Shown: positions 1 through 64,000 of the stretch, piece after piece
Layout: the number at the start of each line of letters is the position of its first letter
Position numbering within the stretch: the stretch's first letter is position 1
Source: a virus
Taxonomy: Duplodnaviria > Caudoviricetes
IMG/VR virus record: IMGVR_UViG_3300031992_000028
DNA length: 64,000 nt
Strand: one strand, 5' to 3'
Program-made: the position numbers and the translations under genes
Notes under the pieces: generated by a model
What the model was told of the DNA's origin: nothing
The model's input: the letters and a program-made list of their open reading frames with translations, nothing else
The model's database searches: none

Positions 1-1
1 G

Positions 2-3000
2 GAATTTTTATGCCCATCAAATATAAATAAACTTCTTAATACTGAATATAAATTTTTAGATTATGTAGAAAGTGTTGGTTATTTAGGTGGTTTTATAAAC
101 ACTGGTTTTAAACCAAATCAAAATAGTGGCATTGAAATTCAATTTGCTAATACATCAAACTCAAATAATCATTCAAAAATTTGTGGCGGTGGTGGTGAGT
201 CATACCAAGACAGAGCATTTGAAATCTATACATGAAATGAACAATTACAATTTAATTATGGCAACAGTGCCTTATATTTAGGAAGTATGCCAGAGCCTGG
301 AACAATTATTACGGCTTGACAAAAGAAGACCGAAGCTGGTTATTCTTATTCTAATGGCTCACAAACATATACAGGAACTCATACAGCTAATTCTTTTACA
401 GCACCAAGAGAGCTATGCATTGGAACATTAAATCGTACTGCCTCTGGCTCTTGGGCCAATTTTACTACAACGAATACTGGGTCTACAAAGTTTTATTATT
501 GTAAAATTTGGGACAATGATAAATTAATTAGACATTATTTACCAGCAAAAAGAGTTTGTGATGATAAAGTTGGCTTCTTTGATTTAGTAAATAATATATT
601 TGTTGATGTAGTTGGCACTTTTATAGAGCCTGGAATTCCAGATGAGTACAAAGAAGTTGAATATTTGCAGTCTTCTGGAACACAATATATTAATACTCTT
701 ATTACTTCATCAGAAAAAATTGGGCTTGTAGTTGAAGCTGCAGTAACAGCTAATAGTACTGGTGAATTACAAAATTATATTTTTGGATCACAGCAAGCAG
801 ACGCAAATATAAATTGATATTCTTACTGCACTGTAAAACTAACTACTAATGGCGTGGTTGGTTGTGAATGAAGCGATGATGGACGAGCTACTTCTGACCA
901 TAATATTAGTTATCAGGTCTCTACAAATACTAAATATAAAATTAGTTTTAATTTTATTGCTGGCGAATTTTGAATTGGAAATAATAAACTAAAAACTGGT
1001 ATCACCCTATGTGATTGTAAATTTCCACTTTATTTATTTGGAGATAATTTACTCGGTAATTTCGCTCGCAGTGGCTCAATTAGAATATATCAAGCTAAAA
1101 TTTATAATGATATGGCCTTAGTACGTGATTTTGTTCCATGCATTAGAAAATCAGATAATAAGCCGGGAATGTATGACCGAATAACACAAGCATTTTTTAC
1201 TAATAGTGGCACAGGTGAATTTACTTTTCCAGCATCAAATAATAATGATTATGTCTCAAAAAATATAAAAATTAATTTTAGACCAATTCCTTATATTGAA
1301 AGTACTAGAATACAATATATTGATACTGGTATTGAAATAACTGACAAACTTGAGACACAGCTAGACTTTGCCTTTAGCTCATATGATAATAATGAAAGAT
1401 ATGTTTTTGGATTTGATAGCCCTACAGTAATTGGAATGATTAATGGAGCTGGCCGTATCTATGAATTTGGAGAAGAAAGGTATAGTTGGCCGCTTGATAC
1501 TAATAGACATACTGCAATAGTTGGTAAAAATATAGTTTTTGATGGTAGTGTTATTGATGAAAATATTGAAGGCTGAGCAACAGGAAAAAATGGCTTTTTG
1601 TTTTGTGCTAACACAGTTAATGGGGTCAACTATTTTTCAAATACAAAATTATATAGTTGTAAAATTTGAAATGATGGCACATTAGTAAGAGACTTTATTC
1701 CTGTAATCAATACACAAACAAATAGACCAGGTCTTTATGATCTTGTAAATCATAACTTCTATGCTAATCAAGGTACAGGTGAATTTAATGCTCCAGAATT
1801 ATATTTGCCAATAGAATATATTGAATCTTGCAAAAACTATCGAGTTAAACCATATATAGACACTGGTATTTCAGCAGCTGATACAATTACAAGGATAGAA
1901 GCGCACATAAATAAAACTAATAATGGTGGATCAACTACTGATAATGGTATTTTATTTGGGCTATTTGATGCCCCTGCATTATTTTACTTAGACCAAGATA
2001 TTAATACAACAACACATAGAATGAATATTGATTATACCAATAGTAGTGCCTTACAATTAACTTCTTCTATAGCTAATGCCTCTGGAGATAAAGTCTTTGT
2101 TTATACACGCTCTGGTAACACACATAGCTTTTCTGTAAATAATGAAACACCAAGTACTGGTAGTAGAGCAACAAATTGAAGCTCAACTAAACATCATTAT
2201 CTATTTGCTTATAACAATAACGGCACGGCCGGCTGCTTTTATAACTGCAAATTATATAGTTTTAAAATTTGAGTAAATAATATAATTGCGCGAGACTTTG
2301 TTCCAGTTTTAAGAATTTATGATGGTAAACCTGGATTATTTGATAAAGTCGAGAATAAATTTTATACTAATGCTGGAACCGGTGAATTTAGATATGCTAA
2401 TTCTTTTGGGGGTGGAAGAAATAGCTGAGATAATTACTCTGGCTCATATTCATCTGACTCAGATGATTGAACATTTTCTAAGTATGAACCTGGCGGCTGA
2501 GAATGAGATGAATGTAGTGAAGACTTCCCATTAGCAGGAACAGGCATACTAAGTACAACTGCATACTCCAAATGTGCTGTAAGTATTTCAGCAGGTTGCT
2601 CACGAATGATGGTTGGGGTTGCTCCAATTGGCTACTCCTTCAGATATGAGCAAGGCTATTTCTTATACCCAGATAGGAATAATCGACTATGCTTATACTT
2701 ACGAGGCACAAATTCTACACAATTATTGCCAGAAGATCACAAAACATGAACTTCTGGCGATAGACTTAGAGTTTCGTATGATGGTGAAGCTATTTACTTC
2801 TATCATAATGATGTACAGGTTTATAAATTATCATCTGGAATAATAAAAGGTCCAGATAATAAAATGTTTATTAATATTACTGACTGGAATGAGTCTGACC
2901 CACCTGGCGGATGTTTTAATATTGCTTTTAATGCCTTACCTGATTTATCAAATAAAAAAGTAATTTATTGAGATGCTAGTGGTTATGAAAATCCTATTTA

Positions 3001-4360
3001 TGAAAATGATGCCGATGAACTAACTGAATGCGAAACTTTATCTGTTACTACAAGTGGAGATACTGCACTTGGAAATCAAAGCTTAATATTTGATGGAATG
3101 AATCACCTTAAAAGTAGCTTAGATAGCTCATTTATTACAGATAAACTTACAACAAATATTTGAGTTTATAAAAATGATTGAAGCAATACTGTTAGTGAAC
3201 AAATTATAGCTTGCTCAAAAGATAATACAACTGGAGCAACCCATAATGGTTGAAACTTTGCTATTGGTTCCAATTCAGCAAGCGAAACAGGAACTGGCAC
3301 ATATTTAAAATTTGTGGTTGATGCAGGAGCCGCTCATGCACGAGCAGCAAAACTAAACGTATCTAGCTTAACATCAGGTTGACATATGTTTACAGGAACA
3401 TATGATTCTTTTATGGGCACAGGTCATACAACAGGAAATTCATATGTTAAATTATATATTGATGGAAATCTTGCCGATACTGATGTAATATCAAGCGCTC
3501 CAGCAATGCCAATTAACTATGTTTCATCACATAATGTAACTATTGGTGCTAGATATAATAGAACTAATGATACAGTTGCTGATTACTTTAATGGAAAAAT
3601 TGCAGATATTAAAATTTGGGCAACAACATTAAGTGATGAAGATATTGAAAACTTATATAAAGTAAAAGCAGCTATAGATGAAAATTACACTTTAACTTGT
3701 AATACATATATAGATGCAATAGAAAATACTTTTACACCAACTAATATAACCTTTAACAGTCTTAATACTAATGAAGCTATTCCAGGAATATACTATGATG
3801 TGCAACGAACTTCTAATTATCAATATAGTGGAATAAGTATTGATAATAGCAGTAACTTTATAATTAATCATTGATATAAACTTAGTTTTAATATTAAAAG
3901 TGCAACAGATAACAAAGCTGCCGATTATGTTAGAGGACACTGCATGTACGGGTTTGATAATGATAATTCTGAAATCTTCATTGATGGACATTATATTGGG
4001 AAAAAATGACACATTGGTAGCGCATTGATTCCAGATCAACGAACTGAATGGGATGCTGTCGGTGCTTCTTGACGCCATTATGATGTATATCTAAAATGTA
4101 CCAAAAATACTGACCCAAATGGTGCAAACCTTTATATTCAGCCAGACAGGTCAGTTAGTGGTACAGGAAGACATGTAATAATAACAAATATTACACTTAC
4201 TGACTATGGACTAAATAAACCAGAAGTGCTAAATACACATGCAATAGATTTTGTTAATAAGGCATCAGTAATAAAAGGTAATAATATATTAGAAAATTCT
4301 AGCTTAGTTGGTGTCAGTAAAAATAATACAATCTTAGTAAATAACATTCATGAAGATTAA
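2..4360 (+). CDS. Large tail/receptor-binding-type protein (5' truncated; TGA=Trp) with ~4 tandem beta-rich repeats plus a LamG/ConA-like domain
   Basis: Frame 2 has no TAA/TAG until 4358-4360. About 22 in-frame TGA. Repeat consensus YIES..QYIDTG...KIW....LVRDF.P...G.YD....FY.N.GTGEF. LamG motifs G(W)HMFTGTY and FNGKIADIKIW..LS.EDIENLY. Confidence 0.8.
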
Positions 4361-4367
4361 TCACTAT

Positions 4368-4402
4368 AAAAGACTTAGCTATTTAAAAAGCTAAGTCTTT
4401 TT
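4368..4402 (+). terminator. Intrinsic terminator
   Basis: AAAAGACTTAGCT-loop-AGCTAAGTCTTTT hairpin with T-run after the stop. Confidence 0.85.
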
Positions 4403-4433
4403 ATCTAGCTATTATATTCTTTTAATTATGAAC

Positions 4434-4447
4434 TTTTGCTAAATTAT
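4434..4447 (+). promoter_or_regulatory. Putative late promoter (TGCTAAATT)
   Basis: TTTTGCTAAATTAT; the motif recurs in about 12 intergenic positions. Confidence 0.7.
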
Positions 4448-4491
4448 ACGAGACTTAAAATAAAAATTATAAATTAAGGAGAATAAACTTT

Positions 4492-4914
4492 ATGGCAACA
4501 TTAAATTCTACACTTGTTAATGGAGACCTTACAGTCACTGGAACAATAGCTGCAGCTGGCTATAGCACAATTTCTGACCGCACTTTAAAGGAAAATATTA
4601 GAGCTTTTAAACCAGAAGCAACTATTTTAGATTTGCCAATTTATAAGTTTGATTATATAGCAGATAATAGACCTAAAAATCAAATTGGCTGTATTGCTCA
4701 AGATTTATTAGAGTTGTTTCCTGAACTTGTTGTTACAAATCAAGATGGAACCCTTGCTATTAAAGAAGCTAAATTAGTTTATCCGATATTAATTGAACTT
4801 AAAAAAACTAAAATAGAGCTTGATAACTTAAATAGTGAATTTTCAATTTTAAAGAAAGAATTTGAAGATTTAAAGAGACAAGTTAATGGTGAACCAAAAG
4901 AAATTTTAGAATAA
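4492..4914 (+). CDS. Stand-alone peptidase S74 / tail-fibre intramolecular chaperone domain protein
   Basis: SDRTLKENI autocleavage motif, IGCIAQDL..LFPELV, C-terminal coiled coil; AAGGAG RBS. Confidence 0.85.
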   Translation: MATLNSTLVNGDLTVTGTIAAAGYSTISDRTLKENIRAFKPEATILDLPIYKFDYIADNRPKNQIGCIAQDLLELFPELVVTNQDGTLAIKEAKLVYPILIELKKTKIELDNLNSEFSILKKEFEDLKRQVNGEPKEILE

Positions 4915-4975
4915 TTATATTAAATATTAAGAGGTGCTTAAAATAAGCATCTTTTTTATTGTATAATAATTATAT

Positions 4976-5341
4976 ATGAAATGGGAACAATTTTTTACTA
5001 AATTTGCTGATGCTTTCAAAATTCCAGAGACATTAGATGAAGCGACTGAGTATATCAATCAAAATCCTGGTATACAGACATTTATTGAAGAAATGTCATT
5101 TAGACAGGTAGTTATTAATATTTTAGTTGCTGCAAATATTATTACAGAAAAAGATTTTAATAAATCTGTTGAGCATTTTAAAAAAGTATTTACAAAACAA
5201 TATGCTCAAGAATTACTTTCAAAAATTGAGGAATTCAAAGAAAGCTATGATTCAGACGAAGACTTATCTGATTTATTTGATGACCTTGATGAGGAAGACG
5301 ATACAGACGACCCAGATACCCCTCCTCACTATGATGCTTAA
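4976..5341 (+). CDS. Hypothetical protein with acidic tail, probably leaderless
   Basis: ORF begins just after TTGTATAAT with no RBS; terminators on both sides. Confidence 0.7.
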   Translation: MKWEQFFTKFADAFKIPETLDEATEYINQNPGIQTFIEEMSFRQVVINILVAANIITEKDFNKSVEHFKKVFTKQYAQELLSKIEEFKESYDSDEDLSDLFDDLDEEDDTDDPDTPPHYDA

Positions 5342-5397
5342 TAATAAATAAAACTCTAAAGGAACTTAAATAAGTTCTTTTTTTATTCTTTTTTAAA

Positions 5398-5410
5398 TTT
5401 GCTAAATTAT
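5398..5410 (+). promoter_or_regulatory. Putative late promoter
   Basis: TTTGCTAAATTAT upstream of a TGA-containing gene. Confidence 0.7.
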
Positions 5411-5443
5411 TTGATGATTTGATTTAAAGGAGAATAAATCGAA

Positions 5444-8400
5444 ATGACAGAATTTAAATATTGTATTTACTGTGGAACTGACCCTGAGCCAGTTTGTTTT
5501 GGCGCAGAAGCAGATGCTATGAAATTTGCTCGTGAAGAAACAAACACATGCAGTTCAGTTCGTGTTGAAAAAACAGAAATAGATGAAGATGGTAGTATTC
5601 TTAATAGCGAAGTTATTTGAGAAGCTAGTAATACTAACCCAGAAAACTTTGTAGCAGAAGACAACCCTTTTAAAACAGAATTTCCTAAATCTGATATTGA
5701 AGAAGTTGAAATCTCTGATGATGCTATGTATGATGAGATTGCTAAACAATATGAAGAAGGTTCAGAATGGCCAGCTGACGCAGATGAACCTGGTAGAGCA
5801 AGACCTGATTGGAAAAAGATTAAAGAAGCTATGGAAGATAATGAATCTGAAGTAGAATGTAAATGCTGTTTTGATTTATTCCCAAAAGAAACTTGTATTA
5901 AAACTGAAGATGGTTATATTTGTAAAAAATGTAATCAAGAGCTTCATTCACATCAAGGAACTAATTTAGATTTAATTGATGCAGACCCATTTGATTTATC
6001 TTATGATGATCCAAGAGACCCTGAAGAAGAGGAAGAGCCTGAAATTAAAGATGAACCTTTAGATGCTAATGAAGTTAGAAAACATGAAGCTGGTATTGAA
6101 GAAACACTTGAAGAGCATATCAATGATAGACCAGCTGATATTGAAAGTGAACAAGAATATCAAGGCGTTGACAATGCAGTTGTTGATTGCCCAGTTGCTA
6201 CAATAATTGCTCATAGTGAAGATGAAAAACCTCTTGACTGCGAAATGAAAAAACCAGCTCTTGAAGAGCCTTTAGCTGGTAAAGATGTTGATATTAAAGT
6301 TAATGAAGATTTGTCTGAAGAAGAGACAAAAGAATTAGATAAAGAAATTGAAACTTTAGAAGAAGAATTAAAAGTTATTGTTGACTTTAGTGATTATAAA
6401 CCATGGTCTGGTGCAGTTGATACCTATGACTTAATTAGAGATGCAGATAAATTAGATGACCTTGAAGCATATCTTGAAGAATGTTACCCAGATGGAATTA
6501 CTGCTACACAAATTAATGATATTCTTTGGTTTGATGGCGACCAAGTTTTAAGTTATCTTGGACTTGGCGATGCTGAAGATGAAGATGAAATTGATGAAAG
6601 CTTAAAAGAAGAAGCTAAAGATAATAAGATTAAACTTTATGGCTGTGATTTACCAAATACTTTATTAGACGATGATGAATGAATTATCATTGATGAAAAA
6701 GATAGAGACTTAGCCATTGAATTAGATAATAAAGTTGGTGAAATATTACAAGCGCAAGTTGATGAAAAAGGTGAACTAGACCCTGATTTCTATAACGTAG
6801 AAGAATTTGAAAAACTAGCAGATGAAGCCGGGCTAGAGTGGGAATTTGGTGCCACAAATCTTCAAACAGAAAATTTAGAAGAAGCCAAAAAAGATGATGA
6901 ATTACCAGTTGATCCAGAAGCTGCTAAACTCGAAGTTCATACTATGTTAAATGATTTAGTGGCCGATGAGATTGAAGCTATTAATGGTTATGAAGAAGCA
7001 AAGAAAGAAATTCTTGATGCACCAATTAATCACAAAGATGCTATTCTTGATACTGTTGATCATATTGAAGATGAAGAAAAAGAGCATGTTGATGAATTAA
7101 TTGATGCTACTACTGAAATTCCTTTTGATAAAGAAGAAGCTCCAGCTCCAGTAGTTGAAGAGCCAGTTGTTGAAGAGCCAGTTGTTGAAGAGCCTGTGGT
7201 TGAAGAGCCGGTTGTTGAAGAGGGCTTTGAAGACCAAAGAGCAAAAACTAAAAAATTTGCCGATGAGGTTAATGCAAAGAAATCGTGGAAAGTTTCAGAA
7301 CTTAAAGAATTAGCTGCTAAATATACTGTTCCACAAGTTGACTATGATTATATTACACTACACTATAATGGTGCAATCATCAATGAAAATTTAAATGAAG
7401 ACCCATTTGATCAAAGCTTCCCAGAAGTTGAAGAAAAGCTAGAAGAAAGAGCAATGGCTGACACCCCATTTGATAGTGATGTTAAAGTTGGTGACAAAAT
7501 TAGAATTGTTCATTTAGAAGGTGAAGATAATTCTTATGACGGTAAAGAAGGCGAAGTTGAACATATCGATTCTATTGGACAACTTCACGGAACTTGAGGC
7601 GGACTTGCTATTATTCCAGGCGTTGATGATTTTGATATTATTACAGAAGGCTTGACTGAACCTAAATATGACATATTTGATGACGGTCAACAAATTGGTC
7701 AAATAGAAGCTGCAGATGAAGAAGATGCTGTTAACCAATGTTATAATGGCGCTTTTGGAAGAAGCTCATCTGATAATTTATTTACAGCAGAATTAGCTGA
7801 AGAAAGTTTAACAGAAGCTAAAGCTAAACCAGAAGCTGATAAAGTTCAATGTTATAATGATGGCTTAAAGTTAGCAAAAGCATATAATAAGCCTGTTATT
7901 TATGGTTATACAAATAGTTCCTATGATGGTAAATTCTTCAAACTAGATGACCCAATTATTTGTGACAATGTTAGTGATGAAACTAAGAAATTTAAACAAC
8001 AATATAAGAGCTGTAATGTTGCTTATGTTGCATACCCAAGTGGTCAATTAGTTGAAAGCTTACTTGAAGATACTAATTCAAATGAGCATGAAACTTTTAC
8101 TGCTGAAGAGCAAGAAGAGTATAACTGTGATGAAGATGGTAACTGCTTAGATAGCTATGATACATTACACCACTGTGGCTGGTGTGGTGATGTCTTTACT
8201 GAATATGAAATGAGACATGAAGCTGACTTTGGTTGGATTTGTTCTAGATGCGAAGACGAATTAAAATCACATGGTGGCCCATTAACATTTATTGAAAATG
8301 AAGGGCTTAGTGAATTAACTGAAGCTAAACGTAAAGCTACTCCAAAACTAGATATTGTTTCAGTTGACGAATCTGTACAAGAGTCAGATGATCATGATCC

Positions 8401-8695
8401 TAAAAGACATATTCTTCGTGCAAGATTTTATGATCCACAGGAACCTACATTAATACCAAGAGTTAGCATGGAATTTGACTTTGTAAGGGACCTCGATAGT
8501 GAAGACCCTGATGCAAGAAAAGCAAATCCACACTATAAAAAATGGTTTGAATATAATTATAGAGCATATGATTATGACGGAAACTTATTACCTGATATAA
8601 ATCCTGATAGTGAAAGAACTGAGACTGAAAAGAGAATGCTTGGTAATATTCATAAAAAATTAGTAGATGATGGAATTATTGATAATAATAATTAA
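5444..8695 (+). CDS. 1083-aa acidic multidomain protein (TGA=Trp): Zn-ribbons, ferritin-like helical domain, PVVEE repeats, DUF4314-like domain; probable head-packaged protein
   Basis: AAGGAG RBS and ATG 5444. Three TGA join four same-frame fragments. Motifs DEIEAINGYE...EEKEH and VEHIDSIGQLHGT(W)GGLAIIPGVD; CxxC pairs. Confidence 0.8.
7148..7222 (+). repeat. 5 x 15-bp coding tandem repeat (PVVEE)
   Basis: CCNGTNGTTGAAGAG x5. Confidence 0.95.
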
Positions 8696-8855
8696 ATAAA
8701 TTATATCGTATATTATAACGAGTGAACAAAAAGCATTAAGGAGATAAGCCCCAGCTTAGTACTTGATGCGAACTCATTTTAATAGAAGTGCTCAAGAGCC
8801 TGATAGAACTGGTGGAGAGCACTGAGTAACTAAATAGAATTAGGAGATATTAAAA

Positions 8856-9332
8856 ATGAAGTATTACTCAGAAATTTTAAACAAAAACTTTGATTCAGTC
8901 GAAGATTTAGAAAAGGCTGAAGAAGAACACAAAGCTGAACAAGCTAAAAAAGAAGAAGCTAAAGCTTTAGTTAAGAAAGAATCCTCAGAAGTTGAAGACT
9001 CTTTTAAAGCAAGAAACGCTGCAAGAAAAGCTTATAACGAAAAACTCGTTGAAGCAAGAAAAATTTACAATGAAGCTTTAAGAAAAGCTAAAGATGAATT
9101 TGAGGCTAGCTTGAAAGAATCAACAGAAACTTTAGAAAAAGCTGAAGCTGATTATGACACTAGACTTAAAGCTTTCCAAAAAGCCCATCCAGAAGGTTAT
9201 CACATTACACTTAAAGATGGTGATAATGTTGTAACTTACACAAGTAATCAAATTGATTACCCAGTTAAAAGTATTAGTAAAGAATTTGATGATATATTAG
9301 ACTTATTCTCTAACTTACTTAGACGCTGGTAA
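8856..9332 (+). CDS. Coiled-coil hypothetical protein
   Basis: AGGAG RBS; K/E/A-rich helical sequence. Confidence 0.8.
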   Translation: MKYYSEILNKNFDSVEDLEKAEEEHKAEQAKKEEAKALVKKESSEVEDSFKARNAARKAYNEKLVEARKIYNEALRKAKDEFEASLKESTETLEKAEADYDTRLKAFQKAHPEGYHITLKDGDNVVTYTSNQIDYPVKSISKEFDDILDLFSNLLRRW

Positions 9333-9395
9333 TTAGCTTCTAAATTCTGGGGCTTAATAAAATAATAAAATATTAAAATATATTGTATAATATTA

Positions 9396-9504
9396 TGTGA
9401 GTTGAAGAGCTCACAAGTTCATAGTAGCGCTAAGGTAAAACTTAGCAATCCTCCCTTCAACAGCAGCTTATCACAATTCCTCCTGGTATGTTGCTGTTTT
9501 TCTT
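9396..9504 (+). ncRNA. Putative sRNA with two anti-SD (UCCUCC) motifs
   Basis: TTGTATAAT at 9383; two hairpins; AATCCTCCC; terminator hairpin with ATTCCTCCT in its loop; no ORF. Confidence 0.6.
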
Positions 9505-9516
9505 TTTGCTAAATTT
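9505..9516 (+). promoter_or_regulatory. Putative late promoter
   Basis: TTTGCTAAATTT. Confidence 0.6.
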
Positions 9517-9519
9517 AAT

Positions 9520-9573
9520 GGTCGGTCAAATAGCGCCATCACCTTCGCCACAGCTAAGTTGACCGGCTTTTTT
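9520..9573 (+). ncRNA. Putative hairpin sRNA with GCCATCACCTT loop
   Basis: GTCGGTCAA...TTGACCGGC stem plus T-run directly after a late-promoter motif; no ORF. Confidence 0.5.
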
Positions 9574-9606
9574 ATTTTAACTGAGAAGCTACTGAGAAGT
9601 GTTTCA

Positions 9607-9619
9607 TTTGCTAAATTAT
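9607..9619 (+). promoter_or_regulatory. Putative late promoter
   Basis: TTTGCTAAATTAT ahead of a TGA-rich operon. Confidence 0.7.
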
Positions 9620-9634
9620 TTGAGGTTTGCAAAA

Positions 9635-10057
9635 ATGCAGTGAAATAATGTTGATATAACTACCAAAGTAGCTATTACACGCTTTCTAAAAGTTAAAAAT
9701 AATTTACCAATTAAATTTATTTCAAGTAATTTTGCTGCAAGTGGCGAAAAACTTTATTACGCTTACTTTGAAGATACTAAATTATCTACATGATATAAAA
9801 GCATTAATTCGACACGAGAAGGTGTTTTTAGAGTAATTATTAACGAAGAATTTTTAAACTCTCAAACAAACGGCATTGATTTAGTTGCTAAGATACCAAG
9901 CAATATATCAGATGAAAAAAGAATCATTTTAAGAATCGCTTACTCTATTTTGGTAAATTGACAAAGAGCTGTTATTGAAGCTTATAAAACGGCAGAAAAA
10001 GATAGTAATAAAATTACTTATGCTAATGCTATGAATTGATATGAAGATTTAAAATAA
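9635..10057 (+). CDS. LRIAY-family paralog 1 (TGA=Trp)
   Basis: GAGG RBS; 140 aa with 4 TGA; IILRIAYSIL. Absent from the ORF track. Confidence 0.75.
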
Positions 10058-10058
10058 T

Positions 10059-10400
10059 ATGGCAAGATATAGTTTACAAGATGCACGTAGATATATAGTT
10101 CAAGCATTCATGAGACTTAATAAAGCTCGTGGTTTAAATTTAGCTTTACTTGATTTAGAGTATGCAGATTTAATGGGCTGAGATTTTATTAAAGCTCATA
10201 TGTATGATAAAACAACTCACACTAAGTTTGATAGTATGCTTAATGAGTTTATTTTTACCAGAGAAGATACTATGACAAATTTAGACACACAAGCTAAAAT
10301 ACTTGGAAAAAATCTAAATGAAAGAGAAAAAATTATTTTAAGAGTTGCTTATACTATTTGAAGAGACTGGAAGGAAACTAGAAATGTTGACGTGGACTAA
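10059..10400 (+). CDS. LRIAY-family paralog 2 (TGA=Trp)
   Basis: QAFMRLNKARGLNL...IILRVAYTI(W); 2 TGA. Confidence 0.75.
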
Positions 10401-10713
10401 TCAAGACTTAGATGATTTCTGTGAACAAGCAGTCGAGCTTTTAAATAAGAAAAAGCAATTACAATTAGAATTAAGAAATTGTTGGCTTTATTCAAATAGC
10501 TCTGGCAGTAATTTTCATATTATCTATCATAATAACTTTTTAGATAAAGATTTTCATTTATGTAGAAATGGTAGGATTTTGCAAGAAGGAACTATTGGTG
10601 TTGATAAAGTGGCCGAGCTAGAAAAAGTAGACGACATTAAATTAAAAATAGTTTTACGCATTGCATATTTTATTTATAAAGACTGTCAAAGAGAGATGAA
10701 GGAAGATAAATAA
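10384..10713 (+). CDS. LRIAY-family paralog 3
   Basis: QAVELLNKKKQLQL...IVLRIAYFIY. Confidence 0.75.
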   Translation: MLTWTNQDLDDFCEQAVELLNKKKQLQLELRNCWLYSNSSGSNFHIIYHNNFLDKDFHLCRNGRILQEGTIGVDKVAELEKVDDIKLKIVLRIAYFIYKDCQREMKEDK

Positions 10714-11240
10714 TGGCTAGAGAAGTCTCATTTATGTTTAAAGACCTTGAAGAGCTTGCTCAAATTAAAGCAGGTGTTTTAGGTTATCTTCAAAGAGATA
10801 TTAACAAGCTATTAAAAACAAAAGACTTAGATGCTGAATTTATAAATATTGCAACACCTGGAAAAGCTTATGGAAGGACTTGACTACTCTTTAAAGTTTA
10901 TTACACTTGCTATGATGACCAAGATGATATGTTAGGAAATTATACGCATGTTTTCTTTGCTTACCCTATTCAACAAAACTTATTTACAAGAGACCCAGAC
11001 ATGATGGACATTGTAGATGGACAAGCTAGAATTAAAGGAAGACAAGATAGATTAAGTGATATTGATTTAGTTAAGGTTAGAATTCTTTATCATATATTTT
11101 ATATTATTAAGTGTATTCAAGAAGATAATTTACCTGCAACCATTAAACTTCCTACTAAAAAATACATTGTAGTTGAATATGCCGATGCTGGAAACTTATT
11201 CTACGAGTTAAAAGATCATTTACCTGGGGGCTTTAATTAA
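10713..11240 (+). CDS. LRIAY-family paralog 4, divergent (TGA=Trp)
   Basis: TAATG coupling to the previous gene; one TGA; VKVRILYHIF. Confidence 0.7.
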
Positions 11241-11241
11241 T

Positions 11242-11991
11242 ATGGGATTACAACTTGGAATGAATGAATCATCAAACATTATTAGTCTAGCCATTAAAGC
11301 TACTGGAGAAAACTTGGATAGAGATTTTTATCATATTCATTCTGCACCAGGACATCAGGGCTTCTTTGTTGAAATTGCTGACCAGACACTTGAAGGCAAG
11401 CTCTCTGCAGTATCTAACGACTATGATAATGGTGATTTTGTTTTTACTTTAAATATACCATATGAGTATTTTAATGATGATCAATTGCCTGAAGATACTA
11501 AGCTTGGAATAAAACTTACAGACCACACTGAGGTAAAAGCTGAAATTAGATGTATGGGATTAATTGCTAAGACACACGAAGCATGACTTAAAGACCATGA
11601 AGTTTTTACCACAGAAGATTTAAGAAAAGTTATTAATGATGCTCTAGATAGATTAAGAAAAATTAAAAAATTAGATTTAATGGTCCATGGAAATAAAGGC
11701 GAAAAAGCTGAAAAATATGTTTCATTGTGGCTTACTGAAGGACATATTCCTGCGACTGGTGGAAGTTTTCTTGATAGATTTTTCCCAGTTGAGCTACATG
11801 TCTATGACTATTATATTGATGTGGGAAATCATGTAGTCGATGAATTAATTGGTGAAACTAACCTCCGTGGTAAAAGCAGACGAGAAGTTTGTCTATTAAG
11901 AGTAGCATATACTATTTATTCTGAATGTACTGGTTGGCTTCATAATAAATGACCAAAAGTTTTTAATGATTATGTAAACGGAGAGTTTTAG
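11242..11991 (+). CDS. LRIAY-family paralog 5, two tandem domains (TGA=Trp)
   Basis: Two TGA join 11242-11586 and 11680-11952; DALDRLRKIKKL...LLRVAYTIY. Confidence 0.75.
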
Positions 11992-12006
11992 TTAGGAGTT
12001 ATATGT

Positions 12007-12345
12007 ATGGATCAAGCACAAAAAGATTTACTAATTAAAGATGCTGAGAAATATAAAGCAGATGACTATTTAGCTAAAGCTGTTCAGCTTCTATTTAAGA
12101 ATAAAAAAATAAAAATAGAAATAGTTGCTCATGAATGAGATATTAGTAATGTCAGTGATAAGCTAATTTTTAAGCTATGATATTCTGCAGATGGTCATGA
12201 AGTAGTATTAAATATATTAGAAAGTGTTTTTAAAGATTATAATAGAGATGCAGATAAAGATATTGGAATTAAAAATGATTTGCCAATAAGCACTAAAATT
12301 ATTTTGAGACTTGCATATCTATTATACAAACATAGAAATGATTAA
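12007..12345 (+). CDS. LRIAY-family paralog 6 (TGA=Trp)
   Basis: AGGAG RBS; KAVQLLFKNKKI...IILRLAYLLY; 2 TGA. Confidence 0.75.
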
Positions 12346-12410
12346 CTGCTAAATTAAGTAACATAAATCATTTGCATGGTTTGAAAGGTGTCGAAAGGCA
12401 TCTTTTTTTA
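12346..12410 (+). ncRNA. Late-promoter motif, short ORF-less stretch and terminator
   Basis: CTGCTAAATTAA, then ~30 nt, then an AAAGGTGTC-GAAA-GGCATCTTTTTT hairpin. Confidence 0.35.
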
Positions 12411-12438
12411 TCTCCGGCTATTGTATAATATAATAAGT

Positions 12439-12969
12439 ATGTCCACAGAAGAATTAATTGAAAAGGCAGTAGAAAATTTAAATAGGGTTAAGCAATTAAA
12501 CCTAAAGATAACAGGCATATTATTACAGCTTGGCAATGATAATAATTTTTCTGTATCAATATTAGATAATGAAAGTGACTGCACATTTGACACTATTATT
12601 GATGAACAGGTTACTACTAAACAGCTGTTACCAGATGACCCTGTAAGTCTATCACCAGATACTATTATAATGCTGAGAATAGCTAAGCGTATATTTGAAG
12701 CTTATAAAAAATTTAAATCTAAACTTGTTGATGATAGCTTAACACTTAATGCTAACCAAACAATTAGTTCAATACAATGGGGTAATACTACTTATGATAT
12801 TGGAGTTAATGGTAGAAGCTTAACTGCAACATTTGATGAAGTAGATGAGCTAAAAAATAAGCTTAATAATTTACAAACTGAAAAAGATCACTTGGAACAA
12901 GAATTACAAAGCACAAAAGCAATAGTTGATTTACTCCTTCAACGATGCCAAGATAAAGGAATTCTATAA
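12439..12969 (+). CDS. LRIAY-family paralog 7 with C-terminal coiled coil
   Basis: Follows TTGTATAAT; KAVENLNRVKQL...MLRIAKRIF; no TGA. Confidence 0.75.
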   Translation: MSTEELIEKAVENLNRVKQLNLKITGILLQLGNDNNFSVSILDNESDCTFDTIIDEQVTTKQLLPDDPVSLSPDTIIMLRIAKRIFEAYKKFKSKLVDDSLTLNANQTISSIQWGNTTYDIGVNGRSLTATFDEVDELKNKLNNLQTEKDHLEQELQSTKAIVDLLLQRCQDKGIL

Positions 12970-13040
12970 ATTAGAAATTTGTAAAAAAACTATTTACAAG
13001 TTTCTTTTTTTATAGTATAATATAAATAGAGGTAATGAAT

Positions 13041-13436
13041 ATGTTTAGAAAAGCTACTAAGACAGAATTTAGAAATAAACAAGGCAAGTTAGCCAAAGAT
13101 ATTATTGACTGGCTTTTAAAGAAAGAAATCTTTGATGATACTTTTATTTATGTAAATGGCAAACGTTATGGAACCTATGATGGTGAAGGCCATTATAATT
13201 ATGGAACTAACTCTTGGGACAAAGTTTATGTAGAAGATAATAAAGACCCTAAAGACTACTTTGAATATGCAGGAAAGATTTTATCTATGTCTTTTGAGGG
13301 ACCACTTTATGATTTATTAAACTATGGCTTTGAGTGGAATAGCCATGCTGAAGATGAACTTAGAAATATCTTTCATAAATATGGCTATTACTTTGAACTT
13401 GGAAATGCTTGGAACTTAACAGCAGTGGAGGAATAA
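13041..13436 (+). CDS. Hypothetical early protein
   Basis: TTTACA..TATAAT promoter; GAGGT RBS. Confidence 0.75.
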   Translation: MFRKATKTEFRNKQGKLAKDIIDWLLKKEIFDDTFIYVNGKRYGTYDGEGHYNYGTNSWDKVYVEDNKDPKDYFEYAGKILSMSFEGPLYDLLNYGFEWNSHAEDELRNIFHKYGYYFELGNAWNLTAVEE

Positions 13437-13438
13437 TT

Positions 13439-13927
13439 ATGTTTCCAGATTTATTAGAAGCTCTTGGGGCTTATACTGATTACTATATGGACGACACAGA
13501 CCCAGAGGTTAAAGACGCATTTAAAAAAATACTTAAAGATATGTGGCATGAGAAAGCTATAAAGTATGTAGATGATACCGGTGAGATTACTGGTGAAGCT
13601 CGTGCTATTTTAGAAAAGGCTTTACAATTACTTCATAAAAATAAAAACATTCATCTCAGATTTGATTTGAATTCTGAAAATTGCAGCATGCGTCATATGC
13701 AAGACCCAAGAAGTTTAAGTTCACAAATAACTTTACAATTTGAAGTAAAAGAAGGCTTAGCTAAACAATCTATTAAAGCTACCTTTAATAAAGAAGTTTT
13801 TACTGCTAATTGGTTACCAACTGATGATTATGCTAGTATCTCAAATAAAATTAAAGCCTTAGATACTACAACCTATCGTGGTATTAGACTTGCTTATATT
13901 ATCTATCAAGCAATTAAAAATAATTAA
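13439..13927 (+). CDS. LRIAY-family paralog 8
   Basis: GGAGG RBS; KALQLLHKNKNI...GIRLAYIIY. Confidence 0.75.
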   Translation: MFPDLLEALGAYTDYYMDDTDPEVKDAFKKILKDMWHEKAIKYVDDTGEITGEARAILEKALQLLHKNKNIHLRFDLNSENCSMRHMQDPRSLSSQITLQFEVKEGLAKQSIKATFNKEVFTANWLPTDDYASISNKIKALDTTTYRGIRLAYIIYQAIKNN

Positions 13928-13991
13928 TTTTATTATTTACATACACATTTATTTGTGATATAATATTAATAGAAAGTTGAGGTTAACAACT

Positions 13992-14657
13992 ATGGAAAAA
14001 GAATATCAGAAAATTGGAAATGTATTTAAGTTCGATGAAAAGTTTAGAACTATTGTTGGTTTAAATGAACCTTATGAAACTTTAAAGAACATTATTTGGC
14101 AAGGCACTGAAAAGATTGACGGAACTAACATTCGTATTCATTGGGATGGCCATGACATCGAATTCGCTGGTCACACAGATAAAGCACAAATTCCACCAAA
14201 ACTTCAAGCTTACTTAGAGTCTGTGTTCAAAGTTCCAGAAATGGAATATATTTTTGAACAAGTCTTTGGTGAATCTGAAGCTTATATCTTTGGTGAAGGT
14301 TTTGGTGCTGGAATTCAAAAGTCTGGCGGAGACTATGTAGAAAACGGAACTGATGTTTCTTTCATTGTCTTTGATGTTCAAATCGATGGTTGGGACCTTG
14401 ATAGAAAAAATACTACAGATGTCGCTACTAAACTTGGCTTACCTTCTGTCCCTGTTTGCTTTGAAGGAACTTTAGACGAAGCTAAAGCTTATGTTGCTGA
14501 ACATCATATGTCTACACTTAATGGCGGAAAACATGAAATGGAGGGCTTAGTCTTAGTGCCTCGCGATATTCAATTATATGACAAGAAGCATCACCTCATC
14601 AAGTGCAAATGCAAGTATAGAGATATGGTTCGTGCTGGCTTAGTTGAGGAGAAATAA
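13992..14657 (+). CDS. RNA ligase (Rnl2-like nucleotidyltransferase domain)
   Basis: TEKIDGTN, FGEG, FDV, EGLV and terminal KxK motifs; no OB domain. Confidence 0.85.
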   Translation: MEKEYQKIGNVFKFDEKFRTIVGLNEPYETLKNIIWQGTEKIDGTNIRIHWDGHDIEFAGHTDKAQIPPKLQAYLESVFKVPEMEYIFEQVFGESEAYIFGEGFGAGIQKSGGDYVENGTDVSFIVFDVQIDGWDLDRKNTTDVATKLGLPSVPVCFEGTLDEAKAYVAEHHMSTLNGGKHEMEGLVLVPRDIQLYDKKHHLIKCKCKYRDMVRAGLVEEK

Positions 14658-14659
14658 TT

Positions 14660-14995
14660 ATGAGCTTAGATGCAAAAGTTTATATTGGCTATGGCATTGA
14701 TATTGGCTATGACAGATTTACCGAATATGAAGAGCGAGTAGACTATATGTATGACTTTGAAAGAAACGATGGTACTGAACTTGTTATTGATGGAATGAGC
14801 GGAAATTACGCACTTATCATGAGTGTCATTGATGTAGTTGAAGACCTTTATGGCGGTAGCGATGAAGTGCTAGCGCTTGAAATTACAGATAAAGCTGAAG
14901 TAGTTGAGAAGCTTAAAGCTGCTTATAAAGAAATTACTGGTGAAGATGCTAGTGATGAAAACGTCAAACTTTATAGAGTTGTTTGGGTTGGTTAA
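14660..14995 (+). CDS. Hypothetical protein
   Basis: GAGGAG RBS; in operon. Confidence 0.75.
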   Translation: MSLDAKVYIGYGIDIGYDRFTEYEERVDYMYDFERNDGTELVIDGMSGNYALIMSVIDVVEDLYGGSDEVLALEITDKAEVVEKLKAAYKEITGEDASDENVKLYRVVWVG

Positions 14996-14996
14996 T

Positions 14997-15470
14997 ATGA
15001 AGATTTATATTGCTGCAAGTTTCGCATATGAAGATAAGGCTAAGACCAGCCAAAAGAAAGACTTAATTGAGAAGACAGTCAAAAGAATTAAGAAATTTCT
15101 AAAAGGCGATTACTATTTGCCACATCAACTAAAGATTCCAAATGCTTGGGACATTAGTTTAGAAGAATGGTCAAGAGCTGTATATGAGCATGATATGAAA
15201 GCACTTGAAGAGTCTGAAGTAGTAATCTTCTTAAGTTTTGGCAAAGAGAATAATGCTGGCTCAGCTTGGGAAATGGGGTATGTTCATGGGTTTAATTTAC
15301 ATGAGCAAGTTCATTTTCCAAAAACAGTTGTTGTAGTAAAGATGACTGATGAGCCTGAAAGTCTTATGATTAGTAATTCAGTAGATAGAATTATTATGAG
15401 TAATGAAATTGAAACCTATGATTGGAAGACACTTCCAAAATATAAAACAGCTTTAGAAAAATTAAGTTAA
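14997..15470 (+). CDS. Nucleoside 2-deoxyribosyltransferase / nucleotide N-hydrolase-like protein
   Basis: MKIYIAASF...D...L..S..V...GSAWEMGY. Confidence 0.7.
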   Translation: MKIYIAASFAYEDKAKTSQKKDLIEKTVKRIKKFLKGDYYLPHQLKIPNAWDISLEEWSRAVYEHDMKALEESEVVIFLSFGKENNAGSAWEMGYVHGFNLHEQVHFPKTVVVVKMTDEPESLMISNSVDRIIMSNEIETYDWKTLPKYKTALEKLS

Positions 15471-15474
15471 TAAT

Positions 15475-15642
15475 ATGAGACAGTGGAAGATAGAAAGAAT
15501 AGCAACTTTTGATGATGAAGAGCTCGCTAATTTTATTACTGAGATAGACAATAGACCTGGCTGTGAAGTTAAAGAAGTAATATTTATTGGTAATAACACA
15601 GTAAAAGTTAGACTCTATCAAATCTTATATATAGAGGACTAG
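15475..15642 (+). CDS. Hypothetical protein (55 aa)
   Basis: ATG-to-TAG ORF filling the operon gap. Confidence 0.6.
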   Translation: MRQWKIERIATFDDEELANFITEIDNRPGCEVKEVIFIGNNTVKVRLYQILYIED

Positions 15643-15644
15643 AA

Positions 15645-15914
15645 ATGAAAGTGAGTGAATTAATTCATCTACTACAAAAATACCCAGATAAAGAAGTTAT
15701 AGTAAGAATTGGTAATGGCTTATTTTGTCCAGTAGAGCTAGTAAAACTCTTTGATGGAAACATTATTATAGTAGGGAAAGACCTAAAAGTCTCTGACAAA
15801 TGTGTTGATTTTGAGCCTTTGAAGTTCGAGACTTCTGTCGAAAAGCTCTATATTATAGATAATAAGAAATATGACTTCCGCCAAAATACACTCATAGTAG
15901 TATGAAGATTTTAA
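15645..15914 (+). CDS. Hypothetical protein (terminal TGA; TAA three codons later)
   Basis: GAGGA RBS; MKVSELIHLLQKYP..EV, a common phage N-terminus. Confidence 0.7.
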
Positions 15915-16039
15915 GACTTCTGTCAAAAGCAGAAGTTTTTTCTTTATTTAAAACTGAATCTCCGTCAGTCTGGCCCCAAGTAATTAAGAAATTGGGCGAA
16001 GCCCTTTTGAGGTGAAAAAATTGCCTTTGAGTCAATTTA

Positions 16040-16052
16040 TTTGCTAAATTAT
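16040..16052 (+). promoter_or_regulatory. Putative late promoter
   Basis: TTTGCTAAATTAT. Confidence 0.7.
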
Positions 16053-16069
16053 ACAAAGAGTAAAGCTTT

Positions 16070-16510
16070 ATGGATAAGATTTCAGAACTTCAACAACATA
16101 GAAACAAACTACTTGAGGGAAACAATTTAAGTACTTCAATTGCCAAGATGATCAGAGTCAAAGACCTTCCAGCTACCTTTCACTCAGCTACCACAATTGC
16201 TGGCCGAGATGGTAAGACCGAGATAGTGTTGGAGCTCTTCATTGATGTATTGAACACAGAGAAAATTGCAAGAGTTTATTTATACCTTACTGAGGACCTT
16301 TTTGACCCAGATAGCTTTAGTTATATAGATGGTGAAATAGGCCTTGGAGATAAGAAAATAGACATAGACGATTTCATTAAACTTAGAGCTCTTCGAACAG
16401 TATATAATGTAATAAGAAATATAAGCACTGGTTATGCAAATGCAGTCGACCCAAATAAAATAATATATGTCAGAACTCGATGAACAGGTATGTGTGATTA
16501 TAGTAATTAA
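16070..16510 (+). CDS. LRIAY-family paralog 9, divergent (TGA=Trp)
   Basis: IKLRALRTVY; reads through TGA 16481 to TAA 16510. Confidence 0.65.
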
Positions 16511-16522
16511 GGCGGTAATAAT

Positions 16523-16909
16523 ATGACAGACAGTGAATTTAGAACAAGAAAAATGATAGTCTTGAGGGCAATAGCAGCCTTACAAAAACGCTTAGTTATT
16601 AAGGTAGAAGCCTCAGATATTTATATAAAACATGATAATATAATGGTTGATTTTATATATACAGATAGTATTAATTTTAATCCACCAGTAGATAAAAAGA
16701 TAACTTTAGGCTTCAGTAATAAATGATTTAATACAGAAGATTGGCTTACACAAGGTCAATTTGGAGATAGTTGAATGAAACAAAATTTTGAAGACACAGA
16801 AGCCCATATATCATCTAGTGCTGCTATGTCAGAAGAAGATAAAGCAGTCTTACGTATTGCTTACCAATTCTTTAGATATCTTAAGCCATATAAAGAATTT
16901 CTTAAATAG
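16523..16909 (+). CDS. LRIAY-family paralog 10 (TGA=Trp)
   Basis: The family motif AVLRIAYQFF lies after two TGA. Confidence 0.75.
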
Positions 16910-16911
16910 TT

Positions 16912-17292
16912 ATGAATTACCCATATAGACCCCAAAAAGAATGAGACATAATAAATATAGTTAAGAAAGCTATTAGGACCTTAAATAAGAAAAAAGGTGC
17001 TAATTTTAAGATGCGTAATATTAGCTTTGGTTTAGGTGTAGATGATAAGTATGGCTCAGGACAATTAGATACTACAGTAAGCTTAACAGTGCAAGATACA
17101 GTAAGTAAAAAGACAATAAAATTATTCTGGTATGAAAGCTTCTTTAATGCTGAATTACCAGACGATAAAGATGAAGTAGCAGGAGTAAATAAAGTAAGCA
17201 AACCAGAAGACAAAGTATTACTTAGAATTGCTTATAGCATTTGGTTCTGCAGACACTGAATGAGCTCACCACAAAAGAAAAATATAAAATAG
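16912..17292 (+). CDS. LRIAY-family paralog 11 (TGA=Trp)
   Basis: KAIRTLNKKKG...VLLRIAYSIW; 2 TGA. Confidence 0.75.
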
Positions 17293-17402
17293 TTTTAAAA
17301 TAATCTGCTATAATTAATTGAAGGTTGTTAAAAAGGGTGAAATAGGTTTCACTCAAAATATCCTTCTTTTTTTATACTCTTTTGCGCCGTATAATATAAT
17401 GT

Positions 17403-17834
17403 ATGAACTTTAATGTTATAGACCAAGCGGTGAAGTTAGTAAGAGATAAATTCAAGATAGATTTTATCGTTAACAATTATACACTAGAGACAGACCCAGA
17501 AGAAGTAATGATGTTTGGTGATGGTAATAAGCTTAGACTTCATAGAGAGCCAGAGCTTAAGATGACAATCACTGTAGTAGAAGACTATACTTCTTGGACC
17601 GAGCATACAGATTTAGATTATGTAATATTCGGTAGTGATATACAAGACGGAAGCTTAGTAGACGAAGTCATTGGTGGAAACATCAAAGGTTATGACTTAG
17701 CTATGAGGCAAGCTCTGAGACTCGCCTTCATCATATATAATGGAATCCAATATGGTGTAAAGAGAGAGCAACGAAAAGATTATATAGACAAAGGTTGGCA
17801 CCCAAGAGTGGTAAGTGTAAGAATGAGATACTAA
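17403..17834 (+). CDS. LRIAY-family paralog 12 (leaderless)
   Basis: DQAVKLVRDK...ALRLAFIIY; no TGA. Confidence 0.7.
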   Translation: MNFNVIDQAVKLVRDKFKIDFIVNNYTLETDPEEVMMFGDGNKLRLHREPELKMTITVVEDYTSWTEHTDLDYVIFGSDIQDGSLVDEVIGGNIKGYDLAMRQALRLAFIIYNGIQYGVKREQRKDYIDKGWHPRVVSVRMRY

Positions 17835-17890
17835 AAAATATCTCATTTTTTTATTTACTTTTAAAGGCAACTATGGTATAATATAAATGT

Positions 17891-18955
17891 ATGAGTAAGA
17901 TTATCGGAACTTGTTTAGGAGAATATGTAAAAGAAGAAGATGTTTTTTATGATCCTCTAACTGACATATATAAGATAAAGGCTGGAGATAGACTAGTGGA
18001 AATTGATGGCCACGCTTTGCAGTCTGAGAGTCTAAGAACTTTACAGGAAGCCTTAAGTAATGTAGACGACGAAAACATTAAGATAGATATGTTAGGCAGT
18101 TGGGCTAAGGCGAGAAGTAATCCGACATATATAGATTCAAACTCTACATTCATCGATACTCAGGTTCCTTATACAGCGAAAGAGATAACTGACAAACTAC
18201 AAGAAGCGGTGAGCAACTTGAGTAGCAAAACATCGGCTGCGGGGCTGGCTGCAGGAGCGCCTTTTGACAGTCAGAGCCAAGACCCCTTGCGTGCGCGCGT
18301 TGAAGCAGCCGGAGCTTATGTCAGACCAGCAGACCCAGGAAGCTGGAGCGTCCGCTTCACCGACAAAGCCGCCGAGAAGCTTAGGGCGAACAGCGTTTAT
18401 GGCCTCGGAAGCGCACAAGCCCACACCTCGGCGCCCTGGGACGATCCGCTAGCTGCCGACTTGACGAAAGCTCAGAATACTGTAGCTTGTATAGATATGC
18501 CAGACTATAGACCAGACTATAACCCTAATGCGAGAGTTGATATATATTATCATGATAGATTTCCTTCTATACCATTTAAGTCTATTATAGAGGACGCGAT
18601 TGAATTACTAAATAAAAATAAAAATTTACATATATCTAAAATTTCTTTACATAATGAAAAATTTAGTAACTATGATATATCTCTTACATTCTCGGCCGAT
18701 CATCCGACATCCCCAGGACTTAGAAAAGTTTTAGAAGTATTATTTACACATACGGCGTTCGACCGAGCTTACAAAACAGACTTAGATAAGAATGCAGGAC
18801 TTAGAGCAAAGCTTGATACAAATACTTATATGAAACTTAGAATTGCTTTCTTACTATATGAGGCTCTGAAACTTAATGATGCAGACGCCAAAAAGATACA
18901 CTTAGACATCTTTAGAATATTTGCAAGCGACACAAGACCAAATTTCCATATTTAA
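17891..18955 (+). CDS. LRIAY-family paralog 13 with long N-terminal extension
   Basis: DAIELLNKNKNLHI...MKLRIAFLLY at the C-terminus; early-type promoter. Confidence 0.75.
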   Translation: MSKIIGTCLGEYVKEEDVFYDPLTDIYKIKAGDRLVEIDGHALQSESLRTLQEALSNVDDENIKIDMLGSWAKARSNPTYIDSNSTFIDTQVPYTAKEITDKLQEAVSNLSSKTSAAGLAAGAPFDSQSQDPLRARVEAAGAYVRPADPGSWSVRFTDKAAEKLRANSVYGLGSAQAHTSAPWDDPLAADLTKAQNTVACIDMPDYRPDYNPNARVDIYYHDRFPSIPFKSIIEDAIELLNKNKNLHISKISLHNEKFSNYDISLTFSADHPTSPGLRKVLEVLFTHTAFDRAYKTDLDKNAGLRAKLDTNTYMKLRIAFLLYEALKLNDADAKKIHLDIFRIFASDTRPNFHI

Positions 18956-19027
18956 AACTTATTTAAGGCCGTCACAACAAACAAAACAGCATAAGCCAGG
19001 ATAAAATTATATCTTGGCTTTTTTCGT

Positions 19028-19241
19028 GCCCCAAAACGCCCCGTTTTGCTTTTTGCCCGAAATTGGTACGTTTTCGTTTTTTAGCTTTTCTGAATTTGCC
19101 CCGTTTTCGTTACTGGCCAGATCCGCGATCCAGGGCGTCCGAAATTAGTACGTTTTCAAAAACCGAAATCACCCCAGTTTCAAAAAGCCGAAATCAGTAC
19201 GTTTTCAAAATAGCCAATTTGGGGCGATTTCGTTTTGGGGC
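19028..19241. repeat. Direct-repeat (iteron-like) cluster enclosed by an inverted repeat
   Basis: CCGAAATYRGTACGTTTTC at 19057, 19139, 19188 (variant at 19163); GCCCCAAAACG ... CGTTTTGGGGC flanks. Confidence 0.85.
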
Positions 19242-19327
19242 AGATAAAATACCTACTTAATATAAAAAGTGTCACAGAATGCGTTTGTGACATGTCTGTG
19301 ACTATTCTAAGCTTTTGCCATATAACT

Positions 19328-19617
19328 AAAAGAAAAGCGACGACTCAGAGCCTGGATTTAAGAGAGAGGTGATGGCTCGTTGTGTGTCGTCGCCGGCTAA
19401 GAGGACATTGTGGGTGACCGGTTAGCCTTGAAAGGAGGTAATTGTCATAAGGGGATTTGACTCGCTAAACTGCCCGAAACCTAATGACTTGATTCTGTTT
19501 GTGATTCTGTTTAAATTACGTATCGTTAGTTTTTTTGACACTCTATTGATTACCTATCGTTATACGTATCGTCTGAGGCATTCCTTTTCATTATTGGCAG
19601 TTTTTCGGTTGCCTCAT
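19328..19617 (-). ncRNA. Putative ~290-nt structured sRNA with several anti-SD motifs
   Basis: Minus-strand TTGTATAAT (19623-19631); hairpins; ATTACCTCCTTTC, GTCCTCTT, GCCATCACCTCTCTCTT; terminator GCGACGAC...GTCGTCGC-TTTTCTTTT. Confidence 0.65.
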
Positions 19618-20115
19618 ACTATATTATACAACTAAAAATTATTTTTTAACAACTTTTTTCAAATTTAGGCAATTTCAGCTTCACATGTGTGCGTGTGTGG
19701 CGGCGCGCCAGTATTCTTAAACGTTAGAAGAATACCGCGCGTGGCCATGTGCGTGCGTATACACCAAAGCTTTCAAACTAAGGCAATTTCAAATTGAGCT
19801 GATTTCAAACGCAGGTCGACTTTAGCTTATATATTTTTTTATTTAAATAAAATAAATATATAAGTTAAAAAGTGCTCAAAGTGGGTTAATTTGTAAAAAA
19901 AGTTAAAAAAACTATTTACAGCTATTTACTTTTGTGCTATAATATTGTTATAATGGGGAGTGTTTTTTTATAAAAAAATAAAAAAGCCCTTAAATTAGCA
20001 TAGTTCAGGCTGTATAATATAATAGGGAATAAAATGAAATTGTTCCAATTTCATTTATGTGTGCGCAAGCACACACGTGTAATACTAAAAAAATTCATTA
20101 CTAAATCAGGGTGTT

Positions 20116-20171
20116 TTTAATAATTTAATAAATTAATAATTTAATGATTTAATGTTTTAATAAATTATTAA
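20116..20171 (+). repeat. 7 x 8-bp tandem repeat (TTTAATRA)
   Basis: tttaataa tttaataa attaataa tttaatga tttaatgt tttaataa attattaa. Confidence 0.85.
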
Positions 20172-20347
20172 CACATAAATATATGTACATGAATTATCTA
20201 TATTAATTCTTAGCTAATATCATATAGCTATAGTAGCATAGCTTATAATAATAGCTTATATATAAGCTTTTGGCGCCCGCACACATATGTACATGCGTAC
20301 AGTAAGTACGGAATTAAAGTAGTTTCAAATTGAGGAGATTTCAAAAC

Positions 20348-20653
20348 ATGGCGAATCCAGAACAAAAGAAGTGACCAGTCATCACTTGTCCACATTGCGG
20401 TTATCAATATGCCCCAGCAGAGATATTCATGCCAGGAGATCTGATTGGCAATCCAGAACAAGTTGTTAGAGATGCACTTGGCAAAATCATCTACCAAGAG
20501 TATGATGAAGATAGTGAACCAGCACAAGTTGGGCACTACATCTGCGACGAGTGTGGAAAACCATTCATCGTAGAGCCAGTAATTACATATAAAGTTAAGA
20601 AAGAAGATGAGGCTAAAGATTTCAGTGACCTTTCAGCCAGCTTACTAGACTAA
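20348..20653 (+). CDS. Zinc-ribbon protein (TGA=Trp at codon 9)
   Basis: GAGGAG RBS and ATG 20348; CPHC...CDEC; the first CxxC is lost if TGA is read as stop. Confidence 0.75.
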
Positions 20654-20679
20654 TTCCAAGTCAGGGAGATTTCAGATAA

Positions 20680-22395
20680 GTGATCTACATCAGAGAGATC
20701 GTTCCAAGAAAATTTTCCGGGCTAAGTTCATTCTTAGTCTCTTTTCAGTATGACCCAAAGATAGTGGAGGCAATCAAAACAGTTCCAGCTTACTACTATC
20801 ACAAGAAAGATTTGTGCTGAGAAATTCCAAGTGACTATCTTGCCACTCTTTTAGACACACTTACTTTCTTAGATAATATACAACTGATAATGCTTCCTGA
20901 AACTGAGGTAATTCCAAATCCAGGCGATTTCAGTTTGACCCAGGCGGAAATAGACCAACTTCACTTCAAGCCATTTCCACATCAAGTAGATGCGATCAAC
21001 TACGGCTTAAATCCGAAACACACTAAGTGGCTCTTATTAGACAGCATGGGTCTCGGCAAGACTTTAGAGATCATCGGATATGCGGAAACTCTAAAATCCA
21101 GGGGTCTTATCGATCATGCACTAATTATCTGCGGAGTAGATTCACTAAGACAGAACTGGAAATCCGAAATTGAGAAGTTTTCAAACTATGGTGTTAGAGT
21201 CTTAGGCGAATACATCACTAAGAATGGAACTATCAGATACAGAACTATTCCAGAAAGAGCTGCGGAGTTAAAAGAACCGATTTCAGAATTTTTCGTAGTA
21301 ATTAACGCTGCCACATTAAGACACGATGAAGTGATCGATGCTTTTAAGAAATCTAAGAACAAGTTTGGGTTGATTGCAGTAGATGAAGTGCATCGCTTTG
21401 CATCGTCAACATCGCAACAAGGTGACAATCTACTAAAACTAAAATCCGACTACAAGGTTGCAGCTACAGGTACACTTTTACTAAATTCACCAATCAGCTG
21501 TTATGTACCTCTAGTGTGGACTGAGAACGATCACAGCATCTTGACGAACTTCAAAGCTCAGTACTGTAAATTCGGCGGTTTTGGTGATAAACAGATCGTT
21601 GGATATAAGAATTTAGAGACACTAAGAGAAGAAATTAACTCATGTATGATCCGAAGAACGCTGGATCAAGTGCGAGACGACATGCCACTAAAGAACATTA
21701 CTTACCAGATAGTAGAAATGTCTGATCAACATCGTAAGTTTTATGATGCTATAGTGGACGGTGTAAAATCAGAAGCTGATAAGATCAAGCTCAACACATC
21801 GAACTTACTTGCGTTAACTACCAGACTTCGCCAGGCTACAGCATGTCCTAGTGTGCTTACCACTCAGAACATCGTAAGCTCTAAGGTCGAAAGAGCTGCG
21901 GAAATAGCTACAGATCTACTAGAGTCAGGCGAGAAAGTTGTAGTGTTTAGCATGTTCAAGGAATCTGTACAGGCTTTAGCTACGATGCTAGCACAGTACA
22001 AGCCGCTAATCTGTACAGGTGATTATACTGAACAGCAGATCAAGTCTAGTGTGGAAGCTTTCCAAAATGATCCGAATTCGAAATTACTGATCGGCACACA
22101 TCAGAAGATGGGCACTGGATTCACACTAAATTCCGCATCGTACTTGATCTGCATCGACACACCGTGGACTGATGCTTCACTGAGTCAGTCTACAGATCGT
22201 ATCTGGCGAATCACTAACAAGTATCCAGCATATGTTACCGTACTTACTTGCGCTGATACTATTGATGAACGTGTTAGAGAGATTGTTGAAACTAAGAAGG
22301 ATCTATCTGACTACATGATCGACGGCGTAGAAAATGAGCTCGCAGTTAGTGAACAGCTTTCGAATGAGATGCGCAGAATCATTCAGAACCTTTAG
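20680..22395 (+). CDS. SNF2-family helicase with N-terminal HARP-like domain (one TGA=Trp)
   Basis: DSMGLGKT, DEVH, TGT, GTGFTL, QSTDRIWR. GTG start after GGGAG. FQYD..IVEAIK.VP...(W)EIP with TGA at 20818. Confidence 0.85.
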
Positions 22396-22461
22396 TGAAT
22401 CTATGTGCGCGATGGAGAGAAACGTACGTGCGTACGTATACATGCATATGCGCGTTTCTTT

Positions 22462-22533
22462 TTAATAAATTATTAAATCATTAAATTATTAAATTAATAA
22501 ATCATTAAATTATTAAATTAATAAATTATTAAA
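22462..22533 (+). repeat. 9 x 8-bp tandem repeat (TYAWTAAA), inverted relative to 20116-20171
   Basis: ttaataaa ttattaaa tcattaaa ... Confidence 0.85.
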
Positions 22534-22588
22534 AATATTGTTTACTTGTCATGCAAATCGCGTTATAATATTATAGAGAGGTAAAGTT

Positions 22589-23167
22589 ATGGGAAGAGAT
22601 ACATTAAAAGTTATGGGTGCTTCAAACCACTGTGATGAAGAACGTTCTAAGTTAGATTACTATGGAACTGACCCTCGTTCAACTAAAGCTTTATTAGCAG
22701 TAGAACAATTCGACCACGAAATTTGGGAACCATGTGCTGGACACCACTTAATGGTTAATACACTTATCGAAGCAGGATATCATGTGTTAGCTACTGACAT
22801 CGCAGAATATGATGGTGTTCAACATGCTAAGATGAATTTCCTAGACGTTGAAGGAAGTTGGGATGGAGATATCATTACTAACCCACCATATGGACTATCA
22901 ACTGAATTTGCAGTTAAAGCATTAGAGTTGGTAAAACCTGGACATAAAGTTGCGATGTTCCTACGAACCTTATTCTTAGAAGGAACAAAGAGATATGAGA
23001 AACTCTTTAAGGAAAACCCACCAAAAACTGTTTATGTCTTCACAAATCGTCAGGTGTCTGATAAGAATGATGACTTCAACAAAGGTTCAGCAGTTAGTTA
23101 TTCCTGGTTTGTCTGGGAAAAAGGTTATACTGGACCAACACAAATAAAGTGGATAAGTTCTAAGTAA
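22589..23167 (+). CDS. DNA amino-methyltransferase (N6-adenine type)
   Basis: IWEPCAG and IITNPPY motifs. Confidence 0.85.
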   Translation: MGRDTLKVMGASNHCDEERSKLDYYGTDPRSTKALLAVEQFDHEIWEPCAGHHLMVNTLIEAGYHVLATDIAEYDGVQHAKMNFLDVEGSWDGDIITNPPYGLSTEFAVKALELVKPGHKVAMFLRTLFLEGTKRYEKLFKENPPKTVYVFTNRQVSDKNDDFNKGSAVSYSWFVWEKGYTGPTQIKWISSK

Positions 23168-23218
23168 AATTAGAACTTTTTTATTTACTTTATCTATATT
23201 GTATGTTATAATATAGTT

Positions 23219-23392
23219 ATGAAACAGAAGATTAAGATTATTGACAAAGTTACTGGAAAGACTCTTGAAAAAGAAGTAGAAATTCGAAATCAAGATCATT
23301 TCAATGTGCAATTAAAAACTCGTGCACATATTTTTCGTAATCGTAAAAAATATAATCGTAAAATTAAACATAGACAGAAAGAAGAGGAATAA
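23219..23392 (+). CDS. Small basic protein with ArfA-like C-terminus
   Basis: 57 aa ending HIFRNRKKYNRKIKHR; own early promoter, leaderless. Confidence 0.6.
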   Translation: MKQKIKIIDKVTGKTLEKEVEIRNQDHFNVQLKTRAHIFRNRKKYNRKIKHRQKEEE

Positions 23393-23395
23393 AAA

Positions 23396-23824
23396 ATGGA
23401 AATGGAACAAATTGATTTATCAGATCCAAAGAAATTTTTTGAAGAGCTTGTAAAGAAAGCATTAGAAGGTAAACAATCTAATTTCGAATTTATCAGAAGC
23501 TATGGTATGCTTTCTGTTGCAAGACTTTATAGAAAAGGAACCAAGAGGGTTGCAAAAGTATTTAAAAATTTATGTAAAGAAATTCTTGACAATTATTCTA
23601 AGTTAATTATTACAGATGAACAAAAAATTGATATGCTATTAGCCTATAAACAATTTGAGTCCTGTAGAGATTATTATTTAAAGGAATATGCAATCGCGAA
23701 AGATATGATTTCAGAATATCGAACATATGTATTTAGTGGTCATATACTTGAAATGCTCTCTGGTGGTTATAGGTCTGATTATGAGTGTGTAGATTATAGA
23801 AAACTACCTTGGAAACTATTTTAA
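23396..23824 (+). CDS. Hypothetical early protein
   Basis: GAGG RBS. Confidence 0.7.
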   Translation: MEMEQIDLSDPKKFFEELVKKALEGKQSNFEFIRSYGMLSVARLYRKGTKRVAKVFKNLCKEILDNYSKLIITDEQKIDMLLAYKQFESCRDYYLKEYAIAKDMISEYRTYVFSGHILEMLSGGYRSDYECVDYRKLPWKLF

Positions 23825-23836
23825 AGAGGAGGCTAT

Positions 23837-23989
23837 ATGGAAACAAAAATTTTAGAGCTTACTAAAGATGAAGCTGAGATGCTAGAATCTTATTTATTTA
23901 GAAAACAGATAAATTTAGAGAATGCAAATTTAACTGATTCGAAATGCTACCCACTAATTTGTAGTATCAGAGAAAAGTTAAAAAAGTAG
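23837..23989 (+). CDS. Hypothetical protein (50 aa)
   Basis: GAGGAGG RBS. Confidence 0.65.
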   Translation: METKILELTKDEAEMLESYLFRKQINLENANLTDSKCYPLICSIREKLKK

Positions 23990-24040
23990 TTTACATTTAC
24001 GCACTAATGTGTTATAATATTATTAGAGGAGAATAATAAT

Positions 24041-24250
24041 ATGAAAGTTCAAAGTTCAACAATTTCAGACATTGATAGAGAAGTAATTAAAGGCGAGTTA
24101 TTCTTAAAAGTTACATTTACAAATGGTAGAGAATATCTTTACGAAGGTGTGCCAGCAAATGTATATGAAGAATTCTTAACTTCAGAAAGTAAAGGCAAAT
24201 TCTTACACGAGAATATCGTTGGCCGATATAATTATTCAAGAATTAAATAA
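24041..24250 (+). CDS. KTSC-domain protein
   Basis: VQSSTI...L.VTF.NGREY.YEGVP..VY..F..SESKGKF. Confidence 0.85.
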   Translation: MKVQSSTISDIDREVIKGELFLKVTFTNGREYLYEGVPANVYEEFLTSESKGKFLHENIVGRYNYSRIK

Positions 24251-24337
24251 AAAAACTATTTACAAATAACCGAATTTGTGTTATAATAATAGTGTAAGGT
24301 GGAATGGCGACCACCTAAAAAAACGGAGGTAAACAAA

Positions 24338-24694
24338 ATGGCTAAAACTTACATGACTGGTTGGGGTATGCGTGGAGAGCGCACCGCAAGAGGCGGACGT
24401 GACGGAGTTCACTGTTCAGCACAATCTTATGACGGTTCAGTAATCGTCAGCAATCGCTATGTCAAAGATGACAATGGCAATGAACACTTAGAGATCAGAG
24501 TTGGAACAAACGACGGATCAAGTTGTTATTCTGATTGGAATTCACCAGATTTCATTGGAACTCTTGATGAATTCAAGGCACTCTTACAACTTCGTAAAGA
24601 CATTAAAGAAGGTAAAGTGTCTGTTGTTAGACATCGTGATCCTGATGGTTCAAAGAAACTTAAGAAACAAATGGCCTATTTAGGCATTAAATAA
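24338..24694 (+). CDS. Hypothetical early protein
   Basis: GGAGGT RBS; own promoter and terminator. Confidence 0.75.
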   Translation: MAKTYMTGWGMRGERTARGGRDGVHCSAQSYDGSVIVSNRYVKDDNGNEHLEIRVGTNDGSSCYSDWNSPDFIGTLDEFKALLQLRKDIKEGKVSVVRHRDPDGSKKLKKQMAYLGIK

Positions 24695-24794
24695 TGACAT
24701 CCTCTCTTTCTGAAAAGTTGGTCTGTAAAAAGATCAACTTTTTATTTACTTTTTTTCAAAAACATGTTATAATAATAGTAGAGAGGTGAGAGAT

Positions 24795-25211
24795 ATGAAA
24801 GATAAAGAATTAGCAAAACAAGAATATCTTGAAATGATCAAGCAGTCCTGGACTTGGGCTAAACTTACAGAAGAGGAAAGAGAAAAGTTTTCTGAGCTAT
24901 TGGAACATCCTTGTTCAGCAGTAGTCATTAAAGGAAACTACGAACAACGTTGGGAAGCATGCGAAGCTTTATACCACACTTACTTAGAAGGGCTTGGATA
25001 TGACCCACTTGAGTGGAGAGAAGCTCAACCAACTGTTTCTACATTCTATGAGTTAAACTATAAGACTCATGGCGAACCAGTGCCACCACTTCAAATAACA
25101 AATGAAGTTCAAGCAAAGCGTTTGGCAAAAGCAGCAACCATTATGAATGGAAATACAAATGTTTCATTAACTAAAGTTGATTTAGTTACTACAAAAGTGA
25201 GGTTAGACTAA
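24795..25211 (+). CDS. Hypothetical early protein
   Basis: GAGAGGTG RBS; TTTACT..TATAAT promoter. Confidence 0.75.
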   Translation: MKDKELAKQEYLEMIKQSWTWAKLTEEEREKFSELLEHPCSAVVIKGNYEQRWEACEALYHTYLEGLGYDPLEWREAQPTVSTFYELNYKTHGEPVPPLQITNEVQAKRLAKAATIMNGNTNVSLTKVDLVTTKVRLD

Positions 25212-25213
25212 TT

Positions 25214-25744
25214 ATGTTAAAAGAATATAAAATTAAAGTAACTTCAGTAGATTACAGCATTACTTACGAAGACCTTAACTTCGACCCATTTGATTCTGTT
25301 TTCAATAGCGATGATGATATGGACGAAGCAGAGAGACAAGCTGATGAAGAAATTGCTAAGATTAAAGCAGAATTGCCACAAGAATTAGAATTGGAAATTA
25401 CTTGTGAACCAGAAGACCTTGAGGACGAAATAGCTGATGCCATTAGTGATGAGACTGGTTGGCTTAACAACTCATTTACTTATGAAATTATCAGTGAAGA
25501 AGATGCAGGAGGCCACTATAATGAAGATGGCTACTGGGTGGCTGATGATGATGACTATGAAGAAGATGAAGAAAGTGCATCAGACTTCTTTGAAAATATC
25601 GAAATTGAAGTGAAAGGTCATACAGTGTATTTGGCGCACGACGGTAGTAGTGGTTGTGAGTATGAGTTCAAGAGCAAAGATGAACTAAAACAAATCATTG
25701 CTGACTATGTTGCTGACGTAATTGACTACGATTACGAAGACTAA
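25214..25744 (+). CDS. Highly acidic hypothetical protein
   Basis: D/E-rich ORF with RBS. Confidence 0.75.
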   Translation: MLKEYKIKVTSVDYSITYEDLNFDPFDSVFNSDDDMDEAERQADEEIAKIKAELPQELELEITCEPEDLEDEIADAISDETGWLNNSFTYEIISEEDAGGHYNEDGYWVADDDDYEEDEESASDFFENIEIEVKGHTVYLAHDGSSGCEYEFKSKDELKQIIADYVADVIDYDYED

Positions 25745-25829
25745 TAAAAAATTAAGTAAATTGTGTAAAAACAGTTTACTTTTTTTCATATTTGTGATAT
25801 AATAATAGTATAAGAGAGGTAATTAAAAT

Positions 25830-26345
25830 ATGGAATTAAATGGAAAAACATTAGAAGAAGTTCTAAACACTGAATTAGTTGGTAAGGATGTTGGTTATTC
25901 ACATTGGAACTTTACCGGCGCATTGATGAAAGTTATTCGTATCTTAGCAAAAGATGCTGGCTTAAATGAGTTAGACTTTAGTTATAAAACACAAGGCACT
26001 AATTCAGTGTATCTCACATACAAAGGTGTAAGTTTTGGCGATGCTACATTTCAAAAGCAAAAAGGTAAATATCATTATGGAAGTTATGAATGGACTTTCA
26101 AAAAAATATTTGTTAACTTATGGAATGAAGACGGTTATTCAAGTTACAAAGGTTTAACTTTCTTAGAAATGATTGCTAAGATCAATGAGGAGTTAGATGT
26201 TAAGAAAACTAGAGAGCAAGCCAAACTTGAACAAGCAAAACAAATTTTTCAACTGATTAAAGAAAAAATTGGTGCTAAAGACGATTACGAAGTTAGTTAT
26301 TTCATTGAGTATATGAATAAAAACAGATATTCACTTCGTCAATAA
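25830..26345 (+). CDS. Hypothetical early protein
   Basis: GAGAGGT RBS; own promoter. Confidence 0.75.
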   Translation: MELNGKTLEEVLNTELVGKDVGYSHWNFTGALMKVIRILAKDAGLNELDFSYKTQGTNSVYLTYKGVSFGDATFQKQKGKYHYGSYEWTFKKIFVNLWNEDGYSSYKGLTFLEMIAKINEELDVKKTREQAKLEQAKQIFQLIKEKIGAKDDYEVSYFIEYMNKNRYSLRQ

Positions 26346-26437
26346 TTCTTATAAAAATTTAAGTAAATTCTTCAAAAAAGGGTTTACTTTTTTATTAAAA
26401 TATGTTATAATTATAATAGAGAGAGGTTAAGAGAACT

Positions 26438-26767
26438 ATGAAAAAATACTTAATTCATTTTATGAGTGTTGATACCCCAAGCGTTGAAGACGATGGTATT
26501 GATGCAGGAACTGGTTTTGGAATTTTAGACAAAACCTTTGACACAAAAGAAGATGCTGAAAAGTATCTTGAAGAAACTTTGATTCCAGAAGACCAAGCCA
26601 ATTTGGAAGATTGCTACGGAATTACTGATGATCCTGAACTTGCTGACAGTTATGAGTTTTCTGTTGAAGACGGTAGTTATGATAGAAAGCAATTAGTTGT
26701 TTACGATAAGTTTGACGGAAATGAACTTAATACAACTATCTACGAAGTTGTGGAGGTTGAATTTTAA
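26438..26767 (+). CDS. Acidic hypothetical early protein
   Basis: GAGAGGT RBS; own promoter. Confidence 0.75.
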   Translation: MKKYLIHFMSVDTPSVEDDGIDAGTGFGILDKTFDTKEDAEKYLEETLIPEDQANLEDCYGITDDPELADSYEFSVEDGSYDRKQLVVYDKFDGNELNTTIYEVVEVEF

Positions 26768-26940
26768 TGAGAACAGTTTATATTGTCGTTAAAGACGGAA
26801 TTATTCAAGATGCTTATGCAGACCATCTCACTGATTTAGTGGTATTAGATTATGATACCCAAGATGAAGAAATGATTAAGCAACTTGATAAAGAACTTGC
26901 TAAGATTAAAGAAAGCAATGATTGTATTGAAATTCTATAA
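26767..26940 (+). CDS. Hypothetical protein (57 aa)
   Basis: GGAGG RBS; TAATG coupling. Confidence 0.65.
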   Translation: MRTVYIVVKDGIIQDAYADHLTDLVVLDYDTQDEEMIKQLDKELAKIKESNDCIEIL

Positions 26941-26953
26941 AGAGGAAATACAT

Positions 26954-27205
26954 ATGGAATTCGGAAAATTAGAACAAGAAGAATTTGAAAAAAGATGTGA
27001 AGAAGTATTTGACACTCAAGAAGATGAAGAATACTATGGAATTCGCATTGAAGACGACGGTCAAGTTTACATTGAGATGGGCGAGACTGGAAGCAAGGCA
27101 GAAGGTTTTAAGTGGGTTTACTTTGATTACAAACCTGATATGACAGAAAGACCAGAAGCATTAGATTACTTAATGGGAAAGAGAGACGATTTCAATGATT
27201 GATAA
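26954..27205 (+). CDS. Acidic hypothetical protein (ends TGA-TAA)
   Basis: GAGGA RBS. Confidence 0.7.
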
Positions 27206-27461
27206 TGTTGTTTATGTTATTGTAGATTGTTGCAGTGGTGAAGATTACAGCACTGACGATCCAACAGTATTATTTGTTACTAATGATTTAGAAACTGGAA
27301 TTCAATTCTTTGAAAATGAAATTGAAAACTGGGAAGATGGAATGACTGATTTCGACAGCCACAGAGAAATTCATGAAGATGGAAAGATCATTTATGAATG
27401 CACTGACTTTGAAGGTGATTCACATAGAATCTTAAAGTTAGTTAAAACAATAGTTGAATAA
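27195..27461 (+). CDS. Acidic hypothetical protein
   Basis: ORF track; in operon. Confidence 0.7.
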   Translation: MIDNVVYVIVDCCSGEDYSTDDPTVLFVTNDLETGIQFFENEIENWEDGMTDFDSHREIHEDGKIIYECTDFEGDSHRILKLVKTIVE

Positions 27462-27468
27462 AAATTAA

Positions 27469-27504
27469 AAAAGCCGTTTACAAATGCGGCTTTTTATGTT
27501 ATAA
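27469..27504 (+). promoter_or_regulatory. Overlapping terminator and early sigma70-type promoter (representative of many)
   Basis: AAAAGCCG-TTTACA-AATG-CGGCTTTTT-ATGT-TATAAT; the -35 box lies inside the hairpin. Confidence 0.8.
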
Positions 27505-27531
27505 TATTAATAGAGAGTTGAGGTAATTACT

Positions 27532-27981
27532 ATGAATAAAAAGAATATTGTTACAAAAGAAAACATTGCTAAAGTTGCTGGTTGGTTAAAGACAGCTTGT
27601 GATGACTTTGCAAATAATGATGCAAGCGGTTGCTATAATTTCCCACTATCTGATGACTTAGTATTGGCAGTTGGCTGGTCTGATGGTTATGACATGGCTG
27701 ATACTGATATTATCAAATCTAAAGAAGGTCAAAGACAACATGGTTCTTGGGTTTGTGGTTGGGCAGTAAATGCGGCAGTTAAAGTTAGAAATGACTTCGA
27801 TTGTGCTGACTTCGATATGTTAAACTATCCTTGCTATAATGATGGTGAATGCTGGGACAGTGGAATTTCCATGAAACCAAATCAAACTCGTAGAGAGTAT
27901 CGTAGAGACGCTCGTTGGTTCTTAGAAACATTTGTGTCTATGACAAATGCTCACAAGAGAGGTGAAATTAGTTATGAGTAA
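27532..27981 (+). CDS. Hypothetical early protein
   Basis: GAGGT RBS; 6 Trp, all TGG. Confidence 0.75.
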   Translation: MNKKNIVTKENIAKVAGWLKTACDDFANNDASGCYNFPLSDDLVLAVGWSDGYDMADTDIIKSKEGQRQHGSWVCGWAVNAAVKVRNDFDCADFDMLNYPCYNDGECWDSGISMKPNQTRREYRRDARWFLETFVSMTNAHKRGEISYE

Positions 27982-28144
27982 AGAAGAGACATATACAATT
28001 ATTGTTCATTTTTCTGGACATGAAGATCAAGTTCGACATGGTGTTGATAAATTAAATGCTAGTATAATTCCCGCTGAATTCGAAATAGCATTCCCAAAAG
28101 AATTCAAGAGTGGAAAGATGAGTATTGAAGTAATTAAAGAATAA
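27974..28144 (+). CDS. Hypothetical protein
   Basis: GAGGTG RBS. Confidence 0.65.
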   Translation: MSKEETYTIIVHFSGHEDQVRHGVDKLNASIIPAEFEIAFPKEFKSGKMSIEVIKE

Positions 28145-28204
28145 ATTAAATAACCCGTTTACAGAAGCGGGTTTTTGTGTTATAATAATAATGAGGAAAA
28201 TAAT

Positions 28205-28741
28205 ATGATTAAATTAAAACAAGTTAGTCCTGAAAATGTTTGGTATGAATTCGAAGACGAAGTTGACTTTGATCAATACAAAGATAAAATGGTTATCACT
28301 GGGAATAGAGACTTCAAGTCTATCGGTGATGATACTTTAATCAGTGTTGTTAAAGGCGATTACTATGATGAAGATCAAACTTTAGTCGAGAATCCTGATG
28401 GTAGTTGCTACGAAGATACTATCGGATATGACTACGAAACAGCAGAAGAATTAGCAAAGCTTTCTGGTAAGAAAAACTGGGTGGAAGGCGACTTCCGCGG
28501 ATACTCACAAGGCGATTGGCAAACTATCTGGTTCGTTAAAGATGAAGTTACTCAAGATGAAATTAAATACATGGAAAACTTCTACATGGGCAAGATGAGT
28601 GAATTTCATGATGAAGATATGTGTTGCTACTATGTGCCCGATGATGTAGTATGGAAAGGCAAGAAAGAAATTTGTGACTACCTTGGGCTCAACCCCGATG
28701 ACACAGAGATTTATGATGAAAATGAAAATTTAGTTGAATAA
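28205..28741 (+). CDS. Acidic hypothetical early protein
   Basis: GAGG RBS; RGYSQGDW. Confidence 0.75.
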   Translation: MIKLKQVSPENVWYEFEDEVDFDQYKDKMVITGNRDFKSIGDDTLISVVKGDYYDEDQTLVENPDGSCYEDTIGYDYETAEELAKLSGKKNWVEGDFRGYSQGDWQTIWFVKDEVTQDEIKYMENFYMGKMSEFHDEDMCCYYVPDDVVWKGKKEICDYLGLNPDDTEIYDENENLVE

Positions 28742-28797
28742 ACTATTTACATTTTCTATTTTTCGTGTTATAATATATTTGAAGAGAGGTAAGAAGT

Positions 28798-29202
28798 ATG
28801 GGCTTTAATAAAATTAGAACCATTAGAGTTAGCGAAAGAGTATTTGATATTGTCTGTGAGGCTTTAGATAATGAGGCAACAGAAAATTATGTTAAAATTT
28901 CCGGATACTTAGAATGCTTTAACAATTGCAGAGAACAAGGTTATGTCCTTCATGTTGATTCAGTTGATTGGGACAATCCTAATAAAACTAAAAAAGATTT
29001 ATGTGTTTGGGCTTTTGAAGCAAGAAGTTCAGATGAGATCGTCGTAAGTTGGCAAACTGAATATCCACACAACGGAATGTTCAGCGAAGAAACTTATAAA
29101 GAACGCAGAAAATATTTCCATTATGATGAACTTCAAAAAGCAGCAGACTTTATTATCGATTTAGTTAAAGAACATTTTGCCAATGAATTCAGAGGTGAAT
29201 AA
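28798..29202 (+). CDS. Hypothetical early protein
   Basis: GAGAGGT RBS; own promoter. Confidence 0.75.
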   Translation: MGFNKIRTIRVSERVFDIVCEALDNEATENYVKISGYLECFNNCREQGYVLHVDSVDWDNPNKTKKDLCVWAFEARSSDEIVVSWQTEYPHNGMFSEETYKERRKYFHYDELQKAADFIIDLVKEHFANEFRGE

Positions 29203-29203
29203 T

Positions 29204-29539
29204 ATGAAAGACGAATTTGACGAATTATTAGAAGAATTAAATTTAGAAAACTTTGGTGAAGACTTCGATGTTAAGCCAGCTATATATCAAGTGTGGATGT
29301 TAGGCTACAATGAAGATGAAGCTATTACTGATTATGAAGTAATGGTTAATGAATCTAAAGACGCCGAATATGCAGTGGAATATGCTAAGAAATTCGTAGA
29401 AGAAAAACGTTATGAGTCTTCAGCGCCATTCCCAGAAGATGTTGCTTACATCGAAATATTAGTCGAGACTGTTGTGGATTTTGAAGATCACACAGAAAAT
29501 GTCGGAACTTTATTTACAACAACTGTAAAAGTGAAATAA
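29204..29539 (+). CDS. Acidic hypothetical protein
   Basis: GAGGTG RBS. Confidence 0.75.
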   Translation: MKDEFDELLEELNLENFGEDFDVKPAIYQVWMLGYNEDEAITDYEVMVNESKDAEYAVEYAKKFVEEKRYESSAPFPEDVAYIEILVETVVDFEDHTENVGTLFTTTVKVK

Positions 29540-29597
29540 ACTATTTACAAATTAATTTTTACATGTTATAATATAAATGACAATGGAGGACTGATTT

Positions 29598-29882
29598 ATG
29601 GTAAAGTCAAAACATTTAGGAAAGAAATTTGGTCGCTGGACTGTTACAAGAATTAGCAGAGAACGTGATGGACACTATCGTTTCTATTTAACTAGAAAGA
29701 CAAGCGATGGCGCAATTAAGACTGTTGGTTTAACAAATGTTACAATGGCAAGATTAGCTCGTGGTGAAACTAGCATCACAACTTTGTTAAAGAACAAACA
29801 ATTCCAAAGAAACAAATTCCCAAGCAGATCTTATAGAAACTCTGTTTGGTATACTTACAACACAAACGGTAGCTTAGAATAA
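29598..29882 (+). CDS. Small basic hypothetical protein
   Basis: GGAGG RBS; LGKKFGRWTV N-terminus. Confidence 0.75.
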   Translation: MVKSKHLGKKFGRWTVTRISRERDGHYRFYLTRKTSDGAIKTVGLTNVTMARLARGETSITTLLKNKQFQRNKFPSRSYRNSVWYTYNTNGSLE

Positions 29883-29910
29883 CTATCGGTATCGAAAGGA
29901 GGAAGTTGCT

Positions 29911-30828
29911 GTGGCAAGTCAAACATTTAACAACTTCAAGAATTACGCAAATCAATTAGAGAAAGAACTTGGTATTAAATATGATGCTAAGCCTTATAAA
30001 GATACTATCAGGGTTATGCTTGATGGTTTTTGCAAAGCAATGGATGAAGGCGATGAACATCTTAAGAACTTATATATCAGTGGTTTAATCTTACGTCATT
30101 GGGATAAAGTAAAGAAACTTGCAGATAGTTGCCCTGGCATCGATCTTAAAGGCGAAGAGTTCGTCGACTGGGTTTACGAAGCAATTATGCTTGCTTGTGA
30201 ATATCGTAAATGGCAAAAAGACGAAAGTGTCAATGCTCAACAATGTATCAATCAATGTATTGAAACTATCAGGGTTAGACACTACTATGAATATAACTTA
30301 GACAAACACAAAGCGAACTACAATACTGTCTCTTTAGAAACCCCTGTTGGCGATGGAGACGATAATGGTGTTCAAAAAACTTTGATGGATACTATGCATG
30401 ATGAGAATGCGGAAGAAGCTGCTAGAGTAGCAGAAAGTAATAACGCTGCTCGACACATCGTTCAGATGTTTATCAACAAAAACAGAATTGTCGAAGCAAT
30501 TATCATGGACATCATTGCTTTTGGTGATACTGAAAAAATTACTAAACACATTAAACGTGGCATTGACGAAAATGGTGAGGCTTACAAGTATATAACTTAC
30601 ACACGTGAGTTCTGGAAGTTCAAAGCAGTCCAACTTCTTTCAAACTTGCCAGAAGACTACCAACAATACTTCCTTGAAAACTATTTAGTTAATACAGCAG
30701 CATTAGATGCAGCTTTAAACGTGCTTAGAAAGGCCAATAACAACAAATTATACCGTGAGTTAGATAAAAGCCTATCTGCAGCAAAAGTAATCCTACAAGC
30801 GTCTATGTGAGCTGAAAATAATAATTAA
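29911..30828 (+). CDS. Phage sigma70-like RNA polymerase sigma factor (divergent)
   Basis: Region-2-like LILRHWDKVKKLA..GIDL..EFVDWVYEAIMLACEY. Region-3.2-like VSLETPVGDGDD...TLMDTMHD. TGA at 30808, TAA at 30826. Confidence 0.65.
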
Positions 30829-30889
30829 AATAAAACAACCTTCCAAATTGGGAGGTTTTCATGTTGTATAATAAAGTGAGGATTTGATT

Positions 30890-31618
30890 ATGTGGTTAGA
30901 TATAATGAGCCAGTATAATACACTTCAAGTAAATATCAAATTGGCAAATTTACTTGGGTTAGAAGTTGCTACTTATTGGGCGGCATTGATGGATGTGTAT
31001 GCGAGAGTAGTGAATAAATATAAAGATGAGTTAGAAGCGAATTCAGGATATTTTGAACTCGACAGAGACTATATTACTAAGAGAACGACATTACAGTTAG
31101 ACAAACAGTTAGAGATCGATGCAGGACTCGGTAAACTTGGTGTGCTACAACATCGTAGCGAAAACGAACTGAATTGGATCACACTAGATGTAGAAAAGCT
31201 TTGTGCGATCTTAGTAGATGACAGTATCGATGCAATCAGAGATGTTCAACGCGTTTCTAAACTTAGACGAGAAGATACCGCTCGTGCCAAGAAAGCATCG
31301 GTTAGAATTAACTTAGTCGCAGCACTAAAAGAAACTGATCCAGATGTGCTTACTGCTTACAATAACTGGATCGATGCACTGTTAGAAGCTAAGAAGCCGA
31401 TTACTAGACAAGCTTTGGATATATACCAGAATAACTTAAACAATTATACTGATAATAAACAAGCGAAAATTAAAATTCTTGAGATTGCGACAACAAATGC
31501 TTACACTGAATTTGCATGGTCTATGAAGATTTACGAAAAAGATTATCGTGGCAATGGAACATTTATTGGTGTAAAGCAAAATAGAACTAGCGGAATTGAT
31601 CCGAATTCAGGTTTTTAG
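30890..31618 (+). CDS. Putative replication initiator / replisome-organiser-like protein
   Basis: N-terminal winged-helix-like LANLLGLEVATYW...GYF...KRTTL..Q pattern. Confidence 0.5.
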   Translation: MWLDIMSQYNTLQVNIKLANLLGLEVATYWAALMDVYARVVNKYKDELEANSGYFELDRDYITKRTTLQLDKQLEIDAGLGKLGVLQHRSENELNWITLDVEKLCAILVDDSIDAIRDVQRVSKLRREDTARAKKASVRINLVAALKETDPDVLTAYNNWIDALLEAKKPITRQALDIYQNNLNNYTDNKQAKIKILEIATTNAYTEFAWSMKIYEKDYRGNGTFIGVKQNRTSGIDPNSGF

Positions 31619-31630
31619 GAGAAATTTAGT

Positions 31631-31924
31631 ATGAATGAATTTATAGCAAGACGATCATTAGAAGAAGATGCACTTCTAGAATATATTTCGAAAGCAAGAG
31701 TGCTAGATGATCTGTATCATCGAACAGGTGAGTTAGAAGAAACTATTGAAGCGATGGATAAAAACATCGACGATGTTGAGGAAACTGGTTTAGATGAAAT
31801 TGTAGAAGCGATGTGCAAAGCTCGCAATGCACTAAATTTAGAAAGACTTGACCTCGAAATTCAAATTCACAAGTTAGAACTTTGGTTGGCAGAATTTGAA
31901 AGGATAAGACAAATAACCCGATAA
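31631..31924 (+). CDS. Coiled-coil hypothetical protein
   Basis: AGGAG RBS. Confidence 0.7.
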   Translation: MNEFIARRSLEEDALLEYISKARVLDDLYHRTGELEETIEAMDKNIDDVEETGLDEIVEAMCKARNALNLERLDLEIQIHKLELWLAEFERIRQITR

Positions 31925-31944
31925 ATTCGGGTTTTTATTTACGA

Positions 31945-32265
31945 ATTTAGTGTGGTTAGCGGAGCAGTCTAGCGTGATGATCAGGTAACTGATCTGTAAC
32001 ATGTGACTGTAACTTGTACGATGATCTGTAACTGATCTGTAAAATTTGTACGGTCTAGTGAAATCCGCACCGGCATCCTGACACACTAAACAGATGAATC
32101 AGGATACTGATCAGGCTTTCTAGTGCGATGTACAGTAACAGATACAGTAACCAGTGCGATGTATAGTGACAGACAGTAACGATACAGTACTGTGTAACTG
32201 GATTTAGATTCACTAGAACTTGAAAACAGGTTGATTTCGTGCATGTGTATGTGCGTTTCTTTTTA
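31945..32265. repeat. Non-coding GATC/TAGTG degenerate repeat array A
   Basis: GATCTGTAA x3, AGTGCGATGTA x2, CAGTAAC x3, CTAGTG. Confidence 0.7.
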
Positions 32266-32333
32266 ATTAAAAAAAGTATTTACAAATCTTTAGTATTGTG
32301 ATATAATATATATAGAGAGTGAGGAAAGTTATT

Positions 32334-32537
32334 ATGAAACCTATGACAGTTAAAAGATTAAAAGAACTTTGTGAAGAACAAATTAAAAAAGGTAATGGAG
32401 ATAAGATTGTTGTCCTAAGTAATGACGATGAAGGTAATGGTTATCACGAATGTTATTACGAGTTTACCGAAGACGTTGCTGGTAATGATTTATGGGGAAG
32501 TATTGAAAACCCACAAAGTAAAATAATTCTTGGTTAG
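32334..32537 (+). CDS. Hypothetical early protein
   Basis: SNDDEGNGY motif; GAGGA RBS. Confidence 0.7.
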   Translation: MKPMTVKRLKELCEEQIKKGNGDKIVVLSNDDEGNGYHECYYEFTEDVAGNDLWGSIENPQSKIILG

Positions 32538-32549
32538 GAGGAACTAATA

Positions 32550-32753
32550 ATGACAAGAGAAGAAAAATATAAGTTAATCGAATTACTCGAAAAACTTAGA
32601 GACGAAAGAATCTTAGAAGTTGCGAAAGACTACGACTTAACCGAAAGAGAAGTCCGTGAAAAGTTATGTAGAGAACCTGAAGAAGTCTATGAGATGGATG
32701 ATGGTGATAACTTACTTAACGGTATTGACATTGTGTTAGGTGTCTTAGAATAA
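32550..32753 (+). CDS. Hypothetical protein
   Basis: AGGAGG RBS. Confidence 0.7.
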   Translation: MTREEKYKLIELLEKLRDERILEVAKDYDLTEREVREKLCREPEEVYEMDDGDNLLNGIDIVLGVLE

Positions 32754-32839
32754 AAAAGTTTAAAGTAGACGTAAAAAAACGTTTACTTTTTCTTTTAAAC
32801 GTGATATAATATTTATAGAATAAAGAGAGGTAAAAAACA

Positions 32840-33292
32840 ATGCAAGGACCAAAAGAAAAATATAATGCTGAAAAAGTATTAGAAAGATTAGAAGCAATGA
32901 TTGAAAGAGGTTGCTCAAGAGAGATTAGACAAGTCTATGATGAACTATCAATCTTCGACTGGTGGCCAGAAAGATTAACTATCACTCACATGAAACAAAT
33001 GAGATCCTTCTTGAGAGAAGCAATCAAGTTAGGTTATACTGGTTATGTTTGCTTTAAAGTCGGTGCTTCTGGTTGCGCTAATGGAATGTGGGCACACAAA
33101 GAAGAAGGTAAGGTAGAAGGTAAAGACGTCTACTCACCAGATGGCGATGCTATCTACAGAAGTTTTACACCTGATTATACTTATTGGTCATTCAATAAGA
33201 ACGGTAAGTGGCTTCCAGATGGTGATACTCGTGGAACATATGACTCACTCAAAACTGCAAAGATGCTTGAAGAAGCACTTGCAAATGCCTAA
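32840..33292 (+). CDS. Hypothetical early protein
   Basis: GAGAGGT RBS; own promoter. Confidence 0.75.
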   Translation: MQGPKEKYNAEKVLERLEAMIERGCSREIRQVYDELSIFDWWPERLTITHMKQMRSFLREAIKLGYTGYVCFKVGASGCANGMWAHKEEGKVEGKDVYSPDGDAIYRSFTPDYTYWSFNKNGKWLPDGDTRGTYDSLKTAKMLEEALANA

Positions 33293-33370
33293 ATAAAAAA
33301 ACTAAAAAGAGGTAAAAAACTATTTACTTCTTTTTTATTTTGTGGTATAATATATGTAGAGGATGAGGAT

Positions 33371-33523
33371 ATGAGATACAACGTTAAAATTAAATTAAAT
33401 AAAGATACTATCTACGAAGTTGAAGTTGAAGCTGATAATGAAAAAGATGCAATGTGCTTCGCTTATGATCAAATGGAAATGGATACTTACGCAGAACCAA
33501 CTATGATTACGGAGGCTAAATAA
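33371..33523 (+). CDS. Hypothetical protein (50 aa)
   Basis: GAGGA RBS; EVEVEADNEKDA motif. Confidence 0.65.
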   Translation: MRYNVKIKLNKDTIYEVEVEADNEKDAMCFAYDQMEMDTYAEPTMITEAK

Positions 33524-33524
33524 A

Positions 33525-33845
33525 ATGAAAGCAAAAAACTATAATCAAGTATTGAGAGCTCGTGGTTATAAAGCGAGAGAGCTTAGCGAGTATGAAGGAA
33601 TTTGTATTTACGAGAAAGTTCATAAGTTTAACAAGATAGTTTGCTATGTTAAAAAAGACTCACATGGCAAAGGTCAAGAAATGACTTTCAATATCTATGG
33701 AACTATGACTACACCAAAAGATATGGTTGAGTTCAAAGAGCAAGAGTTTGATAGAAGTTATCTTGCTAAAGAAGCAAATGCAATTCACGATGCTTTTGAA
33801 AAACTAAAAGAATTAAAAGCCCCTAAACATTTATATTGTTTCTAA
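33525..33845 (+). CDS. Hypothetical protein
   Basis: GGAGG RBS. Confidence 0.7.
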   Translation: MKAKNYNQVLRARGYKARELSEYEGICIYEKVHKFNKIVCYVKKDSHGKGQEMTFNIYGTMTTPKDMVEFKEQEFDRSYLAKEANAIHDAFEKLKELKAPKHLYCF

Positions 33846-33914
33846 AAAATTACATTAGCCCATTTACAAAGTGGGCTTTTTGTGTTATAATATATATGTA
33901 AAGAGGATAAGAAT

Positions 33915-34211
33915 ATGAACTATAAAATTAAACAAATTAAAGACTTAGAAAATTGTGACTATGCTTTCGAGCACTACGATTGGTGCAAAGATAAGATCAA
34001 CTTGAACGACTATGAAGTTGTATATGAAGGCACAGTATCAGAAGAAAATGCTTCTAAAGGCGATAACTATGCTCTTGAAATGTTGTTCACAAAGTTCAAT
34101 ATTGCTCATCCAGAAGACTATAGAGGACACAGCTTATCAGTTTCTGATATTGTAGAACTTGATGGCAAGAACTACTACTGCGATGCATTTGGCTGGGTCG
34201 AATTAAAATAA
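33915..34211 (+). CDS. YodL-domain protein
   Basis: Y..VYEG...LE.LF.KFN..HPEDYRGHSLSVSDIV...YYCD.FG. Confidence 0.85.
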   Translation: MNYKIKQIKDLENCDYAFEHYDWCKDKINLNDYEVVYEGTVSEENASKGDNYALEMLFTKFNIAHPEDYRGHSLSVSDIVELDGKNYYCDAFGWVELK

Positions 34212-34281
34212 AAAAAGTATTTACAAATTAAATAAATAGTGTTATAATATAAATGTAAAGAATAAGAGGTAAATATATTAT

Positions 34282-34560
34282 ATGTCTAAAATTGTTAATC
34301 TTACAAAAGTTCAAGGTTGTTATTCAAAAGAATTAAGAGAAGCAACTTATGGAATTAAGTTATGCTTAAGAGAACCATCTGTTTCACTTCAAGATATGAA
34401 GAATTATGTTGAAGCAGTTATTGACCCAGCAAGTATTGATGCTGAGGCTAAAAAGAGATTTAGAAAAAACCTAAGCGAATGTAAAACAAAACAAGAAGTT
34501 GACCAACTATGTTATGATGCAGTTGTTCACGGAATGTATTATCGTAGAAAAGAAAGTTAA
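34282..34560 (+). CDS. Hypothetical early protein
   Basis: GAGGT RBS; own promoter. Confidence 0.7.
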   Translation: MSKIVNLTKVQGCYSKELREATYGIKLCLREPSVSLQDMKNYVEAVIDPASIDAEAKKRFRKNLSECKTKQEVDQLCYDAVVHGMYYRRKES

Positions 34561-34617
34561 TGAAAACGGCTTAATTTCGCCGTTTTTTTATTGTATAATA
34601 TAATGGAGGGTTATATT

Positions 34618-34833
34618 ATGAAACTCGACGAAGGAAAATTAACCTTAACAGAAACTGAACTCGCTGAAGTTAAAAGAGCAAATATGATGGCAAGTCCAAG
34701 TATTGCTGGTCTTTATTTACGCAGTTTTCTTAAAAATAAAAATTTAGTTGAAAATTTAGAAACACAACCTGATGTAAACTTTTATACTGAATGTATTCAA
34801 GCATACAGAAAAAAGAACTATGAAGTTATTTAG
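34618..34833 (+). CDS. Hypothetical protein
   Basis: GGAGG RBS after TTGTATAAT. Confidence 0.7.
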   Translation: MKLDEGKLTLTETELAEVKRANMMASPSIAGLYLRSFLKNKNLVENLETQPDVNFYTECIQAYRKKNYEVI

Positions 34834-34871
34834 TTGGCTAAATTAATTGCATAAAGGCAGGTGAGAATAGA

Positions 34872-35060
34872 TTGGCTTGTAAAGTTAAACTTAGAGAAGA
34901 CGAAACGACCGATGCTTTATTGGCTAGATTCAAAAGTCTAGTAAAGAAGTCTAACATCTTAGCTGACGTTAGAAAGCATGAGTTCTTCTTAAAGAAAAGT
35001 TTGAAAAGAAAACGTAAGTCTGAAGAGGCTCGTAAGTTAGCAAGAAGAAAGGGCAGATAA
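34872..35060 (+). CDS. rpsU: 30S ribosomal protein bS21 homolog
   Basis: V.LREDE..DALLARFK..V.KSNILADVRKHEFF.KKS.KRKRKSEEAR; preceded by TGGCTAAATTA. Confidence 0.9.
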   Translation: MACKVKLREDETTDALLARFKSLVKKSNILADVRKHEFFLKKSLKRKRKSEEARKLARRKGR

Positions 35061-35104
35061 ATTTCTGCTTTTTTATTTACAAATTTTTAGTATATGTTAT
35101 AATG

Positions 35105-35360
35105 TGATCATGATGAATTTAGTGCAAGATGAAATTTAGTGCGAAAGCTACAGATCAGAAGCTGCTCTTCTGCAGCTGCATCGATCTGTATTCTAGTGTG
35201 AATCACTACAGATCGTGGATACAGATTCATCTGCGATGTACGATCATGTCTAGTGAATCAGGCTACGATGTTGATGAAAACAGTACGATTCCGTGCGCTA
35301 GATAGTGAACAAAAACATGATCTGCAAAGTTTTGTTCGCAATTTCATGTAGTAAACTGTT
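35105..35360. repeat. Non-coding GATC/TAGTG degenerate repeat array B
   Basis: TAGTG at 35120, 35137, 35194, 35251, 35303; CAGAT/GATC-rich. Confidence 0.7.
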
Positions 35361-35416
35361 ACAAAAATTTGCAACAAAACGTTTACATCGAAACACTAAT
35401 GTGATATAATATAAGT

Positions 35417-35713
35417 ATGGAAGTAAAGATAACTAAACTTAACAACTTACAAATATGGCCAACTGGTTTTATTACAGTATCAGCGGTTCATTTTAAATTA
35501 GATGATGAAGATTATTTCTTGCATTACTCTGGCGAAGAATACGAAGACCATTTGACTTTATATAAAGGCAGAAACAAATGTCATCTTACTCGTATTAGTT
35601 CTTGCTATGGAACATTAGATGACTTTATTAAATTCACAAAAAAGCCAAGATGTTTAAAGTATGTTGATACAGAAAACTTTATTGAGAAGTTAAAAGAAAA
35701 ACATTTACTTTAA
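35417..35713 (+). CDS. Hypothetical early protein (leaderless)
   Basis: TTTACA..TATAAT immediately before the ATG. Confidence 0.7.
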   Translation: MEVKITKLNNLQIWPTGFITVSAVHFKLDDEDYFLHYSGEEYEDHLTLYKGRNKCHLTRISSCYGTLDDFIKFTKKPRCLKYVDTENFIEKLKEKHLL

Positions 35714-35755
35714 TTTAAAAGTGTGTTATAATATTAATAGTGAGGTAAGAAAGAA

Positions 35756-36130
35756 ATGATTGATAAACAAACATTAGAAAACTTTAGGCAAGACTTCAAT
35801 GAAGCAATGAAAGATTTAGAAACAAAGTATGGTTTTGTAATCGAACTTGGACGTATCACTTATACAGCAACAAGTTTCACCGGCAAACTCGAAGTCAATG
35901 AAGGTGATAGCAAAGACGACGTTAATGAAAAAGACTTCTATAAGTATTGCTCTATGTATGGCTTAAGTAAAGACGACTATGATAGACGTTTCACTTTCCA
36001 AGGCAATGATTACATTGTAGTTGGCATTAGACCAAGCAAACGCAAATACCCGATTTGTTGCCAGCAAGTTCAAAACGGCACCACTTATGGTTTCACCGCT
36101 GAGTGTGTCAAACGTTGCTTAGGCAAATAA
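35756..36130 (+). CDS. Conserved-looking phage hypothetical protein
   Basis: GAGGT RBS; GIRPSKRKYPI motif. Confidence 0.75.
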   Translation: MIDKQTLENFRQDFNEAMKDLETKYGFVIELGRITYTATSFTGKLEVNEGDSKDDVNEKDFYKYCSMYGLSKDDYDRRFTFQGNDYIVVGIRPSKRKYPICCQQVQNGTTYGFTAECVKRCLGK

Positions 36131-36207
36131 GAGAAGACTAAAACTTCTCTTTTTTATTTACATTGAGTGTGAAACATGGTATAATAATAGTAGGAGAAAA
36201 TATAACT

Positions 36208-36699
36208 ATGAACACTCTTGGAATTGAAAAAGAATACAAGATAATTAAAAAGGTTAGAAGAAAACTTTTGTTAAATGATAAGTTCGTCAACTACCTTCTA
36301 AAACAATTAAATAAAGGCAATTATGTTTATATGACGAGTTCACACTCATATGAGATAATTAGTCGTGAGTTGATTAAAGAACTTATTAAGAAAGCAGAAG
36401 ATAATGATAGATACTGGAACTTAGATTGTTTTGCTCAAGTGGCAGATTATCCTGAATACGAAGGCGTGCCATTTGAAGTTACTCATGCTAGTCCATACGA
36501 TCATCGTTGGCCTGGAGACTATGATGAAGATGCTTATGATGACTGGAAAGTAGATGCGATTAGTTTATCCGATTTACTATACGAAGACACTTGGCAAAGA
36601 GAACCTGTGTATGTAAAGCATCCTGAGATGTTTGACTTTGCTGATGAAGAAGTAATAGTAGAAGATGAAAAGTTAGAAGATACGAATTGTTGGTGGTAA
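36208..36699 (+). CDS. Hypothetical early protein
   Basis: AGGAG RBS. Confidence 0.75.
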   Translation: MNTLGIEKEYKIIKKVRRKLLLNDKFVNYLLKQLNKGNYVYMTSSHSYEIISRELIKELIKKAEDNDRYWNLDCFAQVADYPEYEGVPFEVTHASPYDHRWPGDYDEDAYDDWKVDAISLSDLLYEDTWQREPVYVKHPEMFDFADEEVIVEDEKLEDTNCWW

Positions 36700-36705
36700 A
36701 AGAAT

Positions 36706-36993
36706 ATGAAATACTTTTGGGTAATTGAAACAATTGATAACGAATATAGTTCAAGTTATAAATATATAACTGATAGTAGAGAAGATGCCGAAGCACATAG
36801 AATGGATTACTGTGGTTGGTATTGTCAAACTGGCGATTGTCATATAAAAAAGATCGACCAGAAGTTTCGTGTCGTAGAAGACATTGATTACTGGCGTGGA
36901 GAAGTTTGGGAACACAAAGTAAATGTCTACGATGACAAGGGAGTTTATGTTGACATCAAATACTTAATAAAGAAAGGCAAGAAAGTTAAATAA
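36706..36993 (+). CDS. Hypothetical protein
   Basis: ORF track; in operon. Confidence 0.7.
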   Translation: MKYFWVIETIDNEYSSSYKYITDSREDAEAHRMDYCGWYCQTGDCHIKKIDQKFRVVEDIDYWRGEVWEHKVNVYDDKGVYVDIKYLIKKGKKVK

Positions 36994-37062
36994 ACTATTT
37001 ACTTTTCTTTTAATCCGTGTTATAATATATATGTAAGAAAGAGAAGAGAGGTAAATAAAGTT

Positions 37063-37311
37063 ATGAAAAAAATTAACTGGTTAATGATTGGTATTCTCAT
37101 TGCAATTCCAATTATCTTAATTGGTATCTATGTTGGCGACTACTTTTGGGTTGAAAGTTATAAAGCAGTTCCAGTTTATTACCAACATATCTTCGGAAAT
37201 GATTTAGCAAGATATATTATCTTCGACCATATCTGCTCAGGAATTGTTGTTGGTATTATTACAGTTATTATTGAAGTATTAACTATTATTGAATTCAAAG
37301 TAAAAAAATAA
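37063..37311 (+). CDS. Small membrane protein (2 TM)
   Basis: Two hydrophobic segments; GAGAGGT RBS. Confidence 0.75.
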   Translation: MKKINWLMIGILIAIPIILIGIYVGDYFWVESYKAVPVYYQHIFGNDLARYIIFDHICSGIVVGIITVIIEVLTIIEFKVKK

Positions 37312-37330
37312 TAAGGAAGGTAAATAAACT

Positions 37331-37666
37331 ATGGAAAGAAATGAATTGTTAGATAAGTTCTTCGAAATGAAGTGCAAACAGATGTTATTGAAACTTTGGT
37401 TAATGGCTTTCGCTAAACCAGGTTATGTCGGAAGTGAAGTTGGTCTTTGTATGAAACATATGGAAGTTCAATCAAAGTTAGATAATGTCGAAGACGAAAT
37501 GCTTAAATTACTTCAAGCAAACGAAACCTTCTTCAGAGGTGCCGACTTAGATGGTTATTGCCAAGAATATAAAATCTCTATGGACAGACAAAAAGAAATC
37601 TCTAAAGAAATCTTAGATAGAGAATATACCATTGAAGACTTAATGGATAAAGTCGAAAGGAGATAA
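37331..37666 (+). CDS. Hypothetical protein
   Basis: RBS; in operon. Confidence 0.7.
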   Translation: MERNELLDKFFEMKCKQMLLKLWLMAFAKPGYVGSEVGLCMKHMEVQSKLDNVEDEMLKLLQANETFFRGADLDGYCQEYKISMDRQKEISKEILDREYTIEDLMDKVERR

Positions 37667-37668
37667 GT

Positions 37669-37860
37669 ATGAGAAAGTTATATGCTTTAATTACTTGTCC
37701 TATCTCAGACAATCCAAAGGCAAAAATTATTCAAGTATCTTTTAATAAAGAAGAACTTGAAGAGATTGCAAACTATCTAAATCAATTCCATTACTTCTCA
37801 CCTAATGCGACAGTCAGAGAAGTTGATGAACATGTTTGCGAATGGTATTGGCCTAAATAG
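37669..37860 (+). CDS. Hypothetical protein
   Basis: AGGAG RBS. Confidence 0.7.
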   Translation: MRKLYALITCPISDNPKAKIIQVSFNKEELEEIANYLNQFHYFSPNATVREVDEHVCEWYWPK

Positions 37861-37876
37861 GGGGTAAGAAATAGTT

Positions 37877-38083
37877 ATGGGTTTTACAACAGGTTTTTGG
37901 CTATTTATAGTTGGAATAATATTATATATTGGTTTAACTATCTTAACAGTTGCGATTACAAATAATCGAGAAGATGACACACCTTTATGGGAACCAATAT
38001 TACTTTGTATCTTACTAACACCTGTCTTGGCAATCTTATTAGAGATGTTGAAACCATATAAGATTAAACAAGGAGGGAAATAA
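37877..38083 (+). CDS. Small membrane protein (2 TM)
   Basis: Two hydrophobic segments. Confidence 0.7.
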   Translation: MGFTTGFWLFIVGIILYIGLTILTVAITNNREDDTPLWEPILLCILLTPVLAILLEMLKPYKIKQGGK

Positions 38084-38086
38084 ATA

Positions 38087-38230
38087 ATGTTTACCATATT
38101 CTTAATCATTGCCGCATGGAACTTAAACTTACCACAGTGGCTACAAATATGTCTCACAGTGTTTGGTGTCTTACATATCCTGTTTGGCACGTCTACGAGA
38201 GTCATACATGAATATAGGGAGAGGAAATAA
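38087..38230 (+). CDS. Small membrane protein (47 aa)
   Basis: GGAGG RBS; hydrophobic; terminator follows. Confidence 0.6.
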   Translation: MFTIFLIIAAWNLNLPQWLQICLTVFGVLHILFGTSTRVIHEYRERK

Positions 38231-38284
38231 AACCTCTTCTTTTTTTATTTACACAGTAAGAAGAACATGCTATAACATAAGCTC

Positions 38285-38612
38285 AGATAAATTCATCTCA
38301 CACTAGAATGGCAGATCTATCCGGCAGATCAGATCAGCTGCATCGGATTTAGCTTTACTAGAAGATTGACATACATGATCAGATCACTGTATCCGGATTT
38401 TCGTCCACTAGAAATACAGGTAGAGATGCTGTGACATACGGTAACACAGATGTTACATACAGATGCTTCACACTAGAATACAGATGAATCTGCGATCAGG
38501 ATACAGATGAATACAGCTGAATTCGCACTAGGAATACAGGATCAGGATATAGCATCGGTAGCTAGATCTGTAGCTTATTTACTAGCATCGGATACTGCAT
38601 CTAGCTGATCTA
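38285..38612. repeat. Non-coding GATC/CACTAG degenerate repeat array C (opposite orientation to A and B)
   Basis: YACTAG at 38301, 38356, 38406, 38471, 38526, 38580; about 9 GATC; ATACAGATG repeats. Confidence 0.75.
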
Positions 38613-38888
38613 ATAGCTTATAATACACTAGAAATAGGCCTCTGTACCTGGCTTCAAAAACACTACCCCCTGGGCGGGGGGGGCGCCCTTTTTCACCTTT
38701 TTAGCTTTCAATAAGAAAGGCCAAAAATTTTTCGCGCGCGCACACGTAATAATAAAAAGAAAGAGTAGCAAAATGAGTTGCAATAAAAATATCTGCACGA
38801 AAGTTGCAATATAAGAAGCAAAGAGTTGCAGTTTGAGCAATAATTTTTATTTTCACTGTATAATATAGCATAGAGGTAAATAATTTAT

Positions 38889-39407
38889 ATGGTTAAAGAC
38901 AAAATTTTAAAAAATGCTGCTGAAGCAGGTGCTGACCTATCTGTATTTCATGAGCCAGATAGAAAGTGGAAGAATTACTATATAGAAGATGAAGAGAATA
39001 ATTTATTATTCTTAGTTCCATCTTATTTATTCTATGGTGTTATAGTCTTAGATTTAGATATTGCAAGAAAAGCAACATTTACTACTTCAGATGGTGCTAT
39101 TCATAAACTTAGTGATTATGCTTGGGGATTATCTTCTACTTCAAGAAAGAGTTGCTATCCAAAAGTAGCTGTTATTGATCGAAAAATTAAATGTGGTAGA
39201 ACTACAATATTATTGAATTCAGTTATTTTAAATAATGCAAAGCAAGAAGATGGAGTATTAGATAGATATAGCTTTGATAATATAAATGGTAATAAACTTG
39301 ATAATCGTCTTTGTAACCTTCGTTTCGGCACTACAAAAAATAATAATGATACAAGATATGAGCAAAAAGTTCCAGAGATAAAATATCCATTTAAAGTTTG
39401 GTTTTAA
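38889..39407 (+). CDS. HNH endonuclease-like protein, probably degenerate
   Basis: DNINGNKLDNRLCNLR, with Asn where DHINGNKLDN normally has His. Confidence 0.65.
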   Translation: MVKDKILKNAAEAGADLSVFHEPDRKWKNYYIEDEENNLLFLVPSYLFYGVIVLDLDIARKATFTTSDGAIHKLSDYAWGLSSTSRKSCYPKVAVIDRKIKCGRTTILLNSVILNNAKQEDGVLDRYSFDNINGNKLDNRLCNLRFGTTKNNNDTRYEQKVPEIKYPFKVWF

Positions 39408-39435
39408 GTAAGCTATTAAAATAGCTTACTTTTTA

Positions 39436-39449
39436 TTTTGCTAAATTAT
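39436..39449 (+). promoter_or_regulatory. Putative late promoter
   Basis: TTTTGCTAAATTAT 5 nt before the ATG (leaderless). Confidence 0.7.
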
Positions 39450-39454
39450 ACAGT

Positions 39455-41191
39455 ATGAACATATTAGAAGCTTATAATATTCTTAATACTTTATATGAAG
39501 ATTATTCTGATGGCTATCTTGAAATTGCAAAGCCAATTAATTTAAAAGATTGCAGAGAGATAGTTTCAGATGTTTTAGATATTCGTAATGAATTAGAAGC
39601 CAGCGCTTGTTTAGACTATAATGGAGTATTAACCAGAGTTGCAGCAAAAGTACTTATTTTTAGAGACGGCTTAGAAGGAAAAGAAGTATTGCTTAGACTT
39701 TGAAGAACTGCCGTTTATTTACCTGGCGGCGGTTTTGATCTTAAAAAAGATAATTATAATATAGTCAATACCGTTAAACGTGAAGTAGAAGAAGAAATAA
39801 ACTTAGTCATAGATAATATTAGACCAACTAGCTTTAACTATTGAAGATATGATAATAAAGCTTGAGTTAGCAACCATGTAGAAAAAGAAGAAGATAGATG
39901 GCTAGGTTATTATAATTATTTATTTACCGCTGATTATAAAACCACTGGAGACAATGATTTGCCTGAAGAAGCTGGAAGATACAGATGGCATAAAGTTTCT
40001 GATATTTTAGCTAGGCCAGACACAAAAGAACTTGCTTGCATTAAAAAAGCTATCATTGAGAATGGTTATGCAGATTTAAATGAGGGTTTATTGACTGAAG
40101 GCAAATCAGTCGGTTCAGTGAGCTATTTTGTTCATGATACTAAAGGACAACCAGCTATTACTGGCTTAGCCAAGATTTTAACTTCAGAAACTATTTTGGC
40201 TTCAACAGAAAGTGATAGTTCAAAGTATATTTCTACGTCAAGAGATTTAATGTCGCATGCTGGATCAACTTGAAAATGTGGTCTTATTTTAGATGGAGAC
40301 AAGATTTCAAATAGATATAAAGTCAATCCAATAAATAAAAATAGTATGATTTATTTTGGGCTGACAGCTGATAGCACAAAACAATTACAGTTACGAGCTA
40401 TTTCTAAATATGTTGCAGATGATAACCCAGAGTTATGCTTTTATTGCATTGATTTAAATGGCAGTCGTTTCTTTACTGAAATTTCAGAACAAACATATAA
40501 TATCTTTAAAGATATTATGTTAGCTTTTAATGCCCAACTTGCCGTTCAAAATCAAGAACCTGGAAAGGGTGGATTAGATAAATATAAAGGGAGAACAAAC
40601 AGCGATGTTAAAAAATATTCTGATCAGCATCCTGTTAGATATAATCGTCATATAATGCCTGATAAGCTTCCAGCAGACAAACGAGATCATGCCTGACATT
40701 GTGTTGAGTCATGTGGGTACAATGTTGAAAACTCTAACCTAGTTTTAAAGTTATCTGAATTGGGCAATTATAAAGATTTAATTTTTGAAAAACATGGTAT
40801 TGATATAACTACAGCTGAATTTTTCAGACAATTTGCAGGACAATATGTAGATGAATCAGAAGAACGTATTGTTGCAAAATTAATTAAAGATGTAGACAAA
40901 CTTGGAGAAGTAGTAGAGGGAGATACTGATATTTATGGTTTAAATATTTCCGGGTGTATTCAGGCAATTTTAATTAATATTAAGCATAAACCGGCCTTTG
41001 AAAATACTAACAGTGAAAAGCTTCCAAAATTAGCTGATGATAACGGAAATATTACAACTAAGGTTGATAATATTCCAAATATTAGACAGATAGCTAAAAT
41101 AATAAAAGACTATGCAAAACGTCATTCTATTCCAATAATTTTTTGAAATAATACTACTACAAATAATGATATACTGAAACAAGTAAACTAA
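39455..41191 (+). CDS. 578-aa Nudix hydrolase fused to an ADP-ribosyltransferase-like domain (TGA=Trp)
   Basis: Six TGA join four same-frame fragments. Nudix box PGGG...TVKREVEEEINL. Then YFVH...YISTSR...LDGDKISNRYKV...ESEER. Confidence 0.7.
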
Positions 41192-41250
41192 GCAGAATTA
41201 AAACTTCTGCTTTTTATTACTATGGCTATAAAAATATTGTATAATATAAT

Positions 41251-41454
41251 ATGGAAAATAATATGGAAGAATTGTTAAATATTGAATTTACAGAAGACTA
41301 TAAAGAGCAATTATTGAGCATTATAAAACGTTCTATGATGCCCGGTAATACTAGTATTTCTACTGCAGAGGCATCAATGCTATTTCATTGGAAACGTCAT
41401 GAAAATGACCCTGCATATAGTTTTGTTCCAGAAGAGTACAGAGGTTATAAATAA
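41251..41454 (+). CDS. Hypothetical protein
   Basis: Follows TTGTATAAT; leaderless. Confidence 0.65.
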   Translation: MENNMEELLNIEFTEDYKEQLLSIIKRSMMPGNTSISTAEASMLFHWKRHENDPAYSFVPEEYRGYK

Positions 41455-41455
41455 T

Positions 41456-41725
41456 ATGCCAGGAAGTAATTTTGAAAAGGATATAGCATTAGCTATTACA
41501 AGACAAACAGAGATTGTTAAACAACAAGTATTACTAGAATTAATTACTATTGCATGTAATTGTGATGATTTTAATCAATTTAAAAAAGTCTTATATGCAA
41601 GAGCTTTGGGCTTTATGAAAGAATTTGAAGATCAAGGTATGTTAAAGCCTGGTACAACCGAAAAAGTTGCTAAGGGTGAACAGATGTCTGATTCAGATTT
41701 AAACATTAAAAATAAGGGGAAATAA
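41456..41725 (+). CDS. Hypothetical protein
   Basis: GAGGT RBS. Confidence 0.7.
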   Translation: MPGSNFEKDIALAITRQTEIVKQQVLLELITIACNCDDFNQFKKVLYARALGFMKEFEDQGMLKPGTTEKVAKGEQMSDSDLNIKNKGK

Positions 41726-41730
41726 TGTAA

Positions 41731-41973
41731 ATGGAGTTTAAGGATACTTTACGACAAAATATTGACTGGATTGAGTATTATGCTGCCATTCAGAATTCTG
41801 AGTATGATGAGCCAATTTCTGAAGACATTCGTTTAAAAACATTAATAGATGGAATTTTAGCATTTATTGTTAATGACGAAGAAACAGCTGAAAAAACATC
41901 TTATATTAAAAAAATTAAAGCAGCTAAAAAACGTGAGTCAGTATTAAAAATAACTCATAAAATTATTGATTAA
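41731..41973 (+). CDS. Hypothetical protein
   Basis: RBS; terminator follows. Confidence 0.7.
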   Translation: MEFKDTLRQNIDWIEYYAAIQNSEYDEPISEDIRLKTLIDGILAFIVNDEETAEKTSYIKKIKAAKKRESVLKITHKIID

Positions 41974-42005
41974 TCAAGAGAAGATTGAAAGACATCTTCT
42001 TTTCT

Positions 42006-42019
42006 TTTTGCTAAATTAT
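42006..42019 (+). promoter_or_regulatory. Putative late promoter
   Basis: TTTTGCTAAATTAT. Confidence 0.7.
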
Positions 42020-42050
42020 TTGATAGATCAGCAAAAAGGAGCTTAAATAT

Positions 42051-43280
42051 ATGGCAAAACCAAAAGAACAATATAAGAAGCAAGATAATGAAATGTCCAC
42101 TTGATTTTCTGATGCCGATTCTTCTTATCCTACTATTAATTTAAATCAATTTAAGTATTCTGATGGATCTACTATTGCTGGTATTACAAAAATTTGTCCT
42201 TGACAGCGTGAAAGAGACGATATTGCAGAATTTTATAATGATGGAACAGTAGACTCTTTTAAGCCGGTTTATGCAGGCGATTCACCTAAGTTTACTGAAT
42301 GAGTAAAGGTAGATACTGCTGGGACATATAAGTTATATGTTAAAGATAATAAATTACTCCTAAGCAATAAAAAGACTACAAATGCAGTAGACTTTAGAGA
42401 TGGAGTAATTCCAAATAGAATGGTTTTGTTCTTACAAGCTGGTGGTGGAGGCGGAGGAAGCTCTTCCGATGTTTTTGCTGCTGGTTGGTGTATTGGCGGT
42501 GCTAATGGCGGAGCAGGTGGTAGTGGTGCTGCTTTTGCAGTAGTGCTTAATACAGAATTACTAAAGGTTTCTGAATCTAATTATTTTGAGATTAAGGTTG
42601 GTGCAGGAGGAAAAGGTGGTAACTGGTTTGGCCACTCGTCTCAGGGTGCAATTGTTCTAGGAAATGGTGCTGCTTACGGTGATAGCGGTGCCGCTGGAGA
42701 AAGTAGTATATTGACTTTTGGTGATTCTAAAAATAAAACTGAGACTGAACTAATTGTAGCCACTGGCGGCGGTGCAGGTGGTCGTGCATCTGGATATAAT
42801 ACAGGTGGTCCAGGTGGTGGTGGCAATGTAACAAAGAAAACAGGTAGCGGAACATATTGATGGCCTTTACCTTGTACACAAGGTAGTACATTACATCAGT
42901 CTTGCTGACTTAATGGGGCTAGCGGTGGAACCTATCAGCATGCTGGAGGAAGTACAGCTGCGTATGTGGCACGTATAACTGATAATAGTAATTATTATAG
43001 TAGGTCTGGTATGTACTTTACTTTAGGAAACAAAAGTGGCGGTGCAGCTGGACAAGGTGAGGCTCCTGGCGGTGGTGCATCCTGATTTGCTAATGGAGGA
43101 GCGGGCGGTGGCGCTGCCTCATACGGCAATCATGGCTCACTTGGTTCTGGTGGAGGCGGCGGTCGTTTTACTTACGCTGGTCACTTTATTGGTATCTTTG
43201 TGATAGGTATGGCTATTGTTAGCTTAGCTATTCAAGGTGGCGGTAATGGCGGCGATGGCTGTCTTAGATTATATTATTAA
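42051..43280 (+). CDS. Glycine-rich virion/tail-associated protein (TGA=Trp)
   Basis: AAGGAG RBS; 6 TGA; AGGGGGG...GAGGSG...IKVGAGG.GG...GG.GGDGCLRLYY. Confidence 0.75.
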
Positions 43281-43375
43281 TAGATAAAAATAATGCCAAA
43301 AAAATTGGGAAAAATTCTCAATTTTTTATTTACTTTTAATATATAGAAGTGTATAATATAAATAGAGGATATATT

Positions 43376-44302
43376 ATGAAAAAATTAAAAATAGCTATAC
43401 TATCGGTATTAGTTGCCGCTATGTTGACTGCTTGTGGCATACAAAATACTGCAGATAGTACTGTAGATGATGCAGCTATTGTTGAAGAAATCTTAGATGA
43501 AGATGACGATAGCCATAGATTTCCAATGTCTGAAATCTTAAATTTCTATAGGCAAGCACCGGTTGATTGTATTGCTATTCCAGATTATAGTAAAATAAAT
43601 AGAGATACTGTTTATGAAGCAAATGATAAATTTGAAAATTATTATTTAGTGAAAGCAGTATTATCACCATTAGCAGATATGAATGTCTATAAAGATATGC
43701 TTATTTATAATGGTTGGGAATTTATTCAAACTGATGAAGATGGTATTGATACTTATCAATTTGAAAATACTGTTGCATTTTTGGATATTGGAAAATATGC
43801 TGGCAATGTTGGACTATCTTTCTATTATATTCCAGAAGAACCAAGTCCATATTATAAGGCAAAAGCAGATATATTAGAGAAAACTGTAAGTATGTTAGTT
43901 GACTTTGATGATGTTAACTGGAGGTCTTATGGAATGGGATATATTCAAATTCATGTTGGAGATGATGAGGATTTTAAGCTTAATTCTATGCCAGACCCTA
44001 CTGAGTTTCCAGATAATGCTAGCGAAGAGAAGCTCTCTCAAATCACAGCTGCTTTAGAAAGTAGATTATTACCAGAGTATTTAATTAAACGTAAAGAGCA
44101 TTTTTATACTGGCGATACTGATGTAGCATATTATTGGTCAAGGTATAAAGAACCAAAGCACTCAAATGTATTTGTATCACAATATTTAGATGAAAATGAA
44201 ACTATTTTGGTTCAAGTTGCCACATACTGCACAGGTGGGTATCTCTATGGTAGTGTTATCTTACTATTATTATCAGATTGCCCTCGTTGGGTTGAGAGCT
44301 AA
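43376..44302 (+). CDS. Lipoprotein
   Basis: MKKLK, hydrophobic core, LTAC lipobox. Confidence 0.8.
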   Translation: MKKLKIAILSVLVAAMLTACGIQNTADSTVDDAAIVEEILDEDDDSHRFPMSEILNFYRQAPVDCIAIPDYSKINRDTVYEANDKFENYYLVKAVLSPLADMNVYKDMLIYNGWEFIQTDEDGIDTYQFENTVAFLDIGKYAGNVGLSFYYIPEEPSPYYKAKADILEKTVSMLVDFDDVNWRSYGMGYIQIHVGDDEDFKLNSMPDPTEFPDNASEEKLSQITAALESRLLPEYLIKRKEHFYTGDTDVAYYWSRYKEPKHSNVFVSQYLDENETILVQVATYCTGGYLYGSVILLLLSDCPRWVES

Positions 44303-44355
44303 TATTTATTTAAATCAAGGTGCCATTAGGCATCTTTTTTATTGTATAATATAAT

Positions 44356-44733
44356 ATGACAGTAAAAGAAAGATTAATTAGATATTTTAATTTGGTGCGC
44401 AAGCAGAGTCAATTAACTGTAGATGAATATCATGAGATGCTTCATTTAGAAGAAGCACTTATTGATGATATTGATCAATTAGACTTATCAGATGACTTAC
44501 GAGAACTTCAACAAAAGTTTATTAATGCATCTATTGAATTAATGGCTGGTCCATATGCGATTATGGATACCGGAAATGGTTGGGATGCAATGTATGTTTT
44601 ATTAGAAAGTGCATTACCAAAATTAACTGGCAAAGAAAGAATGGCTATTGCAGATTTAATTGGCGGTAGAATTGCTGTTGGTGGCCCATATCCAAGTAGA
44701 AGAGAATACATTAAAAAATTCAGGAGAAAGTAA
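44356..44733 (+). CDS. Hypothetical protein (leaderless)
   Basis: Follows TTGTATAAT. Confidence 0.7.
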   Translation: MTVKERLIRYFNLVRKQSQLTVDEYHEMLHLEEALIDDIDQLDLSDDLRELQQKFINASIELMAGPYAIMDTGNGWDAMYVLLESALPKLTGKERMAIADLIGGRIAVGGPYPSRREYIKKFRRK

Positions 44734-44736
44734 AAT

Positions 44737-45372
44737 ATGATTAAACTAAGAGATTGGGATAGATTATATGTGCATACTTTTGACTGGGTTTTAAGAAGAA
44801 TGGAGCCTGATACTTTAGAATTTTATAAAGATACTGAGCAAGATTGGGTAGAATCAATTAAAGCATTTAATAAAGTTCAATTAGAGCTTTTTGATAAATA
44901 TGCTGTGACTTATAAGTCTGGCGATGGCTTTAAGAAGAAATGTGTTAAAGGTTTAGAATTAACTGCAGATCAATTATTTGAATTATTTCATAAACATTTA
45001 AATCTTTATACAAATCATACTATTAGATATTTTATTTTTCATTGGTGGAATGATTTAAGGTATTATATAGAAGGTGCACAACCAACACTAGATTGTGCAT
45101 TTGAATTATTTAAAGATGCTACAAAAGAAGAAATTGAACAAGCTAATAAAGATTTTGCTCATTATGAATATGACCATTACGGTGAAATTCAAAAATCTGA
45201 TCATACATTTAATAATGGTAGAGTATTAGAATATCGAGGCATTAGATTTCCTCTTGATGATCAATGGGGAGACGCTTGGTTTAAAAAGAAAAATGGTGAA
45301 ATTACACATTTTGAATTAGTTTGGGATTGGTGGTTTCCCATTGATGAGTGTTTAGATTTATATAATATTTAA
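44737..45372 (+). CDS. Hypothetical Trp-rich protein
   Basis: AGGAG RBS; about 10 Trp, all TGG. Confidence 0.75.
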   Translation: MIKLRDWDRLYVHTFDWVLRRMEPDTLEFYKDTEQDWVESIKAFNKVQLELFDKYAVTYKSGDGFKKKCVKGLELTADQLFELFHKHLNLYTNHTIRYFIFHWWNDLRYYIEGAQPTLDCAFELFKDATKEEIEQANKDFAHYEYDHYGEIQKSDHTFNNGRVLEYRGIRFPLDDQWGDAWFKKKNGEITHFELVWDWWFPIDECLDLYNI

Positions 45373-45381
45373 GGAGTATTT

Positions 45382-46008
45382 ATGGACGTTACAAAAACAA
45401 TGAAGTTGCCATTAAAGGATGTTTATCAATTACTTATCAGTGAGATGCGTTATGGCTATGGAAGAAATAATCATTTAATGCCAAGTTGTGGTTATGATAA
45501 GGTAAAAACTTTTGTCCCGCAAATGTATGAAGTTGATAAAGAATATGCTGTTTATACAATGAAGCAGCTTTGTGAAGAATGTATTTCAGATCAGCTTATG
45601 ATGAATTTCTACGATGGTGAAGATGATGAACATGGAAATCGTGCTGAAGCTATTGAGTTTATTAAATGGAGTATGCAATGGGTTCATCAACATGAAACAG
45701 ACCCAAGATATAAAGGTAGCACCTGGCTTCCATATAATCATGATTTATTTTTAGATAACTTAGCTAAGGATAATGAGCCAAGATATTTAGTTTATGAGCT
45801 TCGTGGTAAAAGTAAAAGAAAGAAATTAATTACAGTTGAACCAGTTAGTCAAAAGGAATATATTAATATAGTTTTTGATGGTATTGCTGAAGGTACATAT
45901 CGTAAAGAAGACCATAAACTTACTGAAAAGTATGGCGATAATAGAAGAAGTTATACATATCATATTTTATCGCCAGTTGAAAAAGATTTTTATGTTAAGC
46001 ATATATAG
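45382..46008 (+). CDS. Hypothetical protein
   Basis: AAGGAG RBS. Confidence 0.75.
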   Translation: MDVTKTMKLPLKDVYQLLISEMRYGYGRNNHLMPSCGYDKVKTFVPQMYEVDKEYAVYTMKQLCEECISDQLMMNFYDGEDDEHGNRAEAIEFIKWSMQWVHQHETDPRYKGSTWLPYNHDLFLDNLAKDNEPRYLVYELRGKSKRKKLITVEPVSQKEYINIVFDGIAEGTYRKEDHKLTEKYGDNRRSYTYHILSPVEKDFYVKHI

Positions 46009-46025
46009 AATAGAGGTAAGCTAAT

Positions 46026-46181
46026 ATGTATTATGCATGTTTTAGAATTAAAAAAGATCAAAAAGATAAAAATGAACCACAAAAGATTATTAAGAAGGCT
46101 TTTAATACTAGAGATGAGGCTAGAGACTTCCTTAATATTCATATGGACTTTGATAAATATGATCAATGCTGGACAGAATAA
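46026..46181 (+). CDS. Hypothetical protein (51 aa)
   Basis: GAGGT RBS. Confidence 0.6.
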   Translation: MYYACFRIKKDQKDKNEPQKIIKKAFNTRDEARDFLNIHMDFDKYDQCWTE

Positions 46182-46184
46182 ATC

Positions 46185-46661
46185 ATGAGTGCAAATATAG
46201 GTGATAATGTATACACACCGCCAGCAGTAGCAAAAAGAATAATTGATGAATTTGAGTTGTTTGGAACTGTGCTAGAGCCATTCCGTGGTAAGGGTGCATT
46301 TTATGATAATTATCCTAATTCTGTTAAAAAGCTTTGGTGTGAAATATCTAACGGAAGAGACTTTTTTGATTTTAATGAAAGAGTAGATTGGATTGTTTCA
46401 AATCCACCATATTCTATATTTAACAAAGTTTTAGCGCATAGCTTTGAATTAAGTGATAACATTGTTTATTTAATTCCAATTAACAAGTTAACAAGCTCGT
46501 TTACAAGAATTAAACAACTTGCAGATTGGGGAGGAATTCCAAAAGTGATTTTAATGTCACCAAAGAAAATTGGATTTCCATTTGGATTTGCAGTTGGTGC
46601 AGTTTATTTCAAAAAAGGTTACAAAGGCTTAACGGAATTTAAAATTTTAGAGGAGAATTAA
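46185..46661 (+). CDS. Small DNA amino-methyltransferase
   Basis: YTPP, LEPFRGKG, IVSNPPYS. Confidence 0.85.
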   Translation: MSANIGDNVYTPPAVAKRIIDEFELFGTVLEPFRGKGAFYDNYPNSVKKLWCEISNGRDFFDFNERVDWIVSNPPYSIFNKVLAHSFELSDNIVYLIPINKLTSSFTRIKQLADWGGIPKVILMSPKKIGFPFGFAVGAVYFKKGYKGLTEFKILEEN

Positions 46662-46663
46662 TT

Positions 46664-47041
46664 ATGAGAGATCCAAAAAGAATTGATGTTATTTTGCAAG
46701 AAATTAGTAATATTTGGCATAAATATCCAGATATGCGCCTAGGCCAATTAATTGGTAATGTATTAGAAGGAACAGCCTTATACTATGTAGAGGATAACGG
46801 TCTTATAGATGCTTTAAAAGATACTTATGATGGTCAAAATATTCCAGTTAATTTTGATCATGATGCTTATATTTTTGATTTAGTTAAAAGAGACCCTGGT
46901 GAGCTTGGTTTTATCACACAATCTAAAAACTATGAAGAATATGTTGCAACCTACCTTGATGCTGGCGGTAAAGCTGAAGATGCTACATATAATGAGCATG
47001 AATTTAATGCTTTAAAAGATTATTTTGGAGATGAAGAATAG
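46664..47041 (+). CDS. Phage hypothetical protein (MRDPKRI...W..YPD.RLGQL type)
   Basis: GAGGAG RBS; recognisable phage N-terminus. Confidence 0.75.
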   Translation: MRDPKRIDVILQEISNIWHKYPDMRLGQLIGNVLEGTALYYVEDNGLIDALKDTYDGQNIPVNFDHDAYIFDLVKRDPGELGFITQSKNYEEYVATYLDAGGKAEDATYNEHEFNALKDYFGDEE

Positions 47042-47053
47042 CTTAAAAAATAA

Positions 47054-47129
47054 CTGCTAAATTAAATACAAAACAGGCCGTTTAGACCAAATCTAGGCGG
47101 CTTTATTTTATTTAAAATTGGCTAAATTT
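47054..47129 (+). promoter_or_regulatory. Two late-type motifs around a hairpin, upstream of nrdD
   Basis: CTGCTAAATTAA; GCCGTTTAGA..TCTAGGCGGC hairpin; TTGGCTAAATTT. Confidence 0.55.
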
Positions 47130-47183
47130 AGTACACAAATAAATTGTATATTATTAAGAAGAAAGGATGTTTTTTTATTCACT

Positions 47184-49427
47184 ATGATAGTTATTAAGCG
47201 TGATGGTAAAAAAGTAGATTTTGATGTCTACAAGATTAAAAAAGCTCTTATCGGAGCAAATAGTCGTTCTCAAGAAATGTCTGATGACGATATTGAAAGA
47301 ATTACTGAAATTATCTTAAATAAATGTAATAAAGCAACTGGTGATTTAAAAGTTGAAGATATCCAAGATATTGTTGAAGACACTTTATTAAAAAGTAAGT
47401 TTAATAGAACAGCTAAGACATATATTCTTTATAGAGACAAAAGAACAAGAATTAGACAAGGTAAATCTAAACTTTTAAAAGAAGTTGGTGATAAGCTTAT
47501 GGGCGTTCATATTGTCAACCAAAATGCTAATGTCGATGAACGTTCATTTGGTGGTCGTAAGGGTGAAGCAGACAGTGTTTTAACTAAACAATATGCTTTA
47601 GATTATTGCATGTCTGAAAAGTCTAGAAATAATCATTTAAATAATGAAATTTATATTCATGATTTAGATTCATATGCTGTTGGTATGCACAACTGCTTAT
47701 CAATTCCCTTTGATGATTTATTGGCCAAAGGTTTTAATACAAGACAAACCGATGTTAGGCCAGCTGCTTCAATTAATACTGCTTTCCAATTAGTTGCTGT
47801 TATATTCCAACTTCAAAGCTTACAACAATTTGGTGGTGTTTCAGCAACCCACTTAGACTGGACAATGGTTCCTTATGTTAGAAAAAGTTTTCTAAAGCAT
47901 TATATTTTTGAGTATTTAAAAGATACTGAAGAATTCTATACTCTTAATCTTGAATCATTAGCTGATGAGGAAATCGATGAATGGGTTAAGGAAAACAAAC
48001 ATAAATATCTAGATATGTGGCAATGTAAAGAAGAAGACTTTTATATTGGTAATGAAGGCTTAGACAAGCATTTTTATCAAAAAGCATTATTTGAAACACG
48101 TAGGGAATTAATGCAAGCAGTTGAAGGCATGTATCATAACTTAAATACACTTCAATCAAGAAGTGGTAATCAACTTCCATTTACTTCAATTAACTATGGA
48201 ACATGCACTTTACCTGAAGGTAGAATGGTCATTAGAGCTTTATTAGAAGGAAGTTTGAAAGGTGTTGGAAAACTTCATAGAACTCCAATCTTCCCATGTG
48301 GTATTTTCCAATATATGAAGGGTGTAAATGATAAGCCAGGAACTCCGAATTATGATTTATATAAATTAGCTTTAAAATCAACAGCAAAACGTTTGTATCC
48401 AAACTACGCTAATGTAGACTGGAGCAACAATGCTGGCTATGACAGAAACGATCCTAAGACTTATTTCTCAACTATGGGCTGTAGAACTGCAAATGGTGCT
48501 GATATTAATGCAGAACCGGGTGTAAATCCACAAACCAAAGACGGTCGTGGAAATATCTGCCCAGTTACAATTATCATGCCAACATTAGCTATGGAAGCGG
48601 GCAGAGATGTTGAGAAATTCATGGCTTTACTTAATACAAAAATACATGAAGCCAAAGATATGTTAATTGAAAGATATGAATATATCTGCAGCCAATGTGC
48701 AGATTCCGCTAAGTTCATGTATGAGAATGGAACTATGATGGGATATAAACCAGAAGAGGGCGTTAGAAGCGCCATGAAGCACGGAACTCTTGTTATTGGA
48801 CAAATTGCTTTAGCTGAGACTTTAGAGCTTCTAATCGGCAAAAATCAATGCACACCAGAAGGTATGGAATTAGCCAAGAGAATTGAGCAATTATTCAAAG
48901 ATAGATGTGCTGAGTTTAAACAAAGATACCACTTAAACTTCGGTGTTTATTATACTCCAGCTGAAAATTTATGCTATACTGCAATGAAAAAATTTAAAGA
49001 AAAATACGGTATAATAAAGAATGTATCAGACCGTGAATATTTTACAAATAGTATTCATGTTCCAGTTTGGGAAAAAGTATCAGCTTTTGAAAAAATTGAT
49101 ATTGAATCTCAATTAACAGGATATTCAAATGCTGGTTGCATTACTTATGTCGAATTAAGTTCAGCTGCAACTGGAAACTTAGACGCATTAGAATCATTGG
49201 TTAACTATGCAATGGATCATGACATTCCATATTTCGCAGTCAACATTCCAAACGATACTTGCTTAGAGTGTGGTTATACTGGTGAATTCAACGATCACTG
49301 TCCAGAATGTGGAAGTCACAACATTCAGCAATTACGCCGCGTTACTGGTTATTTGACCGGAAATTATAAAACAGCATTTAACTACGGAAAACAAAAAGAA
49401 GTAGAAGATAGGGTGAAACATATTTAG
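47184..49427 (+). CDS. nrdD: Anaerobic (class III) ribonucleoside-triphosphate reductase
   Basis: ATP-cone VIKRDG, YIHDLD..HNC, TPAE, CxxC...CxxC, RRVTGYL glycyl-radical loop. Confidence 0.97.
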   Translation: MIVIKRDGKKVDFDVYKIKKALIGANSRSQEMSDDDIERITEIILNKCNKATGDLKVEDIQDIVEDTLLKSKFNRTAKTYILYRDKRTRIRQGKSKLLKEVGDKLMGVHIVNQNANVDERSFGGRKGEADSVLTKQYALDYCMSEKSRNNHLNNEIYIHDLDSYAVGMHNCLSIPFDDLLAKGFNTRQTDVRPAASINTAFQLVAVIFQLQSLQQFGGVSATHLDWTMVPYVRKSFLKHYIFEYLKDTEEFYTLNLESLADEEIDEWVKENKHKYLDMWQCKEEDFYIGNEGLDKHFYQKALFETRRELMQAVEGMYHNLNTLQSRSGNQLPFTSINYGTCTLPEGRMVIRALLEGSLKGVGKLHRTPIFPCGIFQYMKGVNDKPGTPNYDLYKLALKSTAKRLYPNYANVDWSNNAGYDRNDPKTYFSTMGCRTANGADINAEPGVNPQTKDGRGNICPVTIIMPTLAMEAGRDVEKFMALLNTKIHEAKDMLIERYEYICSQCADSAKFMYENGTMMGYKPEEGVRSAMKHGTLVIGQIALAETLELLIGKNQCTPEGMELAKRIEQLFKDRCAEFKQRYHLNFGVYYTPAENLCYTAMKKFKEKYGIIKNVSDREYFTNSIHVPVWEKVSAFEKIDIESQLTGYSNAGCITYVELSSAATGNLDALESLVNYAMDHDIPYFAVNIPNDTCLECGYTGEFNDHCPECGSHNIQQLRRVTGYLTGNYKTAFNYGKQKEVEDRVKHI

Positions 49428-49428
49428 T

Positions 49429-50118
49429 ATGAAATTTAAAAAATTACCTTTTACAGAACATGCACAATTTGTATTTAAATCTATTCTTGCTGCAGTATTA
49501 ATTGCTATGGCAGGTGGAATATTTTTACTTTGTACTAATACTGGAACAATTCAAGATCCATTTCTTGCAAAAGTGGTTGGTTCGTTCTTATTTTCTTTAG
49601 GCTTATGTGTAGTCATTGCATTACAAGCAAATTTATATACAGGTAAAATTGGGTATGTTAATAGTAAACATTTAGCCATTAGAGCTTTTTGGATGCTATT
49701 TATTAACTTAGGTATTGCATTTTTAATCGGTTGGCTGTTTAGAGGTGTAAATACCTCTATTCCATCTTTTGGCCAAGGAAGTCCTTTTGGGCCAGATAGT
49801 ACTAGATTGAGCAAAGCTTGGTATCAGTTTTTATTTGATGGATTTGGCTGTGGTGTATTAATTTATCTTGCAGTGGAATTATATAGAAAAACAAGAAGCT
49901 TCCTACCTGTAATTATGTGCGTAATGGCATTTATACTGAGTGGTGCTGAACACTGCATAGCAGATGCATTTTATCTTGGTGCCAGTCAGTTTAGCTGGGA
50001 AGCTCTTGGTGACTTAGGATTAGCTATTATTGGAAACACTTTTGGAAGTATTGCAATACATTGGTTACAAGTAGGAGCAGAATACTTAAATGAACTACCT
50101 AACAATATACAAAGATAG
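49429..50118 (+). CDS. Formate/nitrite transporter (FNT, FocA-like)
   Basis: About 6 TM segments; G..LFSLGL, NLYTG, FILSGAEHCIAD, IIGNTFG. Confidence 0.9.
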   Translation: MKFKKLPFTEHAQFVFKSILAAVLIAMAGGIFLLCTNTGTIQDPFLAKVVGSFLFSLGLCVVIALQANLYTGKIGYVNSKHLAIRAFWMLFINLGIAFLIGWLFRGVNTSIPSFGQGSPFGPDSTRLSKAWYQFLFDGFGCGVLIYLAVELYRKTRSFLPVIMCVMAFILSGAEHCIADAFYLGASQFSWEALGDLGLAIIGNTFGSIAIHWLQVGAEYLNELPNNIQR

Positions 50119-50617
50119 CATAAGCGATGGTCCTGGTGTAAGGGTTTCAGTTTATTTTGCCGGATGTTTGCCAAATAAGTGTGGAAATAAGAATTGTCCT
50201 GGTTGTCACAATCCAGAAGCTCAAAAGTTTACAGCAGGTGAAGAATATACTGAAGAAACAAAGAATTATATTCTAGGTCTTTGTAGAAATCCATATATTG
50301 CTGGTTTGACTCTCTGTGGCGGTGAGCCATACGATCAAGATGAAAATCAATTAATTGAGCTTTTGAAGGCTTTTCGTAAGCAAAACCCAGATAAAAATGT
50401 TTGAATTTATACAGGTTATGAATTTGAACAGATTAAAAATAGAGAGCTAACTAAGCAGGCTGATGTTGCAGTTGTTGGGCCATTCATCTTAGAACAAAGG
50501 GATATTTCTGACGCTAATAGATGGCGTGGAAGCAGAAATCAACGTGTGTTAGACTTGCCAAAATCTTTAGAAAATGGCAAAATAATCAAGCTAGAAAATA
50601 TTCCAAATAATGAATAA
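50090..50617 (+). CDS. nrdG: Class III RNR activase (one TGA=Trp)
   Basis: DGPGVRVSVYFAGC...CPGCHNP, GGEP, KNV(TGA)IYTGY matching the conserved W.YTGY, RGSRNQRV. Confidence 0.93.
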
Positions 50618-50641
50618 CCATATCTATTGATATGGTTTTTA

Positions 50642-50655
50642 TTTTGCTAAATTAA
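50642..50655 (+). promoter_or_regulatory. Putative late promoter
   Basis: TTTTGCTAAATTAA. Confidence 0.65.
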
Positions 50656-50682
50656 ATGCTGTTGACTTGGGAGGTTGACTGC

Positions 50683-50922
50683 ATGAACTGCTGAAGTAAA
50701 TATTCATATTATGACTATGAAGAAGCTTATTTTAAATTGCAATACTATAAATGCAAAGAAATAGGCATTTATATTTTATCTAAACAAAAAGATGAATATT
50801 CAAAAAAACTATTAAAAAGGCTTGAAAAGTTTGAATATGACTGGTTGCATCCAGATACTAAAGATGCTAAGCTTCTTTGAGATATAAAGGTCTGATTGAT
50901 GGTAAATTGCAATTATTTTTAA
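50683..50922 (+). CDS. Hypothetical protein (79 aa, 3 TGA=Trp)
   Basis: GGAGG RBS; open only in code 4. Confidence 0.65.
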
Positions 50923-50994
50923 ATAATTGTATATTATACTAGGGTTCCCGGACGGTCCATAGCGATCCAGCCCGTTAGAGGAGAAAGTAAAAAT

Positions 50995-51234
50995 ATGGGA
51001 AAAGAACTTAAAAGCATTACAGCTAAAGAAGCTAGAAAAATAGCAGATGAATCTGAATTTACTCTTAAGCACATCTACAAAATGATTAGAGACTGCGCAG
51101 AAGAAAATAGTACTTCTCTTGAATGGTGTCTATGTGCTATAAGTAAACCAGCATTAGATAGTATTAAAGCGGCTCTAAAAAAAGATGGTTTCAATATCGA
51201 ATGCACAGATGATTCATTAACAATTAAGTGGTAA
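50995..51234 (+). CDS. Hypothetical protein
   Basis: GAGGAG RBS; ITAKEARK...L.IKW. Confidence 0.75.
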   Translation: MGKELKSITAKEARKIADESEFTLKHIYKMIRDCAEENSTSLEWCLCAISKPALDSIKAALKKDGFNIECTDDSLTIKW

Positions 51235-51311
51235 TTTAAAGCAAAAATTTCAGAGCTGAACATTAGTTTGGCTCTTTTTATTTATGTTATAAATACTGTA
51301 TAATATATAGT

Positions 51312-52358
51312 ATGAGTGATAAAAAAAATTTAGATTTAGCTAAGTTAAAGGCAGATGATGAATTCTATACTTCTTTTGCTGATATTGTCACAGAATTATC
51401 ACATTGAATAAGTAAATTAAAAGATAAAAAAATTATTTGTCCATGTGATTTTATTCCGACTAAGAAAATAAGCTCTATAACAATTGATTTTAGCCAGGGT
51501 AAATATTTTATTAACTCAGTTAAAAAGAAAGCTTCAGATACGCCGTATTTTAATTTATTTGAGGACTTTACAGTGTCTGAACCGGCAACTGAAATTTCTG
51601 AAAGTCAATTAAGAGAAATTTTAGCTAATCAAGAAGTAGTAAATTTTGTTAATTATTTATGGGCAGTTGGTAAGGAAGCTAGGGTCAAATCTATTACAGC
51701 ATCGGGTTATAATATTAAGTCTGGCCTTGGTATTAGTTTTGATGAAGTAGATTATAGTCAATATGATTTAGTTATTACAAATCCACCATTTAGTTTGTAT
51801 AGTAGCTTTATGGAATGCATTGGTGATATTGATAAAATTATTATCGCACCATTTATGAATAGAGTTGCTCCATGTGTTGCTATTCCGCTTATGGAAAGAA
51901 AAGCTTATTTAGGTTATGGAAGACATTTAGCAATGAATTTCAACAATCCAACTGGTGGTAAAGGTAAAAAGGTTGCAGTTGATTGGATTGTTTCTTGGCC
52001 TGATGCACAAGATGAAGTAGATAAATTGTCCTGTAAAACTGGTATTAGATATGACATTTTGTCCTATAAAGACATGCCATATATGACAATGAAAGATGGA
52101 ACAAAGCCAATTAAAATTAATTCAGTTCAACAAATTCCAGATGACTATAATGGCTATATGTTTACATCAGTTGCTGTTTTAGATAAATTAAGCTATAATG
52201 AGTTTGATTGGATTTGCACAGGTTGTAAACGATATTTTAATAAAGAGCATCCAGAATTAAATCCATTTGCACATAAAGTTTCAAATGAAATGATTGGCTA
52301 TGGAACAGAAAATTCATGCTTTCATGGAATTCTATTTAAAAGAAAGCGTATAATATAG
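51312..52358 (+). CDS. EcoRI-methylase-like adenine methyltransferase (one TGA=Trp)
   Basis: DDEFYT...DI..EL.H(TGA 51405)...KKIICPCD; VITNPPFS; IPDDYNG.M. Confidence 0.8.
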
Positions 52359-52359
52359 T

Positions 52360-52623
52360 ATGAGTAAGATGATTTATAAAAAAGATTATACTACTAAAGC
52401 CCAAAAAGTAAAGCTTATAGAAAGTTGTTTTTTAGGTAGACAATATGTAGAAGGTCTTATTTATATGGATATTATAGATTGTGATTTAGGTGATGAATAT
52501 AATTTACCTGTTAAAGAACTGGATGAAGTTGAAGCATATATTCACAATCATTTTTATAGTATAATAAATAAAAATATAGACCAAGTTTGGGAAACAATTT
52601 GGGAGGACCTTAGCTATGCATAA
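52360..52623 (+). CDS. Hypothetical protein
   Basis: ORF track. Confidence 0.7.
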   Translation: MSKMIYKKDYTTKAQKVKLIESCFLGRQYVEGLIYMDIIDCDLGDEYNLPVKELDEVEAYIHNHFYSIINKNIDQVWETIWEDLSYA

Positions 52624-53074
52624 AACATGTTTTAATTGTAAATATTTTCATGGTTGCTTAGCTGAAGAAGACCCATCGCAATATCATATTCATAATTATT
52701 GCGAAATATTTAAAACCATACTTCCATTTGATATGGACAGTGAAGTAAATCATTTTTTAGAAGATCATTGGCATACAATGTGTAAAGCTTCTGTTGGCTG
52801 TGATTATGGCGTAAATGATGATTTAGAAACTGGTGAAGCAAGCTGTTATTTATATAAAGATGCAGACAAAGAATTCTGGTCAGACGAAAAATTTGAAGCT
52901 AATAAAAAGCATAATCTAGAACTTGCAATTAAAACATTAGAATATATGTTTGAAAAAGATGAAGTTTGGGATGAATTTGATGATTATACTTGGTATAAAT
53001 TAGATGATTACTACGAGGAAGATGAAATAGCTTATTATAGAGACCTATTAAAAAGATTGAAGGAGACGGAATAA
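52616..53074 (+). CDS. Cys-containing hypothetical protein
   Basis: CFNCKYF..C; GGAGG RBS. Confidence 0.7.
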   Translation: MHKTCFNCKYFHGCLAEEDPSQYHIHNYCEIFKTILPFDMDSEVNHFLEDHWHTMCKASVGCDYGVNDDLETGEASCYLYKDADKEFWSDEKFEANKKHNLELAIKTLEYMFEKDEVWDEFDDYTWYKLDDYYEEDEIAYYRDLLKRLKETE

Positions 53075-53613
53075 TGGCAATTAAAATTATTAAACACGGT
53101 GAAACAAAATTTAAAATTACTTGCCCAGTATGTGGATGTGAATTTGAGTATGAATTTGAAGATTTAGTTACTAAGTATGATTTTATTAAGCAAGTTAAAT
53201 GTCCAGATTGTGGTGAATGGCTAACACATAAAGATACTTTTCCAACATATCCAAATTATCCAAATTGGCCAAAGATAGGTGAGCCAATTCCAACTGGTCC
53301 ATCTGACCCAATTACTAAACCATATATTACATGGACAACCACTACTCCAAATTCTTGGCCAGATTGTGAAACTTGTCCAAATAAGCCAGATCCAACTAAA
53401 ACTGTAGTTGGGGATACACCTTGTACTTGGTGTCGTAAAAATCAACCATATTGCTTTACTGGTGATAAATTTCCAGAAGGGTATAAAGGTGGAGTGCATA
53501 CGGTAAATCCAGAGAGTTATAAAGATACTGTTACTACTTTTAGTAATAACTTGAATACTAATTATTCAGATATAAAAACTGGCTATACAGCTGAAATTAA
53601 AACTGAAAAATAA
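53074..53613 (+). CDS. Zinc-ribbon protein with Pro-rich linker
   Basis: CPVC...CPDC; CETC...CTWC. Confidence 0.75.
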   Translation: MAIKIIKHGETKFKITCPVCGCEFEYEFEDLVTKYDFIKQVKCPDCGEWLTHKDTFPTYPNYPNWPKIGEPIPTGPSDPITKPYITWTTTTPNSWPDCETCPNKPDPTKTVVGDTPCTWCRKNQPYCFTGDKFPEGYKGGVHTVNPESYKDTVTTFSNNLNTNYSDIKTGYTAEIKTEK

Positions 53614-53822
53614 TAGCAAAAAGCTATTATTTTTTTTATTTCTATTGTATAATATAATGTGTGTAGGTAATATTTGACCCACATTTAACCCTTGTGAAAG
53701 CTAAATAAGAAAGTGGCGGGAAGCTCATATAGCACACATTTGAGTTGAGACGATAGATAGCCGTTAGAAGAGGTTAATGAATTTTCCTGGATGAAATAAA
53801 AATTCTGACTAAGGAGATTTTT

Positions 53823-53975
53823 ATGGAAAAAATTATTAAAGCACTTAAAGATTATGTTAGAGTTAATGAGTCAAATAACACAGTTGAAATTTTTAATGAA
53901 TATGGTGTTAAAATGAGACTTGAAGTTGATGCAGAAACTTTAGCTGAATTTAAAAAGCACTATCCAAGTTTCTAA
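53823..53975 (+). CDS. Hypothetical protein (50 aa) with long leader
   Basis: AAGGAG RBS; terminator follows. Confidence 0.65.
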   Translation: MEKIIKALKDYVRVNESNNTVEIFNEYGVKMRLEVDAETLAEFKKHYPSF

Positions 53976-54070
53976 CTTATATAAATAAAAAAATAGCGTA
54001 AGTGTTTAAAAATAGATACTTACGCTTTTATTTTTATTTAAAGGTTGTATAATATAATAGAGATTTAATT

Positions 54071-54655
54071 ATGGGAAAGCTAGCAAAGCATTTAAAAACT
54101 ATTAGAATTCATAGAAAACAAGTACGAAAAATGTGCTGGAAAATGGGCTTATTTTGGCAAGGCCTAGTCCATGACTTATCAAAATATTCTTATACTGAGC
54201 TAAAAATATGTAAATACTGGACAGGAAAAGGATCACCGCATCAAGCTTGTAGAGAAGCTATTGGTTATAGTCCTAGTTGGAATCATCATTATCATAGAAA
54301 TAAACATCATTTTCAATTTTGGTGGGATGAAGATGAAGTAGGCAACATTATTCCAGTTAAAATGCCTTACAAATATGTTATAGAAAGCTTTTGTGATATG
54401 GTTGGGGCCAGTAAAGCTTATGGCGGAAAAACTTGGAAAGAAGAAGCAGTATGGAATTACTGGATTGATAAATGCAAAGGCCAAAGATTGATGAATAAGG
54501 AATCTGAATATTTAGTTGAAAAGCTTATTTGGAATTATTATCAACATGGTGAAAAAGAATTTATTAGTTTATATAAAAGAATTAAAAAGAATTTAAAAGA
54601 AAGTTATGAAAAAGGCACCTTAATTGCCGAGGACAGTTGTTATGCTCAATATTAG
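54071..54655 (+). CDS. DUF5662-like HD-related protein
   Basis: GL.HDLSKYS, HHYHRNKHH, E..CD.VGASKAY. Confidence 0.75.
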   Translation: MGKLAKHLKTIRIHRKQVRKMCWKMGLFWQGLVHDLSKYSYTELKICKYWTGKGSPHQACREAIGYSPSWNHHYHRNKHHFQFWWDEDEVGNIIPVKMPYKYVIESFCDMVGASKAYGGKTWKEEAVWNYWIDKCKGQRLMNKESEYLVEKLIWNYYQHGEKEFISLYKRIKKNLKESYEKGTLIAEDSCYAQY

Positions 54656-55523
54656 AAAAAATGTTTTTGAGACAAATAGTTCATCTATGCATAGTTTGGT
54701 TATTGTTAAAAAGCCAAAACCTTATACTAAGAATGAATTAAATCTTTTTACTTACCATAATAAAAATGAATTTAATTTATTTGATTGGTCTGAAGACGGT
54801 AATTATGAAAGAGCGCCTTATAGAGTCTTAAGAACACCACTTGATAAACTTAGATACTACAGTGCTTATATTTTAGGTACCTGTGGAGAGCTTGATAAAA
54901 TCAATGATATTAAAAATTTTATTAATCAACAAACAGGTATTAATCAAGAAAATATTAATCTTGAACATATTGAAACTCATTATATTAAAAGAGACAAAGA
55001 AGTTGAAACTAGAGATTATGGGTATGTTAGTCAAAATGATTCTGGCGAAGATGTTTTTGAGTTTGTAAAAAGAAAGAATATTGATTGGAAAGATCTTATT
55101 TTAAATCCAAAATATGTTATTATTGTTGATGGCGATGAATATCAGCTATTTAAAGCATTATTTGATAGTAATATTTTAGATGCAAATAATTTTGAAGATA
55201 TTTCTTCTGGTCCAGACTTTTGGAATGATTCAGAAAAGTGTATTTATTTAAGCTGGTTTGAATCTGCTACTTTAACTGAACAGACTGCAGACCATTATGC
55301 AGATGATATTTCTGAATTTATTAATACCTTAAAGTTTGTAATTTCAGTTGATACTTATAAATTATATAATAAACATATGCAATTAATTAAAGATATCTGT
55401 GCACTTGCAAGAAGTAAAAATCCAAATATTAAAATTATTTTAGAAAATGATTATTATGAACGTGAAAAAGTAAAAAGTGTTTCAGCACTAGATACTTCTA
55501 TGTTTGATGAGGTTAGAATTTAA
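54642..55523 (+). CDS. FETNSSS-family protein 1
   Basis: MLNIRKNVFETNSSSMHSL; LRTPLDKL.Y. Confidence 0.75.
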   Translation: MLNIRKNVFETNSSSMHSLVIVKKPKPYTKNELNLFTYHNKNEFNLFDWSEDGNYERAPYRVLRTPLDKLRYYSAYILGTCGELDKINDIKNFINQQTGINQENINLEHIETHYIKRDKEVETRDYGYVSQNDSGEDVFEFVKRKNIDWKDLILNPKYVIIVDGDEYQLFKALFDSNILDANNFEDISSGPDFWNDSEKCIYLSWFESATLTEQTADHYADDISEFINTLKFVISVDTYKLYNKHMQLIKDICALARSKNPNIKIILENDYYEREKVKSVSALDTSMFDEVRI

Positions 55524-55957
55524 TGATACAAATTAGAAATGGCACATTTGAAACTAATAGTAGCTCAACTCATTCTTTAGTTATATTAAATAAAGAGGAT
55601 TGGGAAGAGGTTAAAAATGGTAATTTATTTATTGATATTTTAGATGCAGAAAGATATTCTAAGTTTCCTAGATTAGTTACAGAGAATTTTATTTTCGCAG
55701 AAGCCAGAGAAGATTATTTAGAAGAAGAAAGGTCTCGTGGCAAAGATTGTCATAATTCTTTCAGAGATGGACATTATATTTCTTGGGAAGAAATTTTAGC
55801 AAACTGCAAAGGTGATTATCGCGGATATGATTGTAATATTTTTGGTATGGCAGGCGAAAAATATATCAATCCAAAAAGCTGCGTTTGGCACAGTTGTACA
55901 GAAGAAGATTTAGGCAATGGAACAGTTAAAGTTGAAATAGACCATTTCTTTGGTTAG
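55523..55957 (+). CDS. FETNSSS-family protein 2
   Basis: MIQIRNGTFETNSSSTHSL. Confidence 0.75.
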   Translation: MIQIRNGTFETNSSSTHSLVILNKEDWEEVKNGNLFIDILDAERYSKFPRLVTENFIFAEAREDYLEEERSRGKDCHNSFRDGHYISWEEILANCKGDYRGYDCNIFGMAGEKYINPKSCVWHSCTEEDLGNGTVKVEIDHFFG

Positions 55958-55966
55958 GAGAATAAT

Positions 55967-56503
55967 ATGATTAAAATTAGAAATTCAGTTTTTGAAACAA
56001 ACAGCAGCTCATCACACAGTTTAGTTTTTTCTAAGGTTGATAGAGGACATAATTATGATTTACCAGTTGATGAAGATGGTATTTTAACTATTCCATTCGG
56101 TGAATTTGGCTGGGGTCCTGAAGTTCTTAGAACACCTTTAGAAAAGTTGTCTTATACTGTTACTGATAGAGGTGGTTGGTCTTATGATGACGATAGTAAA
56201 TCTTGGGATGAAATTTTAGAAGAATTAAAAGAAGATGATGAAATTCAACAAATTATTGAAATAGTCAAAAGAAATGTTCCAGCGGTAAGAGAAGTTACTT
56301 TTGAGCCAGCCAGTGATTGTTATCCTCGTGGATATGTAGATCATCAAAGCCAGGGAACTTCAAGAAATGCTGATACTGAAGATATAATTTTTAATAATAG
56401 TATTATTATTTTAATCGATAATGATAATAGTTGTCATTTTGAGGATTATATTAAAATCTGGAGTGATAGTCCAGCTTCTAAGGATATAGAAGATTTATTT
56501 TAA
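55967..56503 (+). CDS. FETNSSS-family protein 3
   Basis: MIKIRNSVFETNSSSSHSL; LRTPLEKLSY; GYVDHQS. Confidence 0.75.
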   Translation: MIKIRNSVFETNSSSSHSLVFSKVDRGHNYDLPVDEDGILTIPFGEFGWGPEVLRTPLEKLSYTVTDRGGWSYDDDSKSWDEILEELKEDDEIQQIIEIVKRNVPAVREVTFEPASDCYPRGYVDHQSQGTSRNADTEDIIFNNSIIILIDNDNSCHFEDYIKIWSDSPASKDIEDLF

Positions 56504-56514
56504 AGGAGATAAGT

Positions 56515-56886
56515 ATGGTTCAAGTAAGAAAAGGTGTTTTTGAAACAAATAGTTCTAGCACCCACAGCCTAGTTATGGCTGTTCAATCAGAGTTTGACAA
56601 ATGGGAAAATGGAGAACTTTATTACTGTGAATGGTTTGGTAGTAAATTAAAAGAAGCTGGTTTTGAGGAAAAAGATTTTTATACTAAAGAAGAAGTTAAA
56701 AAAGCTTGCGAAATTTTAGGCATTGAATTTGATTCAGATGAAGATGGCTGGAGCGAGCGCAGAGAACATTTCGTTACATATGATGAATTCTGTGATACAG
56801 ATTATCTTGAAACTAATGAATATTCTTATACTACGCCTTCAGGTGAAGTTGTTAAAGCTATTGCAAAATATGGCTATGATGGCTAA
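56515..56886 (+). CDS. FETNSSS-family protein 4
   Basis: MVQVRKGVFETNSSSTHSL; ends YGYDG. Confidence 0.75.
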   Translation: MVQVRKGVFETNSSSTHSLVMAVQSEFDKWENGELYYCEWFGSKLKEAGFEEKDFYTKEEVKKACEILGIEFDSDEDGWSERREHFVTYDEFCDTDYLETNEYSYTTPSGEVVKAIAKYGYDG

Positions 56887-56968
56887 TTAAAAAATAATAA
56901 AAGTATTAAAAAGGGGCTAAACCGGCCTCTTTTTTGTTGTATAATAAAATATAGCGAGGTAAATTATT

Positions 56969-57865
56969 ATGGAATTACTTGGAAAAGTTCGTAATGGTAA
57001 TTATGATATTTATATGTTTTCTGACGGTACAAAGGTTAGAAAAAATAATTTAGATTGTTTTATTCCTGATAAGCCAGAAAGTATGGATTATAAAATTACA
57101 AATAAATGTGATAAAGGTTGTGCATTTTGTCATGAAGATAGCAGACCAGATGGCCAACATGGCGATATTATGCATGATAAGTTTATTGAAACATTAAATC
57201 CGTATACTGAATTAGCAATTGGTGGTGGAAATCCTTTAGAGCACCCTGATTTAATTAAGTTTTTAAGAAAATGTAAAAAACTTAGACTTATTCTAAATAT
57301 GACTGTTAATCAAGTTCATTTTATGAAACACTTTGATGAGATTAAGAGAATGATTGATGAGCATTTAATTTATGGTTTAGGCGTTTCTTTAGTTACTATT
57401 ACAGATGAATTTATTAAAAAAGTTCAACAAATTCCAACTGCAGTTATCCACATGATTAATGGAGTTCATTCAGTTGAAGACTTTAAGAAACTTTATGATA
57501 AAAATTTAAAAATTTTAATTCTTGGCTATAAAGAATTTAGACGTGGTAAAGCTTATTATAACGAAGAAGTTGAATTTGAAAAAGAAAGGCTTTATGTATT
57601 TTTACCAGAAGTTGTAGAGCATTTTAAAGTTGTTAGTTTTGACAATTTAGCTCTTGACCAATTAAAAGTCAAAGATATGTTATCTAAAGCTGAATGGGAT
57701 CAATTTTTCATGGGAAATGATGGTACTTTTACGATGTATGTAGATTCTGTAAATAAAACATTTAGTAGAAGCTCTACCACACCTATTGAACAAAGACATG
57801 CCATGTTAGATGATATTAAACCAATGTTTGACCAAATTCGTTCAGAAAGTCAAACAAGTTTATAA
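56969..57865 (+). CDS. Radical SAM protein
   Basis: ITNKCDKGCAFCHE (CX3CX2C); GGGNP. Confidence 0.9.
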   Translation: MELLGKVRNGNYDIYMFSDGTKVRKNNLDCFIPDKPESMDYKITNKCDKGCAFCHEDSRPDGQHGDIMHDKFIETLNPYTELAIGGGNPLEHPDLIKFLRKCKKLRLILNMTVNQVHFMKHFDEIKRMIDEHLIYGLGVSLVTITDEFIKKVQQIPTAVIHMINGVHSVEDFKKLYDKNLKILILGYKEFRRGKAYYNEEVEFEKERLYVFLPEVVEHFKVVSFDNLALDQLKVKDMLSKAEWDQFFMGNDGTFTMYVDSVNKTFSRSSTTPIEQRHAMLDDIKPMFDQIRSESQTSL

Positions 57866-57906
57866 AAGCTATTTACAAAAGTAATTAATTGTGATATAAT
57901 ATAATT

Positions 57907-58374
57907 ATGAAAGATATAGTTAAATACCCAAATCCAATTTTAAGAGAAATTTCAGAGCCTGTTAAACTTCCTCTATCTAAGGAAGACAGACTGCTTTTAG
58001 ATGAAATGTTTTCTTATATAAAAGATCCAAGTCATAATGCAGTTGGTCTATCAGCGGTTCAAGTTGGTATTTTAAAAAGAATGTGCGCCATTAGGATTAC
58101 GGGTGAAAAAACTATTAGTTATAAATTAGTTAATCCAAGAATTATTAGACATAGTTCAAAACAAACATTTGTTCCAGAAGGCTGTTTATCTGTCTTAGAA
58201 GAGCATGATGAAAATATTCCAAGATGGGAAAGTGTTACAGTTATGGCTTATGATGCTATTCAAAATAAAAATATTATGATTAATGCTTATGGTTGGGAAG
58301 CAAAAGTTTTACAACATGAAATTGATCATATGGATGGTAAGTTATATATAGACTACATTAAGGAGTTTGACTAA
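57907..58374 (+). CDS. def: Peptide deformylase
   Basis: GLSAVQVG, EGCLS, QHEIDH. Confidence 0.95.
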   Translation: MKDIVKYPNPILREISEPVKLPLSKEDRLLLDEMFSYIKDPSHNAVGLSAVQVGILKRMCAIRITGEKTISYKLVNPRIIRHSSKQTFVPEGCLSVLEEHDENIPRWESVTVMAYDAIQNKNIMINAYGWEAKVLQHEIDHMDGKLYIDYIKEFD

Positions 58375-58652
58375 TGGAATTTAAACCAAACTATAAAACA
58401 GAGGATGGATTATTTGAAATAATGCTTGATAAAAGCACATTAACTTTAGAGCATCCAGAAGCAAGAGAAAACTGGGTATCTAAAGATATTACTTCTTCTA
58501 CAAAAATAACTGTTTATAATACTAAAACTAAAGCTTTAAGTCAAAAGTCAATTTATTATAGTAAAACAAAAGGTTTTTATTTTAAGGGACACTATGGCTA
58601 TTGGAATAATTATAGTTATAGTATCAGCGAATTAATACCAATAGAGGAATAG
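58374..58652 (+). CDS. Hypothetical protein
   Basis: AAGGAG RBS; TAATG coupling. Confidence 0.7.
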   Translation: MEFKPNYKTEDGLFEIMLDKSTLTLEHPEARENWVSKDITSSTKITVYNTKTKALSQKSIYYSKTKGFYFKGHYGYWNNYSYSISELIPIEE

Positions 58653-58655
58653 CAA

Positions 58656-59987
58656 ATGTTATTAGAATTTAAAGAATTTTATGATAAAATTACTGCAGAA
58701 GCTGGACGAAATTATAAAATTTCGGTTTTAGAAGAATATTGCAAATCTAAAGATATTTTATATCTTTTGGATTTTATTTATAATCCTTATATTACAACTG
58801 GAATTTCAGATAAAAAAGTAAATAAAAAGTTTGATAAGGGAACAAAAACTAATGCTGACTGGAAGAACCCATATGAGCTTCCTAGTTTTAAGTCCTTATT
58901 GGAATATCTTAAAGTTAATAATACTGGTAGAGACTTTGATATTTTAACTGTACAGATTTGGGAAGATGTTGCTTTTTATGAAGCAGGTGAACAACTATAT
59001 TCAGTAGCAGCACCAGATATTTGGCATAAGCTTTTTAATGATATTATTACAAAAAATGTTCAACTTGGTATTGACTCAAAAACAATTAATAAAGTTATTC
59101 CAGGCTTGATTCCAGAATTTAATGTTCAATTAAGTAATAAATATTTTGATAAGCCAGAAGTAGTCGAAGGTAAAGAATTTGTTTTGACAACTAAGATTGA
59201 TGGCAGTAGAATTATTGCTATGAAAGAAGAGGGCAAAGTCAGTTTTTGGACTCGTCAGGGACAAAAGTATGAAGGCCTCGTTGATTTAGAAGCCGCTTTA
59301 TTAAAGTCTCCAGAAGATAATATTGTTTTAGACGGCGAAATAGTTGCCATTGACACAGCTAAAGAAGATACTTATAAAAATACTATGAAATTAAGCCGAA
59401 CAAAAGATTTAGAAAAACATGGCTTAAAAATGTTGGTATTTGACTATATGCCGATAGCTAACTTTAAGATGCAGTGTTGTCCTCTTACTTACAGAGCAAG
59501 AAGAGCAACTTTATCTGCTATTTTTGATTTTAATGCTCAATATTTTAGATCTTATTTTGAATTATTACCAAAACTATATCAAGGCTCTGATACGAGTAAG
59601 ATTATTGAGATTTTAGAAGACCAAGTTTCTAAAGGTGAAGAAGGTATTATGATAAACTTACTTGATGCGCCCTATGAATTTAAGAGAACTAATAATCTAC
59701 TTAAAGTTAAAAAGTTCAAAGATACTGAAGTTGAGATTATTGGCTTTGAAGAAGGAACAAATAAATTAGTTGGAACTCTTGGTGCATTTATATGTAAGTA
59801 TAAAGATAATGAAGTTAGAGTTGGCTCAGGTTTAACAGATGAAGATAGAGCTTATTTTTGGGCCAATAAAGACAAGTTTTTAGGTAAGTTTATTACAGTT
59901 AAATACTTTGAAACTTCTGTTGATTCTAAGACAGGTTTAGAAAGTTTAAGATTTCCAATATTTTTAAGAATAAGAGAGGATATTTAG
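58656..59987 (+). CDS. ATP-dependent DNA ligase
   Basis: KIDG, LDGE, VFD, EGIM, LKVK; OB domain VGSG...SLRFP.F.RIRED. Confidence 0.95.
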   Translation: MLLEFKEFYDKITAEAGRNYKISVLEEYCKSKDILYLLDFIYNPYITTGISDKKVNKKFDKGTKTNADWKNPYELPSFKSLLEYLKVNNTGRDFDILTVQIWEDVAFYEAGEQLYSVAAPDIWHKLFNDIITKNVQLGIDSKTINKVIPGLIPEFNVQLSNKYFDKPEVVEGKEFVLTTKIDGSRIIAMKEEGKVSFWTRQGQKYEGLVDLEAALLKSPEDNIVLDGEIVAIDTAKEDTYKNTMKLSRTKDLEKHGLKMLVFDYMPIANFKMQCCPLTYRARRATLSAIFDFNAQYFRSYFELLPKLYQGSDTSKIIEILEDQVSKGEEGIMINLLDAPYEFKRTNNLLKVKKFKDTEVEIIGFEEGTNKLVGTLGAFICKYKDNEVRVGSGLTDEDRAYFWANKDKFLGKFITVKYFETSVDSKTGLESLRFPIFLRIREDI

Positions 59988-59989
59988 AT

Positions 59990-60505
59990 ATGGCAAATGG
60001 AAGACACGGTTTAGGAATTAGTCCAGCAGCATCAAATTTAACATCACCATGCCCAAGAATGATTGATGCTTATTTTAGGCAACAGCTTATGTATAATAGG
60101 GTTGCTCCAGATAATCCAAACTGTAAGGATAATTTTTATGTTAAATATACTAAAACGCTTAATCATTCAGACAATCCAATTAAACCCGATTTAGCAAATA
60201 TTTCATGTACTTCACATATTATTGTAGACCTATACACAGGTGCAATTATAGATAGTTATTTTAAAATTAATAAAGGTAGTCCAATTAGATCATACACAGA
60301 TTGTCCTAATATAGCTAGTTTACAGCTGGTTTTTAAGTGGCACTTAAATCTAGTTCATATGACGCGTGAATATATTAAATGTGGTTGGTTACAGAGAGAT
60401 TCTGTTAAAAAAGAAATTGAAAAGTCAAAAGCAAGCTGTTATATTATTAATAAAGTTGGTACTACTAACTTATTAAATAAAGCAAAGCCAGATGAATTAT
60501 GTTAG
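59990..60505 (+). CDS. Hypothetical protein
   Basis: GAGGA RBS. Confidence 0.65.
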   Translation: MANGRHGLGISPAASNLTSPCPRMIDAYFRQQLMYNRVAPDNPNCKDNFYVKYTKTLNHSDNPIKPDLANISCTSHIIVDLYTGAIIDSYFKINKGSPIRSYTDCPNIASLQLVFKWHLNLVHMTREYIKCGWLQRDSVKKEIEKSKASCYIINKVGTTNLLNKAKPDELC

Positions 60506-60702
60506 TTACAATAAGATTTAAAGATAAAGATACTTTACTTTGTGATAGCTTAGATAATCTTACTTTTAAGCTTAATGAAGAAAAGCAAGAGTTAGAAATT
60601 TATAAAGACGGAAAATTCCAAGGATATTATTGCAGTATTTTAGGTATAACTGAAGATGAATTTATAAAGTATATTCAAGATCAGCAAATAGAGATAATTT
60701 AA
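60499..60702 (+). CDS. Hypothetical protein
   Basis: ORF track. Confidence 0.6.
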   Translation: MLVTIRFKDKDTLLCDSLDNLTFKLNEEKQELEIYKDGKFQGYYCSILGITEDEFIKYIQDQQIEII

Positions 60703-60759
60703 AAAAGGGGTTTACAAAGCCTCTTTTTTGTTGTATAATATTATTAGAGGATTTAAAAC

Positions 60760-62253
60760 ATGTTCAAAAAGCAAATTGAATTTAGACAATTAAAACCTAT
60801 CTTATATAAACCGGGTGAAGAACCAGAAGCGTCTGGTAGTTTTAATTTTGGCATTGATAATAGATTATATAGAAGTTTAATGAAACTTTTTGAAACTTTT
60901 TATATTTATACAAAGCCAAGAAGAGAGTTATTCTTAGTTGGTGGCTGCGTTCGTGATATGCTTTTAGATAAAGAACCAAAAGATTATGATTTATGCACAA
61001 ATGCAACACCAGATGAAGTTAAACAAATCTGTGATAAAATTGGTTTAAAGTATTTTGATTCCGGCATTAAACATGGCACTTTAACGATTATTGATGATTT
61101 TTATGGTCAAAGCTATGAAATTACTACTTATAGAGTTGATGGTAAATATACAGATGGTCGTCACCCAGATGAAGTAGTTTTCACGCCAAGCTTAGAAGAA
61201 GACTTAAAGCGCCGTGATTTTACAATTAACTCTTTTGCTTATAACTTATTAACTCAAGAGTTAGTTATGTTAGATGAGTCTTATTTAAAAGATTTAGAAT
61301 ATGGTGTCATTAGAACAGTAGGTAATCCAATTGATAGATTTAATGAAGATGCTTTAAGAATGCTTAGAGCTTTAAGATTTGCAGCACAATTAAACTTTAC
61401 TATTCAAAGAGATACTTATGCTGCTATTAAAGAATTAGCTCCAAAAATTGCTTTAGTTTCAAAAGAGAGAATTAGAGATGAAATTACAAAAATTCTTTTA
61501 AGCAATAAACCAGATATGTTAAAGTTATTTGTTTTATCAGGTCTTGAGGAACCAGCATTTGGGTTTACTCCACTTGGTGATATGATGAAATGTGATCATC
61601 AAAATCCATGGCATTATGCAGATGTTTTTCATCATACAATGGATGTTGTAAATGGTGTTCCTGCTACATTCGAACTTAGATGGGCTGCATTATTACATGA
61701 TACTGGTAAACCAGCTACAAAAGCTTTGAAAGAAGGCACTGTTGATCATTATAACTATCATGGTCATCCAGATGTTTCAGCTGAAATTACCTTAAGACTT
61801 ATGGAAATCTTAAAATTTTCAAATGAGCAAAAAGATACTGTTTATAAGTTTGTTAAATATCATGATGAACCTCTTGCAGAAGTAAGAAATGCAAAGTTTA
61901 AAACAATTGTTAATGAAATTGGCAAAGAGAATTTTCCAGACTTTATTAAACTAAGAGCAGCAGATAGTTTTGCTCATAGACTTTTAATGGATACTAAATT
62001 TGCAGTTGATTTTCCAGATATTGTAAAAGAAAGATTTACCAAAATTGTTGAAGAAGACCAAGCATTAAAAGTTACAGATTTAGCTATTAATGGTAATGAT
62101 ATTCTTGCAGATGGTTTTTTAAAGGGAAAAGAAATTGGCGACTGCTTAAGATGGATGCTAGATATTGTCTTAGAACATCCAGAATATAATACAAGAGATA
62201 AATTACTTGAGTATTTACAGATGTTTAAAGATATGTCATTTCAAAACAGTTAA
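60760..62253 (+). CDS. cca: CCA-adding tRNA nucleotidyltransferase with HD domain
   Basis: LVGGCVRD..DYD, EITTYR, DLKRRDFTIN, EDALRMLRA.RF, LLHDTGK. Confidence 0.93.
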   Translation: MFKKQIEFRQLKPILYKPGEEPEASGSFNFGIDNRLYRSLMKLFETFYIYTKPRRELFLVGGCVRDMLLDKEPKDYDLCTNATPDEVKQICDKIGLKYFDSGIKHGTLTIIDDFYGQSYEITTYRVDGKYTDGRHPDEVVFTPSLEEDLKRRDFTINSFAYNLLTQELVMLDESYLKDLEYGVIRTVGNPIDRFNEDALRMLRALRFAAQLNFTIQRDTYAAIKELAPKIALVSKERIRDEITKILLSNKPDMLKLFVLSGLEEPAFGFTPLGDMMKCDHQNPWHYADVFHHTMDVVNGVPATFELRWAALLHDTGKPATKALKEGTVDHYNYHGHPDVSAEITLRLMEILKFSNEQKDTVYKFVKYHDEPLAEVRNAKFKTIVNEIGKENFPDFIKLRAADSFAHRLLMDTKFAVDFPDIVKERFTKIVEEDQALKVTDLAINGNDILADGFLKGKEIGDCLRWMLDIVLEHPEYNTRDKLLEYLQMFKDMSFQNS

Positions 62254-62336
62254 ATAAAAGTTGAAAAGGGGGTTTACAAACCCTCTTTTTTGTTGTATAA
62301 TATAAATAGAGAAATTCTCAAGAAAGGAGAATTATT

Positions 62337-63512
62337 ATGAGAGCACTTACAGATGAAGAAATGAAAGCATTTAATGAAGAACTTACAAAGCATGCAGTAT
62401 CTCTTGGTATTACAGTAGAAGACTTTGAGGCTCTTGTTGAAGATTTTAAAAATAAAAGATCTAATAAGGCTTTAAAAGATTTAATGTCTCCAATGTATCA
62501 AATGATTGCTGACGTAGATGAACTTAAATGGTTTTTTGATCATATTGTTCAAAAGCCACAAGTTAATGAATCTTATTCAGCTGTTTTTGTTAGCCGTCAT
62601 AAGAAGCTTACAAAAGAAGAACAAGAGACTGTTGGGCTTACAAGAAAAGAAGCAGAATTTTTAGCCACACAAACTTTTAGATTGGCTGGATTTAAGGATG
62701 CTTTAAATATTGATGAAGAAAATAGTTGGACTTTTGATAGGTTTTTACAAAGATTAAAAAAATTTAATGTTGATAAAGGAGCTTACACAACTTCCAAAGG
62801 CGCACCAATTCCAAGTAAGACTTTAGCTATTATTTTCTACGTAAATCCCTGCGATGATATTAAAGTTGTTAGAGAATTTGTTAATCAATATTTAGACGTT
62901 AATCAAGCCATTTCTAAGGCTATGTTAGGCGGAAAAACTACAATTGATAATTTACATAGCTATCAATGGTTTGGTAATGCGGAGAATAATTTAAAGCATC
63001 TTAAAGCAAATCAAAAAGGAACTAGATATTGGTTAGACTTTGATATTGATGTTCCAGCTTGGTTTAAGAAAGGTGATTTAGCTAACTTAGGCAAAGGTCT
63101 TGATGCTATTGGTTATTGGCCAGATGTTTTTGATGATAAAAAACAGGCTCAAAGAGAAGCAGCTATTGAAAAGGTTAAAGCTGATTGCTATGATAAATAT
63201 TATAGAAAATTAACTGAATTATTCAATGAAACTTTTGGCAAAGGTAATTATGTTGTTGTTGATACTTCTGGCGGTTATCATATTTTAGTTAAAACTTCTG
63301 TGATCAAGGCTGATCCACATAAAATTTGTAAAGCTGTTACAGCTATTTATAATCAAGGCGTAGCAGATGGTAATCCAGAATATTTAGATGAAAAAGGTGT
63401 TTGCAAATTTGAGTGTATTGTTAATGATTCTCAAATTCCAGGTATTCCACTCCCAGGAACTTTTCAATATGATAGGCCTATTACTGTCTTAAATAAGGGA
63501 GACTTTGAATAA
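62337..63512 (+). CDS. Hypothetical protein with AEP/primase-like motifs
   Basis: LDFDID and DTSGGYH resemble AEP motifs I and II. Confidence 0.45.
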   Translation: MRALTDEEMKAFNEELTKHAVSLGITVEDFEALVEDFKNKRSNKALKDLMSPMYQMIADVDELKWFFDHIVQKPQVNESYSAVFVSRHKKLTKEEQETVGLTRKEAEFLATQTFRLAGFKDALNIDEENSWTFDRFLQRLKKFNVDKGAYTTSKGAPIPSKTLAIIFYVNPCDDIKVVREFVNQYLDVNQAISKAMLGGKTTIDNLHSYQWFGNAENNLKHLKANQKGTRYWLDFDIDVPAWFKKGDLANLGKGLDAIGYWPDVFDDKKQAQREAAIEKVKADCYDKYYRKLTELFNETFGKGNYVVVDTSGGYHILVKTSVIKADPHKICKAVTAIYNQGVADGNPEYLDEKGVCKFECIVNDSQIPGIPLPGTFQYDRPITVLNKGDFE

Positions 63513-63736
63513 TGACAAAAGAAGATTTACTAGAACTACTAGATTGTAATTATGTATATGTTGCTTTGCATAATTGTGATTTTGGAGATGTAAGCGATTA
63601 TTTTATTGTTGCATTAGAAATTGATAAGCTAACAGCTAATGGCATAGTTGTTAAAGAAAATGAATATGAAATTACATTTATTCCATATGAAGGATTTAAA
63701 AAATATTGGGCTATAAATAAGAAGGACCTTGAATAA
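63512..63736 (+). CDS. Hypothetical protein
   Basis: TAATG coupling. Confidence 0.65.
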   Translation: MTKEDLLELLDCNYVYVALHNCDFGDVSDYFIVALEIDKLTANGIVVKENEYEITFIPYEGFKKYWAINKKDLE

Positions 63737-64000
63737 TGAGTCGTGTGAGAACAACTAATACAGACCACTCATATTATCGAGCTGCTGAGCGCTGTGGCTG
63801 GGGAAAACGAAAAGCCAGGGATATGATGAAAGCCGCGCAACGCTATGGAAAAATGTATGGAAATTTGCCAGATGGTGACTTGCGAAGCTTTTTAGAAGCT
63901 AGACAAGTTGGGCAGCACAGAAGAATAAAATACTACGCTGGATATATCTTTGTATTTGCTTCTACTAGTACACGTTGCATAACAGTATATCCATATCCAA
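63736..64000 (+). CDS. Hypothetical protein (3' truncated)
   Basis: ATG 63736, open to the window end; TDHSYYRAAER...CITVY. Confidence 0.6.
   Translation, partial: MSRVRTTNTDHSYYRAAERCGWGKRKARDMMKAAQRYGKMYGNLPDGDLRSFLEARQVGQHRRIKYYAGYIFVFASTSTRCITVYPYP

Follow-up and report, generated by a model that had tools for sequence, protein, structure and literature searches.

Phages that reassign a stop codon in their late genes, infect standard-code hosts and have close standard-code relatives are exemplified by the TGA-recoded Agate, Jade and Sapphire phages (Borges et al., bioRxiv 10.1101/2021.08.26.457843). The sequence-only reading of the DNA studied here had taken late-gene recoding to be known in gut phages, and these three groups match that description. 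The work has reportedly appeared in a later journal version (Nat Microbiol, 2022). The present phage is like their code-4 members in that TGA is Trp, the habitat is the ruminant gut and a suppressor tRNA is often undetectable. It also shares with them a large genome with several modules of recoded structural and late genes, standard-code replication and early genes, closely related phages that use the standard code, and a recoded homing endonuclease, here in a sister genome. With the Agate clade, the agreement is in habitat (cattle and sheep), code and genome style only. Unlike in the described phages, an explicit promoter motif here delimits the recoded modules to single transcription units; the word "promoter" is absent from the earlier paper (Borges et al., bioRxiv 10.1101/2021.08.26.457843).

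Reassigned stops are also found in TAG- and TGA-recoded crAss-like and Lak phages (Yutin et al., 2021, PMC7886860; Peters et al., 2022, PMC9523058). The block-wise reassignment of a stop in late genes is common to them and to our phage, and their hosts use the standard code. Our phage differs from them in having sigma-A promoters of Gram-positive type and strong SD sites rather than Bacteroidota signals and in showing no phage RNA polymerase signature here, and from most of them in the identity of the stop codon. In Mycoplasma and Spiroplasma, which use code 4, UGA is Trp genome-wide, a tRNA-Trp(UCA) reads it and RF2 is absent. Here, unlike in those bacteria, only a part of the genome has UGA as Trp, and the search for a tRNA(UCA) was negative.

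The window, by which we mean the whole 64,000-nucleotide stretch that was analyzed, is a piece of a large phage from the sheep rumen, with a genome size estimated at ~230 kb. The GC content of the phage is low (32%), its promoters are of Gram-positive type and its SD sites are strong. Terminase is absent from the window, and no lysis cassette was seen in it. We consider it quite probable that genetic code 4 (TGA = Trp) applies to only a part of the phage genome, which is organized in three classes of transcription units. Of its relatives, G001 is a recoded sister contig of 146.5 kb with 38 tRNAs, Trp(CCA) included, and G002 (161 kb) and G006 (180.8 kb, with terminal repeats) use the standard code, as their large ORFs are without TGA. 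The latter two have marker proteins and the late promoter motif (below) in common with the window phage.

That TGA is read as Trp, as proposed from the sequence alone, is shown by alignment of the predicted proteins. The TGA at 50402 (codon 105 of NrdG) falls in a column where 25/25 homologs have W, and the TGA at 7595 falls on the invariant Trp of the DUF4314 motif GQLHGTWGG, which is W in 19/19 homologs. In the NUDIX fusion protein, five of the six TGA sites lie in Trp-dominated columns. The internal repeats of the tail-fibre protein spell KIW with TGG at 509 and with TGA at 1667 and 2270, exactly as the earlier reader had seen. When orthologs of the window and G001 with at least 60% identity are compared, TGA pairs with TGA six times, with TGG five times and with other codons twice. 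The density of Trp codons (TGA plus TGG per 1000 codons) is 14.5-19.3 in late genes vs. 15.3-17.0 in early and middle genes, whereas TGG alone amounts to only 7.4 in the late genes. Reading TGA as sense joins fragments at 2-4360 (22 TGA), 5444-8695 (3), 39455-41191 (6) and 42051-43280 (6). The TGA sites have neither +4 context bias nor position bias, and hence the decoding looks like full reassignment and not site-specific read-through. We give practically no credence to the view that TGA specifies another residue (Gly, as in code 25, or selenocysteine) or marks frameshifts or pseudogenes. Code 25 phages are known (Borges et al., bioRxiv 10.1101/2021.08.26.457843), but the alignments, when examined for Gly or for a lack of any consistent residue at TGA, had Trp in the homolog columns, neither Gly nor Cys, and the codon swaps with TGG in G001; the pseudogene reading is contradicted by 60 sense sites in ~20 genes, in frames that stay open for up to 1452 codons. 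The homolog alignments refute both readings.

Three promoter types define the unit classes: E (early), a full host-type sigma-A promoter (TTTACA-N17-TGnTATAAT); M (middle), TGTATAAT(ATAAT), whose units are often leaderless; and L (late), TGCTAAATT. The classes and their timing are as we infer them from these motifs. The window is laid out as follows.

2..4360, + strand: 3' part of a tail-fibre gene with a LamG domain (Pfam Laminin_G_3, E=2.7e-11), its promoter upstream of the window; 22 TGA vs. 6 TGG
4437..4445, + strand: L motif TGCTAAATT before a Peptidase_S74-like gene of 140 aa (4492-4914) with no Trp codon
5400..5408, + strand: L motif before 5444-8695 (1083 aa, DUF4314; 3 TGA, 9 TGG)
9507..9617, + strand: two L motifs (9507, 9609), with a hairpin and T-run after 9507
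9635-12345, + strand: cluster of six genes behind the L motif at 9609; 11 TGA, 5 TGG
12347..12355, + strand: L motif adjoining the stop of 12007-12345, followed by a terminator (12383-12406) and an M promoter (12424)
12439..15914, + strand: sigma70-type island (M at 12424; E at 13016 and 13959) between recoded units, with RNA ligase and nucleoside deoxyribosyltransferase; 0 internal TGA, 16 TGG; TGA at 15903, 2 codons before TAA
16042..17292, + strand: L motif (16042) and three genes (16070-17292); 5 TGA, 3 TGG
20348..22395, + strand: module of a Zn-ribbon gene (TGA at 20372) and an SNF2 helicase (TGA at 20818), no clear promoter; inverted 8-nt tandem arrays on its flanks
22564..38083, + strand: early block of 37 mostly orphan genes with ~25 promoters (TTTAC[AT]-N17-TGnTATAAT); 0 internal TGA, 72 TGG; TGA adjoining TAA at 27200 and 5 codons before TAA at 30808
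29911..30810, + strand: early gene for a candidate divergent sigma factor (299 aa), its terminal TGA conserved in G001
39439..41191, + strand: L motif (39439) and NUDIX-fusion gene (39455-41191), its ATG 7 nt after the motif; 6 TGA, 2 TGG
42009..43280, + strand: L motif (42009) and Gly-rich gene of 409 aa (42051-43280); 6 TGA, 3 TGG
43352..47041, + strand: E (43352) and M (44345) units; 0 sense TGA, 23 TGG
46033-46188, + strand: gene with a terminal TGA that overlaps the following ATG
47055..50617, + strand: L motif (47055; hairpin and T-run after it), NrdD (0 TGA, 5 TGG), FocA-like channel (0 TGA, 5 TGG) and NrdG (TGA at 50402)
50645..51234, + strand: L motif (50645) and two small genes; 3 TGA, 3 TGG, with 3/3 TGA kept in G001
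51299..52358, + strand: M-type promoter and leaderless EcoRI-like adenine methylase, a clear middle-class exception; TGA at 51405 (codon 32), kept in G001
52349..63999, + strand: M and E units for DUF5662, radical SAM, peptide deformylase, DNA ligase and CCA-adding enzyme; 0 TGA, ~70 TGG

TGA use is partitioned by promoter class, and a tabulation of TGA against TGG bears out the segregation claimed from the sequence alone. L units have 31 internal TGA (plus 4 near the 3' end) vs. 37 TGG in the curated table, M units have 3 vs. 79, and E units have 0 vs. 110. Comparing L with E and M together, the Fisher test gives p = 6e-18 by codon, 2e-8 by gene and 3e-7 by transcription unit. More than 10 times along the window, TGA appears or disappears as the promoter type changes. 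The early block, earlier said to have no internal TGA and ~70 TGG, was confirmed on counting (22589-38083). Also supported is that units behind sigma70 promoters of host type can be read in the standard code. Some genes of this type do carry a TGA 0-5 codons ahead of TAA or TAG, and these number four (15903, 27200, 30808 and 46186), not three as first listed.

Base composition had been dismissed as the cause, rightly so: A-ending codons at Lys, Glu, Gln and Leu2 make up 0.77-0.88 in every class, and because this bias (~80%) is alike in all classes, composition does not explain the partition. A bias of that size would by itself predict mostly TGA for Trp in every class. A related view is that the partition is a by-product rather than a timing device: AT-biased drift would have changed TGG to TGA in weakly constrained late and accessory genes, TGA being purged from conserved or highly expressed ones, so that the link to promoters would reflect only the kind of gene. 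It is indeed in tail fibres, orphan small genes and a homing endonuclease that TGA is plentiful, and it is absent from conserved enzymes (NrdD, DNA polymerase, ligase); M units are leaky, and middle genes of G001 have extra TGA where the window has TGG, suggesting ongoing spread. The early class, however, consists of fast-evolving orphans without Pfam families, yet none of its 110 Trp codons is TGA; TGA sits on invariant catalytic-fold Trp of the conserved NrdG and DUF4314; and drift alone leaves the zero in 51 early genes at ~80% A-ending bias unexplained. We regard the by-product view as unlikely.

The partition has exceptions. Within the window these are three TGA (20372, 20818 and 51405), an M-type unit starting 44 bases past the window end has 6 TGA in 4 genes, kept in G001, and two M-class genes of the window have TGA in their G001 orthologs. 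The avoidance of TGA by middle genes, as claimed earlier, holds in number but is leaky in the methylase, the M unit beyond the window and the two G001 genes. A switch, if one exists, would fit better at the boundary between early and middle/late than at the late promoter. The name "late" may also be too narrow for L, as it drives nucleotide-metabolism genes too (NrdD/G, NUDIX). In G001, the replication genes (DnaB, DNA polymerase, UvsX, clamp loader, SbcC) are TGA-free, and genes for tail and virion-size proteins and an L-driven GIY-YIG endonuclease (8 TGA, 1 TGG) are recoded. An automatic comparison of L against sigma70 in G001 gave 0.32 vs. 0.12 (p = 2e-9).

The L motif TGCTAAATT combines TGn and TAAATT, with the extended consensus TGCTAAATTwwnTGA and no -35 element. 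Its 10 exact copies in the window (2.9 expected) are all intergenic and on the + strand, and over the window, G001 and G002 together 57 copies are on the coding strand vs. 2 opposite. In these three sequences a TGA is conserved at +12 to +14, and columns -40 to -1 show T/A richness only, no base being conserved. In two standard-code relatives the motif lies ahead of portal, protease and capsid genes, those in G002 being the portal, head protease and major head genes, and in the complete G006 genome 22 copies are on one strand vs. 4 on the other. The comparison shows it to be a promoter-like element of the virion genes of the lineage, standard-code relatives included. It also heads TGA-free genes in the window (NrdD, FocA-like, 4492, 8856, 10384 and 50995). 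The claim that the motif marks the recoded class has to be amended: as non-recoded relatives and TGA-free genes use it equally, this putative promoter is a mark of the late transcription class, not of recoding.

A T4-type late promoter consists of a single TATAAATA element, recognized by the gp55 sigma factor and without -35, and SPO1 has a sigma cascade. The L motif has the traits of such a single-element late promoter: it is a short, A/T-rich, -10-like box that lacks a -35, lies on the coding strand and precedes virion genes. As in T4 and SPO1, it follows terminators and an early gene encodes a candidate sigma-like protein; unlike in T4, the sequence of the element differs and the recognition factor is putative. 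A terminator-like hairpin comes directly after three copies, which recalls lambda PR'/tR', not T4. What reads the L promoter is probably a phage sigma factor or a polymerase that the phage has modified. For the candidate sigma gene (29911-30810), the top 50 structural matches are all sigma factors, and its putative N-terminal sigma-2 domain aligns over 90-107 residues with an rmsd of 2.6-3.5 A and Z of 7-8.7, values of Z that are common for helical models. Against Pfam, Sigma70_r2/r4 included, it matched no family even at E <= 1. It has ~120 relatives, most of exactly 299 aa.

The reader of UGA was sought among phage-borne genes, where the sequence-only reading had pointed, and the search came up empty. 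No tRNA gene is present in the window or the following 9.5 kb (L036), and no tRNA(UCA), RF or TrpRS in the window, L036 or G001-G004; among the 38 tRNAs of G001 a UCA anticodon is absent. Suppressor tRNAs occur in only 35% of code-4 phages (Borges et al., bioRxiv 10.1101/2021.08.26.457843). The missing decoder is compatible with membership among recoded phages, since the genome is incomplete and the tRNA rate in the family is of this order. The negative search for tRNA(UCA) and the 35% figure also accord with a scheme in which no suppressor tRNA exists, and ordinary tRNA-Trp(CCA), with extra copies from the phage, reads UGA once RF2 is disabled or outcompeted; decoding would be slow and selection would bar TGA from genes needed early or in high amount. 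Relatives all have tRNA-Trp(CCA), and NrdD, the FocA-like gene and several other L genes are TGA-free. But the standard-code G002 and G006 have this tRNA equally, the genome is incomplete, its contig ending just where the sister genome has tRNA arrays, and near-cognate decoding would have to serve about half of late Trp codons without context bias, which is a lot. No candidate RF2 inhibitor was found; an ArfA-like lead failed. We judge this scheme unlikely.

Alternatively, the host itself could use code 4, as a Mollicutes-like gut bacterium would, the phage simply sharing the code with no switch. The GC content, promoter type and SD sites would suit Bacillota or Mycoplasmatota, MAGs of "Bacilli" or "Mycoplasmatota" are the source of some of the nearest NrdD relatives, and the available phage sequence is without a decoder gene. 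In such a host, however, nothing would bar TGA from 80 early and middle genes (189 TGG vs. 3), four of which end in TGA with a back-up stop. The same promoters go with the standard code in the close relatives G002 and G006, and the NrdD relatives are of mixed taxonomy. A standard-code host has indirect support in the TGA-free early class and in the sigma-A and SD signals. A code-4 host is very improbable.

In sum, the pattern is not a new system but a very clean case of a type of phage recoding that has been published before. On the preferred reading, partial use of code 4, the recoding would have arisen within a lineage that already had its promoter cascade. Early units are written so as to suit standard-code reading, Trp being always TGG and the few terminal TGA backed by a nearby TAA; middle units are nearly TGA-free, and late units spell about half of their Trp codons TGA. 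If the host terminates at UGA, early proteins could be made at once for that reason, whereas tail fibres, NrdG, methylase, NUDIX and others would be completed only after UGA is decoded as Trp. As the TGA-bearing proteins would await this decoding, the code and the transcription program may reinforce each other.

The use of TGA in the window follows promoter class. Three putative promoter motifs emerged from repeat and pattern scans of the window. The early motif is an A-rich stretch followed by TTTAC[AT]-N17-TGnTATAAT (29 copies, most within 22.5-37 kb); the middle motif, TGTATAAT(ATAAT) behind a T-run, mostly lacks a -35 and often has an ATG 7-11 nt downstream. Both are of the sigma70 type. 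The late motif, TGCTAAATT, has 10 exact copies where 2.9 are expected, each of them intergenic and on the + strand. The 57 coding-strand copies pooled from the window, the recoded sister genome G001 and the standard-code relative G002 yield TGCTAAATTwwnTGA as consensus and lack a -35; its core, taken as TGn + TAAATT, resembles an extended -10 box. Each of 100 genes in a curated list was assigned to its nearest upstream promoter, and internal TGA and TGG codons were counted.

Internal TGA and TGG codons by promoter class
Late: 31 TGA (plus 4 at most 11 codons from the gene end), 37 TGG
Tail fibre (promoter outside the window): 22 TGA, 6 TGG
Middle: 3 TGA, 79 TGG
Early: 0 TGA, 110 TGG

The partition is real and statistically overwhelming (Fisher tests, late vs. 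early plus middle: 6e-18 by codons, 2e-8 by genes, 3e-7 by units), an unusually well-resolved case of a known phenomenon. TGA use alternates along the window DNA with promoter class: the sigma70-type islands within the late region (12.4-15.9 and 17.4-19 kb) are TGA-free, and late units at 39.4 and 42.0 kb, within the middle region, hold 6 TGA each. Base composition does not explain the avoidance, as the sequence-only reading had argued: two-fold NNR codons prefer an A ending by 0.77-0.88 in every class, and therefore composition predicts ~80% TGA everywhere. The TGA codons show no +4 context bias and are evenly distributed along genes. Four early or middle genes have a TGA 0-5 codons ahead of TAA or TAG (15903, 27200, 30808 and 46186). 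The one at 30808 is kept in G001; as to its being a stop, the standard-code relatives are too diverged at the C-terminus, and the length of 299 aa that most relatives have fits either reading.

That TGA specifies Trp, as first proposed from the sequence, is borne out by homologs. Codon 105 of NrdG is TGA (50402) in a column that is Trp in 25/25 aligned homologs (motif W.YTGYE); the TGA at 7595, in the DUF4314 motif 'GQLHGT-W-GG', falls in a column that is Trp in 19/19; and of the 6 TGA codons of the NUDIX fusion protein, 5 align with Trp in the majority or almost all of 14 homologs, the most distant at 22% identity. Against G001 orthologs of at least 60% identity, window TGA codons face TGA 6 times, TGG 5 times and other codons twice. 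Alignment of the tail-fibre repeats likewise upholds the pairing of TGG at 509 with TGA at 1667 and 2270. Trp opposite TGA in G002 was found at 2/9 window and 4/12 G001 positions, weak support only, the late genes of G002 being too diverged. The density of TGA plus TGG is the same across classes (14.5-19.3 per 1000), and counting TGG alone in late units gives half, 7.4. Gene calling under table 4 joins fragments into long ORFs at 2-4360 (22 TGA), 5444-8695, 39455-41191 and 42051-43280. The homolog columns and the exchange with TGG exclude Gly, Sec or frameshifting at TGA.

The partition has exceptions. The methylase gene 51312-52358, behind a middle-type leaderless promoter, has a TGA at codon 32 that is kept in G001, which adds a second. 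A Zn-ribbon plus SNF2 module at 20.3-22.4 kb, with no clear promoter, has 2 TGA. A middle-type promoter of the same phage, 44 bases beyond the window end, heads a unit with 6 TGA in 4 genes, conserved in G001, and two middle genes with TGG in the window have TGA in G001. Only the early class is therefore strictly TGA-free; the middle class is mostly free and the late class rich. Since NrdG and the methylase require UGA decoding, a switch, if one exists, probably acts by the time of DNA replication. The Zn-ribbon plus SNF2 module, site of 2/3 of the out-of-class TGA codons, lies between inverted 8-nt tandem arrays (TTTAATAA-like) at 20106-20179 and 22455-22532.

What does the late motif mark? 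G002 is not recoded (a 2072-aa protein has 0 TGA and 47 TGG), and its late motifs, 29 on the coding strand vs. 1 on the opposite, precede, among other units, those of the portal, head protease and major head. In G006, another standard-code relative, 22 are on one strand vs. 4 on the other. As these unrecoded genomes carry the same motif, at virion units in G002, TGCTAAATT is a virion/late promoter-like element of the lineage that predates recoding. In the window, too, TGA-free genes stand behind it: NrdD (747 codons, 5 TGG), a FocA-like gene and 4 small genes. The earlier idea that a promoter motif singles out the recoded class thus holds in part: recoded codons are almost confined to the late class, but the motif itself marks that class and not recoding.

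G001 is recoded (e.g., a 2457-aa protein with 11 TGA); no TGA occurs in its replication module, which comprises DnaB, DNA polymerase, UvsX, clamp loader and SbcC. Under automatic assignment its TGA fraction is 0.32 in late units vs. 0.12 in sigma70-type units (p = 2e-9); the fractions in G002 are 0.03 and 0.02. No gene observed is more heavily recoded than the GIY-YIG homing endonuclease gene (8 TGA, 1 TGG) at G001 121018-121626 (L043:1018-1623), which directly follows a TGCTAAATT copy and is located upstream of the DNA polymerase region.

The ATG often found 7-11 nt behind the middle motif suggests that middle-class mRNAs are often leaderless. Many genes, mainly of this class, have no Shine-Dalgarno and an ATG at that distance after a TATAAT box, and the share of leaderless mRNAs would appear unusually high. 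The late site at 39439 likewise has an ATG 7 nt downstream.

Window sites with a TATAAT box followed by ATG at 7-11 nt
4962-4978
12424-12441
17390-17405
17877-17893
23207-23221
35405-35419
41240-41253
44345-44358
51299-51314
52349-52362
57895-57909

Behind three TGCTAAATT copies a hairpin with a T-run follows within 25-70 nt (9507-9590, 12347-12406 and 47055-47115). Either transcripts from these copies are very short, or late transcription has to pass through terminators, for which the lambda PR'/tR' region and Q offer a likeness. Sheep metatranscriptome contigs match late, middle and early genes alike; being assembled, they carry neither starts nor levels.

Every credible gene of the window is on the + strand, and GC is ~32%. 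The content includes tail-fibre proteins with LamG and Peptidase_S74, RNA ligase, nucleoside deoxyribosyltransferase, SNF2 helicase, HNH endonuclease, the NUDIX fusion protein, NrdD, a FocA-like channel, NrdG, an EcoRI-like methylase, peptide deformylase, DNA ligase and a CCA-adding enzyme. Near-identical DNA is present in sheep gut metagenome runs, and the NrdG protein is also recorded on a 137,581-bp contig; megablast of the window against GenBank phages gave no match, and viral and metagenome contig collections contained no exact copy of a 42-mer taken from the window end. Another locus of the same phage, L036, matches window 52337-64000 at 99.99% identity and runs 9.5 kb beyond the window end, where both its contig and the 137.6-kb one stop. 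The relatives are from IMG/VR: G001 (146.5 kb, estimated 64% complete) is ~87% identical across window 28.7-63.5 kb, and G002 (161 kb) and G006 (180.8 kb with terminal repeats; complete, standard code) are more distant. The phage genome is estimated at 230 kb, most of which the G001 contig and that of the window may jointly span.

Several other features deserve mention. Window 18955-20330, ~1.4 kb without genes and of higher GC (0.39), is rich in short repeats (GTACGTTTTC, CCCGTTTT) and palindromes (GTGTGCGCAAGCACAC) and may be a replication origin or genome end. Three consecutive genes at 55515-56574 share a ~20-codon N-terminal motif (...RNG.FETNSSS.HSLV); they form part of a duplicated set of genes, with an HD-type gene and a radical SAM gene on its flanks. 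Between NrdD and NrdG, at 49429-50118, is a gene of the formate/nitrite-transporter family (PF01226, E=2.6e-19). Class III ribonucleotide reductase uses formate as its reductant, so this gene may serve the phage to take formate up or to keep it. A sequence search with NrdG against solved structures found no match. At L036 17696-19960, a polynucleotide kinase (AAA_33), a metallophosphatase and an RNA ligase of the T4 Rnl1 type are fused in one 754-aa protein. Together with the CCA-adding enzyme, another RNA ligase and a protein with a YqeY domain, it makes a full tRNA-repair kit. L036 14594-15030 and 20566-21176 (2.3-2.7 and 8.2-8.8 kb past the window end) are non-coding and lie behind middle, early and late promoters. 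The latter, which extends to the contig end and has no Rfam match, contains a CT(A/G)T(A/G)CTTATTTC-like box 4 times; a similar box is upstream of a degenerate tRNA-like match at G001 62216-62280.

The search for a decoder, advised by the sequence-only reading, came out negative. No tRNA genes were found in the window or L036, and an Rfam search of both gave no match. G001 has 38 canonical tRNAs in arrays behind early/middle-type promoters, with Trp(CCA) as the sole Trp tRNA; no tRNA(UCA) was detected there by ARAGORN, by Infernal with the Rfam tRNA model or by a custom scan for anticodon loops, nor is there in G001 a group I intron able to hide a split tRNA. The standard-code G002 and G006 likewise have Trp(CCA). 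RF-1/PCRF-type and TrpRS families have no match in G001 to G004, the last two being further contigs searched. Three non-canonical tRNA-like genes lie within the G001 arrays (45677-45764, 47549-47660 and 48045-48118; L007, L027): one of 88 nt whose anticodon arm carries a 28-nt insert, one of 112 nt that combines an anticodon loop of 8 nt with a variable arm of 42 nt, and a third whose loop has 6 nt. They have no counterparts among the tRNAs of G002 or G006, and none shows UCA at a plausible anticodon position. A leaderless early ORF at 23219-23392 (57 aa, basic, end FRNRKKYNRKIKH) has a sub-threshold match to DUF7230 (E=3.7e-4); Pfam and PDB sequence searches gave no ArfA/BrfA match.

Suppressor tRNAs occur in only 35% of code-4 phages (Borges et al., bioRxiv 10.1101/2021.08.26.457843), so the decoder gap is typical. 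We infer a switch to UGA decoding. That the lineage reassigns UGA to Trp without its own tRNA(UCA), release factor or TrpRS, by an undescribed route, seems to us rather unlikely. In such a route, RF2 might be neutralized and tRNA-Trp(CCA) over-supplied or modified; alternatively, a non-canonical UGA decoder could serve. Sigma-A-type promoters and GGAGG sites point to a Bacillota host. A 391-aa marker has no relative among 185,579 species genomes, and NrdD relatives are spread over Bacilli, Clostridia, Erysipelotrichia and Prevotella.

A candidate sigma factor is encoded by the early gene 29911-30810, which has no Pfam match. The top Foldseek and VIA-align matches of its AlphaFold model (pLDDT 77) are all sigma factors, with Z of 7-8.7 and rmsd of 2.6-3.5 A across 90-107 residues for the sigma-2 domain. 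The modeled fold would fit a phage sigma cascade.

Late-gene stop-codon recoding on standard-code hosts has been described by Borges et al. (bioRxiv 10.1101/2021.08.26.457843) and also for crAss-like phages. The former report TGA-recoded clades from cattle whose recoded modules are dispersed across large genomes and which have close relatives in the standard code. The published hypothesis that recoding gates late protein synthesis rests on gene-function maps. Promoters are unmentioned by Borges et al., whereas here recoding is mapped per promoter-defined unit; a full-text literature search found no paper connecting a late promoter motif with recoding. What is added is this unit-level map, standard-code relatives with the same late promoter as a further comparison set, and the question of the UGA decoder. 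Recoded and non-recoded parts can be assigned per unit to three motifs, with sigma70-type islands in late regions and late units in middle regions as internal controls. Promoter class could guide mixed-code gene calling in such phages. The window is thus a compact system in which to test the gating hypothesis and time the onset of UGA decoding, and should the lineage lack a decoder of its own, the timing of the switch could be tested directly with the three-tier promoter map.

Follow-up and report, generated by a model that had tools for sequence, protein, structure and literature searches.

We found that 13 neighbouring genes of an uncultured gut or rumen phage, which reads TGA as tryptophan, encode 14 copies of one domain of about 110 residues, a previously unnamed family whose fold has no named relative. 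The window (the whole 64-kb stretch of DNA that was analysed) carries this array at 9635-18955 on the plus strand, where 13 ORFs translated with code 4 share an N-terminal helix motif and a C-terminal LRIAY-type helix; one of them, m5, holds two domains. All 13 genes end in TAA or TAG. A six-frame scan of the entire window with a family profile, built with the window's own domains included, returned 14 domains, all inside 9614-18952, and no others, which matches the 13 genes and about 14 domains with shared terminal helices counted in the preliminary description. Leave-one-out profiles recovered 12 of the 14 (E 3e-5 to 3e-17), left m12 marginal (E 0.009), and missed the first domain of m5, m5a (E 2.2). 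Two divergent members had been remarked on before; by these tests they are m5a and m12, and m10 comes next. Both are supported by the profile that contains them and, in addition, either by an AlphaFold model or by conservation of an ortholog; the AlphaFold2 fold of m5a matches those of m5b and m3, and its Asp and Arg (see below) are kept. The array occupies hypervariable accessory DNA flanked by the tail-fibre/DUF4314 module and the replication genes, and an RNA ligase gene and a nucleoside deoxyribosyltransferase gene sit inside the cluster.

All features of the array are on the plus strand. Genes m1 to m6 form a unit headed by a TGCTAAATT motif (9609-9617), which resembles an extended -10 element (TGnTAAATT) without a -35; in the related contig L001, the motif is found at 9294, ahead of the orthologous unit. 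The first gene, m1 (9635-10057, 140 aa, pI 9.2, leave-one-out E 4e-9), has four in-frame TGA codons and a C-terminal tail, and m2 (10059-10400, 113 aa) has two, one of them in the last-helix column occupied by Tyr, Phe, or Trp, and an L001 ortholog at 9334-9675 (67% identical). The minimal domain is m3 (10384-10713, 109 aa), which has no TGA despite its place in a TGCTAAATT unit, as is also the case for its L001 ortholog. Next are m4 (10713-11240, 175 aa, one TGA, C-terminal tail), with 175-aa orthologs in the database, and m5 (11242-11991, 249 aa, two TGA), with tandem domains at about residues 1-120 and 121-249 and orthologs of 246-255 aa in more than 80 clusters. The unit ends with m6 (12007-12345, 112 aa, two TGA) and is closed by a second TGCTAAATT (12347-12355) and a terminator-like hairpin (12383-12406). 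A TATAAT with a preceding TG (12424-12429) lies 9 nt upstream of the ATG of m7, a spacing that looks leaderless, and the same arrangement occurs at 16293 in the relative L008. The m7 protein (12439-12969, 176 aa, no TGA) comprises the domain and then a C-terminal coiled coil. A sigma-70-type promoter (TTTACA-17-TATAAT, 11/12, 12993-13021) serves a unit of an unrelated, non-family 133-aa gene (13035-13436) and m8 (13439-13927, 162 aa, no TGA), whose domain is the C-terminal ~115 residues and which groups with m13.

The second unit, m9 to m11, is headed by a TGCTAAATT motif at 16042-16050 that is kept ahead of the orthologs in L001 (13967) and L009 (282). It contains m9 (16070-16510, 146 aa, one TGA, C-terminal tail) and m11 (16912-17292, 126 aa, two TGA, pI 9.7), and between them m10 (16523-16909, 128 aa, two TGA), which is among the weaker members (leave-one-out E 3e-5). 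The divergent m12 (17403-17834, 143 aa, no TGA) follows a sigma-70-type promoter (10/12, 17371-17400) whose TATAAT is directly upstream of the ATG and which is kept in L001 and L009. Another sigma-70-type promoter, with an extended -10 (10/12, 17854-17882), precedes m13 (17891-18955, 354 aa, no TGA); here, the C-terminal family domain (18560-18952) follows an N-terminal extension of ~220 residues that includes a G+C-richer stretch, a layout common to relatives of 200-506 aa. A terminator-like hairpin (18993-19020) ends the cluster.

Folds were modelled for three domains (m3, m5a, and m5b), and the remaining members were placed by alignment. AlphaFold2 predicted m3 as a helix, three antiparallel strands, and a helix (pLDDT 95.7, pTM 0.88), and both halves of the m5 model have the same helix-3 strands-helix order (pLDDT 92.4, pTM 0.79). 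The three modelled domains are alike, and the unrelated folds that had been named beforehand as a refutation were not seen. In the models, the N- and C-terminal helices are predicted to pack onto one face of the three-stranded antiparallel sheet; the loop that follows strand 3 holds a nearly invariant Asp, and the last helix an Arg that is nearly invariant as well. The conserved columns, in m3 numbering, are A16, L20, K24, L46, F66, D74 (Asp in 97% of 141 domains), A77, L91, R92 (Arg in 98%), A94, and I97, and K102 is likewise conserved; the Asp and Arg are invariant in all 14 window domains. We infer that these two residues tie the loop to the last helix, and we suspect that R92 is paired with D74 within the fold. 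Nearly all conserved columns are of core type, and loops and outer strand faces are variable. The proteins have pIs from 4.6 to 9.7, their terminal extensions differ widely, and individual paralogs carry add-ons such as the coiled coil, the second domain copy, or the 220-residue N-terminal arm. The suggestion of a fixed scaffold that varies on its outside is thus borne out: core-facing helix and strand residues, the Asp, and the Arg are kept, and exposed positions, charge, and extensions vary. Any old, fast-evolving family is expected to conserve its core and vary at its surface, so this pattern alone does not establish binding diversity. No catalytic-type residue constellation is conserved across the family alignment.

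Profile searches of Pfam, PHROGs, NCBIfam, and PADLOC gave only coiled-coil noise from the m7 tail (in Pfam) and single sub-threshold matches, and PDB sequences gave no family match; the family, unrecognised at the outset, has no characterised counterpart in these databases, and the other refuting outcome named beforehand, a profile match to a well-characterised family, did not occur. Among the members examined, no fusions to known domains were found. The structural search returned no relative with a known partner: the best scores for the model (Z 5.5) are at background level, and AcrIF-type chains are among the matches at only Z 4.4-4.5. Homology to known anti-defence inhibitors was likewise not found, and nothing in these searches ties a member to a host or defence protein, which counts against a takeover or counter-defence role.

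Grouped at 50% identity, the family comprises ~167 clusters, none of them named and all from metagenomes; deposited phage genomes yielded no member, nor did bacterial reference genomes, which were searched for one subfamily. Among phages with the neighbouring RNA ligase, copy number ranges from 0 to 13. There are 13 genes here, 10 in L001, five in the 10.6-kb fragment L009, at least four in the 20 kb read of L008, and one in L004, which has a 96%-identical RNA ligase; three ligase-bearing IMG/VR contigs, one of them a complete 148-kb genome, have none. Nine well-supported ortholog pairs connect L001 and the window. The dN of orthologs in this comparison is 0.14-0.42, versus 0.018 for the neighbouring SNF2 helicase, and pairwise dN/dS values of 0.09-0.46 indicate purifying selection. 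The paralogs are old, and each is maintained as an ortholog under purifying selection. The proposed paralog expansion and diversification therefore holds for the many differing copies but not for a recent burst: since the paralogs are deep and dN/dS is low, "diversified" describes old, maintained differences rather than demonstrated positive selection. The site-by-site turnover seen in many arms-race proteins is not visible in these paralogs, an observation that speaks against a takeover or counter-defence role.

The paralogs are split by genetic code and promoter. The two TGCTAAATT-headed units (9609 and 16042) hold nine genes, eight of which (m1, m2, m4, m5, m6, m9, m10, and m11) contain TGA; m3 is the ninth. 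The four other TGA-free genes (m7, m8, m12, and m13) stand behind TTTACA-17-TATAAT-type or TATAAT promoters. As had been described, both code classes are represented, and the split is kept in relatives. TGA/TGG counts are 16/8 behind TGCTAAATT versus 0/8 behind sigma-70-type promoters (Fisher p=0.0024), and the corresponding counts in L001, L004, and L008 are 24/7 versus 0/7 (p=0.0003); the pattern in L009 agrees. As expected if TGA encodes Trp within the family, orthologs swap TGA and TGG at residues 163 and 232 of m5 and residue 44 of m6. The preliminary description had placed the four TGA-free genes behind early/middle promoters. The sigma-70-type promoters and the absence of TGA stand; the timing is a reading of the sequence, in which TGCTAAATT would be late and the sigma-70-type class early or middle. 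Against this, a TGCTAAATT site at 47055 precedes the TGA-free NrdD gene. Most family members fall in the promoter class that virion genes also use, an unusual placement for takeover proteins that speaks against such a role. The code/promoter split fits the published model in which recoded phages keep early genes readable in the host code (bioRxiv 10.1101/2021.08.26.457843).

We tentatively propose, with somewhat less than even confidence, that the family consists of non-enzymatic, phage-specific binding modules on one scaffold, most likely for host takeover or counter-defence at two infection stages. Each paralog would bind its own target. With host-type promoters and no TGA, m7, m8, m12, and m13 could be made by unmodified host machinery, and the eight TGA-bearing genes in TGCTAAATT units would be completed only after the phage changes decoding, because their TGA must be read as Trp. 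The array would then be a repertoire of takeover or counter-defence binders made before and after the code switch. A sharper version, which we regard as rather doubtful, is that the repertoire is partitioned by the genetic code itself: four host-code paralogs would act at takeover and eight would wait for TGA to mean Trp, so that the code change and the phage-specific promoter time a second wave of binders against host defence or late-acting host factors.

The TGA-bearing members could instead be virion-associated or assembly proteins (fibre or baseplate accessories, decoration proteins, or head-packed proteins for injection) made together with the structural genes, with the four TGA-free members as derived regulators. 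Nine of the 13 genes resemble the large recoded genes, the tail-fibre genes among them, in having TGCTAAATT and using TGA, and two L008 members lie between tail-fibre genes and the DUF4314 protein. Such a role is nevertheless unlikely: close relatives lack most or all copies, unlike core structural parts, four members are under host-type promoters, and the N-termini of the late members, on reading the sequences, have no common targeting peptide. Quite unlikely, too, is that the conserved helices join the members to each other or to a single shared phage partner, as interchangeable parts of one assembly. The helices are indeed the conserved part, m7 has a coiled coil, and m5 fuses two domains whose mutual arrangement is confidently predicted (pTM 0.79). 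Yet the spacing of the conserved helix positions suggests that they face the core, and with 0 to 13 copies among relatives, no fixed stoichiometry is apparent.

We consider a nucleic-acid- or ribosome-binding role very unlikely. In that reading, the domain would be a two-layer alpha/beta module resembling HPF/YfiA or a dsRBD and would use the conserved Lys/Arg residues of its helices, and the paralogs would tune transcription or translation, perhaps including the switch in TGA decoding. In its favour, ribosome hibernation factors recur most often among the weak structural matches, K24, R92, and K102 are conserved, and the cluster is flanked by conserved structured RNAs. HPF/YfiA/RaiA proteins (PF02482) likewise pack two helices against a single face of a small antiparallel sheet, but their order is strand-helix-3 strands-helix, whereas the family domain starts with a helix and has three strands only, so that HPF's first strand is absent from the model. 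The comparison scores (Foldseek E 0.07, TM 0.41-0.50; by VIA, Z 4.5-5.5 and rmsd 3.9-4.5 Å over 80-86 residues) are within background for small alpha/beta models. The dsRBD has the same element order as the family, but superposes weakly (Foldseek E about 0.1, TM 0.26-0.28); the family domain is ~40 residues longer, with strands of 8-11 residues and a conserved 22-residue linker before the last helix, and its conserved columns do not contain the dsRBD RNA-contact motifs as generally known. None of the 14 domains matched PF02482, and no member matched Pfam dsRBD models, at E<=0.1. Moreover, charge runs from strongly acidic to basic rather than being uniformly basic, 13 paralogs fit poorly with a single ribosomal site, and R92 may be engaged by D74 inside the fold.

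The proposed repertoire of binding modules has partial parallels in known systems. The hyperplastic regions of T4-like phages and the takeover and counter-defence sets of large phages have short, uncharacterised genes in variable stretches that separate conserved modules. As in these sets, the genes here come and go between close relatives and adjoin RNA-repair genes; they differ in that one fold makes up 13 neighbours with two promoter types and two decoding requirements, and T4 protein families in PHROGs showed no homology to the family. SUKH-type poly-immunity loci are bacterial arrays of small-scaffold paralogs with divergent surfaces, each presumed to neutralise a different protein. The many adjacent paralogs on one small scaffold are similar by analogy only: the family is phage-borne, and no sequence or structural link was found. 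In this phage, as in stop-codon-recoded gut and rumen phages such as the TGA-recoded "Agate" lineage from cattle (bioRxiv 10.1101/2021.08.26.457843), only certain gene blocks contain in-frame TGA, and the replication genes lack it; here, in contrast, the split runs within one gene family. The word "paralog" is absent from the main text of that study.

Small unnamed genes abound in large uncultured phages of the gut and rumen; here, 13 of them reduce to a single fold, modelled with confidence, and the profile and the two invariant residues offer a means of annotating about 167 sequence clusters. The family can also serve as a clean internal control for the proposal that gene expression is timed by stop-codon recoding, because adjacent paralogs of one fold differ systematically in promoter and TGA use and keep this difference in relatives. 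Members that prove to inhibit host systems would make the array a compact supply of new binders; otherwise, the family still defines a domain worth a database entry as a domain of unknown function (DUF). Should the two-stage reading be true, the code change and the phage-specific promoter would together act as a timing lock on the second set of binders, of an otherwise unknown fold, directed against host defence or late-acting host factors.

Read with TGA as tryptophan, positions 9635-18955 of the window encode thirteen genes (m1-m13), the number that the preliminary description had counted. Common to all of them are two helices that frame a variable middle, one at the N-terminus (A-[IV]-x-x-L-x-K-x-K-x-L) and one at the C-terminus (L-R-I-A-Y-x-I-Y). 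The domain total is fourteen, since m5 has two copies (m5a and m5b), and a six-frame scan of the entire 64-kb window, with a family profile built from the window's own domains among others, found these fourteen and no others. Leave-one-out profiles regained 12 of the 14 domains with E-values of 3e-5 to 3e-17; of the other two, m12 is borderline, and m5a had no match to its leave-one-out sequence profile, its membership being backed by structure instead. Unrelated genes break up the array at 13035-13436 and 13992-15914; among their products are a 133-aa protein, an RNA ligase, a nucleoside 2-deoxyribosyltransferase, and three small ORFs. Every gene of the window is on the + strand, and products encoded elsewhere in it include a LamG-bearing tail fibre (21 in-frame TGA), a DUF4314 protein, an SNF2 helicase, NrdD, a DNA ligase, and a CCA-adding enzyme. 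Behind the 1357-aa LamG tail fibre lies a 140-aa ORF with an intramolecular-chaperone (Peptidase_S74) domain (4437-4914), which has its own TGCTAAATT, a candidate promoter motif; unlike this separate ORF, the S74 domain in relatives is integral to a long fibre protein. Database copies of m5 and m9 are carried by a 137,581-base contig.

The AlphaFold2 model of m3, based on an alignment of 141 domains (pLDDT 95.7, pTM 0.88), comprises a helix (residues 6-23), three strands (28-38, 41-50, and 55-62), two short helical turns, and a final helix (85-108), arranged as a two-layer alpha/beta sandwich. The m5 model (91 sequences, pLDDT 92.4, pTM 0.79) consists of two tandem domains like m3, with an extra helix in the first. 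Residues conserved in the 141 domains (m3 numbering) are I13, A16, I17, L20, K24, L26, L46, Y48, F57, I61, F66, D74 (97%), A77, G78, I79, L91, R92 (98%), I93, A94, Y95, I97, and Y98. The spacing of the conserved columns is that of core-facing residues in two helices and three strands, and loops and outward strand positions are variable. We infer that a putative D74-R92 pair anchors the long linker to the C-terminal helix. The members differ in net charge (-13 to +9), in pI (4.6-9.7), and in their appendages: m7 has a coiled coil, m1, m4, and m9 have C-terminal tails, and m13 has a 220-residue N-terminal arm. Relatives of 200-506 residues repeat the layout of m13, and the domain comes last in all of them. 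Within the m13 arm, an Ala/Gly/Pro-rich stretch (18190-18460) is richer in G+C and absent from the 271-aa ortholog in the related phage contig L001; the 18001-20000 bin has 39% G+C, compared with about 31% around it, and the stretch may represent inserted sequence or else a disordered linker.

The family had not been recognised from the sequence, and databases agreed: Pfam, PHROGs, NCBIfam, and PADLOC returned coiled-coil noise at most, and PDB sequences matched the family profiles only at E≥0.14. Foldseek against the PDB gave nothing at E≤1e-3, the top hit being YfiA/HPF (E 0.07, TM 0.41-0.50), and an exhaustive structural aligner (VIA wide) reached maximal Z-scores of 5.5 for m3 and 5.2 for m5, which do not exceed the background usual for models of this kind. 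BFVD yielded uncharacterised viral proteins only (E≥3e-3), and an ESM Atlas feature search yielded unnamed viral clusters below 0.9 or no match. None of 17 longer fused forms carries a Pfam domain, and the N-terminal arms of 36 long members gave sub-threshold noise only. The profile matches 335 clusters at 90% identity among 5.8 billion proteins and 167 representatives at 50% identity among 1.84 billion; among the matches listed, the 90%-identity clusters each seem orthologous to one particular member in the window, and more than 80 are m5-like clusters of 246-255 aa. Only two of the 167 representatives have a source label ("hypothetical protein"), the others being unnamed, and all family matches come from ENA, Logan, or JGI assemblies. 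Deposited phage genomes gave zero matches to the region (megablast), to m13 (tblastn), or to a 409-aa recoded protein (tblastn). A back-translated pattern scan with the alignment of the m13 subfamily (A6) found a relative on one IMG/VR contig and none in 185,579 reference genomes of bacteria and archaea.

The array is divided among promoter units of two kinds. The motif TGCTAAATT heads unit 1 (at 9609, followed by m1-m6) and unit 5 (at 16042, followed by m9-m11). TG-TATAAT stands 9 nt ahead of the m7 ATG, the 133-aa gene and m8 lie behind TTTACA-17-TATAAT (11/12), and m12 and m13 each have their own sigma-70-type promoter (10/12) with TATAAT 7-9 nt ahead of the ATG; terminator-like hairpins occur at 12383, 15913, and 18993. 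The proposed division of the family between two genetic-code classes follows the same line: members in TGCTAAATT units have 16 TGA and 8 TGG codons, and the remaining four no TGA and 8 TGG (Fisher p=0.0024), and m3 is the sole TGA-free gene within TGCTAAATT units. At orthologous positions of L001 and two further related phage contigs, L004 and L008, the counts are 24/7 versus 0/7 (p=0.0003), and the fragment L009 is alike. The promoter/TGA class of each paralog is identical between both phages on the tree. Judged by their form, TGCTAAATT would be a late, phage-factor-dependent promoter and the others host-type early promoters; the TGA-free NrdD gene stands behind one TGCTAAATT site. Published recoded gut phages, which include a TGA-recoded cattle lineage of ~127 kb, carry TGA in some blocks and have replication genes without TGA (bioRxiv 10.1101/2021.08.26.457843); the TGA pattern of the window fits theirs.

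Within the family, TGA stands for Trp. Comparison with L001 orthologs shows exchange of TGA with TGG at m5 residues 163 and 232 and m6 residue 44, and of TGA with TAC at m2 residue 41; the second m2 TGA falls in a column with Tyr, Phe, or Trp in 80% of the 141 family domains. None of the 13 family genes uses TGA as its terminal stop. The 89-aa ORF closing the sigma-70-type RNA-ligase unit (15645-15914) has a lone TGA three codons ahead of its TAA. As the unit is poor in TGA, this codon may be the real stop under the host code, and the protein would then end differently before the code change than after it. Starts of m7, m12, and m13 (12424-12441, 17395-17405, and 17877-17893) and one in L008 (about 16275-16295) lie 7-9 nt behind TATAAT, and 7 nt separate TGCTAAATT from the starts of a 578-aa NUDIX protein (39439-39457) and of a gene at L008 15704. 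Between promoter and start, none of these has a Shine-Dalgarno, which at the level of sequence points to leaderless, or nearly leaderless, transcripts from promoters of either class.

A 302-nt gap ahead of m1 (9333-9634, + strand) is kept in four phages, with counterparts at L001 9024-9333, L004 5284-5706, and L008 15270-15703, and its folding is much stronger than that of shuffled sequences (z -5.0). In order, it contains ATTGTATAAT, an RNA-like element of ~115 nt, a first TGCTAAATT, another hairpin that carries a T-run, and a second TGCTAAATT. Of the three hairpins in the RNA-like element, one shows compensatory changes in L004; the element also contains a terminator and two conserved CCUCC motifs, and looks like an anti-Shine-Dalgarno-type small RNA; Rfam had no match in 9000-19500, this gap included.

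The neighbourhood is kept across related contigs, but the family copy number is not. To the 13 genes of the window correspond 10 (11 domains) in L001, probably about 9 in a 90-kb ENA contig, judged from gene-length correspondence, five copies in L009 (10.6 kb), at least four in the 20 kb read of L008, and one in L004, whose RNA ligase is 96% identical; three IMG/VR contigs sharing the ligase (76-97%), one of them a complete 148-kb genome, have none. In L004, other genes replace most of the array (7438-9936), e.g., one whose 832-aa product combines a helicase-like motif (GTGLGKS) with repeated modules at the C-terminus, and this shows that the stretch from a 158-aa coiled-coil gene to the RNA ligase is freely exchanged. 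Nine window-L001 ortholog pairs have strong tree support, m8 and m13 group together, and the paralogs otherwise connect only through deep, poorly resolved branches. Orthologs are 44-75% identical, with a dN of 0.14-0.42, whereas the SNF2 helicase has 0.018 and the RNA ligase 0.17; the pairwise dN/dS of the family orthologs is 0.09-0.46, rough values because dS is saturated. Site-wise variability of 86 m5 orthologs has no sharp hypervariable patch. On these data the paralogs are old and do not stem from a recent burst; each is maintained and each fast-evolving, and they are gained or lost as blocks.

The data support an accessory region with products made in two waves, the timing being read from promoter form. 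The preliminary description had proposed a fixed scaffold with a diversified binding surface, serving as an anti-defence or host-targeting repertoire at several stages; the fixed scaffold and diverse outsides stand, given the conserved core columns and the variable charge and appendages, and the binding surface is putative. The family behaves like accessory genes, has RNA-repair genes as neighbours, shows no catalytic signature, and is varied in charge and appendages; on these grounds we tentatively read m1-m13 as non-enzymatic binders for host takeover or counter-defence, a possible though far from assured role.

Other roles are conceivable, and part of the likelihood goes to none of those named here. 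The TGA-bearing set could be virion-associated or injected proteins, which we consider rather unlikely; two of the L008 copies adjoin tail-fibre genes. That the members are subunits binding each other or one phage partner is quite doubtful. A homodimer prediction for m3 (two copies, family alignment A5) scored 0.00, which weighs neither for binding nor against it. Binding of nucleic acids or ribosomes seems improbable. A two-layer alpha/beta sandwich is a common arrangement; the order of elements in the domain is the same as in the dsRBD, HPF has one strand more, and we regard neither as a demonstrated relative.

The family and its fold are unnamed and without a characterised relative; an expanded accessory family of a large phage is already familiar in kind. 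What is unusual is that a single family is split, in a conserved manner, by promoter type and by the decoding that its genes require, which provides a neat internal test of the idea that recoding acts as a timer.

Follow-up and report, generated by a model that had tools for sequence, protein, structure and literature searches.

A probable minus-strand RNA gene with predicted anti-Shine–Dalgarno motifs in a group of large, TGA-recoded phages

To our knowledge, trans-acting regulatory RNAs in phages are mostly known from prophages, where they act on host genes, and we know of phage timing via Shine–Dalgarno (SD) sites so far for proteins only, such as RegA and RegB of phage T4. Amongst bacterial regulators, RNAIII has C-rich loops that pair with the SD sequence. 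Stem-loop 13 of Staphylococcus aureus RNAIII, a hairpin loop near or at the terminator, represses several mRNAs, and in the c4 antisense RNA of phages P1 and P7 loops pair around the ribosome-binding site (RBS) of a phage mRNA and block its translation (PMC12197685). In Firmicutes, sRNAs with multiple C-rich regions (CRRs) that pair with G-rich mRNA sites are established, RoxS having four such regions (PMC5419742), and the sites bound by the C-rich regions of RoxS/RsaE include the extreme 5′ ends of mRNAs (PMC5419742, PMC6158497). At the protein level, many early mRNAs of T4 are shut off by RegB, which cleaves GGAG within early SDs, and by RegA, which attaches to initiation regions (PMC3014915).

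Here we describe a putative non-coding RNA gene on the minus strand of a 64-kb stretch of phage DNA (64,000 nt in full, hereafter the window). Our preferred reading, to which we assign a probability of roughly 45 %, is that this RNA acts in trans as an anti-SD riboregulator that would occlude SD-dependent initiation on early mRNAs, and possibly on that of a sigma-like gene. All credible genes of the window lie on the plus strand, and amongst them is a gene for a phage bS21 at 34872–35057 (PF01165, E = 1.7e-14). No tRNAs were found in the window, and it has no nucleotide relatives amongst 50,697 deposited phage records; its best protein matches are to Firmicute phages, at ~36 % identity. The RNA locus sits in a gene-free stretch that extends from 18956 to ~20430, and its elements, with helices as predicted, are as follows.

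Positions 19623–19652, minus strand: sigma-70-type promoter, with TTGTTA at 19652–19647, an 18-nt spacer and TATAAT at 19628–19623; found in all homologues.
Positions 19328–19617, minus strand: probable non-coding RNA of ~290 nt, with promoter and terminator; 233–290 nt in relatives.
Positions 19574–19616, minus strand: 5′ hairpin P1, in which UGAGGCA (19616–19610) pairs with UGCCUCA (19580–19574).
Positions 19467–19603, minus strand: long-range helix P2, in which AAACUGCC (19603–19596) pairs with GGCAGUUU (19474–19467).
Positions 19449–19456, minus strand: motif A, variable and CU-rich; AUCCCCUU here, and CACCUCCGCCUCCUU, UUACCUCCAAC or UCUCCUU in relatives.
Positions 19429–19446, minus strand: motif B, GACAAUUACCUCCUUUCA, in the linker before the last two hairpins.
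Positions 19395–19427, minus strand: hairpin Hh, with a GGCUAA/UUAGCC stem and a window-specific loop insertion.
Positions 19328–19394, minus strand: terminator T1, with an outer stem (19394–19386 with 19344–19336) and an inner stem (GAGCC/GGCUC).
Loop positions 19373–19353, minus strand: motif C, AUCACCUCUCUCUU, in the apical loop of T1.
Positions 19259–19302, minus strand: terminator T2, GUCACAGA..UCUGUGAC followed by a U-run.

An earlier note on this DNA had described a minus-strand promoter, a body of ~290 nt without a credible ORF, and a GC stem/U-run terminator. Each of these elements was recovered at the coordinates given there, and no conserved ORF was found on either strand, in the window or across the homologues. 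The same note had called this the only minus-strand unit, and with that the window agrees, in that the two minus-strand TTGTATAAT sites other than the RNA promoter are located inside plus-strand genes and lack a terminator; this agreement falls short of proof. No plus-strand gene overlaps the RNA gene, which therefore does not qualify as a cis-encoded antisense RNA.

The promoter carries TTGTATAAT at 19631–19623 on the minus strand, a sequence that marks the phage's second promoter class, and from promoter spacing alone the 5′ end of the RNA is placed at the A of AUGAGGC. For the body as a whole, the minimum free energy of folding is −63.2 kcal/mol (z = −2.1 relative to shuffles). P1 is formed in 8 of 8 homologues, with compensatory A–U/G–C changes and an alternative register (UGUGAGG/CCUCACA), and P2 is formed in all homologues as well, reading AAGCUGUCA/UGACAGCUU, with two compensatory changes, in L043. 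As the 5′ strand of P2 sits in the loop of P1, the two helices together have a pseudoknot topology. Inside P2 there is a variable middle domain containing two to three GAUAC repeats (19571–19520). The stem of Hh covaries, appearing as GGGGC-UUCG-GUCCC, GGGU-UUCG-ACCC or GGGC..GCCC in relatives. In T1 a GC-rich stem is followed by UUUUCUUUU, with the U-run at 19336–19328 and an apical loop of 21 nt (19373–19353), and compensatory changes affect five of the nine outer-stem pairs and three of the five inner-stem pairs. T2 is kept in relatives, 75–105 nt further on, where its stems differ and its G–U pairs suit the minus strand alone; it may serve as a backup to T1, or an alternative RNA of ~360 nt may end there. 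Two pairings were considered and set aside, namely 5′ GACCGAA with UUCGGUC, which is confined to the L035 group, and the GAUAC repeats with the sigma leader, for which the geometry is wrong and which is unconserved in L044.

Relatives were fetched via the SNF2 helicase encoded downstream and via homologues of a 354-aa protein encoded upstream. This yielded syntenic gaps representing eight distinct homologues (L002, L028, L035/L036, L037, L038/L039, L040/L041, L042 and L043), all on contigs from rumen or gut metagenome assemblies. The upstream protein has no relative in IMG/VR, and a metagenome scan with SNF2 gave one contig with sufficient upstream DNA. The minus-strand unit was present in 8 of 8 fetched homologues, complete with promoter, 5′ hairpin, long-range helix, and hairpin plus terminator. 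Constant across them are the TGTATAAT box, the 5′ end (A)UGAGGC and the terminator, whilst the body of the RNA contains many substitutions and indels of 1, 2, 5, 20, 23 and 49 nt, leaving 82 of 290 positions (28 %) invariant amongst the seven aligned homologues. Identity of the RNA to its close relatives is 75–83 %, about that of the upstream gene and below that of SNF2, which rules out the idea that the gap is better conserved than its neighbours.

The earlier note had suggested a covariance-model search in related phages, and this was run with a model that covers the 3′ domain only. It returned exactly one copy per related locus, except that L042, the homologue furthest removed, went undetected, and it gave no further copy in the window; nothing was found in G001, and a weak match in G002 (E = 0.4) was disregarded. 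The scaffold covaries: in the 3′-domain alignment, which was fitted to the covariance model's own structure, 96.3 % of cells are paired and 11 of the 19 pairs show compensatory changes, values that were reached by 0 of 500 shuffles, with slid-partner controls ~40 % paired. One could suppose that there is no RNA gene here at all, and that the conservation is due to small ORFs or SD sites on the plus strand, or to DNA-binding sites, as motif B reads as a perfect RBS on the plus strand and an ORF of 33–36 aa runs through it on that strand in L035, L037 and L038. This ORF, however, is broken in the window, L040 and L043, and in the window the sequence after the SD (TTG-TCA-TAA) offers no usable start codon. 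Moreover, plus-strand terminators are situated upstream at 18993–19048, and both the cUUCGg tetraloop and the G–U pairs are compatible with the minus strand only, the latter turning into A–C mismatches on the plus strand. We thus hold this explanation to be extremely improbable. Given the strand-specific pairs, the covariation and the conserved terminators, we regard the minus-strand non-coding RNA gene as very probably real at the level of comparative sequence.

Searches against Rfam 15 (including RsaE, RNAIII, C4 and 6S) at gathering thresholds gave no match in the whole window, and when E-values of up to 10 were admitted for 18956–20890 there were just three spurious weak matches, all outside the RNA. 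The combined pattern of motifs B and C was found in L002 alone in IMG/VR, and in none of 185,579 prokaryote genomes. A 16-mer scan of IMG/VR produced 25 loci, all of which, except L002, are ordinary RBSs. We classify the RNA as a new family that is outside every Rfam family and, in the collections searched, confined to a single group of large rumen phages with TGA recoding.

The surroundings of the gene are conserved in kind, as a gene-free hub of 1.5–1.9 kb around it is kept in all relatives. In the window this hub contains palindromes, AT-rich DNA and iteron-like repeats (19057–19210), the last of these just downstream of the RNA gene; the plus-strand terminators mentioned above are on one side of it, and early promoters begin at 19915. 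Such a setting would be in keeping with a local role, whereby the RNA serves as a primer or forms an R-loop at an origin close by, or insulates the divergent early promoters, and the CU-rich motifs are incidental. Yet two terminators would end the RNA before the iterons are reached, no GC-skew switch is seen at the RNA locus, and a covarying hairpin–terminator scaffold with an invariant exposed motif would be superfluous for priming, making a role of this type very unlikely.

With regard to a function as an anti-SD riboregulator, the segments of interest are the CU-rich motifs, of which the RNA molecule carries two to four across the family. Motif A, as read from aligned sequences, precedes motif B in most homologues. 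Within motif B, GACAAUUACCUCCUUUC (19446–19430) is invariant over 17 nt in the seven aligned homologues, where the next-longest invariant run is 6 nt, and the core UUACCUCCUUU is retained in the distant L042, the remainder being unrecognisable there; its predicted probability of being unpaired is 0.49–0.76. Motif C presents CACCUCUCU in the apical loop of the terminator in every homologue, with a predicted unpaired probability of 1.00 in 7 of 7. Its AUCA part varies (CCCA in L040, CUCA in L002), and a mimic of an Era-binding AUCA was rejected because AUCA is unconserved. The core of motif B, ACCUCCUUUC, is identical to part of what we take to be the textbook Firmicute 16S 3′ tail, GAUCACCUCCUUUCUA, and motifs B and C resemble overlapping halves of this presumed tail. 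The earlier note had listed three anti-SD motifs, which we locate at 19443–19429, 19408–19399 and ~19377–19361. All three are present in the window, but the conserved ones are those corresponding to motifs B and C; the second, AUGUCCUCUU (19408–19399), lies in a loop insertion of Hh that occurs in the window phage only, and is thus not a family feature. That note had also named burial in stems or lack of conservation as counting against its idea. The latter applies to AUGUCCUCUU, whereas motifs B and C are both conserved and, by structure prediction, exposed, fully so for motif C and about halfway for motif B.

The early block of the genome (~22.6–39.4 kb) consists of many short units, each behind a promoter of the form TTTAC(A/T)-17 nt-TGnTATAAT. 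The TGnTATAAT element occurs at 31 sites compared with 8.6 expected, and 30 of the 31 are on the plus strand. Early RBSs often read AGAGAGGU(A/G)A and start just 6–13 nt past the −10 box, which would put them at the mRNA 5′ end or close to it. The TGnTATAAT-N-AGAGAGG layout is found in front of early genes of the relatives too. The complement of loop C, AGAGAGGT, has nine matches in the window, compared with 1.69 expected and with none of 100 shuffles reaching nine; all are on the plus strand, eight being RBSs of the early block and the ninth the RNA gene. Most of these RBSs are a few nucleotides downstream of an early promoter. The candidate targets in the window, including that of motif B discussed below, are as follows.

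Positions 22575–37052, plus strand: eight AGAGAGGT RBSs, candidate targets of loop C, 7–10 nt upstream of gene starts.
Genes 22589, 24795, 25830, 26438, 27974, 28798, 32840 and 37063, plus strand: candidate loop C target genes.
Positions 29893–29910, plus strand: leader CGAAAGGAGGAAGUUGCU of gene 29911–30828, carrying GAAAGGAGG; candidate target of motif B.

The matches to early leaders quoted in the earlier note are real, comprising GAGGTAATT before 25830 and 27532, AGAGAGGTGA before 24795, AGAGAGAGGT before 26438 and GAAAGGAGG before the sigma-like gene 29911. That note had further proposed comparing the pairing of early and other leaders, and the outcome of this was divided. Duplex energies were calculated for 28-nt leaders against each motif, with a generic Firmicute 16S tail as comparator; scans with sliding RNA segments of 30–46 nt were discarded on account of long-interior-loop artefacts. 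Ranked by pairing with motif C, the top 11 leaders are without exception early, and for eight early leaders and one other, motif C pairs better than the 16S tail by at least 2.9 kcal/mol. Composition-matched shuffles of motif C or motif B paired equally well with the leaders of the window in 3–4 of 300 trials. On the other hand, strong SDs will pair with any CU-rich sequence. The generic 16S tail has the same early-gene bias, because early genes carry strong GAGGU-type SDs, and when the 16S energy is subtracted from that of motif C, early and other leaders do not differ significantly overall (p = 0.11). Both loop C and the early SD are unvarying amongst the homologues. Taken together, complements of the two conserved motifs are concentrated at predicted early-gene RBSs beyond what chance would give.

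The position of these sites would also allow for the opposite outcome, in which duplexed 5′ ends shield short-leader early mRNAs from an RNase J1-type 5′-to-3′ exonuclease, and the RNA stabilizes or activates its targets. In at least four early genes AGAGAGG starts 6–9 nt after the −10 box, which is the predicted mRNA 5′ end, and RoxS is a precedent, as it protects the yflS mRNA in this way through a C-rich region (PMC5419742). In yflS, however, the SD lies apart from the paired 5′ end, whereas here the pairing would span the SD itself, which normally blocks initiation, and we therefore consider stabilization unlikely.

Turning from loop C to the other conserved seed of the proposed riboregulator, GAAAGGAGG, the complement of the motif B core, is confined, within the window, to the RNA gene and the gene 29911 leader. 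This leader forms the best duplex with motif B (−19.7 kcal/mol versus −15.8 for the 16S tail), made up of 14 pairs and one mismatch, and it is conserved in the relative L044. Gene 29911 is sigma-like by weak leads (RpoD_Cterm at E = 0.006, and Atlas neighbours with Sigma70_r2), and searches with it gave nothing in Pfam and nothing in PHROGs. A near-perfect target of motif B (≤ 3 mismatches) was found neither in the 64-kb window nor in a 146-kb relative. As motif B is invariant beyond the SD complement in the absence of such a target, it appears to be under an additional or different constraint, which may be, for example, a protein partner or a tertiary contact.

In one version of this, the RNA would act as a protein decoy by imitating the 16S 3′ tail; the protein could be the phage bS21, a factor in ribosome maturation, or a toxin or nuclease directed at the anti-SD. 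The invariance of motif B over 17–18 nt without a matching mRNA target would fit such a decoy, as would the AUCACCUC that motif C has in common with the presumed textbook 16S tail, and bS21 is indeed encoded by the phage; nevertheless, the gene neighbourhood points to no protein partner, and the AUCA of motif C is unconserved. We find this rather improbable.

The motifs might equally be directed at the host, in that an abundant RNA acting as a general SD competitor could titrate host mRNAs with strong SDs and so bring about shut-off, from which leaderless or weak-SD phage genes would escape. The core of motif B is a generic 16S anti-SD that can pair with any GGAGG-type site, several CU-rich motifs are present on each RNA, and the window contains about ten leaderless-looking genes (TATAAT-N5-7-ATG). 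To titrate every host SD stoichiometrically would, however, be demanding, and loop C is tailored to AGAGAGGU, the form found in the early genes of the phage. Furthermore, exact matches to the 18-mer complement of motif B number nine in 185,579 prokaryote genomes, are scattered, and are no more than expected by chance; overall, a host-directed role seems improbable.

For a riboregulator of the phage's own early genes, the promoter bears on timing; it is not of the early type and belongs to the TTGTATAAT class, which has 15 matches in the window compared with 2.3 expected, is scattered along the genome, and often precedes leaderless-looking genes, in the arrangement TATAAT-ATA(A/G)T-ATG. Were the TTGTATAAT class to be expressed after the early one, the RNA would be made at the point where early synthesis should stop. 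Of the earlier note's claim that many middle genes are leaderless, the existence of leaderless-looking genes stands, whilst their placing as 'middle' genes is conjectural. The 5′ end of the RNA itself has the layout of these genes (TATAAT-ATAGT-AUG); the short frame there is unconserved, and a leaderless mini-ORF at the 5′ AUG was rejected, as neither its frame nor its peptide is conserved.

In the mechanism that we propose, a stand-alone gene would be transcribed from the TTGTATAAT promoter, opposite to all other genes, up to the tandem intrinsic terminators. The resulting scaffold (5′ hairpin, long-range helix, hairpin and terminator) would display CU-rich anti-SD seeds, with motif B in a linker and motif C in a loop. 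Motif C, CACCUCUCU, would pair in trans with AGAGAGGU sites at or near the 5′ ends of short-leader early mRNAs, and motif B with GAAAGGAGG-type sites, notably in the leader of the sigma-like gene. Pairing between seed and SD would block binding of the 30S subunit, such that early protein synthesis declines as the stable RNA accumulates. Of this scheme, what sequence analysis shows is the gene with its conservation and structure, motifs that are predicted to be exposed, and their complementarity to leaders; from these we infer transcription, pairing in vivo, repression and timing. A more far-reaching version, which we consider doubtful, is that the RNA, as a mimic of the 16S tail, would outcompete ribosomes at early AGAGAGGU and sigma-like GAAAGGAGG SDs, with leaderless genes and those with other SDs escaping; this would make it an RNA-only counterpart of RegA/RegB and, along with bS21 and TGA recoding, part of a temporal programme at the level of translation.

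Should regulation of this kind prove correct, a conserved sRNA of a large phage would have ribosome-tail-like seeds fitted to the phage's own early RBSs, and an RNA that competes for SD sites would be a means by which phages time their development. The family is well defined by its promoter, covarying scaffold and invariant seed, and is small enough for direct tests. It also offers a way into the ordering of SD-led, leaderless and recoded genes in bS21-encoding phages.

Compared with described systems, the phage RNA resembles RoxS/RsaE of Bacillus and Staphylococcus, which are likewise Firmicute-type sRNAs independent of Hfq and have several C-rich stretches that are single-stranded or in loops. 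It has no sequence or structure similarity to them (no Rfam match), its seeds are CU-rich and 16S-tail-like (ACCUCCUUUC and CACCUCUCU) rather than CCCC, and it is encoded by a phage, the likely targets being that phage's own early genes. With the 3′ domain of RNAIII it has in common terminator-proximal hairpin loops with several mRNA targets, predicted ones in the case of the phage RNA; again there is no homology (no Rfam match), and RNAIII belongs to the host, where it is an effector of quorum sensing and additionally codes for a peptide, whereas the phage RNA is without a conserved ORF. The c4 RNA is also phage-encoded and has loop complementarity at a phage RBS, but it controls one operon (ant) and maintains immunity in temperate phages, whilst the phage here is large and the candidate targets form an entire class of its early genes. 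RegB and RegA of T4 are proteins, and their likeness to the phage RNA is in proposed functional logic only. Judged by analogy, the phage RNA most likely works in kind like the multi-CRR sRNAs of Firmicutes (RoxS/RsaE and RNAIII) and like c4 RNA; what appears to be new here is a family of RNA whose seeds, resembling the 16S tail, match the SD form found in early genes of the large phage that encodes it.

Several repeats and a palindrome lie in and beside the gene for the putative minus-strand non-coding RNA:

19057-19236, four to five copies of an iteron-like direct repeat (CCGAAATnAGTACGTTTTCAAAA), just past the terminators of the RNA
19520-19571, a short repeat in the variable middle domain of the RNA, present in two to four copies here and in homologues
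19649-19677, 19779-19807, 20315-20343 and 20646-20674, a 29-nt motif (TTTCAAATTGAGGAGATTTCA type) that occurs four times
19684-19761, a large palindrome of high GC content (GTGCGTGTGTGGCGGCGCGCC...), with the RNA promoter on one side and plus-strand early promoters on the other

The iteron-like repeats are kept in the related phages, and may mark an origin or a regulator-binding array. The middle-domain repeat of the RNA reads ACGAUACGUA in close relatives; in two further related contigs, L002 and L043, it reads AAGAUAY. GC content is 0.38-0.39 between 18 and 22 kb vs ∼0.31 in the rest of the window. One of the four copies of the 29-nt motif adjoins the -35 region of the RNA gene, and two overlap the ribosome-binding sites of the first and second plus-strand genes past the gene-free gap.

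We also noted the following ORFs and expression signals:

20680-22395, an SNF2 helicase ORF
L002 3221-3934, an extra ORF of 237 aa with five in-frame TGA codons
22000-38000, ∼20 early promoters of almost identical sequence (A-rich tract, TTTAC(A/T), 17 nt, TGnTATAAT)
29911-30828, a sigma-like protein (weak RpoD_Cterm match; Atlas neighbours with Sigma70_r2)
34872-35057, phage-encoded ribosomal protein bS21 (PF01165, E = 1.7e-14)
4976, 12439, 17403, 23219, 35417, 41251, 44356, 51312, 52360 and 57907, candidate leaderless genes with ATG 5-7 nt after TATAAT

If TGA is read as Trp, the helicase ORF is extended upstream to 571 aa, compared with 501 aa under code 11; amongst the relatives, L037 and others carry the 571-aa call, whilst L035 and L036 carry that of 501 aa. 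The 237-aa ORF is an insertion in L002, a distant relative, where it separates the RNA gene from the upstream gene. An in-frame TGA is found near the end of the sigma-like gene, the only one in the window to use GAAAGGAGG as its Shine-Dalgarno (SD) sequence. The bS21 gene, located within the early block, starts with TTG and has AGGUGA as its SD. Each early promoter drives a single small gene or a pair of them, the leaders being very short, and several of the candidate leaderless genes have TTGTATAAT ahead of them and a terminator hairpin immediately before.
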